A model generated the notes under the pieces. That model did not search any database. It saw nothing but the letters and a program-made list of their open reading frames with translations, and had not been told where the DNA came from. Shown in pieces: positions 1 to 32,010 of a DNA stretch of 32,010 bases (position 1 is the stretch's first letter; each line of letters begins with the position of its first letter). The stretch covers positions 1 to 32,010 of the forward strand of contig JAZSAR010000216.1 of assembly GCA_045601965.1 (NCBI GenBank). Reading direction: 5' to 3'. The stretch is from Clostridia bacterium (GTDB lineage: Bacteria; Bacillota; Clostridia; CAKSNL01; HGM11501). A program made the position numbers and the translations under genes.

Positions 1-38
1 AAAGTAAACACAAGTGCGATAGCAAGTAGTTTTTTCAT
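1..38 (-). CDS. 5' end of a gene for a secreted or membrane protein; only the signal-peptide-like N-terminus is present and the gene runs off the left edge
   Basis: The reverse complement reads AAGGAGG-aaacaaat-ATG AAA AAA CTA CTT GCT ATC GCA CTT GTG TTT ACT (MKKLLAIALVFT). That is a strong RBS followed by a Lys-rich n-region and a hydrophobic core. It lies 18 nt downstream of the stop of the 57..923 gene, so the two are probably co-transcribed. Confidence 0.55.
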   Translation of the reverse strand, partial: MKKLLAIALVFT

Positions 39-56
39 ATTTGTTTCCTCCTTAAA

Positions 57-923
57 TTATTCTATTATATAAAGTCGACCAGAGCAGTCGCTGTATAAAA
101 GGTCGCCATTATAAAAATCTATCATTTCCGCTTCTTCCGATATTCCCTGAGTACGGAAGTCTATAAATTCAATCTGTTCTTTCTTTTTTACATCAATAAC
201 ACGAAGTGCAGGGAAATTTACATCATCCCCCGTAAAGCCTTCGACGGAGTAAATTTTGCCGTCATTAAAGCATCCGCCCTGGATAAAGCGGTGGCGCTCC
301 GTATCAAAATATTCTTTAATGTCTTCTTTTTTCAAGACAACCTTTTTTATACCGTATTTTTCGTCAATTTCGCCGTCCGTTATCTTTGGCATATCGAAAG
401 CAAAATATCTTGTTAAATTATCGCCGTCCTTCATGGTGTAGCCGTAATAAAGCTTTCGCTCTCTGTCAATTACAAAGTTCCCGTAGGGGCGTATGTCACT
501 TCCTGCGCCCGGTGATTTCCAGACTTCATCCTCTGCAAAATCAATTGTAATCATCTGAAGGAGAGTTGTTTTGAAGGTTTCACCGTCCCGCTCTAATCTA
601 TATACAAGGCTTGTGCCCTTAAGGGGATTTTCAGAGGCAGCATAGTTATTGTATATATTGGAGTAAAGCAGGGGGAATTCATCATCGGGCGAATAATATT
701 CGCAGCCGAAATTTACCGCATTGGAGTGAGGCACTATTTCCTCTGCCCTGTCAAGATAAAAAGATGCAATGGCAGTAAGCTCTTTCGGTATCTCTGCCGA
801 CTTGTCAACCTTTTTAAGATCATAAACACCGCAGTGTCCCCTGGAGTTAAAGCGGAAAAGAAGGTCAGAGAAGATGGCGCCGTCCTGATCGCCGCATATT
901 TTCGCAATATGCCTTATTTTCAT
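57..923 (-). CDS. hypothetical protein (288 aa), no signal peptide, family not recognised
   Basis: Long ORF ending in TAA at 57..59. I prefer the ATG at 921..923 (MKIRHIAK...) because AAGGAGG lies at 932..938, 8 nt upstream. The GTG start at 930..932 in the ORF track would overlap that RBS. Confidence 0.8.
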   Translation of the reverse strand: MKIRHIAKICGDQDGAIFSDLLFRFNSRGHCGVYDLKKVDKSAEIPKELTAIASFYLDRAEEIVPHSNAVNFGCEYYSPDDEFPLLYSNIYNNYAASENPLKGTSLVYRLERDGETFKTTLLQMITIDFAEDEVWKSPGAGSDIRPYGNFVIDRERKLYYGYTMKDGDNLTRYFAFDMPKITDGEIDEKYGIKKVVLKKEDIKEYFDTERHRFIQGGCFNDGKIYSVEGFTGDDVNFPALRVIDVKKKEQIEFIDFRTQGISEEAEMIDFYNGDLLYSDCSGRLYIIE

Positions 924-943
924 AAAAAACACCTCCTTATTAT

Positions 944-972
944 ATTATAAAGGATAACAAAGCCTTTTTCAA
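944..972 (-). promoter_or_regulatory. sigma-A-type promoter for the 57..923 gene
   Basis: On the minus strand: TTGAAA (967..972), a 17-nt spacer, then TATAAT (944..949), just upstream of the RBS. Confidence 0.55.
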
Positions 973-1076
973 CAGTATTTTTTTGTCCAAAACCGATAAC
1001 TTTTTGTATAAAACGAACATATGCCGTATACAAAAACTTTTTCCTTCGGCGTATTTAATTTTATGCATATTTTTTA

Positions 1077-1105
1077 TTGAAAACAGCAAAAAAAAGTGTT
1101 ATACT
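1077..1105 (+). promoter_or_regulatory. sigma-A-type promoter for ddh
   Basis: TTGAAA (1077..1082), a 17-nt spacer, then TATACT (1100..1105). This leaves a ~30-nt leader before the ATG at 1138. Confidence 0.5.
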
Positions 1106-1137
1106 TGAAAAAAGCAAATAAGAAAGGGCTGATTTAT

Positions 1138-2121
1138 ATGACCATTAAAATAGGTATCGCAGGCTACGGCAACCTTGGCAGAGGCGTTGAGTGTGCCGTT
1201 ATGCAAAATCCCGATATGTCCCTTTACGGAGTTTTCTCAAGAAGAAATCCCGAAACGGTGAAAACTTTAACGGGTGCTCCCGTTTATTCTATGGACGACA
1301 TTTTATCCCATAAGGGTAAAATTGACGTTCTTATAATCTGCGGTGGAAGTGCAACAGACCTTCCGGAGCAGACCCCCTATCTTGCAAAGCACTTTAATGT
1401 AATTGACAGCTTTGACAACCACGCAAATATCCCCCGCCATTTTGCCAATGTTGATGCATCGGCAAAGGAAGGCTCTACCCTTTCAATGATTTCCGTCGGC
1501 TGGGACCCCGGTATGTTTTCCGTTAACCGCTTATATGCAGAAGCAATCCTTCCCGAAGGCAAGGATTATACCTTCTGGGGCAAGGGCGTAAGCCAGGGCC
1601 ATTCCGACGCGGTAAGAAGAATCGAGGGCGTCATTGATGCAAGACAGTACACAATCCCCGTCGAGAGTGCCTTAAACGGTGCAAGAAGCGGCGAAAATCC
1701 CGACCTTAGCACAAGAGACAAGCACGAGCGTGAGGTGTTTGTAGTGGCAGAAGAAGGTGCTGACAAGGTCAGAATCGAAAACGAAATCAAGACTATGCCC
1801 AACTACTTTGAACCCTATAACACCACCGTTCACTTTATCACTATGGATGAAATGAAGAAGAACCACGCATCCCTTCCCCACGGCGGATTTGTTATAAGAA
1901 GCGGAAAGACAGGGCTTTCAAAGGAAAATAATCAGATTATTGAATACAGCTTAAAGCTTGATTCCAACCCCGAATTTACCTCCTCCGTACTTGTTTGCTA
2001 TGCAAGAGCGGTGTACCGTATGAGAAACGAGGGTATGACGGGCTGTAAGACCGTTTTTGATGTAGCTCCTTCCTATCTTTCACCCAAGACGAGAGAAGAA
2101 ATTATTGCACATCTTCTGTAA
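1138..2121 (+). CDS. ddh: meso-diaminopimelate D-dehydrogenase
   Basis: The protein matches characterised Ddh along its full length by eye. Matching motifs include IGIAGYGNLGRGVE (Rossmann fold), GGSATDLPEQ, DNHANIPRHF, GWDPGMFSVNRLY and TFWGKGVSQGHSDAVRRI. I moved the start to the ATG at 1138 because the GTG at 1096 lies inside the predicted promoter spacer. Stop is TAA. Confidence 0.93.
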   Translation: MTIKIGIAGYGNLGRGVECAVMQNPDMSLYGVFSRRNPETVKTLTGAPVYSMDDILSHKGKIDVLIICGGSATDLPEQTPYLAKHFNVIDSFDNHANIPRHFANVDASAKEGSTLSMISVGWDPGMFSVNRLYAEAILPEGKDYTFWGKGVSQGHSDAVRRIEGVIDARQYTIPVESALNGARSGENPDLSTRDKHEREVFVVAEEGADKVRIENEIKTMPNYFEPYNTTVHFITMDEMKKNHASLPHGGFVIRSGKTGLSKENNQIIEYSLKLDSNPEFTSSVLVCYARAVYRMRNEGMTGCKTVFDVAPSYLSPKTREEIIAHLL

Positions 2122-2212
2122 TTAAGTATAGCAGTATCGCTTAAATTTGTCTTTGCACAAAATTAAAAAACAATAACACAAAATTAAAAAATTATATATA
2201 AAGGAGATAGCT

Positions 2213-2512
2213 ATGGTAAAGCACATTATCGTATGGACACTTAAAGAAATGTCCGATGAAGAAAAGATTAAGGTTAAAAAGGGCATTAAGGAAAACCTGG
2301 AAGCCCTTAAGGGAAAGATTCCCGGCTTACTTGAAATCACCGTTTACACAGAGGCGCTTTCCTCCTCCAACGCCGATCTTATTCTTGATTCAACCTTTCT
2401 TGATGAAGCATCCTTAAAGGGCTATGCAATTCATCCCGACCACGTTTATGTGGCAGATACCTTTGTCCGCCCCAATGTTCAGATAAGAAGCTGTATAGAC
2501 TACGAAATATAA
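2213..2512 (+). CDS. Dabb-family (stress-responsive A/B barrel) protein, 99 aa
   Basis: RBS AAGGAGA lies 6 nt upstream of the ATG. The layout MVKHIIVWTLKE...LEALKGKIPGLLEI...DSTF.D...L..Y..HPDHV is typical of the Dabb domain. No terminator separates it from ddh, so it may be co-transcribed. Confidence 0.85.
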   Translation: MVKHIIVWTLKEMSDEEKIKVKKGIKENLEALKGKIPGLLEITVYTEALSSSNADLILDSTFLDEASLKGYAIHPDHVYVADTFVRPNVQIRSCIDYEI

Positions 2513-2521
2513 AAATCACGC

Positions 2522-2553
2522 AAAAAAGTGGCTGCAACACAGCCACTTTTTTT
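2522..2553 (+). terminator. rho-independent terminator after the Dabb gene
   Basis: The stem GTGGCTG (2528..2534) pairs with CAGCCAC (2540..2546) and is followed by a run of seven T. Confidence 0.7.
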
Positions 2554-2561
2554 ATGCATAG

Positions 2562-2593
2562 AAAAAGTCCCCGAGTTTCCTCGGGGACTTTTT
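2562..2593 (-). terminator. rho-independent terminator of the giant minus-strand gene (palindromic, could act in both directions)
   Basis: An 8-bp GC-rich stem, GTCCCCGA (2567..2574) with TCGGGGAC (2581..2588), is flanked by A and T runs. It sits immediately after the TAA at 2596..2598. Confidence 0.75.
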
Positions 2594-2595
2594 AA

Positions 2596-5500
2596 TTATT
2601 TGAGATTCAAGAGTCTCTGAAGCATTGTAACTGCTTCTGCCTTTGTAGCGTTAGCCTTGGGACCGAATGTACCATCGGGATAACCGTTGATAATTCCCTT
2701 GTCAGCTGCCCAGTTAACCTGGTAGTTTGCATATGTTGCAATTTCTGCCTGGTCAGCAAAGCCTGCTTCCTTGGTAATTGTCCAATCTTGACCCATAAGT
2801 GTTGCATAACGGTAAATCATTGTAGCCATCTGCTCACGTGTGATGTTCTCATAAGGAGCAAAGGTGGTTTCTGATGTACCCTGTGTGATTCCGCTCTTAA
2901 CTGCCCAAGCTACTGCATTTGTGAACCAGTCGCCAACGTTAACGTCGGTGAAGTTGTGTGCACCGTCAGTAGTCTGACCGGACATTAAGTAGAGAATCTG
3001 ACAGAATTCAGCTCTTGTAATGCTCTTGTCGGGCTCAAACTTGCCGTCTGCTGTACCGTTTACAAGGTAAGCTACATACATTTCACCGATGGTCTTTTCA
3101 CCCCAGTGACCTGCGATGTCGGAAAGCTCGCTTGCGCTTCTTATTCTTCTGTAATAGGGATAAAGTGTTACGTTTTCAATTACACCGGTATTTGCATAAG
3201 GTACTGTAAATGCCTCGTCAAGATACCAGCCGATGAAGTCGTAGCCTTCCTTAGCTGCGGGATCTGCAACTACTGTGCCGGTTGCAGCCTTATGAGTGCC
3301 GATACCAACCAATGTGATTGTGTGCTGGTTAACATTTGTACCTGTTCCAACGCCGCCACCGATAAGACCTGTACCGCCGGAAGAAGAAGATCCACCGCCA
3401 CCGCCGCCGTAAGAAGGTCTCTTTGTGCCTTCGTCATCGTCGTCCTTTTCTTTACCTTCCCAAACAGCTGTGAATGTTACATCCTCTGCAGGCATTGTGT
3501 ACTTCTTACCTGCTGCGTAAATTTCTCCGTCAACAGAGCATCTCCAACCATCGAAGGTGCTGCCTGTAAGCTTAAGAGTATTATTAGCAAGAGTTACCTT
3601 TTCGCCTGCTGTATAAGAACCGCCTGCAGGAAGATTTCCTGTTGCACCGTTTACATCATCATATGTTACTGTGAATACGTCAACGCCTGCTGCAACTGCA
3701 AGGATTTCGATGTTGCCCTTAACGTTCTTAACAACGATTTCACCTGTAGCTGAATCGTAGGTGTAGTCCTGACCTTCCTTAAGTTCAGCACCGTCCATAA
3801 TAACGGTAATTTCTTCGGGAAGTGCTTCTCCCTCATTGGGAACAAGAGTGATTTCTGCGCTTTCACCGTAAGGTACCTTTGTTTCTTCGATTTCAGCTTC
3901 AATCTTCTTAAGGTCTGTTGTAATCTTAGCAGTACCTGCTTCGATTGCAGCAAATTCAACTGTTACTGTTGCATCGCCGAAGAGATCGTCGATTTCATAT
4001 TCCTGGGATGCAGAACCTGTGTAGGTAATGTCACCTGTAAGGAGATTTTCTGTTATAATCTTTTCGGTGAATACGATTTCGCCGATTGTGCAATGGCTCT
4101 TTGTTGCGCTTGCGAAGGTTGAGTAAATTTCAAACTTGATACCGTCGATATAGCCTACATCTGCAAGAGCTATCATATCGGTTATATCATTCTGATTTGT
4201 GTTGCCTTCTGCAAGAAGTACATCGTAGTTTGCGCCACCGTCTGTTGTACCCCAAACCTTATACTGCTTAACCTTCTGACCTGCATTGTAAGCTGAGCCG
4301 TCAGAGTTAAGTCTTCTTGTATGAGTCATTTCGGAAATCATCATAGGCTCATCGAATACGGCTGTAATCCAGTAAGGACCGTCGGAAAGCAGATGAGTGG
4401 GGTTGGGAGAACCGGTTGTCTTTGTTTCGTATTCGGAATGCCAATAGGTTTTGTCATTTCCGTCAAATGCTTTGGTTACGGGTTCCATTGCATTGGTTGC
4501 ATCGAATTCCCAATCCTTCTTGTCGGTAACGCGAACATACTTAACGTCATCTTCGCCCTTACCTTCAAGTGTCCAGCCAGCGGGCTCATAGCCTGCTGCG
4601 CCTTCAGCTACGAATACAAGGTTTTCGTGTCTTCCTACCATGGAGCCTGATGCAACTTCTTCTTCAACCTCTTCACCTGTTGCCATATCAGTGTATCTTA
4701 CAACAGCCTTGAGTGTTCCGTTTTCGCCTGCAGAATAGTTTACTTCATATTCTTCAGCTTCAGCAATTGTTACGGGAACGAGTATGTCCTTACCTACGGC
4801 AAAGCCTACGGAAAGAACTATTTCGTCACCTACATTGTAACCGCCGTCGATGAAGAAGTACTTGGAAATTGTGAAGGATTCTTCGTCGCAGAAGTAGTAA
4901 GCGGAATTTACGGGTACTAAAACGTCTTCTCCGTCTTCTTCTGTTACGATAGAGATTGTGCCGAGTGTGATGGAGTCATTCCATTCAACATTGAATGTAA
5001 GGTCTTCAAGTGTTGCCAGGCTGTATGTTGCTGCGCCGGGCTTGATGTCTGCTGCCTTAAGGTCTGCATATGCGCTGGAAGGCTCATAGAGACAGATTTC
5101 TTCAAGACCTATGGGCTGCCATGCACCGTTCTTGGTGGGATATACTCTTACATATCTTGCACTTACATTTGTGGGAACGCCGTCAACGATGAACTTCATA
5201 TCATCGAATGCGTTTCTGTTGTAGTTAAGGCTGTCAAGGTTTCCTGCACCGAAGGTCTGGATATCGGACTTAACCCAGTTAATACCGTCGTTGGAAACTG
5301 CCATATAACCTTCCTTGATGGTTGTGAAGTACTGTCTTACACCGCCGTCAGCCCAGATTCTGTGGTAGAGTCTTACACCGGAGAACTCGTGAGGAATCTT
5401 ATAGTCAACCTCGAAGTAACCGGGAGCATCGTTCCAGATTGCACTTGTGCCGCTGGGGCTGTAAATCATAAATGTATCGTCGTGCTTTAATGCTGTATGA

Positions 5501-8500
5501 GCCCAGTCGCTGTTGGTAAGTGCTGATCCGTCAGACTTGGTTGTTACCTTTCTGTTGGTGATTGTAGCGATATTACCGCTTGCAACACCGGAAACGATTC
5601 TTGCTTCGTGATCGAAGTGGTAAGGTGTTACTTCCTGGGGGAACATCTTCTTGGAGAAGTCCATATACTTAACAGTAACGGATCCAACCTTACCTGTGGA
5701 GGTTTCGATTGCAAGAACTACATCGCCTTCAGTTGTAATTGTATTAAGAGTAGCTGCCTTAATTACGATTGTATCTGTTTCAGCATCATACTCATACTGA
5801 GAAGCTGTAAGGGTTGTAGTGCCAAGAACAACCTTGGAGATTGTTGTATCACCGATATCCTCGATGGAAATTTCGATTTCCTCATCTGTTGCATTAATGT
5901 CCTTCTTGAATACTGTCTCGCCTGTTACAGCAAGAGTGGGCTTTAAGAAGTGAATTGTATCAGCAGTTGTATGAGTAATGTCTGCCATCTTGATTCTGAT
6001 ATAACGGCTGTTTGCATTTTCTGTAAACTTCATTGTGTAAGCACCGGGTGTGCCGGATGCCTTACCTGTGTAAAGAACAGTCCATGTTGCATAGTCGTCA
6101 GAACCGGATATTGTTACGTTACCCCAGTCAGCGCTGTTTGCACGGGATACATAACGGATACCGCCAACTTCTGTTATAGCAGTTCCCATATCGATGTCGA
6201 TATAGTGAACACCTGTGCCGGAAGGAGCGTCACCTAAACCATTTACAAATGTGGAGTGCCAGTTCTGTACATCCTTCTTGTTTACGGCTGCCTTGAAGAA
6301 TGTATTTGCCGCATGCTGGTTACCTGAATCCATACGTACAGCCCATTCGGGGTTTACTGCAACTTCGTCTGCAAGGAAGGTTGTTGTAACCTCGCCGTTT
6401 GTCTTTATCCAGTCGGAGAAAATGTTAACTGTATAAATCTTTTCAGAATCGTCCTCGAAGGTTACCTTAACTTTAAGTGCATACGAACCTTCAGCAGGAA
6501 GTTTTTCATAAGCAATCTTGTTGATTGCACGTCTGAATGCTGTTCTATTCATTACGATAGATGTTCCTGATGCTGTAAATTCAACAGATGAACCGTCAAC
6601 AATGGATACATCCTTTACATCAAGACCTGAACCGTTGTAAAGAGATACTTCGTAAGTACCATCAGCGCTGCTTGCCTTTGCAAGGTAATAATCAGACTGA
6701 GAAAGGTCTTTTACGATAATCTTTGCTTCTACAACTTCGCCGGAAGAGAAGGATACACTTGCAGTGTATTCGCCGATTGCAAGAGTGCCTAAGAAGTCAG
6801 CCTTAAAGGTGATTCCCTTTACGCCGTCAAGAACATAGTCTGTTCCTGCGGTAAGCTCTTCGCCTTCAACCTTAACGGATGTAATTTCATATACGTTGTC
6901 GGAATTGAACTTTCTTACAGCATCTTCAATGTCTTCAGAAAGGTCAACGTTGATGTCGCCGCCAACAATTCTTGTGGAAGCATCAAGGAATACGATTTCG
7001 TGAGTGAACATAAAGCTGTGTGAATTCATATTCTGATAACTGTCAACGTCAACTCTTGCATAACGGTAGTTTGCATTGTCCTGAAGGTCAACCTGTGCTG
7101 TCTTTGAGTTGTTGCCGGAAATGCTTCCGAGCTTAGTCCATGTAACAAGGTCATTTGAACCGTAGAGGCTTACATCTACCATATTATAGTTCTTATCTGT
7201 GATGCGTACGCCGGCAAACTTTGTTGCCTTGCCGAAGTCAACCCATGTTGAGTAGGGACCCATTGCACGGGCAAAGTGCTGTTCGCCCTTTTCTGCACCT
7301 GTTTCATCATAATATGTTGATGTCCAGGACTGGGAGTTTGTAGCATCGCCGTAGTTACCGTTGAACCAGTTTGCAGCTGCATGAGCAAGGGATGCACCGC
7401 CGTTTACTGTTACCTGCCAGTCTGTGGGTGTGATTCCGTCAGCATCTGCTGCTGCAAGAGCACCGTTTACTGCTTTCCAGGTATAGTTTGCATTAAGAAC
7501 GATTTCCTTGGTTGTGCCGTCGGAAAGAGATACTTCAACAACGTGCTTTCCGGGGCCGTTATTTGTGATTTCACGAACGAAGAAGCCGTTGAAGGTGTTT
7601 TCTGTTACTTCGTCACCTACTGCGATGCCGAGAGTAGCATTTGCTCTTCTGAACTTCATGTAGTTGCCGCCGTTTTCGTGGCTTGTGATACTGTTCTGAG
7701 TGGATGAGTAGAGCCACTTTCTGTGCTCTTCGCTCTTATAGTAGTTACCGCCGAGGGTAAGTGTGATTGTGCCGTCACCGTTTGTTACAGCCTTCCACTC
7801 GTCAGCAGTGTTTGTTACAGCCTCGCCGTTGTACTTTAAGCCTGTAACAGTTACATCGTTAGCCGCTGTGTAAAGCTTGTATTCAAGTGTTGCATAACCA
7901 AGCTTACCGCTTGCAGAATCGGTAGGATCAATGCTTCTTACAAGACCTGCTAAAGCAGCTTCTGCCTTTTCAAGGTCTGCAATATTGATTGTTGCCTTAT
8001 CTGTATCAGAAAGAGATTCGTAAATTTCACGAAGCTCTGCTACTGCTTCAGCATCGTCAGCTGTTACTTCGGAAGCGGGAAGCTCTGCAATCATATCGTT
8101 GAGCTCAGCTCCTGCGAGTGCAAGCCAAGCAGCTTCTGCAGCCGTTAATACTTCATAGTTTTCTACTGCTGCCTGAACAGCGGGGCTTAATGCATCGTAT
8201 GCCTTACGAGCAGCATCGATTGCAGTTTTGCTTTCCATTATGATGGGTGTGCCGATTGCATTAATTAAGGTTTCAACAGCTTCAGCCTGAGCTGCAAGTG
8301 CTGTTGTGATTTCAGAAGGAGTCTTTGTTTCAACGCCTGCTGCGGGATTAAGAAGTCTTACTTCTTCAAGTGCCCAGTGAGCATCGAGACCTGTAGCTGT
8401 TGCATGAGATAATGTACACTCAACCTTAATATAACGTGCCTTTACGTTATATGCTGTTCCACCGAACTTAATTTCAGGAATTGCAGCTATAACAGCATTT

Positions 8501-11500
8501 GTTGCTGTAGATTTATCTGCAGAAATCCAGTTTTCTCCGTCTTCAGAAACGTAAATGTAACCTTCCTTGAAGTTCTGGTTTCCGTTTACTCTCTGATAGA
8601 GACGGATTCCTGCGAATTCATAAACCTTACCAAGGTCATACTTAAGATATACAGTATCGCCGTTTGCTCCGCCGATGCAGAAGTCGTGGTGAAGCTGTCT
8701 TGAAGAAACACCGCCGCCGGGAGCACCGAGGCTTATGAACTCATCACGGGTGATATAGTCACCGTCCATAATTATGCCGCCGCGGTCTGTTCCGTGCTTA
8801 ACTGTATCAGCCGCGCCTGCCTTAGTAACATAAGTTGCGGCAGTACCCATGGGATAGCTCATAGAAACTTCGTCATTGGGGAAGGTAACCTTGGGAGCAA
8901 CGGGCTTTAATACCTGAAGCTCTGTAATGTTTGTATAGGATGTATTTCCGTCAATGCCGGAAACAACGATAAACTTAATACCCTTGAATTTGTTGTTTCT
9001 TCCCTGTGCGAGATAAGCTTCCTTATGTTCTTCCTTGGTTGCGGATGTGAAGCCAAGCTTTGTATCGCCAAGAATGTCAACCCAGGTGGTTCCGTCGTAA
9101 GTACCCTGCATCTTTATAGTGTTTGCAGAAGCACCGCCCTGTACTGTTCTGGGGAATACTCTTACGCCGCCAACTTCCATTTCCTTATCAAAGATAATGG
9201 TAACGGACTTGTCGCCGTCAACTGCTGAATGCCAGCAGTTACCCATATCACCGTAAACTGTGCCGTCGTAAAGCTTTGTTACATTGTGAGTTGCACTGAA
9301 CTGGCTTCCTGCGGTCCATGTCCAGTCTGTGGGATTTTTGTAGTAGTCATCAAGTGAATCCAAAGCGCTCTTTGTCGCTTCCTTAAATTCAGCAACGGTA
9401 AGAGCCTCCTTGCCCGCAACGGGATCGATAAGTCTTAATTCGGATACGGACCAGTGCTGATTTGAATCTGCTCCGCCTGTCTGAACTGCTTCAAGCTTGA
9501 TATAACGTGCTTTGATGTTTTCGTTTACGCCCTTTGCAAGAGCCTTTGCATCGAAGAATAAGTCTGTGCCGGCACCTTCTGAAAGCTCAGCCTGTACCCA
9601 GTCAGTTCCGTTGTCGGATACATAGATATAACCCTTTGTAACGGACTGTGAGCTCCATACATTACCTTCAGCATTCTTTCTTGCGTATGCTCTGATACCG
9701 GAGAAGGTCTGCTCTGCACCAAGGTCAATGGTGAGCCATGCAGACTTTGAATCTGCAGGATAAATTGCATTGTTTATTTCAGCATGGTTGTTTGCTTCGG
9801 GAAGGATATTGTCTGTAAGAAGACCAAGGTTTGCCATAGTCTTTCCTGCTGTGGAGCCGCTCTCAATCTTCCATACGGGATAGGTTGTAAAGTCATCATC
9901 TTCGAAGGGTGATGTGTATTCTTCGGGCTTTAATATCTGAAGCTCAACAATGTTGGTGTGAGCGGTTGTGCTTCCGCTTAAGTTCTTTTCAACAACGTAG
10001 CGGATACCCTTGAACTTATTGTTAAGCTCGCCGCTTAAGAGGTTTGTGCCCTGCCATACACCGTCGTCTGTTGTAGCGTCATCATCTGTGCCGCCCTTAA
10101 GGCCTGTGCTTAAATCGTCAGCAGCAACGAACCAGTTTTCACCGTCATAGGTTGCTTCAATTCTTACAACGCCGGGGTTACCGCCGTACTGACGGACATT
10201 GTTTGTGGAGTCGTGACGACCGTAAACTCTGAATCCGCCAACATCAATTGCGGTTTTGAACATTACTGTAATTGTTCTCTGTGCTTCTGTAACGGGGCTT
10301 GTTGCAGAAGAATGCCAGTAGCTGCCGTTATCGTCCGCACCAATTGTTCCGTCAGCCTTAACGTTGTCTGTAACACCGTCAAATGCATCTGTAACGGGAG
10401 AACCTGCGTTCCATTCGGAGCCTGCTACCATAGAATCGAAGTACTTGGAAGGATCGTAATAATCAAGAGAATCTTCGGGAATGGTAGTCCCTTCAGCCTT
10501 TTCCTTGAAGCCTGTAACTGTTACTGTGTCAAGAGAGTCATCTTCCTTCACAAGTAAAAGCTCCTGAATAGACCAGTGTGCGCCGTTTGTCTTGCTTATT
10601 TCTACCTTTATATAACGCGCAGTTACGTTGTAAGCTGTTTCCTTTGCCTTTAAGGGAGATTCTGTATATACATCATTTGTAGATGCATACTTTGCCATTG
10701 CTGCAGAGTTATTGGGAACTCCGACAGATTCATCAAAGGTCTTACTTGTTGAAGCCCATGTATCAGCATGTTCTTCTGCTGCTGCCCAATCTGTTCCGTT
10801 ATCGGAAACGTAAATTGTTACGTTCTTCACGGACTGGTTGGGCTGTCCCCATCTGCCGAAGATTCGTACGCCGGAGAAGGTGTATGCCTTACCAAGGTCA
10901 ATTTCCATCCATGCCTTGTCGCCTTCTTCTTTAAATACATTGTCCATCTCAACGTGGGGATCGCTGTTTGCAGCACCTGTGTAGGGATTATAATAGCCTT
11001 CAGCTTCGTTTACGAACTGATAGATAGTCTTATCAAAGAGACCGCCGAGAGGTCCGCCTGTTACACCCTGAGTGGAGTTTCTTGCAACAACTGCGGGAGT
11101 TGTATCAAACCAGATAACATCATCAGCAAAAGCATAACCCTTCTTGGGCTTTAATACCTGAAGCTCACAGAAGCAGGTGTGTTTGTCTGTTGCATTGGAT
11201 ATGTTTTTATCAACCTGGAACTTAACAGCCTTGTATGCAACGCCTGTCTGAACTAAAAGTTCAACGCTCTGTTCTGTAGTGCTGTATGTGATTTCAGTGC
11301 TGGGAAGAATTTCTTTAAATGTTGTTCCGTCAGTAGATGCTAAAACAGTTACCATTTTGGGATTTCCGCCCTTGTTATCAAAACGGGGGAATATTCTGAA
11401 GCCGCCGATTTTCTGCGCTTCGGTAAATGTAACTGTAACAGTTCTGTTTTCTGCTGTTGCACCCGCTGTGGGACTTGTATGCCAGTATGCACCGTCATCA

Positions 11501-12099
11501 GTTGTAGCGGTTGTTGCCTGCCATATGCCGTCGAAAAGGTTACCAACGGGCTTCCAGTCACCGCCATAGCCGGAGGGGCTTGTTGCTGTAAACCAAGCAC
11601 TCTGGAGGTAATAATCTCTCTTGGCTTCTGCAAGAGCGGGATCATATTCTTCTGCAGTAATTGTATCAAGCTCTTCATCAGCATCAAGCATAATGATTTC
11701 TTCAATATCAAACTGACCGTGATTATTTACAGTTGTAACACTGAATTTGATATAACGAGCTTCAACGTTTACAGCTTCGCCTTCAAATTTAAATCCTAAA
11801 TCACCGTACTGAGGTGTAACCTCTGTTGTACGGGTTGTGGTTGAATTACCAAGCATGCCCCAGGTTTCGCCGTCTTCGGAAACCTGAATTTCAAGGGCTG
11901 TTGCCTTTCTTGCCTTCATACCTCTTGCCTTATGGTCGTCCATAAGTCTGATACCGGAGAAGGTTTTAACAGCGCCCAGGTCTATCTGAAGAGTCGTTGC
12001 ATTAGTACCCTGATCTGCAATCCATCCCATTGCACCTTCGGTAGCACCGCTGATTGTGGGGAATACGTCATAGTCAGCATTTGTGGATGCACCGGTCAT
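2596..12099 (-). CDS. giant SLH-anchored cell-surface protein, main portion (3,167 aa as called from the first ATG). It contains about 11 F5/8 type C (discoidin, CBM32-like) modules, Ig-like spacers and an Ala-rich helical region. The C-terminal part has Listeria-Bacteroides-type repeats, a Gly/Ser linker and three SLH domains.
   Basis: Uninterrupted 9.5 kb ORF. Recurrent discoidin hallmarks are present: (F/Y)DG...(Y/C/N)WHS, FSGIR/GGFR/GGVR, S.DG..W, ARYIK... and HW...E..L. The C-terminus shows three SLH-like repeats (DIAGHWGEKTIGEMY.., FTDVNVGDWFTNAVAWAVKSGI.., FADQAEIATYANYQVNWAADKGII..). There is no signal peptide at this N-terminus. The reading frame stays open upstream to the TGA at 12340. 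Confidence 0.9.
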   Translation of the reverse strand: MTGASTNADYDVFPTISGATEGAMGWIADQGTNATTLQIDLGAVKTFSGIRLMDDHKARGMKARKATALEIQVSEDGETWGMLGNSTTTRTTEVTPQYGDLGFKFEGEAVNVEARYIKFSVTTVNNHGQFDIEEIIMLDADEELDTITAEEYDPALAEAKRDYYLQSAWFTATSPSGYGGDWKPVGNLFDGIWQATTATTDDGAYWHTSPTAGATAENRTVTVTFTEAQKIGGFRIFPRFDNKGGNPKMVTVLASTDGTTFKEILPSTEITYSTTEQSVELLVQTGVAYKAVKFQVDKNISNATDKHTCFCELQVLKPKKGYAFADDVIWFDTTPAVVARNSTQGVTGGPLGGLFDKTIYQFVNEAEGYYNPYTGAANSDPHVEMDNVFKEEGDKAWMEIDLGKAYTFSGVRIFGRWGQPNQSVKNVTIYVSDNGTDWAAAEEHADTWASTSKTFDESVGVPNNSAAMAKYASTNDVYTESPLKAKETAYNVTARYIKVEISKTNGAHWSIQELLLVKEDDSLDTVTVTGFKEKAEGTTIPEDSLDYYDPSKYFDSMVAGSEWNAGSPVTDAFDGVTDNVKADGTIGADDNGSYWHSSATSPVTEAQRTITVMFKTAIDVGGFRVYGRHDSTNNVRQYGGNPGVVRIEATYDGENWFVAADDLSTGLKGGTDDDATTDDGVWQGTNLLSGELNNKFKGIRYVVEKNLSGSTTAHTNIVELQILKPEEYTSPFEDDDFTTYPVWKIESGSTAGKTMANLGLLTDNILPEANNHAEINNAIYPADSKSAWLTIDLGAEQTFSGIRAYARKNAEGNVWSSQSVTKGYIYVSDNGTDWVQAELSEGAGTDLFFDAKALAKGVNENIKARYIKLEAVQTGGADSNQHWSVSELRLIDPVAGKEALTVAEFKEATKSALDSLDDYYKNPTDWTWTAGSQFSATHNVTKLYDGTVYGDMGNCWHSAVDGDKSVTIIFDKEMEVGGVRVFPRTVQGGASANTIKMQGTYDGTTWVDILGDTKLGFTSATKEEHKEAYLAQGRNNKFKGIKFIVVSGIDGNTSYTNITELQVLKPVAPKVTFPNDEVSMSYPMGTAATYVTKAGAADTVKHGTDRGGIIMDGDYITRDEFISLGAPGGGVSSRQLHHDFCIGGANGDTVYLKYDLGKVYEFAGIRLYQRVNGNQNFKEGYIYVSEDGENWISADKSTATNAVIAAIPEIKFGGTAYNVKARYIKVECTLSHATATGLDAHWALEEVRLLNPAAGVETKTPSEITTALAAQAEAVETLINAIGTPIIMESKTAIDAARKAYDALSPAVQAAVENYEVLTAAEAAWLALAGAELNDMIAELPASEVTADDAEAVAELREIYESLSDTDKATINIADLEKAEAALAGLVRSIDPTDSASGKLGYATLEYKLYTAANDVTVTGLKYNGEAVTNTADEWKAVTNGDGTITLTLGGNYYKSEEHRKWLYSSTQNSITSHENGGNYMKFRRANATLGIAVGDEVTENTFNGFFVREITNNGPGKHVVEVSLSDGTTKEIVLNANYTWKAVNGALAAADADGITPTDWQVTVNGGASLAHAAANWFNGNYGDATNSQSWTSTYYDETGAEKGEQHFARAMGPYSTWVDFGKATKFAGVRITDKNYNMVDVSLYGSNDLVTWTKLGSISGNNSKTAQVDLQDNANYRYARVDVDSYQNMNSHSFMFTHEIVFLDASTRIVGGDINVDLSEDIEDAVRKFNSDNVYEITSVKVEGEELTAGTDYVLDGVKGITFKADFLGTLAIGEYTASVSFSSGEVVEAKIIVKDLSQSDYYLAKASSADGTYEVSLYNGSGLDVKDVSIVDGSSVEFTASGTSIVMNRTAFRRAINKIAYEKLPAEGSYALKVKVTFEDDSEKIYTVNIFSDWIKTNGEVTTTFLADEVAVNPEWAVRMDSGNQHAANTFFKAAVNKKDVQNWHSTFVNGLGDAPSGTGVHYIDIDMGTAITEVGGIRYVSRANSADWGNVTISGSDDYATWTVLYTGKASGTPGAYTMKFTENANSRYIRIKMADITHTTADTIHFLKPTLAVTGETVFKKDINATDEEIEISIEDIGDTTISKVVLGTTTLTASQYEYDAETDTIVIKAATLNTITTEGDVVLAIETSTGKVGSVTVKYMDFSKKMFPQEVTPYHFDHEARIVSGVASGNIATITNRKVTTKSDGSALTNSDWAHTALKHDDTFMIYSPSGTSAIWNDAPGYFEVDYKIPHEFSGVRLYHRIWADGGVRQYFTTIKEGYMAVSNDGINWVKSDIQTFGAGNLDSLNYNRNAFDDMKFIVDGVPTNVSARYVRVYPTKNGAWQPIGLEEICLYEPSSAYADLKAADIKPGAATYSLATLEDLTFNVEWNDSITLGTISIVTEEDGEDVLVPVNSAYYFCDEESFTISKYFFIDGGYNVGDEIVLSVGFAVGKDILVPVTIAEAEEYEVNYSAGENGTLKAVVRYTDMATGEEVEEEVASGSMVGRHENLVFVAEGAAGYEPAGWTLEGKGEDDVKYVRVTDKKDWEFDATNAMEPVTKAFDGNDKTYWHSEYETKTTGSPNPTHLLSDGPYWITAVFDEPMMISEMTHTRRLNSDGSAYNAGQKVKQYKVWGTTDGGANYDVLLAEGNTNQNDITDMIALADVGYIDGIKFEIYSTFASATKSHCTIGEIVFTEKIITENLLTGDITYTGSASQEYEIDDLFGDATVTVEFAAIEAGTAKITTDLKKIEAEIEETKVPYGESAEITLVPNEGEALPEEITVIMDGAELKEGQDYTYDSATGEIVVKNVKGNIEILAVAAGVDVFTVTYDDVNGATGNLPAGGSYTAGEKVTLANNTLKLTGSTFDGWRCSVDGEIYAAGKKYTMPAEDVTFTAVWEGKEKDDDDEGTKRPSYGGGGGGSSSSGGTGLIGGGVGTGTNVNQHTITLVGIGTHKAATGTVVADPAAKEGYDFIGWYLDEAFTVPYANTGVIENVTLYPYYRRIRSASELSDIAGHWGEKTIGEMYVAYLVNGTADGKFEPDKSITRAEFCQILYLMSGQTTDGAHNFTDVNVGDWFTNAVAWAVKSGITQGTSETTFAPYENITREQMATMIYRYATLMGQDWTITKEAGFADQAEIATYANYQVNWAADKGIINGYPDGTFGPKANATKAEAVTMLQRLLNLK
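2599..3132 (-). other. region encoding three tandem SLH (S-layer homology) domains, the C-terminal wall anchor of the giant protein
   Basis: The last ~178 aa contain three repeats of the SLH pattern: an aromatic/W-containing helix followed by G...G.....F.P...(I/A)TR(A/E)(E/Q). Confidence 0.8.
8340..11700 (-). repeat. about three diverged ~1.1 kb super-repeats inside the giant gene, each encoding a B-type plus an A-type discoidin module
   Basis: The A-type module ends recur at roughly 1.1 kb spacing: (H)GQFDIEEIIML near 11690, HWSIQELLLV near 10560, HWSVSELRLI near 9440 and HWALEEVRLL near 8365. The B-type ends (ELQVLKP, ELQILKP, ELQVLKP) fall in between. Confidence 0.6.
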
Positions 12100-12339
12100 T
12101 AAGCCTTCGGTATAAAGTCCGTTATAGGTGGACGCAATATTACCCTGAAGGCCACCTGATACCTTTGTAACAGCAGCACCTTCAAGCTCAGTAAGATATG
12201 TAACACCGTCATTTTCTGCGGGAATGAGAGCCTTTGCTGTTACGCCTTCTACATTTGTTACAGCAAAGTCCTCGGATGTGAGGGTGTCGTTTGCATCGTT
12301 TTCGTCAAGAAGAACGATTTCTTCAATTTCCCATTCGCC

Positions 12340-12993
12340 TCAGTTGTTAACTGCGGTTACGTTAAACTTAAAGTAACGTGCTTCTACGTTTACAGCTGCA
12401 GAGCTTTTCTTGAATACAAAGTCTCTGTATTTAGTTGTAAAGTCTTCATTTGTTGCATTGTCAAGGGCATACCAAAGCACACCGTCAGCGGATACTGACA
12501 GCGAAACGGTCTTTGCCTTTCTTGCGCTGTAATGTCTTGCTCTTGAAGAGTCATAAAGACGGATACCGGAGATAGTCTTCGCTGCGCCCATATCAACGGT
12601 AACTGTTGTCTTACCCGGCTGACCCATAAAGCCTGTGGGTGTTCCGTTGGACTCATAAAGTCCCTGGTCAGCATCACTTACGGTATACTTACCGTCGATA
12701 GTCTTTGCGATGTCGCCTTCTTTAGAGCCTGTGCTTACCTGGCTTACGCTTGCGCCGGTAAACTCGGTGAAGTATGTAACACCGTCACCTTCAGCAGCTT
12801 CAAATGAAGCCACGTCGGAGTTAGCCAAAAGCTCAACTTCCTCCTCCCCGTAAATTTCAACTAATTCGTCCTCGGAAACTTCCTCAATTGCAGGAATTTC
12901 CAGCACCTCTTCTGCGAAAGAGGTGATTGCTGCCGCAGGTGCCAATGTCATAATCATGCACAATGCGAGCAGTACAGATAAGATTTTTCTCAT
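12340..12993 (-). CDS. N-terminal fragment of the giant surface protein: signal peptide plus one discoidin module truncated in its last strand (217 aa)
   Basis: Strong RBS AGGGAGGAAA upstream of the ATG at 12991..12993. Signal peptide MRKILSVLLALCMIMTLAPAAAITSFA-EE. The module carries TISGIRLYD...SADGVLW...EARYFKFNVTAVNN and then TGA. It is in the same frame as 2596..12099. Confidence 0.85.
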   Translation of the reverse strand: MRKILSVLLALCMIMTLAPAAAITSFAEEVLEIPAIEEVSEDELVEIYGEEEVELLANSDVASFEAAEGDGVTYFTEFTGASVSQVSTGSKEGDIAKTIDGKYTVSDADQGLYESNGTPTGFMGQPGKTTVTVDMGAAKTISGIRLYDSSRARHYSARKAKTVSLSVSADGVLWYALDNATNEDFTTKYRDFVFKKSSAAVNVEARYFKFNVTAVNN

Positions 12994-13107
12994 GATGTTT
13001 CCTCCCTTTGCTTCTTATCATATTGATAGTATTTTTTTGCACGATTTCAAGATGCGGAGACTCGTCAGCCGACAATCCACGCATTATGATATCATACTGT
13101 ATCATAT

Positions 13108-13137
13108 ATAATACATCAAAATGCCCCCCTATGTCAA
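13108..13137 (-). promoter_or_regulatory. sigma-A-type promoter of the giant gene
   Basis: On the minus strand: TTGACA (13132..13137), an 18-nt spacer, then TATTAT (13108..13113). This gives a ~110-nt leader before the ATG at 12993. Confidence 0.5.
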
Positions 13138-13288
13138 CAAAAAAAAACTTTTTCGAAACATTTTTTTTACTTAATTGTAAAGAAACTTTTTCTTTTAGAC
13201 AATTCTCACAAATTTTGCCCTGTTTCAATGTGCATTTTCACAACAAAACACTTCTTCGTATTCCTGTTTCACTGCATTTTCTTTACAA

Positions 13289-13317
13289 TTGACTTATTTT
13301 TCTTTTGCTGATATAAT
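13289..13317 (+). promoter_or_regulatory. sigma-A-type promoter of the GH3 gene
   Basis: TTGACT (13289..13294), a 17-nt spacer, then TATAAT (13312..13317). RBS GAAAGGAGG precedes the ATG at 13344. Confidence 0.6.
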
Positions 13318-13343
13318 AACCTTACAGAAAGGAGGCTCTTTTT

Positions 13344-14495
13344 ATGAAAAAGACCTTTTTATTCATTCTTATGTTCTGCCTTCTTTTACCGGGCTGCATA
13401 GCAGAAAAAAACAATGACGTATATACAAAGGAAGAAAAAATTCCGCCTCCGCCCGCCAAAGAGGACCTTTTGCTTTCAGAAATGACACTCGATGAGAAAA
13501 TATATCAGATGATGTTTACTACTCCCGAAGCCGTAACAGGAGTGGGGCAGGTGGTTGCTGCAGGAGAAGCTACAAAGACAGCACTATCAGAGCACCCTGT
13601 AGGAGGACTTGTTTATTTTTCACAGAATTTTGAAAATCCCTCTCAAACAAAGGAAATGATCGAAAACACTCAGAGCTTTTCCGAAATTCCGCTGTTCATC
13701 AGCGTAGACGAAGAAGGCGGTATAGTTTCCCGCCTTGGCAGCAACAGTGCTATGGGAATAAAAAAACAGCCCCCAATGGCTGAAATCGGAAAATCCGGAA
13801 TTACAGAAAAAGCCTACACCGTCGGAAAAGAGCTCTCCGAAGCTCTTATCCCCCTTGGATTTAATATGGATTTTGCTCCCGTAGCAGATGTTCTTATAAA
13901 CAAAAACAATTCAGAAATCGGGAACCGCAGTTTCGGAAGCGATGCCTCTTTGGTTGCCGGTATGGTAGAAAAAACGGTTGCAGGTATGGAAGAGAACGGA
14001 CTTTCCGCCACACTCAAGCACTTCCCCGGTCACGGAAGCACCTATAACAACTCCCACAATGGAAGAAGTGAAAGCGAAAGAACCCTTGATGAATTAAGGC
14101 AAGAGGAATTTCTCCCCTTCAAGGCAGGAATTTCTGCCGGCGTGGATTTCATCATGGTTTCCCATATGACTTTAGTCAATGCTACCGAAGAAAAGGCTCC
14201 CTCTTCTGTTTCACAAGAAGTTATCACAGATATGCTGAAAGGCGAGCTCGGTTATAAGGGCATTATTATCACGGATGCCTTTAACATGGGCGCAATCGTT
14301 AACGAATACAAAGCAGGCGAAGCCGAAGTAAAGGCAATAAAAGCCGGCGCCGATATGATTTTGATGCCGAGAGACTTAAAAATTGCCGTAAATGCCCTTA
14401 AAGCCGCTGTGGCAGCCGGAGAAATAACGGAGGAGCGTATAAACGAAAGTGTTTTAAAGATACTGAAGCTTAAATCAGAAAAAGGATTGATATGA
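13344..14495 (+). CDS. glycoside hydrolase family 3 beta-N-acetylhexosaminidase (NagZ/YbbD-like), probable lipoprotein
   Basis: Signal peptide with a lipobox-like LLLPG-C. GH3 N-terminal domain hallmarks are present: SVDEEGG.V.R, KHFPGHGST and the nucleophile region GIIITDAFNMGAI. Stop is TGA (14493..14495), followed directly by a terminator. Confidence 0.9.
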   Translation: MKKTFLFILMFCLLLPGCIAEKNNDVYTKEEKIPPPPAKEDLLLSEMTLDEKIYQMMFTTPEAVTGVGQVVAAGEATKTALSEHPVGGLVYFSQNFENPSQTKEMIENTQSFSEIPLFISVDEEGGIVSRLGSNSAMGIKKQPPMAEIGKSGITEKAYTVGKELSEALIPLGFNMDFAPVADVLINKNNSEIGNRSFGSDASLVAGMVEKTVAGMEENGLSATLKHFPGHGSTYNNSHNGRSESERTLDELRQEEFLPFKAGISAGVDFIMVSHMTLVNATEEKAPSSVSQEVITDMLKGELGYKGIIITDAFNMGAIVNEYKAGEAEVKAIKAGADMILMPRDLKIAVNALKAAVAAGEITEERINESVLKILKLKSEKGLI

Positions 14496-14530
14496 AAAAA
14501 GGATGCTTGCATATGCAAGCATCCTTTTTT
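14495..14530. terminator. bidirectional rho-independent terminator shared by the convergent genes
   Basis: A perfect 24-bp palindrome, GGATGCTTGCAT/ATGCAAGCATCC (14501..14524), is flanked by an A run and a T run. Confidence 0.8.
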
Positions 14531-17012
14531 ACTTCGTTATTGTAACTGTCTGTGCCTCTCCGTTCCAGGAAACGTTATAGCCCAAAATTTCCGATACGAA
14601 TCTTACGGGTATAAAGGTACGGTTTTCCGATATCACCGGGGGATTTAAGAGAGTATACATCATCTTTCCCTTAGGGTAGCGTGTATCAGACACCCACACG
14701 ATATTGTTCCATATCTGAAGCTCGATTGTCATAACCTCGGTTTTAAGGGTGATTTTCTCCTTTGCACCGTCCCAGGCGATTTCTGCGCCCATTTCCTCAA
14801 CCAATCCTCTTAAGGGGATTAATGTTGAGCCGTTTACGATGAAGGGCGCAACGTCCAAAACCTTTTCGCTTTCGGTCTTCTCCTTACCCTTTACAGCCTT
14901 TATGGTTTTATCGCCGATTTTAAGGGTATAGGTTTCGCTTGCTTCTTCCGTTCTTTCCTTTCGTGCCGTTCCCGACTCAAAGAAGGAAATGTCCGTTGCA
15001 GAAACTCTGCCTGCATTATATTCCACAATTTCGATGTCAAAATACTTAACCTCGATTTCCTCGTCAAACACAACTACCTTTTCAGAAATATCGTCAGCAA
15101 AGGTGACTTCCTTTTCAGAAAATTCAAGACCATCAACTGACCAGCGCAAGATTGCCTTGTACCATAAGCCGTGTTTATCCTCCGACCGTCTCGGAAGATA
15201 ATGGAATTCCTTAATCTTATATACCTCGCGGAACTCAACCTCGATGGTTACGGGGCGTGTGCCTGTGGTTTCCGTCTGCCATACGGTATCCGACCTTCCG
15301 TCAAAGGCTCTGTTTATAGTGTTATTGTTCCACACAGGCTCTGTGCAGTAGCCCGTCGTCTCCTCCGTCGGAATCTGATAGAGTCTGTGAAGCACCTCAT
15401 AGTCCTGATATGCGGAAAGTGCCACGGTTTCAAGGTCGTCCCTTCCCTTTACGGCACTAAACTCCGCAAAGCTTCCTATGTTACCGTTTCCTCCCTTTAT
15501 TATAAGGCGTATTCTTTTAGCCTCGATATTTCCCACAAGGCGGAAATTTCTTATTGCACCGAATGCCGCCGTCTGCGAAAAGGCGATGGACTCGTTTTCA
15601 AGTATAGTGTAAAATGCGCCGTCATCCGAGCCTGACGCCTGAAGGTCAAAAAGCTTTACGTCGCCGGAGTGGGAATCGGTTCTCGGCAAAATTACAAATT
15701 CCGAAATTTTTGTAAGCTCGGGAAGTGTGAAGTCAATGGTATAAGGCGGCTTCTGAAGATTTTTCGCCTTGCCGTCTTCTACCTCATAGTAGGAATGCCA
15801 GATGGTCTTCTGTTTTCCGTCAATTAAGTTTTTCGCAGGTGCACCCTTAAATTCCGAGTCCGCAGTAGCCTTCCAGCCTGCCTTCGGCACTTCGTTTTCA
15901 ACTGTGAAGTCGGAGGCGGGCTCTGCCGGTTTTTCCTCCTTTGGCTCGTCCTTTGCAGATTCGCCTTTTTCGCTTCCTTTAATAAACTCAAGCTCACCGC
16001 AGGTTGCATAGCCTGTTCCGTAGGAATCGGTTATTTCAATTTTTACGCCGAGAAGCTCCATATCGCCCCAGGAGAGTGTCTGTGCTGCGTGGCGCATAGC
16101 ATCTGACGAAAGCTTGTATTTAAATATTTCCTTATATTCTTCTCCGTCGGTTGTTCCGTAAACGGTCATCGCCCTGACTGTTCCCGATTCAGAGTCGCTT
16201 CGGGGTGTGTAGATAAGTCCCGACACGGTTAACGGGCTTACGAAGTTTACGGTGATATAGTGGGGCCACTTTTCAACATCCGTAAGCTTTCCGTCTACCA
16301 CACCGTAGCGGGTATGCCAGAAGGTAGAAGGATTTCCGTCAAATATTTTCTTTATTGTTCCACCAAGGTCGGAAGAAGTTTCAACCAGCCAACTTGAATC
16401 ATAGGTGATTTTTTCATATGGAGCTTCTTCTTCCTTTTTGCCGTCAGCGGTAATTGTACCGGGAGTTACAACGGCGTTTTCAGCCTTTGCCTCTCCCCCT
16501 GTTAAAAACTGAAGCTCACCGCAGGAGGCATAGCCCGAGCCGTAGGAATTGGTTACTTCAATTTTTATGGCGCTCATTTCCTTATTGCCCCAGGAAATGG
16601 TTTTGGAATCGAAACGGCCGGCATCGCCTGAAAGCTTATATTCCGCAATTTTTGTAAAGGTTTCCCCGTCGGTGGATGAGTATACATTCATCGCCCTTAC
16701 GGTTCCCGAATCAGAATCGCTTCGGGGGGTGTAGATAAGTCCCGACACGGTTAACGGGCTTATAAAGTTTACGGTTATGTAGTGAGGCCATTTTTCAACA
16801 TCCGTAAGCTTTCCGTCAACCACACCATAGCGGGTGTGCCAGAAGGTTGATGCATTACCGTCAAATATCTTATTTATTGTTCCGCCAATGTCGGAGGTGG
16901 TTTCAACAAGCCAGGAAGAATCATAGGGGATTTCTGTTTCCGCCGCAGAGACGGAAACGAAAAGGGATAAAGTCATCAATAAGCATAATGTAAGTGCAAA
17001 TATTTTTTTCAT
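14529..17012 (-). CDS. secreted protein with four F5/8 type C (discoidin, CBM32-like) modules and a C-terminal Cu-amine-oxidase-N-like domain (827 aa)
   Basis: RBS AAAGGAGGCGG and signal peptide MKKIFALTLCLLMTLSLFVSVSA-AE. The pattern FDG...T.WH(T/S).Y ... G..Y.PR.D ... S.DG..(F/Y) ... E(L/F).F occurs four times. The C-terminus (PFIVNGSTLIPLRGLVEEMGAEIAWDG...TFIPVRFVSEILGYNVSWNG) fits the Cu_amine_oxidN1-type stalk domain common in Firmicutes wall proteins. Confidence 0.9.
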   Translation of the reverse strand: MKKIFALTLCLLMTLSLFVSVSAAETEIPYDSSWLVETTSDIGGTINKIFDGNASTFWHTRYGVVDGKLTDVEKWPHYITVNFISPLTVSGLIYTPRSDSDSGTVRAMNVYSSTDGETFTKIAEYKLSGDAGRFDSKTISWGNKEMSAIKIEVTNSYGSGYASCGELQFLTGGEAKAENAVVTPGTITADGKKEEEAPYEKITYDSSWLVETSSDLGGTIKKIFDGNPSTFWHTRYGVVDGKLTDVEKWPHYITVNFVSPLTVSGLIYTPRSDSESGTVRAMTVYGTTDGEEYKEIFKYKLSSDAMRHAAQTLSWGDMELLGVKIEITDSYGTGYATCGELEFIKGSEKGESAKDEPKEEKPAEPASDFTVENEVPKAGWKATADSEFKGAPAKNLIDGKQKTIWHSYYEVEDGKAKNLQKPPYTIDFTLPELTKISEFVILPRTDSHSGDVKLFDLQASGSDDGAFYTILENESIAFSQTAAFGAIRNFRLVGNIEAKRIRLIIKGGNGNIGSFAEFSAVKGRDDLETVALSAYQDYEVLHRLYQIPTEETTGYCTEPVWNNNTINRAFDGRSDTVWQTETTGTRPVTIEVEFREVYKIKEFHYLPRRSEDKHGLWYKAILRWSVDGLEFSEKEVTFADDISEKVVVFDEEIEVKYFDIEIVEYNAGRVSATDISFFESGTARKERTEEASETYTLKIGDKTIKAVKGKEKTESEKVLDVAPFIVNGSTLIPLRGLVEEMGAEIAWDGAKEKITLKTEVMTIELQIWNNIVWVSDTRYPKGKMMYTLLNPPVISENRTFIPVRFVSEILGYNVSWNGEAQTVTITK
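15975..16925 (-). repeat. intragenic tandem duplication with a 522-bp (174-codon) period, covering discoidin modules 1 and 2 of the 827-aa protein
   Basis: For example, agataagtcccgacacggttaacgggctta at 16211 recurs at 16733. The protein copies are YDSSWLVETTSDIGGTINKIFDGNASTFWHTRYGVVDGKLTDVEKWPHYITVNF.. and YDSSWLVETSSDLGGTIKKIFDGNPSTFWHTRYGVVDGKLTDVEKWPHYITVNF.. Confidence 0.85.
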
Positions 17013-17025
17013 TTTGCCGCCTCCT

Positions 17026-19767
17026 TTAATTAATGTGTGAAATCACGGCGTTTACTGTGTCAAGGGGTGCGCTTCCTTTGGTGCAGAGGGTGTATACGCC
17101 GCCTCCGAGTGCTTTTACTTCGTAGCCGTAGCACTCTGAAATAAATGTAAGAGGAATGTAGATAATTCCGTCAACTGCCGTGATGGGAGCAGAAAGCTTG
17201 ACGGGCGCTCCGTCCGCCTTTGCATCAAGTGTGCCGATAGTGGTATATGTCCACTTATAGTTTACAACTTCTGTAAGTTCGTCGTTCATTTCAAAGTGGT
17301 AGGTACGAAGCACGTTGTAGAAGGAATTATAATCCGTCTTTGTTCTGCCGTAGCCCATAACCTCATTGAAGGTGTCCTCGGGGATATAGAGTGTGCCGTT
17401 TAATTCGATTGCACGGACATTTCTGTTTTTCTCATATACGGGCATTTTTCCGCCTGCAACTATCATTTCTTCCGCGCCCGCCTTAAGTATTGCGGTGTCG
17501 GAAAGTGTCGCGCGCTCGGATGCGGTAAGTGCGGTCTGTGCTATTTCGGTAAAGAGATAGTTAAAGCGACCGTAGGGTGCAACGGATCCGTCAGAATAGA
17601 AGTTCATAAAGTCATCCTTGCCTGAAACGGAATCCGTCCACTTTAATTCAAGGTCAACTGTTCCCGTTTCGCCGATTAAGCTTCGTGAAAGCTTAAGCAT
17701 CATACTGTTTCCTGCGATTTTATATTCGGCATCGCCGATTTTTCCCATTGCCCAGAATCTTTCCGCATTTTTGTAAACTATGCCCTTTTCGATTAAGAAG
17801 TCATAGCCTTCCCAGCCCGTGTTATACATTCTGTCGGTGTTTATATAAAGGTTTAAGAAATTGCTGTCGTGCTCCTTAATCTCCTCTTCGCAATTTACAA
17901 GGAAATAAAGATTTTCAGAGTCAAATGTAACTTTTGCGCTCTTTATGGCGTTGTTTACCGTTGTCTTATAAACGTGGGGCTCAAAGTCTGTTCCCGCCTT
18001 TGCATAGCCTATGCTGTTACGCTCATAGGACTGGTCTGCATTGAGGAACTCAGGGCCTACACCGTTCCACTGCGAAAGGTCGCCCGCAATATCAATGGTT
18101 TTCGCTCCGCTTGCCGTAGGTACGGGGCGTACACCTTTATACTTTCTGATAAAGTCAACCATCAGGTTGTAATAGTCGTCCTTTAATGCTCCTCTTGAAG
18201 GCTCAAAGTCACGGCTGTTTTCATCGTCGAAGGTATCAACAAAGGCGTTGGGATTTCCGTACCAGTCTTCAAAACGGATTGCGGTCTGCTCGTTCCATCC
18301 GTCGATGTAGATAAATTCGGGCTCTGCACTGAGGGCTAATGCTGCCTGCTCACGGAAGAAGTATGCCTTTCTTGCACCCTCTTTGGTGTAGTCCTCGCCG
18401 AATACCTTGGAGAAGCCTCTTCCCTTTGCATAGTCGTTGGATGCCGCACCTCCAAGTCCCATTGCCGCATTGGTAAGGGTATTTATGGAACAGCCCACAG
18501 CCATAAATTCAGGTCTTCCCGTCTCGTCGGGGTTACGGAGCTTCTGGGGGAAGTGTTCAAGCCAGAACCACTCGTTGGGTTTAACCTCGCTGTCTCTCGT
18601 TCCGCCGTAACGGAAGGTGAAAAAGTCGTGAATTTCGTCTACTAAGGCAAGCTGTGCCGTGTCCTTGGCATTTGCCTGTGCAACGGCATATTCCTTACGG
18701 GTATTTGCAAAAATAAGGGGCTTTCCGTCAAGGTAGTACCATATATCGGAATAGTCGTTTTCATAGAAACAGCTCATATAAATGGATGCAGGCTGTGTGA
18801 AGCTGTACTGATTGGGCATTACGATTGCGCCAAGCACGGAAATTTTAGGAACGTTGAGCCCCGTCGATTTCGCATCGCGGAAGGCTTCTGCCACAACCTT
18901 AAGAGAGCTTACAAAGTTATAGCCGTTATTTGTATAGTCAAAGAATATTACGTCAACGCCCGCATGGGAAAGCATTTCGGCGTGCTTTCTGTAAACCCAG
19001 TAGTCATAGGAATCATAAAAGCCAAGTGCCGGCTCTGACCAGTAATATATGCTGTTTAAGTCCCACGCCTTGTGGAAGTAGTCATATCTTGCTTCGGGAG
19101 AAGCTTTAATTACGTCCCCGATTACCGTCGCACGGGTTTTAGCAGTATCCGATGTAAACCAGTTCCAGTACATTATGCCCACATCACGTCCGTCGGTTTT
19201 AACGGCACCTGCTTCAGAATAGTCTGCCACCTTTCTTCCATAGGAATCCGTTGCCGCCCAGGTATCGGAATAAAGGTCAATGACAGCATCATCGGATACC
19301 TGAACGGATTTTGTATCACGCACATAATCTTCCTTTGAAAGAATGACCTTTTTAATATCGCTTCCGCCGCGGGATGCACCGTAGAGCGAAACGAAGTAAA
19401 GGTCGTGTTTTCCTTCCGTCGCTTTTACGGGTGCTTTGAAAAGGCCTTCTCTGTTTTCGTCCATTACAAGATAGCCTATTACATTGCCTGTGAGCGGATC
19501 GTCGGTTTTAATCATAAGAGTATCGCCGTTTGCCCCTCCGGTAACAACATTTTTCGCTTCGATTGCGATATGCTTTATCCCGGTAAGGTCCACATTCTTA
19601 AACCCGAAATAATCGTCCTTTTTTGAATACCGGAGAATTTCTCCGTTTATTGTTGCTCCCGACAAAATATCCGCATCCGCCGCATTAAGTGTAATTTCAC
19701 CCTCTGCAGATACAGGAATTGAAAAAATCATCAGGATTGCCAGAATAATTGCAAGTATTTTTTTCAA
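17026..19767 (-). CDS. secreted putative glycoside hydrolase (913 aa), function uncertain. It has an N-terminal CBM6/35-like module, a family-unassigned GH99/WbsX-like TIM-barrel-type core, a beta-sandwich and a C-terminal Cu-amine-oxidase-N-like domain.
   Basis: TTG start at 19765..19767 preceded by GAAAGGAAGGG. Signal peptide MKKILAIILAILMIFSIPVSA-EG. The CBM-like segment reads ..DYFGFKNVDLTG...GKHDLYFV... Core motifs are YYWSEPALGFYDSYDYWVYRKHAEMLSHAGVDVIFFDYTN and IYIDGWNEQT. The stop lies 13 nt before the next gene's ATG, indicating an operon. Confidence 0.85.
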   Translation of the reverse strand: MKKILAIILAILMIFSIPVSAEGEITLNAADADILSGATINGEILRYSKKDDYFGFKNVDLTGIKHIAIEAKNVVTGGANGDTLMIKTDDPLTGNVIGYLVMDENREGLFKAPVKATEGKHDLYFVSLYGASRGGSDIKKVILSKEDYVRDTKSVQVSDDAVIDLYSDTWAATDSYGRKVADYSEAGAVKTDGRDVGIMYWNWFTSDTAKTRATVIGDVIKASPEARYDYFHKAWDLNSIYYWSEPALGFYDSYDYWVYRKHAEMLSHAGVDVIFFDYTNNGYNFVSSLKVVAEAFRDAKSTGLNVPKISVLGAIVMPNQYSFTQPASIYMSCFYENDYSDIWYYLDGKPLIFANTRKEYAVAQANAKDTAQLALVDEIHDFFTFRYGGTRDSEVKPNEWFWLEHFPQKLRNPDETGRPEFMAVGCSINTLTNAAMGLGGAASNDYAKGRGFSKVFGEDYTKEGARKAYFFREQAALALSAEPEFIYIDGWNEQTAIRFEDWYGNPNAFVDTFDDENSRDFEPSRGALKDDYYNLMVDFIRKYKGVRPVPTASGAKTIDIAGDLSQWNGVGPEFLNADQSYERNSIGYAKAGTDFEPHVYKTTVNNAIKSAKVTFDSENLYFLVNCEEEIKEHDSNFLNLYINTDRMYNTGWEGYDFLIEKGIVYKNAERFWAMGKIGDAEYKIAGNSMMLKLSRSLIGETGTVDLELKWTDSVSGKDDFMNFYSDGSVAPYGRFNYLFTEIAQTALTASERATLSDTAILKAGAEEMIVAGGKMPVYEKNRNVRAIELNGTLYIPEDTFNEVMGYGRTKTDYNSFYNVLRTYHFEMNDELTEVVNYKWTYTTIGTLDAKADGAPVKLSAPITAVDGIIYIPLTFISECYGYEVKALGGGVYTLCTKGSAPLDTVNAVISHIN

Positions 19768-19799
19768 TGCTATTCCCTTCCTTTCAGTTTGATAATATA

Positions 19800-19828
19800 A
19801 TTATACATTATCCCGTGCTTTTTGTCTT
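19800..19828 (-). promoter_or_regulatory. candidate promoter for the 17026..19767 / 14529..17012 operon
   Basis: On the minus strand: AAGACA (19823..19828), a 17-nt spacer, then TATAAT (19800..19805). The -35 element is weak. Confidence 0.3.
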
Positions 19829-19943
19829 TATCATCAATTCCGACGTATTTATCATTTATTCCACGAAAAATTTTTCTTTTCTTTTTGGGAAAAATGTGGT
19901 ATTATATATTAATGGAAGAAATTTTGAAAGGAGAAGTGTCATT

Positions 19944-22136
19944 ATGAGCGAAGAATTAAAGGCCCGTCAGGTGGATCAGCTCATCACCGATACCTTAAGA
20001 ACAAACTATATGCCCTACGCCATGAGCGTTATTGTATCCCGTGCAATCCCCGAGATTGACGGTCTTAAGCCCTCACACAGAAAGTTACTCTACACTATGT
20101 ATAAAATGGGCTTGCTTACAGGCGTGAGAACAAAGAGCTCCAACGTTGTGGGACAGACCATGAAGTTAAACCCCCACGGCGATATGGCAATATATGATAC
20201 ATTGGTAAGACTTACAAGGGGCAATGCATCGCTTTTGTATCCCTTTGTTGATTCAAAGGGTTCCTTTGGTAAAAAGTACAGCCGTGATATGGCGTCTGCC
20301 GCAGCCCGTTATACGGAGGTTAAGCTTGCCCCCATATCAGCGGAGCTTTTTTCCGATATTGATAAAAACAACGTTGACTTTGTGGATAACTTCGATGCCA
20401 CAATGAAGGAGCCCGTTCTCCTTCCCGTTACTTTCCCGAACATACTGGCAAACCCGAATCTCGGTATTGCCGTTGGTATGGCAAGTAACATCTGCTCCTT
20501 TAACTTAAGGGAGCTTTGTGATACAACCATCGCCCTTATGAAGGATAAAAACGCCGATATTACGGAAACACTCCTTGCTCCGGATTTCCCCGGCGGCGGA
20601 CAGATACTTTATGATAAGGAGCTTTTCCGCTCCATCTACGAGACGGGACGCGGAAGCTTCAAGGTTCGCTCCAAGTGGCGTTATGATAAGAAGAATCAGT
20701 GTATCGAGGTTTATGAAATCCCCTACACCACCCAGGCAGAGCTTATCATAGAAGCAATCGCAAAGCTTGTGAAAGACGGAAAGGCAAAGGAGATATCAGA
20801 CCTTCGTGACGAAACGGACTTAAACGGTCTTAAAATTACCATTGATGTAAAGCGCGGCACAGATCCCGATAAATTAATGGCGCTTTTATTCTCCAAGACA
20901 CCCCTTGAGGACAGCTTTGGCTGTAACTTCAACATCCTTGTAAAAAACCGCCCCATGGTACTGGGTGTCCGTGCAATATTGCTTGAATGGCTCGCCTTCA
21001 GAATGGATTGCGTAAAGAGAAGAATTCTGTTTGACATTGACAAGAAAAATTCAACACTTCATCTTTTATACGGTCTCCGTAAGATTTTACTTGATCTTGA
21101 CAAGGCGATAAAAATTGTCCGTGATACGGAAAACGATGCGGATGTTGTTCCCAATTTAATGCAGGGCTTCGGCATCGACGAAACCCAGGCAAACTTTGTT
21201 GCGGAGATCAAGCTCCGTAATATGAACAAGGAATACATCTTAAAGAAAATCGCCGATGTGGATGAGCTTGAAAAGGAAATTGCCGATCTTACGGAAACAG
21301 TTAAGAGCGATGCGAAAATCAAGAAGCTTATCGCTTCTGAGCTTAAGGATGTTGCCTCAAAATACGGTGAGGAGCGAAAGAGTGAAATCATTCAGGCAGA
21401 TGATGTTCCCGTGGTTGAGGCAGCAAGCGAGGTTGAGGACTATAACTTAAAGATGTTCTTAACAAGGGACAACTACTTAAAGAAAATTACTCTCGTTTCC
21501 TTAAGAAGTGCAGCAGACCATAAGCTTAAGGACGGTGACGAAATCATTTCAGAGCAGGAATCCACCAACAGAAGTGATCTTTTACTCTTCTCGGATAAAG
21601 CTGTTGTTTACAAGATGAAGATTTCAGATCTTCCCGACTGCAAGGCAAGCTCCTTCGGTGAATACATCCCGAACTTAATTGAGCTTGACGAGGGCGAGAA
21701 GATTATAAAGATTGTGGCAACGGACAATTACGAAGGCATTATGCTCTTTGCCTTTGAAAACGGTAAGGTTGCAAAGGTGCCCTTAAAGAGCTATGAAACC
21801 AAGACCAACCGTAAGAAGCTTATAAATGCATATTCCGACGCATCCCCCATCGTGGGAATTATCTATACCCCCACCGAGACAGATGTGCTCGCTGAAACCA
21901 GCAATGCAAAGCTTCTTTGCTTTAACACCGAATCGGTTAATATGAAGACCACCCGTGATACACAGGGTGTGAAGGCACTTACACTTAAGAAGAATGCAAC
22001 ACTTAAGTCAATCTGCCTTGCATCCGAATCCAAGGTGGCAGACCCCAAAAAGTATTACACCAAAAACATCCCTGCCGCAGGCTTTTTCTTAAAGGCCTCG
22101 GACAAGGCACCCCAGATGTCGTTATTTGAAGATTAG
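19944..22136 (+). CDS. type IIA DNA topoisomerase subunit A (ParC/GyrA-like, 730 aa, short C-terminal domain)
   Basis: RBS GAAAGGAGAAG, then the ATG at 19944 (MSEELKARQV...). GyrA/ParC N-terminal motifs are present: YMPYAMSVIVSRAIPEIDGLKPSHRKLLY, NPHGDMAIYDTLVRL and the catalytic-Tyr motif AAARYTEVKL. I saw no GyrA-box-like QRRGGKG motif. The 65-codon upstream extension in the ORF track overlaps the divergent gene's start and the AT-rich promoter DNA. Confidence 0.9.
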   Translation: MSEELKARQVDQLITDTLRTNYMPYAMSVIVSRAIPEIDGLKPSHRKLLYTMYKMGLLTGVRTKSSNVVGQTMKLNPHGDMAIYDTLVRLTRGNASLLYPFVDSKGSFGKKYSRDMASAAARYTEVKLAPISAELFSDIDKNNVDFVDNFDATMKEPVLLPVTFPNILANPNLGIAVGMASNICSFNLRELCDTTIALMKDKNADITETLLAPDFPGGGQILYDKELFRSIYETGRGSFKVRSKWRYDKKNQCIEVYEIPYTTQAELIIEAIAKLVKDGKAKEISDLRDETDLNGLKITIDVKRGTDPDKLMALLFSKTPLEDSFGCNFNILVKNRPMVLGVRAILLEWLAFRMDCVKRRILFDIDKKNSTLHLLYGLRKILLDLDKAIKIVRDTENDADVVPNLMQGFGIDETQANFVAEIKLRNMNKEYILKKIADVDELEKEIADLTETVKSDAKIKKLIASELKDVASKYGEERKSEIIQADDVPVVEAASEVEDYNLKMFLTRDNYLKKITLVSLRSAADHKLKDGDEIISEQESTNRSDLLLFSDKAVVYKMKISDLPDCKASSFGEYIPNLIELDEGEKIIKIVATDNYEGIMLFAFENGKVAKVPLKSYETKTNRKKLINAYSDASPIVGIIYTPTETDVLAETSNAKLLCFNTESVNMKTTRDTQGVKALTLKKNATLKSICLASESKVADPKKYYTKNIPAAGFFLKASDKAPQMSLFED

Positions 22137-22172
22137 TAAAAAGATGTGAGCCGACGGCTCACATCTTTTTAT
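22137..22172. terminator. bidirectional rho-independent terminator between the topoisomerase gene and metH
   Basis: A 12-bp stem, AAGATGTGAGCC (22141..22152) with GGCTCACATCTT (22156..22167), is flanked by A and T runs. Confidence 0.8.
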
Positions 22173-24562
22173 TTATATATCTCTTCTGCATAGCGGACAG
22201 CTTCCATAGCGTCCTTTGCGTATTTATCTGCGCCGATTGCTTTTGCATAATCTTCGGTTAAAACCGCACCGCCAACCATTACCCTGCAGGATGGTAATTC
22301 CCTGCGGATTAATTTTATTGTTTCCTCCATATAAGGAACGGTTGTGGTCATAAGAGCGCTTAAGCCAACGAGGGGCGCATTTTTCTCCTTTGCCGCACGG
22401 ACAATTTCCGAAGGCTCCACATCCTTACCAAGGTCTGTCACATCAAAGCCGTAGTTTTCAAGCAGAAGCTTTACGATGTTTTTACCGATATCGTGAATAT
22501 CTCCCTTAACCGTAGCAATTATAACGGGACATTTTTTATTCATATCGCTCTTTTGACTTTCCATTGCTTCCTTAACTTCAGAGAAAGCACACTTTGCAGC
22601 CTCCGCACTCATTAAAAGGCCGGGAAGATAAACCTTCTTTTCCTCAAAGCCCTTACCCACTATATCAAGGGCGGGGATGATTTCCTCTTCCACCACCGAA
22701 AGGGGTGCTTTTGTTTTAAGAAGCTCTTTTGTAAGACCCGATGCACTTTCCGTAAGCCCCTTGATTATGGCGTCGGAAAGAGCGGATGCACCTTTAAGCT
22801 TTGCATTATCGGCTTTTCCTGCCGTCTCCTCCATTTTATGATTTTCCGCAAAGGAAATATATTCCGTACAATTTTCGTCCATATCCGAAAGTGCCATATA
22901 TGCACGGTAGGTTCTCATCATAGGAATCGAGAAGGGATTCATAATTGCGGCGGAAAGTCCCTTTGAAAGCGCCATTGCGAAAAACGTCGCATTTATCCCG
23001 TCACGCTCCGGAAGCCCGAAGGATACATTTGAAACACCGAGTGAGGTGTGACATCCGAGCTTTTCCCTTATTATGTTAAGTGCCTTCAAGGTTTCCTTCG
23101 CGGCGGAGGAATCCGCACTTACCGTCATTGCGAGGGTATCAAAAATGATATCCTTTTTATCTATGCCGTATTCTTTCGCCTTTTTTATAATCCTTTCGGC
23201 TATCGCCACTCTGCCTTCGGCTGTTTCGGGAATTCCCTTTTCATCCAATGTGAGCGCAACTAAAAGTCCTCCGTATTTTTTTGCCAGCGGGAAGATTTTT
23301 TCCATACATTCTTCCTTGCCGTTAACGGAATTTATCATTGCCTTACCGTTGTAAAGCCGTAATGCCTTTTCCATGGCATCTGCATCCGATGTATCAATCT
23401 GTAACGGAAGATTTGTCACCGCCTGAATGGCACAAACTACCGATGTCAGCATTGCTCCTTCGTCAATTTCGGGAAGCCCGGTATTTACATCAAGAATTTT
23501 TGCACCTGCTTCTGCCTGCGAAAGTGCTTCCTTTAAGATGTAATCCATATCGTTTTCGCATAGTGCCTGCTTAAGCCGTTTTTTTCCTGTGGGATTTATT
23601 CTCTCCCCTATTAAAACAGGCTCATTTCCGAAATACACCGCATGGGTATAAGAGGATACCACCGTGAGGTTTTTATCTTCGATGGGCTTTGGCAAAATAT
23701 CCTTTGTTGCTTCCTTAAGCGCCCTTATATATTCCGGGGTTGTGCCGCAGCATCCGCCAACGATTCTTACACCCTTTTCGACAGCCTTTTTCATTTCTTC
23801 GGCAAATTCTAAAGGCGTCACATCGTAAACCGTTTTTCCCTCCACACTTTTAGGAAGTCCCGCATTGGGCTTTAATATAATTGGCGTTGATGCTACCTCA
23901 AGCATTTTTTCATATATGGGCTTAAGTGCCTCCGGCCCGAGCGAACAGTTCATACCGAATGCAGAAACCCCCATTCCTTCAAGCATTGCGCTCATAGCTT
24001 CGGGATTTGCCCCGGTCATTAAAAGTCCGTCTTCCCCGTAGGCGTTGGAGCAGAAAACAGGAAGATTTGAATTTTCCTTTGCCGCGAGGACTGCCGCCTT
24101 GGTTTCATAGCTGTCATTCATTGTTTCAATCATTATCAAATCCGCACCGTATTTTTCGCCAAGTGCCACGGTTTTTGAAAAAACCGAAACCGCTTCCGAA
24201 AACTCAAGGTCTCCGTAAGGCTTTAAGAGTTTACCCAAGGGGCCTATGTCAAGTGCCACATATTTTTCGTGGCCGCATTTTGCCTCATCTCTCGCCTCTT
24301 TTGCAATTTTGATTGCCGAAGCAATTATTTCTTCAAGCTCGTCATCTGAAAACTTAAGACTATTTGCACCGAAGGTGTTGGTATTTACAACATTGCTTCC
24401 CGCCTCAAAATAGTCCTTGTGGATTTTCTTTATCACATCGGGGTGGATTATGTTCCACCTTTCGGGAAGCTCCCCCGGTTTAAGGCCTTCCTTTTGTAAA
24501 AGGGTGCCCATTCCGCCGTCAAGATATAAAATATTGTCCTTTATATAATCAAGTATTTTCAT
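22169..24562 (-). CDS. metH: cobalamin-dependent methionine synthase, short form (797 aa) lacking the AdoMet reactivation domain
   Basis: It has a homocysteine S-methyltransferase domain (LDGGMGT.., GGCCGTTPEYI), a pterin-binding domain and a B12-binding domain (GDIHDIGKNIV = DxHxxG, then SALMTTT and VGGAV). RBS AAGAGGA. The start lies 1 nt after the metF stop. Confidence 0.93.
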   Translation of the reverse strand: MKILDYIKDNILYLDGGMGTLLQKEGLKPGELPERWNIIHPDVIKKIHKDYFEAGSNVVNTNTFGANSLKFSDDELEEIIASAIKIAKEARDEAKCGHEKYVALDIGPLGKLLKPYGDLEFSEAVSVFSKTVALGEKYGADLIMIETMNDSYETKAAVLAAKENSNLPVFCSNAYGEDGLLMTGANPEAMSAMLEGMGVSAFGMNCSLGPEALKPIYEKMLEVASTPIILKPNAGLPKSVEGKTVYDVTPLEFAEEMKKAVEKGVRIVGGCCGTTPEYIRALKEATKDILPKPIEDKNLTVVSSYTHAVYFGNEPVLIGERINPTGKKRLKQALCENDMDYILKEALSQAEAGAKILDVNTGLPEIDEGAMLTSVVCAIQAVTNLPLQIDTSDADAMEKALRLYNGKAMINSVNGKEECMEKIFPLAKKYGGLLVALTLDEKGIPETAEGRVAIAERIIKKAKEYGIDKKDIIFDTLAMTVSADSSAAKETLKALNIIREKLGCHTSLGVSNVSFGLPERDGINATFFAMALSKGLSAAIMNPFSIPMMRTYRAYMALSDMDENCTEYISFAENHKMEETAGKADNAKLKGASALSDAIIKGLTESASGLTKELLKTKAPLSVVEEEIIPALDIVGKGFEEKKVYLPGLLMSAEAAKCAFSEVKEAMESQKSDMNKKCPVIIATVKGDIHDIGKNIVKLLLENYGFDVTDLGKDVEPSEIVRAAKEKNAPLVGLSALMTTTVPYMEETIKLIRRELPSCRVMVGGAVLTEDYAKAIGADKYAKDAMEAVRYAEEIYK

Positions 24563-24563
24563 T

Positions 24564-25463
24564 TTAATCCTCTTTTAATATCGCGGAAAGATTTTCCTGA
24601 ATTTTTGCTGCAACATAAGGCTTATTCATAGAATAAACGTGCACGTTCATAATGTTATTTGCATAAAGGTCGATTATCTGATCCGTCGCATAGGCAATTC
24701 CCGCCTGACGCATTGCATCGGGATTATGCCCGAACTTATCGACAATGCTGATAAAGCGGCGGGGCATAAACGAACCCGAAAGCTTTATGGCACGCTCCAC
24801 CTGATTTGCATTGGTTATGGGCATAATGCCCGCAATTACGGGAACGGTGATGCCCGCCTCCCTTATTTTATAAAGGAAGTTATATAAGAGATTGTTGTCA
24901 AAAAACATTTGGGTGGTTAAAAACTCAAGCCCCGCATCCACTTTTTCCTTTAAGTACTTTATGTCGTCCTTCTGATTTAAGCTTTCGGGATGCACCTCGG
25001 GATAGCAGGCACCGCCGATGCAGAAGTCGCTGCCGCATTCTTTAAGTTCGCGAACCAGATCAACGGCGTTTTTATAGTGCCAGGAGGATTTATCGCCTGC
25101 CTTAAGCTCATCCGTAAGGTCTCCCCTCAGGGCAAGTACATTTTCAATCCCCGCTTTTTTCATATCCGAAATTCTTTCGCGAACAGTTTCCTTTGTGGAT
25201 GAAACACAGGTAAGATGTGCAATCATTGACACACCGTATTTTTCCTTTATGCTTTTAGCAATATCAAGAGTATACTTGCTTGTACCGCCGCCTGCACCAT
25301 AGGTCACACTCATAAAGGAAGGGCGTAGACGGGCAATTTCCTCAGTAGCCTCTTTTACACTTTCAAATGCCGTATCGGTTTTCGGAGGGAAAACCTCGAA
25401 GGATAAGCGGGGCTTTTCACTTTTCAGTATTTCTCTAAGCTTCATATTATCAGCTCTTTTCAT
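24564..25463 (-). CDS. metF: 5,10-methylenetetrahydrofolate reductase
   Basis: MetF-family pattern: LSFEVFPPKTD..., VTYGAGG, LTC and LALRGD. The start is ambiguous: ATG at 25463 has no RBS, while ATG at 25445 (MKLREIL..) has a weak AAGAG RBS. Confidence 0.88.
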   Translation of the reverse strand: MKRADNMKLREILKSEKPRLSFEVFPPKTDTAFESVKEATEEIARLRPSFMSVTYGAGGGTSKYTLDIAKSIKEKYGVSMIAHLTCVSSTKETVRERISDMKKAGIENVLALRGDLTDELKAGDKSSWHYKNAVDLVRELKECGSDFCIGGACYPEVHPESLNQKDDIKYLKEKVDAGLEFLTTQMFFDNNLLYNFLYKIREAGITVPVIAGIMPITNANQVERAIKLSGSFMPRRFISIVDKFGHNPDAMRQAGIAYATDQIIDLYANNIMNVHVYSMNKPYVAAKIQENLSAILKED

Positions 25464-25477
25464 ATATTTTAATTTTT

Positions 25478-25506
25478 ATAATAGCATAAAAGCCTTTATT
25501 TTGCAA
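25478..25506 (-). promoter_or_regulatory. sigma-A-type promoter of metF-metH
   Basis: On the minus strand: TTGCAA (25501..25506), a 17-nt spacer, then TATTAT (25478..25483). Confidence 0.45.
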
Positions 25507-25507
25507 T

Positions 25508-25541
25508 AAAAAAATACTGCGGATAATAAATCCGCAGTATT
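25508..25541 (-). terminator. rho-independent terminator of the 25546..27093 gene
   Basis: An 11-bp stem, AATACTGCGGA (25513..25523) with TCCGCAGTATT (25531..25541), is followed on the minus strand by a T run. Confidence 0.75.
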
Positions 25542-25545
25542 AAAA

Positions 25546-27093
25546 TTATTTCTTAATAACGATTGCCTGCTCAGCCTGGTTCCATTCGCAGTTGATGCCA
25601 AGAACCTTTGTAAGGAAGATAACAGGAACTGTTGCGCTTCCGTCAGCAGCTGTATGAGTGGGCTTTGCAAGAAGAAGTCTTACGCCATTTGAAGCAAGGT
25701 AGTTTGAGTTCTTCTTGAAGTTGTATGTTACGCCGCCGTATGTAACTGTGATATCATCACCGGATTCAGCATAGGAGCCGCCGAGAGCTTCCATAGTATA
25801 CTTGAAGGGAAGCATTGTTGCACCGCCTACGATGTAGGGAGCTGTTACTGTTCCTGCTGTGCCGTTTGCATTTGCACTGGTGTTTCCGAGCTTAAGAACG
25901 ATTTTGCCGGAACCGGGAGCTGTATCAGCAGTTGTTGTTGTCTTAACTATCTGTGTCTGAACTACTGTCTCAAGGGGGCCGAAGAAATCAACCTCGGCTG
26001 CCATACAGTATCTTGAGCTTTCTTCAATGATAACTCTTACAGCCTTAACTGTTACGTTTTTACCGAAACCGAAAATTCTTTCCTTGGGATCGTTGCCGGA
26101 ATATGTATTAACAGCTGTGCAGCCTTCAACATACTTCTTACCGTCTGTGGAGTACATAACTCTTACCTTTAACCAGTAACCGCCGGTGCTGTCCTGTCTG
26201 GGAGTGTAGCTGATACCGGAGATTTCTGTCTTCTTTGTGAATGTAAAGTCAAGTGTGAAGGGAGCCTGGTCATAGCCTGTGATTGTGGAACCGGATGCTG
26301 TATACGCACTGTGCCAGTAGGTCTTTATATCACCGTCAAGCATCTTGGGAGAAGATCCGCCCTGACCGTCACTTGACGCCTTTACGGAAATACCGCTCTT
26401 GTCAATCTTATCGCCGACTTTCTGTACAGCCGTTGTCTTTGTAACGCCTGCCTGAGGTGTAGCAGGAGCAGCGGGAGTTGCAGGAGCAGCAGGAGTTGCG
26501 GGCTTTGCTGCGCCCTTCTGGTTTGAAACAGTCTTTGCTGCAGCTTCATCTGTGATTAAAGCTATTTCACCGATTTCCCATTCGCCCCAGTTATCATTGC
26601 TCTTCTGAGAAGAAAGAGAAATGTACTTGGCTGTGATTTCTTTTCCGAAATAATAATCATCAAACCAGAACTGATCGTTTGCGCTTCTTGTGTTTGCAAC
26701 ATCTGTCCAGGTTTTTCCGTCAGAAGAAATCTTTACAAGAAGAGTTTCTGCTCGTCTGTGATCCTTGCCGTTCATGTTGGGGTCAGAGTGTGTGCCCTCT
26801 GCGCCGGCAACACAGCTCTTACTCATCCACGCACGGATACCGGAGAATTTCTGCTCAGTGCCTAAATCAAACTGGATTGTACCCTTAAGCTTTGCACCGA
26901 AGTCATTTCTTGTTCCGTCAACAAGATTAGCGGTGGTGCCTGCATATGCGCCCTTTTCTCCGCCTTCATATGTAATTGTTGCGCCTGTTATCTTCTTTGC
27001 GCCCTTCATATCTTCTGTGCCGATTTCAGCAGCAAATACGGATGCGCTCATTATCATAACAAGTGCTAAAATTAATGCTAAAGTCTTTTTCAT
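25546..27093 (-). CDS. secreted protein with two discoidin modules (one A-type, one B-type), a Pro/Thr/Ala linker and a C-terminal Cu-amine-oxidase-N-like domain (515 aa)
   Basis: RBS AGGAGG and signal peptide MKKTLALILALVMIMSASVFA-AE. Module 1 reads ..QFDLGTEQKFSGIRAW...SSDGKTW...AKYISL..NDNWGEWEIGEIALI. The linker is PATPAAPATPAAPATP. Module 2 reads LDGDIKTYWHSAY...ISGISYTPRQD..STDGKKY..AAEVDFF. The C-terminus is ..APYIVGGATMLPFKYTMEALG....VPVIFLTKVLGINCEWN. Confidence 0.9.
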   Translation of the reverse strand: MKKTLALILALVMIMSASVFAAEIGTEDMKGAKKITGATITYEGGEKGAYAGTTANLVDGTRNDFGAKLKGTIQFDLGTEQKFSGIRAWMSKSCVAGAEGTHSDPNMNGKDHRRAETLLVKISSDGKTWTDVANTRSANDQFWFDDYYFGKEITAKYISLSSQKSNDNWGEWEIGEIALITDEAAAKTVSNQKGAAKPATPAAPATPAAPATPQAGVTKTTAVQKVGDKIDKSGISVKASSDGQGGSSPKMLDGDIKTYWHSAYTASGSTITGYDQAPFTLDFTFTKKTEISGISYTPRQDSTGGYWLKVRVMYSTDGKKYVEGCTAVNTYSGNDPKERIFGFGKNVTVKAVRVIIEESSRYCMAAEVDFFGPLETVVQTQIVKTTTTADTAPGSGKIVLKLGNTSANANGTAGTVTAPYIVGGATMLPFKYTMEALGGSYAESGDDITVTYGGVTYNFKKNSNYLASNGVRLLLAKPTHTAADGSATVPVIFLTKVLGINCEWNQAEQAIVIKK

Positions 27094-27129
27094 ATAAGTT
27101 TCCTCCTATTATGCATTATGGTATAGTAT

Positions 27130-27160
27130 ATTATAGCACAACAAGTCCCTTTTTCACAAT
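27130..27160 (-). promoter_or_regulatory. candidate extended -10 promoter of the 25546..27093 gene
   Basis: On the minus strand: TTGTGA (27155..27160), a 19-nt spacer, then TGcTATAAT with the -10 hexamer at 27130..27135. Confidence 0.4.
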
Positions 27161-27231
27161 CTTTTTTTCTGTTTTTTCTTCTCTTTTCCCGCTTTTCGTC
27201 ATATTGCACAAACCAAAGCCTGCTATTTTGT

Positions 27232-27267
27232 GAAAAATTACACCCGCAACAGCTGTGCGGGTGTAAT
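27232..27267 (-). terminator. rho-independent terminator of the 27274..30006 gene
   Basis: A 12-bp stem, ATTACACCCGCA (27237..27248) with TGCGGGTGTAAT (27256..27267), is followed on the minus strand by TTTTT. Confidence 0.75.
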
Positions 27268-27273
27268 TCATAC

Positions 27274-30006
27274 TTATTTTTCTATGGTAATTGTCTGTGT
27301 TGCGCCATCCCAGCCTACTGTGTATCCGAGACGCTCGGATACAAATCTTAAGGGAATGAAGGTTCTGCCGTTTTCAATTCTGGGTGCAACGGGAGAGGTA
27401 TATCTTATGCCGTTTACCCATACACGGTTATTTTCAATCTGAAATTCGATGGCTGTTCCTTCGGCTTCCACGGTGATTTTCTTGTTTTCGCCGTGCCAGG
27501 TAACTTCAGCTCCCATCTCCTCAAAGAGACCGCGAAGGGGAATCATTGTTGTTCCTTCAACAATAAAGGGCTCAACATCTATAGTCTTTACTCTGCCCTC
27601 TTCGCCCTTTGTTACCCTGATATCCTTTGAGCCTATCTGAAGAGTATAGCATTCCTTTTCCCCGGAAAGGCGGGCAAGCTGATCATTTTCGCTTTCATAA
27701 AACTGAACGTCCGCACAGGTGGCGTGGGCACTTGCCTTGCTGCCTCCGTCATTGGTTGTAACTAAGATGTCTATGCGGAAATATCTTGTGGTAATAGGCT
27801 CATAGAAGGGAATCCTCATAAAGTTGAAGGACTTATACTGGGTGGGGTTAAGAACAAAGCTATCCACAAAGTCATAATTTTCTCCGTCCGCTGATGTGCT
27901 TATTTCAAACTCAACCCAGTGTCCGCTTAAGAATCCCTGACCTCTGGGCATAAAGCCGAAGCCCGAAAGAGTGTATTCCTTTCCGAGGTCATACTCAAGA
28001 TAAGCGGGCATTACCTTTTTATTGAAGCCCTCAGTTGAGCCGTCCTCGTTTCTGTACTGAGTGTGCCATACGGAATATTCATTCCGGTCAATGGTCTTGA
28101 TTGCAGTTGAGTGCATATCGTTGGCGTTTTCAAAGGGATAGGGCTGTTCGCTACTTGCCTCTACCTTAACCTCGCTTCTGTCTATGGGAAGCATTTTATA
28201 GTCGCCGTAGTTATCTCTCATTTCCGCCACAGTTACTGTCTCTTTATAAAGAGTGGGCTTAAGCACGCGGATTTCCGATGCAACGGCATAGTTACTCATA
28301 GAGTCCACAATAACAAGCTTTATTGCCTTTGCTTTAACATTTCTGCTCATTACAAGCTCGCAGGGCGTTCTTCTCTGGTCCTTTGTTGTGGTTCCGCCGT
28401 AGGAGAAGGTGAAATCCTCAACCGCGGGATAGAAGTTTTCGCCGTCATCAGACACATATAAGCTTACGATTTTGAATATACCCGCACTGCTCTGGGATTC
28501 GTCTCTCGGGTAATATCTGATACCGGAAACCTCGGTTTCCTCCGGGAAGGTTATGATATAGTCAAAGGGGTTCATATCATGGGAAACAATTGTTCCGTTC
28601 TCAACCACATAAGCAGAATGCCAGAAGGTTTTAAGATCGCCATCCATAGCAAGCTCCGGCTTTGTCATTGCGCTGGATGCTGTTACCTTCCAGTCGGATT
28701 CGGGGGTCATTTCATCCTCTTCATACTCTGCCTTTGCCGTTTCTGTGGGCTTTGTTTCTTCCTTGGTTTCTTCCTTTTTACCGGAGGCTGATGCTCCGCC
28801 GATTCCTGTGGTTGCATCAAATTCCGTTGCGGTAAGCTTAACAGATGATACCTCGGCTGTCTTTAATTTTTCGTCACTCTTAAGGAGTGAAAGCTCTGCC
28901 ATTGTGCCGAAATCGCTGACGCCTTCGGTAATTATAAGCCTTACAGATTTCACCTTTACGTTGGAATCAAACTTAACTGTTCTTCCTGTTTCACGGTCGG
29001 AAAATGAAGGGTTGTAGGAAAGCTTTACATCACCAAGCTTTGTATAGTTTGCACCGTCAGAAGATATTTCAATCCCCATTTCCTTAACAACACCTGCGGT
29101 GCTTCCGCCAAGTCTGGGATAGTAGCGGATACCGGAAATTTCCGTTACCGAAGGAAGGGTAAGCTCGAATGTATAGGGCAGGGGGTCCTTTTCCGTAATG
29201 GTTGAGCCTTCTGCCTTATAGCCAGAATGCCAGATGGTATCAATGTTTCCGTCAATGGCGTTTTCTGCCTTCTGTGCTATGCTGGAAGCAGAGACTGTCC
29301 AGCCGGATTTATCGGTAATTTCGTCCTTTACCTTACCGCTGTCGGCACCTGCACCGCCAACTGCCGCAGAGCCTGTTTCCTTTGCGATATTCTGTGTTTC
29401 AACTCCGTTCTCCGTTGCGGGGATTACGGTTTTTGCAAGCTTAACAGATTTCACATCTGCGCTTGAAAGACTATCCTTCTTTTTAAGAAGGGAAAGCTCT
29501 GCCATTGTACCGAAATCGCTGTAACCCTTTATTACGTCAAACTTAAGGGACTTTATCTTTACATTTTCCGTAAAGTCAACGGTTTTTCCTCCCTCACGGT
29601 CGGAATATGCGGGATTGTACTGAAACTTAACCTGTCCCATTTCGGTGTAGTTTTCACCGTCTTCGGAAATGTATACTATGATATCGTAAAACGTACCTGC
29701 CACACTTCCGCCAAGACGGGGGTAATAACGAAAGCCCGAAACCTCGGTTACATCGGGAAGTGTAAGGGTAACTGTATAGGGCATGGGGTCCTTTGCCGTA
29801 ACCTGACCGCCCTCTGCGGTGTAGCCCGAATGCCAGATGGTGTCTAGATTGCCGTCGATGGCGTTTTCGATTTTCTGAATCTGGCTTGTTGCCTTGATAA
29901 TCCATCCTGTTTTTTCGATTTCGTCATCCGACGCAAAGGCTGTAAGGGCGAAAACAGATGAAAGAATTATTGATAATGCGAATATTAAAGATAATATTTT
30001 TTTCAT
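27274..30006 (-). CDS. secreted protein with four discoidin modules and a C-terminal Cu-amine-oxidase-N-like domain (910 aa); paralog of 14529..17012
   Basis: RBS AAGGAGGCGG and signal peptide MKKILSLIFALSIILSSVFALTAFA-SD. The pattern (I/M)DG(N/D)..T.WHS.Y ... SG(F/I)RYYPR ... S.DG.N(Y/F) ... E(L/I)..L occurs four times. The C-terminus (PFIVEGTTMIPLRGLFEEMGAEVTWHG...TFIPLRFVSERLGYTVGWDG) aligns by eye with the 827-aa protein. Confidence 0.9.
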   Translation of the reverse strand: MKKILSLIFALSIILSSVFALTAFASDDEIEKTGWIIKATSQIQKIENAIDGNLDTIWHSGYTAEGGQVTAKDPMPYTVTLTLPDVTEVSGFRYYPRLGGSVAGTFYDIIVYISEDGENYTEMGQVKFQYNPAYSDREGGKTVDFTENVKIKSLKFDVIKGYSDFGTMAELSLLKKKDSLSSADVKSVKLAKTVIPATENGVETQNIAKETGSAAVGGAGADSGKVKDEITDKSGWTVSASSIAQKAENAIDGNIDTIWHSGYKAEGSTITEKDPLPYTFELTLPSVTEISGIRYYPRLGGSTAGVVKEMGIEISSDGANYTKLGDVKLSYNPSFSDRETGRTVKFDSNVKVKSVRLIITEGVSDFGTMAELSLLKSDEKLKTAEVSSVKLTATEFDATTGIGGASASGKKEETKEETKPTETAKAEYEEDEMTPESDWKVTASSAMTKPELAMDGDLKTFWHSAYVVENGTIVSHDMNPFDYIITFPEETEVSGIRYYPRDESQSSAGIFKIVSLYVSDDGENFYPAVEDFTFSYGGTTTKDQRRTPCELVMSRNVKAKAIKLVIVDSMSNYAVASEIRVLKPTLYKETVTVAEMRDNYGDYKMLPIDRSEVKVEASSEQPYPFENANDMHSTAIKTIDRNEYSVWHTQYRNEDGSTEGFNKKVMPAYLEYDLGKEYTLSGFGFMPRGQGFLSGHWVEFEISTSADGENYDFVDSFVLNPTQYKSFNFMRIPFYEPITTRYFRIDILVTTNDGGSKASAHATCADVQFYESENDQLARLSGEKECYTLQIGSKDIRVTKGEEGRVKTIDVEPFIVEGTTMIPLRGLFEEMGAEVTWHGENKKITVEAEGTAIEFQIENNRVWVNGIRYTSPVAPRIENGRTFIPLRFVSERLGYTVGWDGATQTITIEK

Positions 30007-30019
30007 TTTTTCCGCCTCC

Positions 30020-32010
30020 TTATATAAGCTCTGCTGCGCGAAGCGCCGCCTCGGTATTTATTTCTTCTCCGAAAGCATAAATTCCGTTTCCTAAGCTCTT
30101 GACGTCATAGCCAAGTGTGTCAAAAAGGAAGGTTACGGGAACGTATGCGATTCCGTCAACATCAACTACGGGCTTTGAAAGTGTTATGTCAACGCCGTCC
30201 GCCACACCGGAAAGGGTGTTAAGTGTTGTGTAGAAAAGCCCTTCCTTTGAATCAATTTTAAAGAAGCTTCTGTAGCTCTCGTAAATTGTTCTTGTGGTGC
30301 CGTAGCCTATTGCATCCTTAAGCATTGTATAGGGAACATAAGCCGTTCCGTTAATTTCTCTTACTCCGTAAGCGTTGTTTGCTTCAAAGGCATCCATAAC
30401 GCCGCCACGGATAACCGCCTTGGCGGAGCCAACCTTTACAACGGTTGTGTTTTTAAGGAGCGCTCTGTCAGCATCCGTTACACATCTTTCGGGAATTTCG
30501 GTATATACATAATTAAATCTGCTTGCGGGAGCGCATATGCCTGTAACATAGAAATTCATAATGTCGGAATCGTCTGAATTGTCCGCCCACTTAAATTCGA
30601 TGTCGGCGATGTCACCCATTCCGATTAAGCTCTTCTGTAACTTTATCTGAAGCTGTTTTCCACTGAGCACCTGCTCTGCCTTTCCTATTGCGTTCCATGT
30701 GCCGTTAAAGTTATAAACATCGGTGTTTGCCACTTTTATGTCATAGCCTTCCCAGCCGGTTGCGTGATTTCTGTCCGCGTCAATGTAAAGTGCCATCCAG
30801 TTATTGCCCGAAGGTGCGGTAATATCCTTTTCGCAGGTAGCTGAAAACCAGATAAATTCATCGTTTCTTGCAACCTTGCTTGTTTTTATATTGTTTCTTG
30901 CAGTTTTATTTACATAGTGATTTTTTCCGTAGCCTGCCGCATCACGGTCATATGCTCCGCGTACATTGTAGAATGTGGGTGCCACATTATCCCAGGATGG
31001 GGGATTTGCCATATCAATGGTGGTTTTTTCGCTTGCAGTAGGTGCGGGACGAACGCCCTTCCACTTACGGATGGCGTCAACCATCAGCATAAAGCCGTTG
31101 TCACGGTTTCCGCCCTTTGCAAGGGCAAGGTCACGGGTGTTAACCTGGTCAAAATGGTCGATAAAGGAATTTTTGAATTTACCTGAGTAATTTTCCTGTC
31201 TTCCTACGGTCCATTCGTTCCAGCTTGAAATAAGCATAATTCTTGCATCGGTTTCAAGGGCGCCTGATACCTGTTCTTCAAAGAAGTAGTTATATTTATA
31301 AGCATCGGCGTCCCATATATGGCCGAAGGTTTCTGTGTAGTTTTTGCCTCTTGCGGTTTTATAACCCATGGGAACAAGCTGTTCCGTTTCGATGGACTTG
31401 TTGCATCCGCCTGCCACGGTTACGGTTTCGGCATTTCCAGAAGAGTCCACACCATAGGTCTTCATAGGATATTTTTCAATGATAGACCATTTGTCGGTTT
31501 TATCGGAAAGGGTATCGTTCCAGTCTCCCTCAATTCCGCGGAATGTGAAGAAATCAAGAATTTCTTCGGTTAATTTAACATCCTCGGGATCATTTTCGTT
31601 AAGATAACGCTCCATTGATTCCTGATGTACCATCAAAAGGGGCTTACCCTCGTGATAATACCACAAATCCTCGTAATAGCCGGGCTTGTAGAAGGTGCGG
31701 TACATATAGAAAAGCATAGTTTTTGCGTTTTCCGTGGGGTATGCCATATTACCTGCCAGAGTGAATTTGGGCACATCCACGCCGTCCGCCTTAGCATCAC
31801 GGAATGCCTGACAGAATGCTTCCATATTGCGACGGAAAACCGCAATTCCGTTGGTGTCGTCAAAGAATAAGAAGTCTACCCCTGCCTCACTTAAAAGCTC
31901 CGCATCCTTTCTGTATACCCAGTAGTCGTTGCCCGCATAAAATCCGTATAAGGGCTCGTCCCAGAAATACTCGGTCTTACCCTTGGGCCACGCGGGATGA
32001 AGATATCCGT
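30020..32010 (-). CDS. putative glycoside hydrolase, paralog of 17026..19767; the 5' end is off the right edge of the window
   Basis: The frame stays open beyond the ATG in the ORF track. My hand translation of 31826..32010 gives GYLHPAWPKGKTEYFWDEPLYGFYAGNDYWVYRKDAELLSEAGVDFLFFDDTNGIAVFRRN-M.., which is collinear with YYWSEPALGFYDSYDYWVYRKHAEMLSHAGVDVIFFDYTNN of the paralog. It also shares SSWNEWT, VDAIRKWKGVRPAP, TGWEGYD and the C-terminal Cu-amine-oxidase-N-like domain. The stop lies 13 nt before the next ATG. Confidence 0.88.
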   Translation of the reverse strand, partial: GYLHPAWPKGKTEYFWDEPLYGFYAGNDYWVYRKDAELLSEAGVDFLFFDDTNGIAVFRRNMEAFCQAFRDAKADGVDVPKFTLAGNMAYPTENAKTMLFYMYRTFYKPGYYEDLWYYHEGKPLLMVHQESMERYLNENDPEDVKLTEEILDFFTFRGIEGDWNDTLSDKTDKWSIIEKYPMKTYGVDSSGNAETVTVAGGCNKSIETEQLVPMGYKTARGKNYTETFGHIWDADAYKYNYFFEEQVSGALETDARIMLISSWNEWTVGRQENYSGKFKNSFIDHFDQVNTRDLALAKGGNRDNGFMLMVDAIRKWKGVRPAPTASEKTTIDMANPPSWDNVAPTFYNVRGAYDRDAAGYGKNHYVNKTARNNIKTSKVARNDEFIWFSATCEKDITAPSGNNWMALYIDADRNHATGWEGYDIKVANTDVYNFNGTWNAIGKAEQVLSGKQLQIKLQKSLIGMGDIADIEFKWADNSDDSDIMNFYVTGICAPASRFNYVYTEIPERCVTDADRALLKNTTVVKVGSAKAVIRGGVMDAFEANNAYGVREINGTAYVPYTMLKDAIGYGTTRTIYESYRSFFKIDSKEGLFYTTLNTLSGVADGVDITLSKPVVDVDGIAYVPVTFLFDTLGYDVKSLGNGIYAFGEEINTEAALRAAELI

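Follow-up and report, generated by a model that had tools for sequence, protein, structure and literature searches.

The locus at 2596..12993 of the 32,010-nucleotide stretch of DNA analysed here (the window), from an uncultured Clostridia bacterium of apparent ruminant-gut origin, raises two questions: what kind of protein such a giant frame encodes, and how the stop codon near its start should be read. An earlier note had described, reading through the TGA, a wall-anchored array of about 12 discoidin modules.

Gene organization and putative secretion signal

Translation of 2596..12993 on the minus strand, where the gene and those of its parts described below lie unless otherwise stated, gives the roughly 3,465-codon frame claimed in the earlier note, i.e., 3,465 codons followed by a TAA stop, with a sole internal TGA at codon 218. 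Under translation table 11 the frame is split into an ORF of 217 aa (12340..12993) and another of 3167 aa (2596..12099). A putative RBS (GGGAGG, 13001-13006) is read from the sequence 7 nt ahead of the ATG, and a promoter-like site (TTGACA-18-TATTAT, 13108..13137) agrees with the consensus at 11 of 12 positions. Immediately after the stop codon are two terminator-like hairpins (2522..2593, no strand assigned), likewise candidates by consensus match. The gene starts with a probable Sec-type signal peptide, MRKILSVLLALCMIMTLAPAAAITSFA followed by EE (12913..12993), recognized by eye from a positive n-region, a hydrophobic h-region, and a c-region in which SFA precedes EE. In the alignment of orthologues, this segment is near-identical throughout.

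Discoidin modules

When the read-through product is scanned with Pfam, F5_F8_type_C (PF00754) scores 325.5 bits in 12 stretches, matching the count of about 12 discoidin modules given earlier. CBM_X2 (two matches), Flg_new (two), and SLH (three) are also detected, and HMM matches confirm every domain that the earlier note had picked out by eye. Scanned module by module, 11 of the 12 pass the PF00754 gathering score of 28.2 bits singly, at 29-52 bits; D5 remains below this cut-off at 22.3 bits and is assigned also by its phmmer match to D3 (8.9e-22).

The order A-A-B-A-B-A-B-A proposed for the first eight modules holds, but the single A type does not, and splits by pairwise Smith-Waterman comparison into D1/D2 and D4/D6/D8. 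D1 and D2 score 348 against each other and form subtype A' (D1, aa 62-233, 12295..12810, PF00754 37.3 bits; D2, aa 255-440, 11674..12231, 51.8 bits). Subtype A'' comprises D4 (aa 640-818, 10540..11076, 45.7 bits, also assigned by AF2 and Foldseek), D6 (aa 1040-1192, 9418..9876, 48.3 bits), and D8 (aa 1385-1552, 8338..8841, 47.9 bits), which score 164-194 mutually; D8 is a hypervariable cassette. The B type is formed by D3 (aa 455-622, 11128..11631, 43.2 bits), with the motifs FDG..WHS..GGFR..PR..ELQVLKP, D5 (aa 842-1030, 9904..10470), and D7 (aa 1213-1372, 8878..9357, 34.0 bits), with mutual scores of 169-228 and at most 73 against other modules. D3 to D8 constitute three B-A super-repeats, and on these scores the module repeat pattern is far above chance. 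Further downstream, D9 (aa 1858-2008, 6970..7422, 29.3 bits), D10 (aa 2213-2352, 5938..6357, 36.2 bits), and D12 (aa 2822-2988, 4030..4530, 30.2 bits), the last with a WHS motif, are divergent, and D11 (aa 2478-2642, 5068..5562, 33.2 bits) lies near the A'' subgroup, scoring 124-132 against D6 and D8. A-type modules are rare elsewhere in the genome.

Fold and remote relatives of the modules

The AF2 model of one B-A unit (D3-D4) has a pLDDT of 72.9, with values of 85-92 in the cores. Foldseek matches this model to the tandem CBM32 of Clostridium perfringens ZmpB with bound GalNAc (7jnf, E 8e-13) and to CBM32-5 of CpGH89 with galactose or Tn antigen (4a41/4a44, TMt 0.76), and further to the F-lectin 3cqo and to BT3015C with galactose (7blg). 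The model adopts the distorted β-sandwich (jelly-roll) fold, and its matches extend over CBM32, F-lectin, neuropilin, and FVIII C domains. The match to tandem CBM32 structures bears out the earlier suggestion that the modules are discoidin/CBM32-like.

Profile searches of the PDB return the NagJ CBM32, the galactose-binding domain of NedA sialidase, and YeCBM32, with C. perfringens NagJ (2j1a/2j7m, E 9e-7) matched by the D3 profile. The multi-CBM32 enzymes of C. perfringens are the best structural and profile matches; for the A-type modules, the best PDB profile matches are neuropilin b1 and lactadherin. Profile matches to CBM32 chains in the PDB are remote throughout (E 9e-7 to 4e-3). Because no module comes nearer than E~1e-6 to a structurally characterized CBM32, ligand specificity is not transferable from these proteins, and in eukaryotic discoidin domains a lipid or a protein, rather than a sugar, can be the ligand.

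Remaining domains and the search for a catalytic domain

D8 is followed by an Ala-rich helical region (aa 1560-1685, 7939..8316), which the earlier note had placed at about 7930..8325; those positions correspond to aa 1556-1688. It is modelled by AF2 as helices with pLDDT 85-93 and has no Pfam match in the segment scan. The adjoining β-rich domain of ~170 aa, unk1 (aa 1686-1857, 7423..7938), is restricted to this lineage. It matches nothing in Pfam, NCBIfam, or the PDB, and its relatives amount to 9 cluster representatives among 1.84 billion; the strong ones, four of the five scanned, are all discoidin and CBM_X2 proteins. The C-terminal third has a weak match to cadherin/Big repeats, and the AF2 model of unk1 is of low confidence (pLDDT <50). 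This is the sole truly family-less stretch of the protein.

The modules D9 to D12 are interspersed with smaller domains. A CBM_X2 Ig-like domain (aa 2015-2100; PF03442, 39.6 bits) and a second Ig-like spacer (aa 2105-2205) occupy 6379..6951, and a second CBM_X2-like Ig domain (aa 2355-2450, 5644..5931) scores 25.4 bits with PF03442 (E 1.5e-5), below the cut-off. By eye, aa 2650-2821 (4531..5046) would consist of two small β domains, one Ig-like and one InlB-B-repeat-like, and Pfam finds nothing beyond noise in this segment at E≤0.1; the segment at aa 2989-3100 (3694..4029), which has no Pfam match, is a putative Ig-like spacer judged from its sequence pattern. The first Flg_new/InlB B-repeat (aa 3101-3180), a Gly/Ser linker (3181-3225), and the second Flg_new repeat (3226-3284) together span 3142..3693. 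The Listeria-Bacteroides-type repeats of the earlier description are recovered by PF09479 (61.1 bits in two stretches) and PF18998 (29.9 bits), and the Gly/Ser linker and three SLH domains (2632-3123) are likewise found as described. The tandem SLH domains (aa 3285-3465, 2599..3141; PF00395, 111.6 bits in three stretches), the predicted wall anchor, match in the genome at 2632-2760, 2824-2952, and 3001-3123, and in the PDB the region matches the SLH domains of Bacillus anthracis Sap (3pyw/6bt4, E 3e-10).

No catalytic domain is detectable, as the earlier note had claimed: none was found by Pfam, with each segment scanned at E≤0.1, by NCBIfam, or by sequence and profile searches of the PDB. Characterized CBM32 arrays are usually joined to glycosidases or peptidases, as are all the top bacterial Foldseek matches, and an ordinary multi-CBM enzyme whose catalytic domain has escaped detection therefore has to be considered. 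Such a domain would have to reside in one of four family-less stretches (aa 1686-1857, 2105-2205, 2650-2821, and 2989-3100). Each of these is at most 175 aa long, however, and β-rich or Ig-like by pattern, and for unk1 both the company kept by its strong homologues and the weak cadherin/Big similarity speak against an enzyme. Since catalytic Pfam domains are also absent from the orthologues and from the distant relatives P0008-P0010, we regard a CAZyme as very unlikely.

Orthologues and mosaic structure

Intact orthologues of 3449-3494 aa occur in conserved synteny. Most of the gene is 96-100% identical across orthologues, and identity falls to ~50-65% in discrete cassettes, namely D8, X2a-Ig2-D10, and Flg_new-1. 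For D8, nucleotide identity is 50-57% to the orthologues L001, L005, and L006 and 72-92% to L002, L003, and L004, and two allele types are present among the orthologues; a contig in X14 has 519 other letters in place of 8380-8888. The X2a-Ig2-D10 cassette is specific to the allele of the window, with 45-68% nucleotide identity to all six orthologues. The number of B-A units varies among the orthologues, and modules are deleted in L002 and L005. The structure of the gene is mosaic, and the alignments point to recombination mosaics that arise by module gain and loss and by exchange of whole cassettes between strains. Metatranscriptome contigs from related strains (Logan) tile 2638-12906 and end before the upstream intergenic region; DNA carry-over is possible, and the gene is probably transcribed in these strains.

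The in-frame TGA

The TGA (12340..12342) falls at the end of D1, in its C-terminal conserved motif W-x-x-x-I-E-E-I. The corresponding residue is Trp in all five aligned homologues, and in all six public runs that cover the site position 12340 is C, not T, which gives TGG, the ancestral codon. TGA serves as a terminator in this genome, ending 228 of 857 long ORFs (27%) in the MAG, the adjacent GH3 gene among them. Together, these observations imply either a nonsense allele private to this strain or an error in the MAG consensus. In either case, a single G-to-A change turns the TGG of Trp-218 into TGA in this assembly only, and the 3,247 codons that follow are cut off from the signal peptide and the greater part of D1.

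Decoding of the TGA, as Trp by a code 4/25-like system, as selenocysteine, or by programmed read-through, would yield the full-length protein from the gene as it stands. It could account for the 3,247 open codons beyond the stop, and Trp, the residue in the relatives, is the one that near-cognate UGA read-through inserts. The frequent use of TGA as terminator argues against it, as do the 60 TGG codons within the gene and the TGG, instead of TGA, at this site in the relatives. A tRNA with anticodon UCA was not found in the MAG, which is incomplete, and among 150 discoidin matches in the genome the one in the giant gene is alone in having a stop inside. Genome-wide, the combination of a TGA unused as terminator and a cognate tRNA is thus not what is found, and we judge decoding extremely unlikely.

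With respect to the strain-private allele, the TGG-to-TGA change would be real and fixed, and the locus dead here while working in sister strains. Only a 217-aa secreted stub would then be made, because the next start, an ATG at 12099, gives a product that lacks the signal peptide. The assembly itself reads TGA, and single-base substitution errors are rare in an Illumina consensus. Individual strains often lose or inactivate large variable surface-protein genes, and the module deletions in L002 and L005 mark this gene as evolutionarily labile. On the other hand, the 10.4-kb frame is perfectly open save for one base, so any inactivation would be very recent, and the other six runs all have TGG. 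These runs come from other strains, and an assembly or strain-mixture artefact may lie behind the TGA. We give a true pseudogene slightly less than an even chance.

The artefact would mean that the organism has an intact TGG gene, consistent with the C at 12340 in every independent run that covers the site. As a MAG of 284 contigs with a completeness of 89.85% and a contamination of 2.7%, the assembly is fragmented, and the locus is a strain-variable mosaic of the kind in which assemblers mix alleles, but it is a priori improbable that a random consensus error should create a stop. Here, too, we place the probability just short of one half. The copy is interrupted in this assembly, and the strain may make no full protein. 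Reading through the TGA, as the earlier note did, suits the ancestral or intact form rather than a demonstrated product of this assembly. For annotation, recoding should not be invoked, and the TGA is best recorded as a private nonsense change or an error.

Predicted wall attachment, genomic setting, and proposed function

SLH anchoring requires a CsaB-type pyruvyl transferase, which pyruvylates the secondary cell-wall polymer. The genome encodes one CsaB-like protein (one PF04230 match, 159 bits, G000:C232:474-1325), which makes SLH anchoring to the wall plausible. The MAG has ~24 SLH ORFs and ~50 discoidin ORFs, the latter with 163 modules that make up 5.5% of the assembly, and the giant gene is the only ORF that combines the two domain types. 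Genomes of the lineage, 1.5-2.9 Mb in size, carry up to ~230 discoidin modules. The discoidin abundance is a lineage-specific expansion of which the giant gene is one member.

Based on the domain content, we propose, with a probability of about three in four, that the intact gene encodes a Sec-exported, non-catalytic, SLH-anchored, and multivalent glycan-binding surface protein of ~3,450-3,500 aa, the TGA-bearing copy being either a recent null allele private to the strain or an error in the consensus. The C-terminal triple SLH module would tie the protein non-covalently to the pyruvylated secondary cell-wall polymer. Above it, the Gly/Ser linker, the two InlB-type B-repeats, and several Ig-like/CBM_X2 spacers would form a stalk, from which a short helical segment and the twelve discoidin β-sandwich modules (two A', three B-A'' pairs, and four divergent singles) could project outwards as an extended fibre displayed on the cell surface. 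The likeliest function is avidity-driven, multivalent binding of a repetitive glycan, possibly derived from another microbe, from plant material, or from the mucin of the host, that would lead to adhesion or substrate capture at the cell surface.

A different role for the same architecture would be that of a wall-bound scaffold or coat, not primarily a lectin, that docks secreted proteins with a Cu_amine_oxidN1 tail or forms a variable layer that protects against phages or host antibody or acts as a decoy for them. For the ~92 Cu_amine_oxidN1 matches in the genome no anchor is known, and the giant protein, its only discoidin protein with SLH, is invariably encoded directly downstream of a pair consisting of an unassigned 913-aa protein and a 4x discoidin-CuAO_N1 protein. 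Strong cassette-wise hypervariability is also what diversifying selection typically produces in surface proteins, but diversification of ligand specificity explains it equally well. Neither a cohesin/dockerin-like pair nor evidence of interaction was found, and carbohydrate is overwhelmingly the ligand of bacterial discoidin modules, which makes a scaffold or coat unlikely compared with the glycan-binding protein proposed above.

A more far-reaching and rather doubtful extension of the glycan-binding proposal is that the protein is the wall-fixed centre of a lectin-based lifestyle peculiar to the genus, a long, strain-variable, and multivalent tether on a specific glycan surface. If so, the surface might be that of a plant particle, of the host mucus, or of a cell of a protozoan or fungus, and the dozens of pairs of an unassigned enzyme and a 4x discoidin protein would process it once bound. 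The hypervariability of D8, X2a-Ig2-D10, and Flg_new-1 would then reflect diversifying ligand specificity or escape from phages or antibodies, and the tether, functionally analogous to a scaffoldin, might dock the Cu_amine_oxidN1-tailed proteins.

Comparison with known systems

Like C. perfringens ZmpB (CBM32-1/-2, 7jnf), GH84C NagJ (2j1a, 2v5d), and GH89 (CBM32-5), the giant protein is a Firmicute protein, predicted to be secreted, with tandem β-sandwiches of the discoidin/CBM32 kind. The multi-CBM32 enzymes of C. perfringens are mucin-active, and their CBM32 ligands are Gal, GalNAc, or LacNAc. They combine a catalytic domain with one to six CBM32 modules and have no SLH, whereas the giant protein has twelve modules and no catalytic domain, and the sequence relationship is remote (E 1e-6 or worse, ~12-19% identity). 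The triple SLH module, C- or N-terminal, is in common with SLH-anchored S-layer proteins of Bacillota such as Sap, but the passengers are unrelated, Sap being lattice-forming and the giant protein a predicted modular lectin array. In SLH surface proteins that are non-catalytic or rich in CBMs, such as the SLH proteins of Caldicellulosiruptor and the SLH-CBM enzymes of Paenibacillus or Thermoanaerobacterium, CBMs are displayed on the wall by SLH and hold the cell on a polysaccharide. These proteins of plant-biomass degraders use CBM3, 9, 22, 28, and others, are smaller, and mostly contain GH domains; the giant protein would resemble them in concept and differs in CBM family, size, and GH content.

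Paralogues in the same genome (e.g., 14529..17012 and 27274..30006) are secreted proteins with 3-5 discoidin modules that belong to the same family and expansion. Their length is 650-1050 aa, their C-terminus carries Cu_amine_oxidN1 where the giant protein has SLH, and their partner is an unassigned protein of ~915 aa. The giant gene differs from them in its own promoter-like site and in its A-type modules, of which few occur elsewhere in the genome. With the eukaryotic factor V/VIII C1-C2, neuropilin b1b2, and lactadherin domains, which bind phospholipid or peptide, the fold and the Pfam family are in common, and evolutionary or functional continuity is limited to the fold.

We know of no characterized protein with twelve discoidin modules and an SLH anchor and without an enzyme domain. 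The earlier view of the architecture as uncharacterized stands for the combination and not for its parts, i.e., discoidin/CBM32, CBM_X2, InlB B-repeat, and SLH, all of which are known. With discoidin arrays making up ~5% of a genome of ~2 Mb, the giant protein would provide a convenient entry point to what this uncultured lineage binds. Natural places to look for new glycan specificities are the A', A'', and B modules, and the swapping of cassettes from strain to strain offers a natural experiment on the diversification of lectin arrays. Relatives of the protein have either no name or the MAG designation 'discoidin domain-containing protein'.

Domain content and fold of the giant protein

The giant gene (2596..12993, minus strand) comprises 3,465 codons with a TAA stop, and its frame is interrupted once, by a TGA at codon 218 (window 12340-12342). 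Translation table 11 yields, in one reading frame, an ORF of 217 aa (12340..12993) and another of 3167 aa (2596..12099). Scanned with Pfam, the read-through product returned F5_F8_type_C (PF00754) in 12 stretches (325.5 bits), three SLH, two Flg_new and two CBM_X2 domains, and no further family. Eleven of the 12 discoidin modules (D1–D12, numbered from the N-terminus) also pass the gathering score when their segments are scanned singly; the remaining module, D5, falls below it with 22.3 bits, and aligns with D3 at 8.9e-22 in phmmer. The Ala-rich segment (residues 1560–1685) is predicted by AF2 to form helices (pLDDT 85–93). The domain plan of an earlier note, with about twelve discoidin modules, an Ala-rich helical region, and a Gly/Ser linker followed by three SLH domains, is thereby borne out, and the linker and SLH domains lie where that note had placed them.

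The note's assignment of the modules as discoidin/CBM32-like also holds, and the fold is established at the level of predicted structure and remote homology. The AF2 model of the D3–D4 unit (19 sequences) has a mean pLDDT of 72.9, with cores at 85–92, and its best Foldseek matches include the tandem CBM32-1/-2 of Clostridium perfringens ZmpB with GalNAc (7jnf, E 8e-13), a tandem F-lectin (3cqo), mucin-active enzymes of Akkermansia (8ayr), neuropilin b1b2, and factor VIII C domains. Among single domains, the best matches are galactose-bound BT3015C (7blg) and, with TMt 0.76 and rmsd 3.5 Å, CpGH89 CBM32-5 in complex with galactose or Tn antigen (4a41/4a44). In PDB profile searches, the B-type modules are closest to the NagJ/GH84C CBM32 (2j1a, 2j7m, E 9e-7), and the A-type modules to neuropilin b1, lactadherin, the galactose-binding domain of the NedA sialidase, and YeCBM32. 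Because these profile matches are all remote, ligand specificity cannot be transferred from them.

Comparison among the modules relied on phmmer seeds and on pairwise alignment by Smith-Waterman, since self-BLAST of the whole protein gave the identity HSP alone. The local alignment scores agree with the proposed order A-A-B-A-B-A-B-A for D1–D8, where three B-A super-repeats of ~380 aa each span D3 to D8. Of the two proposed subtypes, B (D3, D5, and D7) is a tight group, with mutual scores of 169–228 compared with at most 73 against all other modules, but A does not stand as a single group and splits into the pair D1/D2 (score 348) and the subgroup D4/D6/D8 (mutual scores 164–194). D11 lies near the latter subgroup, D9 and D10 form a weak pair, and D12 is nearest to B.

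Is there a hidden enzyme?

No catalytic family was detected by Pfam (E ≤ 0.1, every segment), NCBIfam, or PDB sequence and profile searches, in agreement with the earlier claim that a catalytic domain is absent. The stretches without family assignment are each at most 175 aa long. The longest, unk1 (residues 1686–1857), gave nine matches in a profile search of 1.84 billion cluster representatives, and the five strongest are the orthologue P0007 and four discoidin-bearing proteins, three of which also contain CBM_X2; a catalytic domain is absent from these four. Considering the searches, the shortness of the unassigned stretches, and the content of the unk1 relatives, we regard a hidden enzyme as very improbable. 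The C-terminal third of unk1 shows a weak likeness to cadherin/Big repeats. AF2 prediction of residues 1560–1860 (7-sequence alignment) resolved the helical part alone, with unk1 at pLDDT <50. Comparison by hhalign of unk1, the CBM_X2 domains X2a and X2b, the Ig-like spacer Ig2, the small β/Ig-like spacers unk2–4, and Flg gave no convincing link (best non-trivial probability 37%), so that a visual reading of unk1 as an X2-like domain carrying an insertion stays a guess.

We favor, at a probability of roughly three in four, a Sec-exported, SLH-anchored, non-catalytic stalk, probably extended and displayed on the cell surface, whose twelve discoidin/CBM32-like modules would bind a repetitive glycan. 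Such binding could be of high avidity and serve adhesion or substrate capture; a role as scaffold, coat, or decoy is possible but unsupported. The display of CBM proteins through SLH domains is an established concept, and the parts of the giant protein all come from known families. A literature search on discoidin/CBM32 plus SLH architectures found nothing specific, and the relatives carry no specific name, or only 'discoidin domain-containing protein'. The enzyme-free array of 12 modules in two subtypes, hypervariable at the level of cassettes, is uncharacterized, as is its ligand.

The in-frame TGA

The aligned position of codon 218 is occupied by Trp in five full-length or near-full-length homologues, P0002 (3449 aa, 81% identity), P0003, P0004 (3453 aa), P0006 (3494 aa), and P0007, as illustrated by a homologue reading '...VNSWGEWEAEEIVLLD' where the window reads '...VNN*GEWEIEEIVLLD'. 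Likewise, contigs placed on the site from all six public runs that cover it (X1, X3, X6, X7, X13, and the metatranscriptome X11) have C at window position 12340, corresponding to TGG on the coding strand, as opposed to T in the window; the best-matching public runs share 0.47–0.63 of sampled words. Recoding of TGA is rejected: TGA terminates 228 of 857 long ORFs genome-wide, including the neighboring GH3 gene, the giant gene itself contains 60 TGG codons, a tRNA with anticodon UCA was not detected in the metagenome-assembled genome (MAG), and among the 150 discoidin matches listed for the genome this is the only one interrupted by a stop codon. Given the Trp/TGG of the relatives and the genome-wide use of TGA as terminator, the TGA is a private G-to-A change of an ancestral TGG. 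Either the allele became null very recently, or the change is an error of MAG consensus or strain mixture. If real, the change cuts off the signal peptide and the greater part of D1 from the 3,247 codons that follow, and the product from the next start codon, at 12099, has no export signal.

Orthologues and mosaic evolution

The giant gene is preceded by genes for a ~913-aa protein and a ~827-aa protein with four discoidin modules, and followed by DAPDH. This synteny, with an intact orthologue, is fully conserved at three of the orthologous loci, L001 (3480 aa), L003 (3494 aa), and L004 (3453 aa); L005 keeps the upstream pair, and its contig stops just past the giant gene. Only the window has, between the upstream pair and the giant gene, a NagZ-like GH3 N-terminal-domain gene (13344-14495, plus strand, 383 aa, TGA stop), where the orthologous loci have a 0.5–1.3 kb gap or, in L005, a small GIY-YIG ORF. 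In L004, a GH29 α-L-fucosidase-like gene lies downstream of the giant gene. With the central helical and unk1 segments as marker, strong orthologues were found in 5 of 12 genus genomes, and remoter relatives of 2,100–2,900 aa in others. The homologues P0008–P0010 share the overall plan (5–7 discoidin modules, CBM_X2, Flg_new, and three SLH domains) at 36–41% identity. Three tandem ORFs of 2,100–2,400 aa with a common helical and unk1 center are found in a genus relative (G002:C63:29423-44722).

The giant gene has a mosaic structure. Aligned by codons, it shares 96–100% nucleotide identity with L001 over most of its length; the identity falls to 50–57% in D8 (8338-8841), 48–66% in the X2a-Ig2-D10 block (5938-6951), in which the window is unlike any of the six orthologues, and ~67% in the first Flg_new repeat (3454-3693). 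D8 exists as two allele types with a distribution that cuts across overall relatedness, and in one metatranscriptome contig the D8 block is swapped exactly (519 letters versus 507). The number of B-A units also varies, with D3-D4 absent from locus L002, and D2 and D5-D6 from L005. Switching within the genome is unsupported, since tblastn found no silent donor copies of the hypervariable cassettes in the window's own MAG; the best match, at 36% amino-acid identity to the X2a-Ig2-D10 block, is a region of a 2197-aa ORF on another contig (G000, C260). These sequence comparisons thus point to recombination between strains, and not to programmed switching, as the probable source of the variation.

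Anchoring and expression

At E 3e-10, the SLH triplet matches SLH structures of Bacillus anthracis Sap, and the MAG contains a single gene for a CsaB-type polysaccharide pyruvyl transferase (159 bits) as well as ~24 SLH-bearing ORFs, which is consistent with putative binding of the SLH domains to a pyruvylated wall polymer. Upstream of the giant gene lie its own promoter-like site, TTGACA-18-TATTAT, and, 7 nt ahead of the ATG, the ribosome-binding site GGGAGG; terminator-like hairpins immediately follow the stop. Assembled contigs of related strains, from two metatranscriptome runs, jointly span 2638-12906 and leave the upstream intergenic region uncovered, which suggests transcription in vivo in these strains, with DNA carry-over possible.

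Genome context and discoidin expansion

The window makes up an entire contig of a MAG of 2.09 Mb (284 contigs, 89.85% complete). Goat colon is among the gut samples from which relatives come, and the sequence occurs in runs from sheep, goat, bovine, and unspecified gut or fecal metagenomes. An HMM survey of the MAG, which has at least 150 PF00754 matches, counted 163 discoidin modules, spread over 50 ORFs and amounting to 5.5% of the assembly, together with ~92 Cu_amine_oxidN1 matches. Same-genus genomes (1.4–2.9 Mb) have 20–227 candidate modules compared with 0–14 in most other families of the class, and the expansion is lineage-specific. This genus-wide expansion is the more striking biology; within it, the giant gene is the largest member and the only one with an SLH anchor. 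No other ORF in the MAG combines discoidin and SLH domains, and close relatives of the giant protein's A-type modules are few in the rest of the MAG.

A typical discoidin protein in the MAG has 650–1050 aa, 3–5 modules, and a Cu_amine_oxidN1 tail, and is often encoded behind an unassigned protein of ~915 aa. Such two-gene units, here with four discoidin modules and a strong Cu_amine_oxidN1 tail, occur twice in the window (14529-19767 and 27274-31825, both minus strand) and on many other contigs; at every orthologous locus, the first of the two immediately precedes the giant gene. The 913-aa partner upstream of the giant gene gave no match in PDB sequence searches, and its sole Pfam match is a weak C-terminal Cu_amine_oxidN1. 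The end of the 913-aa gene is overlapped by a ParC/GyrA-like ORF (19749-22136, plus strand), listed as 795 aa with a TTG start; the homologues have 720–736 aa, so that the true start is probably ~65 codons downstream.

Follow-up and report, generated by a model that had tools for sequence, protein, structure and literature searches.

The closest described counterparts of the protein considered here are the CBM32 enzymes of Clostridium perfringens (Mu toxin/NagH, NanJ, GH84C, GH89 and GH31; PDB 2w1u, 2v72, 2j1a, 4a41 and 4lks), in which multiple tandem modules are carried by a secreted protein of gut Clostridia. The window analysed in this study, a stretch of 32,010 nucleotides from a Clostridia bacterium, holds a giant gene with modules of this family: a structural model of a paralogous module from the window matches these C. 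perfringens domains in Foldseek (E ~1e-7), at a sequence identity to the solved CBM32s of only 12-24%. The two systems differ in that the C. perfringens modules belong to glycoside hydrolases, whereas the giant protein combines 12 modules with three SLH repeats and Pfam detects no catalytic domain in its 3,465 aa. From its domains the gene product is predicted to be an SLH-anchored, glycan-binding cell-surface protein of an uncultured gut Clostridia bacterium; as such it joins the surface proteins with CBM32 repeats and SLH anchors that gut Clostridia carry, a group in which it is unstudied but comes as no surprise.

The reading frame of this gene is interrupted by a single in-frame TGA, and three bodies of earlier work bear on how such a codon may be read. 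Near-cognate decoding of UGA by tRNA-Trp(CCA) is said to have been described by Engelberg-Kulka in 1981 and, in B. subtilis, by Lovett et al. in 1991 (references 61 and 62 of PMC11890864). In E. coli, TGA leaks more than the other stops, chiefly by being read as Trp; termination is weaker when a G comes next, and UGA read-through in a reporter library ranged from below 1% to several per cent (PMC11126739). The giant gene is alike in that its UGA is followed by G and the Trp expected from such decoding is the ancestral residue; it differs in that read-through was measured in E. coli and B. subtilis, whereas here it is suggested by analogy, and no stimulatory element accompanies the codon. Reassignment of UGA to Trp (translation table 4) occurs in Mycoplasmatales, some Patescibacteriota and endosymbionts (PMC13092985); these share with the giant gene a UGA at a Trp position, but TGA is a terminator throughout the clade studied here and the codon in question is the sole in-frame case. 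Finally, in-frame stops are widespread in bacterial genes and short-lived, on the time scale of population polymorphism, and a singleton nonsense substitution is a common, well-described event (PMC7918605). The young pseudogenes of Belinky et al. 2021 (PMC7918605) are lone nonsense substitutions in otherwise intact, conserved ORFs with few or no mismatches to the sense-codon alleles around the stop, and the giant gene resembles them in both respects; that survey, however, guarded against artefacts by relying on stops found in two or more species, whereas the present stop is a singleton on one contig.

Reading frame and domain architecture of the interrupted gene

Translation of the minus strand across the giant gene gives one frame of 3,466 codons, in which the stops are the terminal TAA and the TGA at codon 218 (Table 1). 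Two ORFs of this frame appear in the ORF list, 12340..12993 (217 aa) and 2596..12099 (3,167 aa). The initial annotation had stated that they share one frame and that neither a second stop nor an alternative start precedes the downstream ORF, and both statements held up on translation and inspection of the ORF list: ATG, GTG and TTG are absent in frame from the 240 nt between the TGA and the ATG at 12099. The reading-frame context at the stop is GTT AAC AAC TGA GGC GAA TGG, and the junction peptide with the stop read as Trp is FNVTAVNN-W-GEWEIEEIVLLDENDANDTLTSEDFAVTNVEGVTAK, in which the last strand of module 1, EWEIEEIVLL, is encoded at 12307..12336. The G-to-A change corresponds to CDS position 654; it is a substitution within a run of four Gs (TGGGGC to TGAGGC), and the gene length stays in frame. 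This is not the signature of a phase-variable contingency locus switched by repeat slippage, since the change is a substitution with no difference in homopolymer or tandem-repeat length.

Table 1. Coordinates of the giant gene, its signals and neighbouring features in the window
Feature	Position	Strand	Description
Ancestral gene	2596..12993	minus	3,465 sense codons + TAA; signal peptide, 12 CBM32/discoidin modules, 2 CBM_X2, Listeria-Bacteroides repeats, 3 SLH
Internal TGA, codon 218	12340..12342	minus	Third base G-to-A of ancestral TGG (Trp); plus strand C-to-T at 12340
Part predicted to be still translated and exported, 217 codons	12343..12993	minus	Signal peptide (12913..12993), then module 1 lacking the last beta-strand
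Inter-ORF segment, 80 sense codons	12100..12339	minus	Last strand of module 1, linker, start of module 2
Downstream ORF, 3,167 codons	2596..12099	minus	ATG = Met299; without Shine-Dalgarno sequence and signal peptide
Three C-terminal SLH cell-wall anchor repeats (residues 3288-3465)	2599..3132	minus	PF00395, 3 stretches, 111.9 bits
Shine-Dalgarno sequence GGGAGG	13001..13006	minus	7 nt 5' of the ATG at 12993; read from the sequence
Promoter-like site TTGACA, 18-nt spacer, TATTAT	13108..13137	minus	11/12 matches; consensus match only
Intrinsic-terminator-like hairpin and T-run	2562..2593	minus	Directly 3' of the giant gene's TAA
Window-specific block, aa 2001-2500	5494..6990	minus	Excess of window-specific changes, 131 N/44 S
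Window-specific block, aa 3001-3250	3244..3990	minus	Excess of window-specific changes, 27 N/14 S
GH3 (NagZ-like) gene	13344..14495		Single-domain; lies in 13197..14521
827-aa protein gene	14529..17012		Stop codon TAA
601-aa protein gene	30020..31825		C-terminal domain below Pfam cut-off
Hairpin terminator, GH3/827-aa gene pair	14496..14528		Bidirectional, shared by convergent genes
Hairpin terminator, topoisomerase/metH-like pair	22137..22168		Bidirectional, shared by convergent genes

The expression and export signals lie on the short side of the stop. The giant gene begins with a hydrophobic, signal-peptide-like stretch (Kyte-Doolittle 15-residue maximum 2.7), whose Sec features, judged from sequence and hydropathy only, are MRK, a hydrophobic core and then SFA/EE. 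No such hydrophobic stretch was found after the stop (Kyte-Doolittle maximum 1.1) or at the N-terminus of the ORF starting at 12099 (0.5), and no Shine-Dalgarno sequence precedes the ATG at 12099. The earlier proposal that the RBS and signal peptide drive a truncated 217-aa module only is supported by the upstream GGGAGG and the hydropathy value of 2.7; its corollary, that the remaining 3,247 codons, three SLH repeats included, are without an export signal, agrees with the lack of a start codon for 240 nt, of a Shine-Dalgarno sequence and of a hydrophobic N-terminus downstream. Met299, the residue encoded by this ATG, is Lys in most orthologs and Met in two loci of one lineage (L007 and L008), whose genes are intact, and is thus a polymorphism rather than a conserved start. 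Its interpretation as a compensatory new start was rejected on this ground and for want of a Shine-Dalgarno sequence and signal peptide.

The Pfam profile PF00754 (F5_F8_type_C) scores 32.6 bits against the 217-aa ORF (cut-off 28.2) and 302.8 bits, in 11 stretches, against the downstream part. Within the truncated product the match runs from residue 86 to 214 (profile positions 5-114 of 127); translating the stop as Trp lengthens it to residue 221 and profile position 121. The total of 12 discoidin-like modules in the giant protein comes from a local iterative profile search, and Pfam additionally finds two CBM_X2 domains and Listeria-Bacteroides repeats in the combined protein.

The motif around codon 218 recurs, as had been noted before, in paralogous modules: it reads NDNWGEWEIGEIAL in the protein encoded at 25546..27093 and NNHGQFDIEEIIML in module 2 of the giant gene itself. 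Residues 23-190 of the former protein, which carry the same NWGEWEI motif, were modelled with AlphaFold2 as a stand-in for module 1 (mean pLDDT 75.4, pTM 0.76), and the top Foldseek matches of this model are CBM32 domains (E 3.5e-8, probability 1.00); a PDB sequence search with module 1 gave chance-level matches only. The stop had originally been placed inside the last strand of the discoidin module. The paralog model corrects this, as the Trp equivalent to codon 218 sits in a turn (145-150) just before the last beta-strand, EWEIGEIAL (151-159), so that the one module of the 217-aa product is missing its terminal strand. In an alignment of 86 paralogous modules, 61 have a gap at the Trp column, and Trp is therefore not a universally required residue; the alignments indicate that it is conserved at codon 218 among the orthologs and in a few paralogs, not across all modules.

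Codon 218 in related loci and the age of the stop

A scan of species-representative genomes yielded three relatives, all "Clostridia bacterium" MAGs and one of them (L002) from goat colon, and six further loci were retrieved from ENA, Logan and NCBI assemblies with the neighbouring 827-aa protein as a handle. Together the nine loci represent six lineages of uncultured Clostridia MAGs (L001; L002/L004/L005; L003; L007/L008; L009; L010), and the aligned codon is TGG (Trp) in every one of them. The ancestral codon was thus TGG, as the initial annotation had predicted. Seven of the nine loci contain an unsplit gene of 2,934-3,494 aa, namely 3,480 aa in L002, L004 and L005, 3,070 aa in L003, 3,453 aa in L007, 2,934 aa in L009 and 3,494 aa in L010, with L002 and L003 read whole and the other five lengths taken from gene calls. 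The L001 and L008 contigs break off within the gene, and the part that they cover is open. Orthologs naturally split at the same place, with their own RBS and signal peptide on the downstream part, would have contradicted an interrupted gene, and none was found.

The 45 nt on either side of codon 218 are identical in L001 and L002, the two closest relatives, which makes the change one isolated G-to-A transition; moving away from the stop, the next differences from L001/L002 are met 76 nt upstream and 40/76 nt downstream. Nucleotide identity of the flanks to the relatives is ~95% or less, all relatives being other lineages. Scans of metagenome contigs for the site, with an exact 38-nt pattern carrying R at the variable base and with a protein pattern, gave no match. 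A protein search with the first 451 residues (stop as Trp) likewise found no match among 5.8 billion proteins. A contig collection records 92%-identical products of 3,480 aa that were unmatched in the same search; giant proteins and those cut off by contig ends seem to be absent from that protein set, and a negative there is accordingly uninformative for giant proteins.

The orthologs differ from one another by whole modules. The L003 ortholog (10001..19213) is without ~390 aa corresponding to alignment columns 449-836, and that of L009 (9185..17637) has a divergent first module with extra insertions; judging from these alignments, module number is evidently variable among orthologs of the giant gene.

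Substitutions were polarised with L002 and L003. Codon changes in the giant gene number 291 on the window branch, of which 198 are non-synonymous and 93 synonymous; the L002 branch has 223 (125 non-synonymous, 98 synonymous), and raw N/S is 2.13 versus 1.28. For the codons after the stop the counts are nearly the same, 196/92 on the window branch and 123/98 on the L002 branch (Fisher p = 0.005). A raised N/S of this kind could be taken as relaxed selection on an old pseudogene, and this reading was rejected because the excess is confined to two mosaic blocks (Table 1), whereas outside the mosaic blocks N/S is alike on the two branches (40/35 on the window branch, 67/69 on the L002 branch). The L002-specific changes pile up in a divergent block of their own, aa 1251-1500. 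Restriction of the excess to two blocks argues for recombination or module divergence rather than decay, and the pattern suggests recombination or module exchange between alleles. The giant gene would then be a mosaic, fast-evolving surface-protein gene, with no apparent general relaxation of constraint in the window lineage. Stops are created by 3.8% of the possible single-base changes in the giant gene, and about 11 would be expected among 291 unconstrained window-specific changes; one was observed, with no frameshift. With one stop against ~11 expected and the frame otherwise intact, the stop is either very young, as measured against the split from the closest relatives, or not real.

Explanations for the internal TGA

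We think it probable that the TGA is a genuine, very recent nonsense allele, fixed or in the majority in the sampled strain or population. A single G-to-A transition would have turned the conserved Trp-218 codon TGG of the first CBM32 module into TGA; G:C-to-A:T is the commonest spontaneous transition. Ribosomes loading at the strong RBS would terminate after 217 residues and yield an exported fragment lacking the last beta-strand, and any product initiated at the ATG at 12099 would have neither an RBS nor an export signal. The giant gene may in this way be off or strongly down-tuned, and 9.7 kb of untranslated mRNA would face polarity and decay. Residual full-length protein may still be made by basal near-cognate decoding of UGA by Trp-tRNA, which would restore the wild-type residue and which is favoured here by the combination of the leakiest stop, TGA, with a following G. 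Because read-through regenerates the wild-type protein, the allele may fall short of a complete null and act as a strong hypomorph; of all nonsense mutations, TGG-to-TGA is the likeliest to leave a leaky phenotype, given that the original residue is restored. The locus has the features of a nonsense-mutated gene: the orthologs have a sense codon one base away, they are continuous, and the downstream part has no independent expression or export.

A consensus or base-call error would look identical to a real nonsense allele, and an artefact of sequencing or assembly, in which the organism has TGG and an intact gene and the A is a consensus error or a low-coverage minority variant, is the principal competing explanation, possible although clearly the less probable of the two. 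The window is a complete contig of 32,010 bp and the relatives are all MAGs, two of them with contig names giving ~6x coverage; moreover the difference is confined to a single base within a brief stretch of Gs (TGGGGC), in a gene that is otherwise undamaged and with flanks that match the TGG-bearing relatives exactly. Against an error-prone assembly, the other genes on the 32-kb contig are all intact, with no frameshift or stop, and the window-specific changes in three neighbouring genes are overwhelmingly silent (13 N and 78 S, versus a random N/S of ~3.2), which indicates real divergence and not a high error rate. A priori, real strain-level differences would also be expected to outnumber consensus substitution errors greatly in a decent short-read assembly. 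Taken together, this indirect evidence leans towards a real allele.

A further reading accepts the TGA as real and regards it as maintained, that is, as a selected expression-tuning allele at which basal or enhanced Trp-tRNA read-through supplies a low level of functional adhesin. In its favour, read-through would insert exactly the ancestral residue and the frame is otherwise unbroken; in E. coli, a G after TGA makes for leaky termination (PMC11126739), and in the view of Belinky et al. many in-frame stops should not be counted as pseudogenes (PMC7918605). The TGA is, however, absent from all six related lineages, its flanks are identical to those of TGG alleles and show no co-evolved context, no structure lies downstream, and an intact frame is equally expected of a very young lesion; the untranslated mRNA tail would moreover be exposed to polarity and decay, as said above. 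We regard a maintained leaky stop as very unlikely. If true, it would lower the cost of the protein or its visibility to phage or host immunity while the gene is kept under selection. The more specific conjecture of a reversible one-step "dimmer" (TGG <-> TGA), in which a leaky TGA holds the adhesin at ~1% of normal and segregates under phage or host-immunity pressure, is a long shot.

A last reading is recoding, with TGA as Trp in a table 4-like code or as selenocysteine, or else a natural two-gene arrangement with its own downstream start. The stop does replace a Trp and an ATG does exist at 12099, which we take as coincidence only. TGA had been called a genuine stop in this genome, and this is confirmed by the GH3 gene of the window, which ends in TGA with a hairpin and T-run directly after it, and by the relatives, where TGA closes 9 of 24 called genes, all of them free of internal stops. 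The giant gene itself contains 62 TGG codons and one TGA, and a UGA=Trp code was rejected on these grounds. In the 827-aa gene the stop is TAA in the window and TGA in the L004, L007, L009 and L010 orthologs, which shows stop-codon turnover within the clade and, once more, that TGA terminates translation. Selenocysteine insertion was rejected: the 100 nt that follow the stop fold no more stably than shuffled sequence (z = +1.03), SECIS-like and other structures are absent, the window yields no Rfam match, and the ortholog residue is Trp, not Cys or Sec. Programmed stop-codon read-through was rejected as well, the stop being absent in relatives, the flanks equal to those of TGG alleles and no structure present; nothing points to programmed recoding. 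There is no tRNA gene within the window. With no split ortholog and with Met299 mostly Lys and devoid of an RBS and signal peptide, recoding and the two-gene arrangement are effectively refuted.

The options listed in the initial annotation, namely recent pseudogenisation or an OFF allele, a base-call or assembly error, and basal UGA read-through by tRNA-Trp, thus remain. The phenomenon is an ordinary recent knock-out mutation or a sequencing error, and involves no new mechanism.

Neighbourhood and meaning of the finding

The giant gene sits in a cluster with the genes of five further secreted proteins of 827, 913, 515, 910 and 601 aa (14529..19767 and 25546..31825). CBM32/discoidin repeats are found in three of them (827, 515 and 910 aa), and all five end in a Cu_amine_oxidN1-type domain instead of SLH, which in the 601-aa protein is below the Pfam cut-off. 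The cluster is interleaved with housekeeping genes, including those for a topoisomerase IV subunit A-like protein, a metH-like protein and MTHFR, and in two places a pair of convergent genes is served by one bidirectional hairpin terminator (Table 1).

A single-domain GH3 (NagZ-like) gene between the 827-aa and giant genes is specific to the window, with no trace in L001-L003 by tblastn. In the relatives that spacer holds a 94-aa GIY-YIG gene instead (L004 12969..13253, L005 4889..5173, L009 8128..8412, L010 11886..12170), and a GIY-YIG-type ORF is present in L002 too. GH3 in the window versus GIY-YIG in the relatives indicates gene replacement or insertion at this spot.

For annotation, the two ORFs should in either case be recorded as one interrupted gene and not as two genes, and if the TGA is an error, as one intact protein of 3,465 aa. 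The finding has little significance otherwise. A real stop would mean that the strain no longer makes, or makes far less of, one giant glycan-binding surface protein retained by its relatives, a strain-level phenotypic difference of a kind common for surface proteins.

Follow-up and report, generated by a model that had tools for sequence, protein, structure and literature searches.

Two gene pairs of common layout

The analyzed window is a stretch of 32,010 nucleotides, and its source lineage is an uncultured gut Clostridia bacterium. It contains two same-strand gene pairs, A1-B1 and A2-B2, that have gene order and domain layout in common (Table 1). A sequence-only reading had described this repeated two-gene unit and had placed its open reading frames at the same positions; the observation is confirmed, and every peptide quoted in that reading is found in the translations. 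A2 is truncated by the window end, and its frame is open to base 32008. A 601-residue version of A2 that begins with the ATG at 31825 was rejected as a window-edge artefact of the ORF listing, because this ATG is internal to the open frame. Signal peptides are visible in the A1, B1, and B2 translations.

The B proteins were described as four discoidin modules followed by a Cu-amine-oxidase-N-like tail, and Pfam finds both parts in each. F5_F8_type_C (PF00754, cut-off 28.2) matches four stretches in B1 (4.6e-53, 179 bits) and four in B2 (5.6e-58, 195 bits), and the B1 modules also match the CBM32 region of the SpGH101 model. Cu_amine_oxidN1 (PF07833) scores 98.7 bits in B1 (2.3e-28) and 120.3 bits in B2 (4.6e-35). 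A CBM and the same kind of tail had been assigned to both A proteins, and here the two copies differ. A1 carries a CBM6 module, identified by a family profile match to PDB sequence 1gmm (E 1.2e-4) and by a Foldseek match to 2v4v (E 7e-7, TM 0.78). The N-terminus of A2 lies outside the window; its orthologue P0268, a full-length protein of 883 residues with 91% identity, has CBM_6 at 7e-7. The tail of A1 scores 31.7 bits against PF07833, whose gathering score is 24.2 bits; the A2 tail reaches 22.3 bits and falls below it, yet aligns with the A1 tail.

The genes between the cassettes encode a topoisomerase IV/gyrase A-like protein, MetH, and MTHFR, in agreement with the earlier description, plus a B-like protein of 515 residues that the description did not mention. 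This 'orphan' lectin has two discoidin modules and the same tail (50.6 bits).

Table 1. Positions of the genes, domains, and sequence signals of the two cassettes
Feature	Position	Strand	Description
A1	17026..19767	-	913 aa; TTG start, GGAAGGG Shine-Dalgarno; Sec signal peptide, CBM6, (beta/alpha)8 predicted catalytic barrel, beta-sandwich, Cu_amine_oxidN1 tail
A1 CBM6 module	19333..19701	-	~aa 23-145
A1 predicted catalytic (beta/alpha)8 barrel	18133..19290	-	~aa 160-545
A1 beta-sandwich	17533..18132	-	~aa 546-745; from secondary structure of AF2 model
A1 C-terminal Cu_amine_oxidN1 ('stalk') tail	17029..17532	-	two sub-repeats; Pfam 1.6e-7, 31.7 bits; model
A1-B1 junction	17013..17025	-	13 nt; TAA stop, AGGAGG Shine-Dalgarno directly after, then ATG
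B1	14529..17012	-	827 aa; signal peptide, four F5/8 type C modules, Cu_amine_oxidN1 tail
B1 discoidin (CBM32-like) modules	~16497..16940, 15978..16421, 15453..15920, 14973..15380	-	Pfam
B1 Cu_amine_oxidN1 tail	14532..14864	-	Pfam
Promoter-like site upstream of A1	19800..19828	-	AAGACA-17-TATAAT; consensus match alone
Hairpin after B1	14495..14530	.	perfect 16-bp palindrome flanked by A6 and T6
A2	30020..>32010	-	C-terminal 662 aa, 5' end beyond window; barrel, beta-sandwich, tail
A2-B2 junction	30007..30019	-	13 nt; TAAGGAGGCGG...ATG
B2	27274..30006	-	910 aa; signal peptide, four discoidin modules, Cu_amine_oxidN1 tail
Terminator-like hairpin	27236..27268	-	13 bp; directly 3' of B2 stop
B-like 'orphan' lectin	25546..27093	-	515 aa; two discoidin modules and same tail (Pfam)
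Orphan lectin promoter-like site	27130..27159	-	extended -10
Orphan lectin terminator hairpin	25513..25541	-	own terminator

The alignment of A1 with A2 covers 673 residues at 38% identity (E 1e-146), and that of B1 with B2 spans the full length of both at 29% identity (E 8e-91). E-values of this size at such modest identity refute both chance and a recent repeat as the source of the resemblance. A1 and A2 each have a separate orthologue series in other MAGs, with 82-91% identity between orthologues, which also argues against a recent repeat and agrees with the old duplication proposed earlier. The same arrangement occurs on an independent 202-kb contig with 89% identity, and this refutes an assembly artefact. 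Nothing was found in favour of any of these three explanations, and there is next to no chance that one of them is correct.

Sequence signals of a probable two-gene operon

The 13-nt intergenic gap containing AAGGAGGCGG that had been noted at the A-B junctions is present at both. The Shine-Dalgarno sequence abuts the A stop codon at A1-B1 and takes in the last two bases of the stop codon at A2-B2. This junction design, TAA(A)GGAGG-N-ATGAAAAA, is kept in 51 or more of 58 other pairs, with gaps mostly of 11-15 nt. Negative A-B 'gaps' (-4, -41, and others) were discarded as longest-ORF artefacts, as the junction sequences show the usual TAAGGAGG...ATG. The promoter-like site upstream of A1 lies in a 179-nt divergent intergenic region common to A1 and the topoisomerase gene. 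The hairpin after B1 is likely, from its sequence, to end transcription in both directions, that of B1 and that of the convergent GH3 gene, and the hairpin 3' of B2 separates A2-B2 from the next gene. Inside the coding sequences, there are only weak (9/12) promoter-consensus matches and weak hairpins. An Rfam scan of the whole window gave zero matches. The common strand, the short gap, the Shine-Dalgarno sequence at the stop codon, and the terminators are the sequence features of a translationally coupled two-gene operon. From these signals we infer that A and B are made together from one transcript and that their translation is coupled.

Conservation and co-divergence of the pair

The conservation of the pairing in other genomes was surveyed in the best 80 of 454 loci. 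A genes were counted if they had at least 400 nt of downstream DNA (n = 76, in about ten related MAGs), and a discoidin ORF comes after 75 of them. The same tail is found in 67 of the 68 complete B genes. The A-B pairing is near universal in the related genomes surveyed. The number of discoidin modules per B ranges from one to six across the pairs, and four is the most frequent number. In P0131, P0193, P0216, and P0245, discoidin modules are joined to the core in a single polypeptide (Rosetta-stone fusions).

The two genes also diverge together, which supports the earlier proposal that the pair has been kept as a unit. Distances between A catalytic parts correlate with distances between B bodies, with a Mantel r of 0.84 overall and 0.55-0.61 within single genomes (p <= 0.015), and reciprocal-best B matches coincide with 39 of the 47 reciprocal-best A matches between genomes. 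Mean identity is highest in the B tail (0.58), followed by the A catalytic part (0.50), the A tail (0.44), CBM6 (0.34), and the B body (0.32).

A large paralogous repertoire

The statement that the cassette occurs twice is correct for the window and greatly understates the situation in related genomes, which hold at least 17-20 copies. Four MAGs contain at least 17, 20, 18, and 16 distinct A ORFs, in counts that are drawn from the best 80 of 454 loci and include end-truncated and split copies. Identity within a genome reaches 82% at most. The best reading is that the two cassettes in the window are members of an old paralogous repertoire of at least 17-20 pairs per genome.

Among the features of Gram-positive polysaccharide utilisation loci, regulators and glycoside hydrolases were found near the pairs. 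AraC regulators are the commonest neighbours (13/130); neither cassette of the window has one next to it. The nearby genes encode GH20, GH16, GH35, GH39, GH42, GH78, GH3, and a glucuronyl esterase. No transporter family is among the 25 commonest neighbour families of the pairs, and none is consistently linked to them. Divergence is greatest in the carbohydrate-binding parts, and AraC regulators are often adjacent, which suggests that each pair serves a different glycan. The genome region is rich in lectins and encodes a 3167-residue protein with at least 11 discoidin modules and SLH domains.

The loci of distant relatives include genes for GH106, GH43, GH141, and TonB receptors. Some distant stand-alone relatives adjoin Bac_transf and Wzi genes (in Spirosoma) or GT87. 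An exopolysaccharide context as the general rule for distant relatives was rejected, since three further contexts are catabolic or mixed.

Fold and clan of the A core

The A1 and A2 core had no match in searches against Pfam, NCBIfam, and PDB sequences, and the Pfam models of GH99 (PF16317) and GH71 did not match it even at E-values up to 10. In seven distant multi-domain relatives, the core was likewise without a Pfam match. A profile of close A homologues searched against PDB sequences matched CBM6 alone and not the core. A broader family profile matched the BtGH99 chain 4acy across the whole barrel (E 8.7e-5), which is the best and sole significant PDB sequence-profile match for the catalytic core, and the alignment puts WNEW of the family on FNEWHEG of BtGH99. 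The distant relative P0353 scores above the Pfam GH99 gathering score (35.8 versus 33 bits) in the N-terminal half of the model. The P0353 score and the profile match, together with the lack of a Pfam match for A1 and A2, point to homology at the level of the clan and not to membership of the GH99 family.

The AF2 model of A1 has a pLDDT of 92.7 and a pTM of 0.92. Foldseek aligned it to GH99 structures (4ad2_B: E 7.2e-6, probability 1.0) with TM (target) values of 0.5-0.59 over about 390-440 columns at 13-17% identity. The GH71 structures 8yfh (1.7e-5) and 9fnh (5e-5) matched with TM values of 0.36-0.43 at about 10% identity, and these alignments cover both the barrel and the beta-sandwich over about 570-600 columns. 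The GH99 endo-alpha-1,2-mannosidases/mannanases (BtGH99, 4acy; BxGH99, 4ad1; human MANEA) are the best structural match of the predicted barrel, and A differs from them in adding CBM6, an obligatory beta-sandwich, and the PF07833 tail. The GH71 alpha-1,3-glucanases, or mutanases (AnGH71C, 9fnh; Agn1, 8yfh), have the clan barrel followed by a beta-sandwich, the order seen in the A model. A tightly packed C-terminal beta-sandwich is conserved throughout GH71 (PMC12394665). In the A family, the beta-sandwich is present in all stand-alone relatives of about 600 residues, and its motif DR[NM]xxTGW[EN]G is the most conserved in the family.

The model and the family profile place the predicted A core in the GH99/GH71 (beta/alpha)8 clan. 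With a CBM6 module and a predicted barrel of this clan that has invariant acidic residues, the first gene is carbohydrate-related, as had been proposed. The A core is probably an undescribed glycoside hydrolase family that is distantly related to GH99/GH71, and its activity is a prediction. Neither this family nor its pairing with a lectin was found described in the literature searched on GH99-like families and PF07833.

Candidate catalytic residues

Glu493 is invariant in 86 of 86 sequences and aligns exactly with the first catalytic Glu of GH99 in the NEW motif. The residue three positions past it is Ala, Thr, or Val in all 86 sequences and never Asp or Glu. Of the E-W-[H/G]-E dyad of GH99 (PMC11025385), the A proteins have the first Glu alone, and the D-Y-G-E dyad of GH71 is replaced by the A motif N-E-[WQ]-x-[ATV]. 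This replacement of the second Glu of [DE]xxE means that the GH99/GH71 mechanism is not transferable to A. D272, D277, N280, W491-N492-E493, D511, D520, and D530 are invariant in A, as is E420 in the broad family alignment. The family alignments show D255, D272, D277, D511, D520, and D530 to be invariant or nearly so. In the profile alignment, D272 and D277 are aligned to Gly and Thr of BtGH99. The missing second Glu and these two positions indicate that the 1,2-anhydro-sugar mechanism is not to be assumed for A.

A proposed cell-surface unit for glycan capture and cleavage

The PF07833 module has two reported functions. It is predicted to bind the wall in cell-wall hydrolases (PMC4137172; bioRxiv 10.64898/2026.09.23.753664) and is proven to mediate dimerisation in the superoxide dismutase (SOD) of Paenibacillus (PMC10432803, PDB 8imd). 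The tails of A and B share this Pfam domain, and its location at the terminus of secreted proteins, with the Bacillota cell-wall hydrolases and the Paenibacillus lautus SOD. The shared tail may be a cell-wall anchor, instead of or besides being a module for A-B interaction.

The analysis supports the earlier interpretation of the gene pair: every refuting condition tied to it that sequence data could address turned out in its favour. We consider it reasonably probable that the two genes of each cassette form an operon and encode a cell-surface unit for the capture and cleavage of glycans, with the cleaving activity predicted. Gene A encodes a Sec-secreted putative enzyme composed of CBM6, the barrel, a tightly associated beta-sandwich, and the Cu_amine_oxidN1 tail. 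Gene B, 13 nt downstream, encodes a secreted protein that has no catalytic part and consists of four sugar-binding modules of the discoidin (CBM32-like) kind and a tail like that of A. Both proteins would be held at the cell surface by their tails, through wall binding or tail-tail association. The multivalent lectin B would hold a polymeric glycan, and enzyme A would cut it, probably as an endo-acting hydrolase. Glu493 is the candidate for one catalytic carboxylate, and the second acid would be D272, D277, E420, D511, or D520, not a residue at the GH99/GH71 position three past Glu493. Four observations count against this proposal. The structural similarity to GH99 is moderate at the TM values and identities given above, and the absence of the second GH99/GH71 Glu from all 86 sequences leaves room for a non-hydrolytic role. 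The lack of a consistently linked transporter speaks against a nutritional role, and the cassettes of the window have no AraC gene beside them.

The tails could alternatively be a pair-specific heterodimerisation device and not wall anchors, giving a stoichiometric A-B complex that is either soluble or on the surface. The homodimerisation of the Paenibacillus lautus SOD by a PF07833-type module (PMC10432803) speaks for this idea, as does a weak match of the B1 tail to 8imd, although the SOD uses a half-domain, whereas the A and B tails are self-contained and have both sub-repeats. Distances between A tails and B tails correlate within genomes (r 0.60-0.62) and still co-vary once overall divergence is taken into account (partial Mantel r 0.33, p<0.0005; 0.05 and not significant for CBM6 versus B tail). 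The A tail and the B body also have a residual correlation of 0.25, so the co-variation is not confined to the tails. No other part of the system is as conserved as the B tail, whose mean identity is 58%; a single shared ligand would explain this better than some 20 orthogonal partner specificities. The 515-residue orphan lectin, moreover, has the same tail without an A partner. Pair-specific heterodimerisation is possible but doubtful.

A different target for the unit, namely bacterial surface polymers of the organism's own wall or of the capsules and exopolysaccharides of others, in place of dietary or host glycans, is unlikely. PF07833 is typical of peptidoglycan hydrolases (PMC4137172; bioRxiv 10.64898/2026.09.23.753664), and GH99 and GH71 are reported sequence neighbours of the GH25 lysozymes (PMC11025385). 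The enormous diversity of surface polysaccharides would account for a big paralogue repertoire, and the relatives that adjoin Bac_transf, Wzi, or GT87 genes have exopolysaccharide or capsule genes beside them. The clusters around other distant relatives are catabolic, with GH106, GH43, GH141, and a TonB receptor, and the GH20, GH35, GH42, GH78, GH16, GH39, and glucuronyl esterase neighbours of the pairs are typical of host and plant glycan breakdown. At least 17-20 diverged copies with CBM6 and 2-6 discoidin modules also far exceed the needs of wall remodelling. Quite improbable is a fourth view, in which the A core has ceased to be a hydrolase, the barrel is a further binding domain, and the pairs are diversified surface adhesins or lectins. 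This would agree with the loss of the second catalytic Glu of GH99/GH71 in all members and with the extreme lectin content of the region, exemplified by the 3167-residue protein. But D272, D277, N280, E420, N492-E493, D511, and D520 are kept across phyla at about 30% overall identity, and such an invariant acidic and polar set typifies an active site and would not be expected of a binding domain that has degenerated. Conservation is also higher in the catalytic part than in the binding modules, and the stand-alone relatives of about 600 residues occur in glycan-degradation clusters.

Comparison with known glycan-foraging systems

Clostridium perfringens NagH, NagJ, and NanJ and SpGH101 are secreted enzymes of Firmicutes in which a catalytic domain is joined to several CBM32 modules for the targeting of host glycans. 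Some A relatives are in-cis fusions like the CBM32-bearing Clostridium perfringens glycosidases. In the A-B pairs, by contrast, a second polypeptide, encoded immediately downstream, bears the lectin modules, the predicted catalytic family is a different and undescribed one, and there are about 20 copies per genome.

Bacteroidota polysaccharide utilisation loci encode SusD and surface glycan-binding proteins (SGBPs) beside a surface endo-glycanase and are multiplied as paralogous sets. The A-B pairs would share the logic of a binder and a cleaver encoded side by side for the surface, in many diverged sets, often with an adjacent regulator. The likeness is a functional analogy only: there is no homology, the pairs lack a TonB-dependent transporter or a consistently linked ABC transporter, and the organism is presumably Gram-positive. 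The scale of the Bacteroidota loci is documented in PMC6499787.

We tentatively propose that the A core founds a new family of the GH99/GH71 clan in which the second catalytic residue differs, and with it possibly the mechanism or the linkage specificity. The pairs, each with a multivalent in-trans lectin dedicated to its enzyme, would have been multiplied in an uncultured gut Clostridia lineage to some 20 or more specificities. They would be a functional Gram-positive counterpart of the Sus-like sets of Bacteroidota, and the PF07833 tails would be a shared docking system for the wall or the partner. If this is true, the A core represents a large uncharacterised CAZyme family, for which the family search returned 2111 cluster representatives at 50% identity. 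It would offer a natural experiment in the evolution of the GH99/GH71 active site, with the first carboxylate kept and the second lost or moved. Gram-positive gut glycan foraging would then include a form unlike cellulosomes and Bacteroidota polysaccharide utilisation loci, made up of many small, self-contained operons for an enzyme and a trans-acting lectin. With a core outside the coverage of Pfam, NCBIfam, and the PDB, the family is now missed by the automatic annotation of gut metagenomes, and the database names of its members are all 'hypothetical' or 'stalk domain-containing'. If the roughly 20 diverged pairs of a genome differ in specificity, they would supply glycan analysis with a ready set of matching lectins and enzymes.

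Two enzyme-lectin gene pairs and their surroundings

The window holds two gene pairs (cassettes), both on the minus strand, each consisting of a predicted glycosidase-like protein (A1, A2) followed by a discoidin (F5/8 type C) lectin-like partner (B1, B2). This is the arrangement described by a sequence-only reading, and the 13-nt intergenic gap it reported is exact in both cassettes. The A1-B1 junction reads TAA-AGGAGGCGGCAAA-ATG, with a Shine-Dalgarno immediately 3' of the A1 stop codon, and the A2-B2 junction reads TAAGGAGGCGGAAAAA-ATG, in which the Shine-Dalgarno and the A2 stop codon overlap by the final two bases of that codon. A 601-aa ORF listed for A2 was rejected because the translated frame is open up to the window edge; A2 is cut there, as the reading had stated. 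Pairwise comparison aligned 673 residues of A1 and A2 at 38% identity (E 1e-146), and an alignment spanning the whole of B1 and B2 gives 29% identity (E 8e-91). Pfam confirms four F5/8 type C stretches plus a complete C-terminal Cu_amine_oxidN1 domain (PF07833, the tail) in each B, and the tail is the sole Pfam match of A1 and A2. The topoisomerase and metF-metH genes placed between the copies are all present, but a 515-aa B-like gene had been left off that list.

Features of the window and of loci encoding A relatives
Feature	Sequence	Position	Strand	Description
Giant ORF	window	2596..12099	minus	3167 aa; at least 11 F5/8 type C, two CBM_X2, Listeria-Bacteroides repeats, three C-terminal SLH
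Small secreted protein	window	12340..12993	minus	217 aa; single discoidin module, without tail
GH3 protein	window	13344..14495	plus	N-terminal domain only, NagZ-like (Pfam 1.2e-75); lipoprotein-type signal (LLLPGC); convergent with B1
Hairpin	window	14495..14530		Perfect 16-bp palindrome, A6 and T6 flanks; 3' of B1
B1	window	14529..17012	minus	827 aa; second gene of cassette 1
A1	window	17026..19767	minus	913 aa; first gene of cassette 1
Topoisomerase IV/gyrase A-like	window	19749..22136	plus	Mechanical ORF; between cassettes
MTHFR-MetH operon	window	22169..25545	minus	Between cassettes; Pfam on syntenic contig
Hairpin	window	25513..25541		Terminator of orphan lectin
Orphan B-like lectin	window	25546..27093	minus	515 aa; signal peptide, two discoidin modules, Pro/Ala/Thr linker, Cu_amine_oxidN1 tail
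Promoter-like site	window	27130..27159		Extended -10, orphan lectin; consensus match
Hairpin	window	27236..27268		13 bp; 3' of B2
B2	window	27274..30006	minus	910 aa; second gene of cassette 2
A2	window	30020..>32010	minus	First gene of cassette 2; cut by window edge
AP_endonuc_2 gene	L002/L003	7003..7866		
AP_endonuc_2 gene	L084	3438..4166		
AP_endonuc_2 gene	L085	14408..15322		
Stand-alone A-core relative	L081 (Spirosoma oryzae)	1972..3855		~600 aa
Stand-alone A-core relative	L082	10001..11857		~600 aa
Split A gene	L011	1586..4369		
Split A gene	L019	5992..8772		
Split A gene	L046	5950..8733		

Typical Sec signal peptides begin A1, B1 and B2. The A1 TTG start is preceded by a promoter-like site and a GGAAGGG Shine-Dalgarno (consensus match), and a hairpin follows each B gene. 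GH3 and B1 converge on the palindrome, which overlaps the final B1 codon and the B1 stop and looks like a bidirectional terminator common to both genes; beyond the B2 hairpin lies the orphan lectin gene with its own promoter-like site. These signals are consistent with an A-B operon, although consensus matches are no proof. The TTG start of the topoisomerase IV/gyrase A-like ORF overlaps the A1 start. The gene probably begins at the ATG at 19947 (MSEELK...; 730 aa in L001, a contig syntenic with the window), and therefore a 179-nt divergent promoter region remains. No riboswitch or T-box was recognisable upstream of the MTHFR-MetH operon, and Rfam gave zero matches at gathering thresholds in the whole window.

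The orphan lectin is unpaired with any A gene and is conserved in L001. The giant ORF, whose counterpart in L001 has 3480 aa, ends in three SLH domains, and the organism therefore relies on SLH anchoring in addition to the PF07833 tail. The 217-aa discoidin protein is possibly one more lectin of the stand-alone type, or else a remnant. The GH3 gene is missing at the corresponding spot of the otherwise syntenic L001, where a GIY-YIG gene lies instead.

The pairs belong to a large repertoire

Scanning one genome per species identified 454 loci that encode A relatives. A ORFs were counted in the best 80 matches (75 distinct loci), all of which trace to no more than about ten MAGs of uncultured Clostridia from goat colon, Hadza human gut and comparable sources. 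Among the loci listed, RGIG2055 is nearest to the window (89% identity) and encodes at least 17 distinct A ORFs, and three other MAGs encode at least 20, 18 and 16; these counts are lower bounds that include end-truncated and split copies. The sequence-only reading had proposed checking neighbourhood conservation across Clostridia. In these MAGs, 76 A genes have 400 nt or more of sequence on their downstream side, and a discoidin ORF follows in 75 of them. The tail ends 67 of 68 complete B genes, and B proteins carry one to six discoidin modules (mode 4). The junction TAA(A)GGAGG, 6-9 nt, ATGAAAAA is seen again in nearly all pairs at just 40-60% protein identity. Independent look-ups located three pairs inside 19 kb of one contig and more pairs in Hadza and other assemblies. 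The cassette does occur twice in the window, but these two copies are a sample from the ~20-pair repertoire of an uncultured gut Clostridia lineage. Three A genes are split into two consecutive ORFs, both halves of which match the core (the catalytic barrel plus beta-sandwich); they are either frameshift/pseudogene copies of the repertoire or MAG assembly errors.

Pairwise distances computed for the A catalytic part correlate with those for the B body (Mantel r 0.84) as strongly as two parts of A do with each other (0.82). The A-B correlation persists inside individual genomes (r 0.55-0.61, p <= 0.015). Where A genes of different genomes are reciprocal-best matches, their B genes are reciprocal-best as well in 39 of 47 cases. 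The top within-genome identity is 82%, and A1 and A2 each have a separate orthologue series at 82-91% identity. These data show that the repertoire is old and stably inherited rather than made of recent repeats, in agreement with the old duplication, kept as a functional pair, that had been proposed. Mean identities place the binding parts as the most diverged (B body, 0.32; CBM6, 0.34), the A catalytic part as intermediate (0.50), and the B tail as the most conserved (0.58). Discoidin modules and core are fused in a single chain in four relatives (P0131, P0193, P0216, P0245), a classical Rosetta-stone indication that the enzyme and lectin functions cooperate. The enzyme-lectin pair is an obligate unit whose two members diverge together, and its junction is conserved, with the Shine-Dalgarno set against the A stop codon or overlapping it.

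Protein A is related to GH99 and GH71

The A core (~580 aa) has zero matches in Pfam, NCBIfam or PDB sequences. The family is nevertheless large: an exhaustive search identified 2111 cluster representatives when E was limited to 1e-3, of which 698 reached 1e-30. Their architectures range from ~580 to 2790 aa, and none of the seven distant multi-domain members compared with Pfam has a domain on the core. The AlphaFold model of A1, computed from an alignment of 43 homologues, is confident (pLDDT 92.7, pTM 0.92). Foldseek against the PDB identified residues ~25-145 as a CBM6 (2v4v, E 7e-7), and the nearest structures to the barrel were GH99 endo-alpha-mannosidases (E 7e-6, probability 1.0, TM 0.5-0.59, 13-17% identity), followed by GH71 alpha-1,3-glucanases. 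A profile of the wider family matches BtGH99 (4acy) over the whole barrel (E 8.7e-5), and one distant member, P0353, exceeds the Pfam GH99 gathering score. The CBM and the glycosidase-like core of A had both been anticipated.

The active sites of GH99 and GH71 are defined by a dyad common to both, [D/E]-x-x-E (PMC12394665, PMC11025385). Profile alignment places the family-invariant W-N-E over FNEWHEG of BtGH99, so A1 E493 is the counterpart of the first Glu in the GH99 EW[H/G]E dyad. In contrast to the clan, the A family lacks the second catalytic Glu: all 86 sequences have A, T or V at position +3. D255, D272, D277, E420, D511, D520 and D530 are invariant or near-invariant across phyla at an overall identity of ~30%. 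C-terminal to the barrel, a beta-sandwich carries the most conserved motif of the family, DR[NM]xxTGW[EN]G; the two-domain layout is reminiscent of GH71. We conclude from sequence and predicted structure that A is a member of the GH99/GH71 clan outside both families, as a putative new family-level branch without the second catalytic Glu. Very probably the protein is enzymatically active on carbohydrates and employs another amino acid as its second catalytic residue. We found no literature describing the A family or the pair organisation. The known kind behind the pair is a secreted glycosidase with carbohydrate-binding partners, and the A-B pair is a variant of it whose mechanism, substrate and tail function we infer. 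The earlier interpretation of the cassettes holds for conservation of pairing, A/B divergence and the carbohydrate link, the proposed tests that were run.

Role of the PF07833 tail

PF07833 is a predicted wall-binding module in cell-wall hydrolases (PMC4137172; bioRxiv 10.64898/2026.09.23.753664) and a dimerisation module in a Paenibacillus SOD (PMC10432803), whose structure (PDB 8imd) the B1 tail weakly matches. Pair-specific heterodimerisation of A and B through their tails would fit the modest co-variation of the two tails beyond the rest (partial Mantel r 0.33). However, the B tail is highly conserved and also occurs on the orphan lectin, which points rather to one shared ligand, for instance the wall. 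A role as wall anchor ranks slightly above heterodimerisation among the predicted functions, and both can be true together.

Genes neighbouring the A family

The commonest family among 130 non-redundant neighbour proteins was AraC-type regulators (13), followed by enzymes of sugar metabolism, among them AP_endonuc_2, GH42, GH78 and glucuronyl esterase. Transporters were not prominent as any one family in this set. Further neighbours of pairs include GH20, GH16, GH35, GH39 and BNR_2, and the window itself contains the GH3 gene. The xylose-isomerase-like TIM-barrel gene (AP_endonuc_2; 3 of the 130) adjoins family members in unrelated lineages, and its recurrence may hint at the sugar released. 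Distant stand-alone A relatives lie beside exopolysaccharide genes or inside catabolic clusters. Those of L081 and L082 are near exopolysaccharide/capsule genes (Bac_transf, Wzi, GT87, pectate-lyase-like), and part of the wider A family may process bacterial exopolysaccharides.
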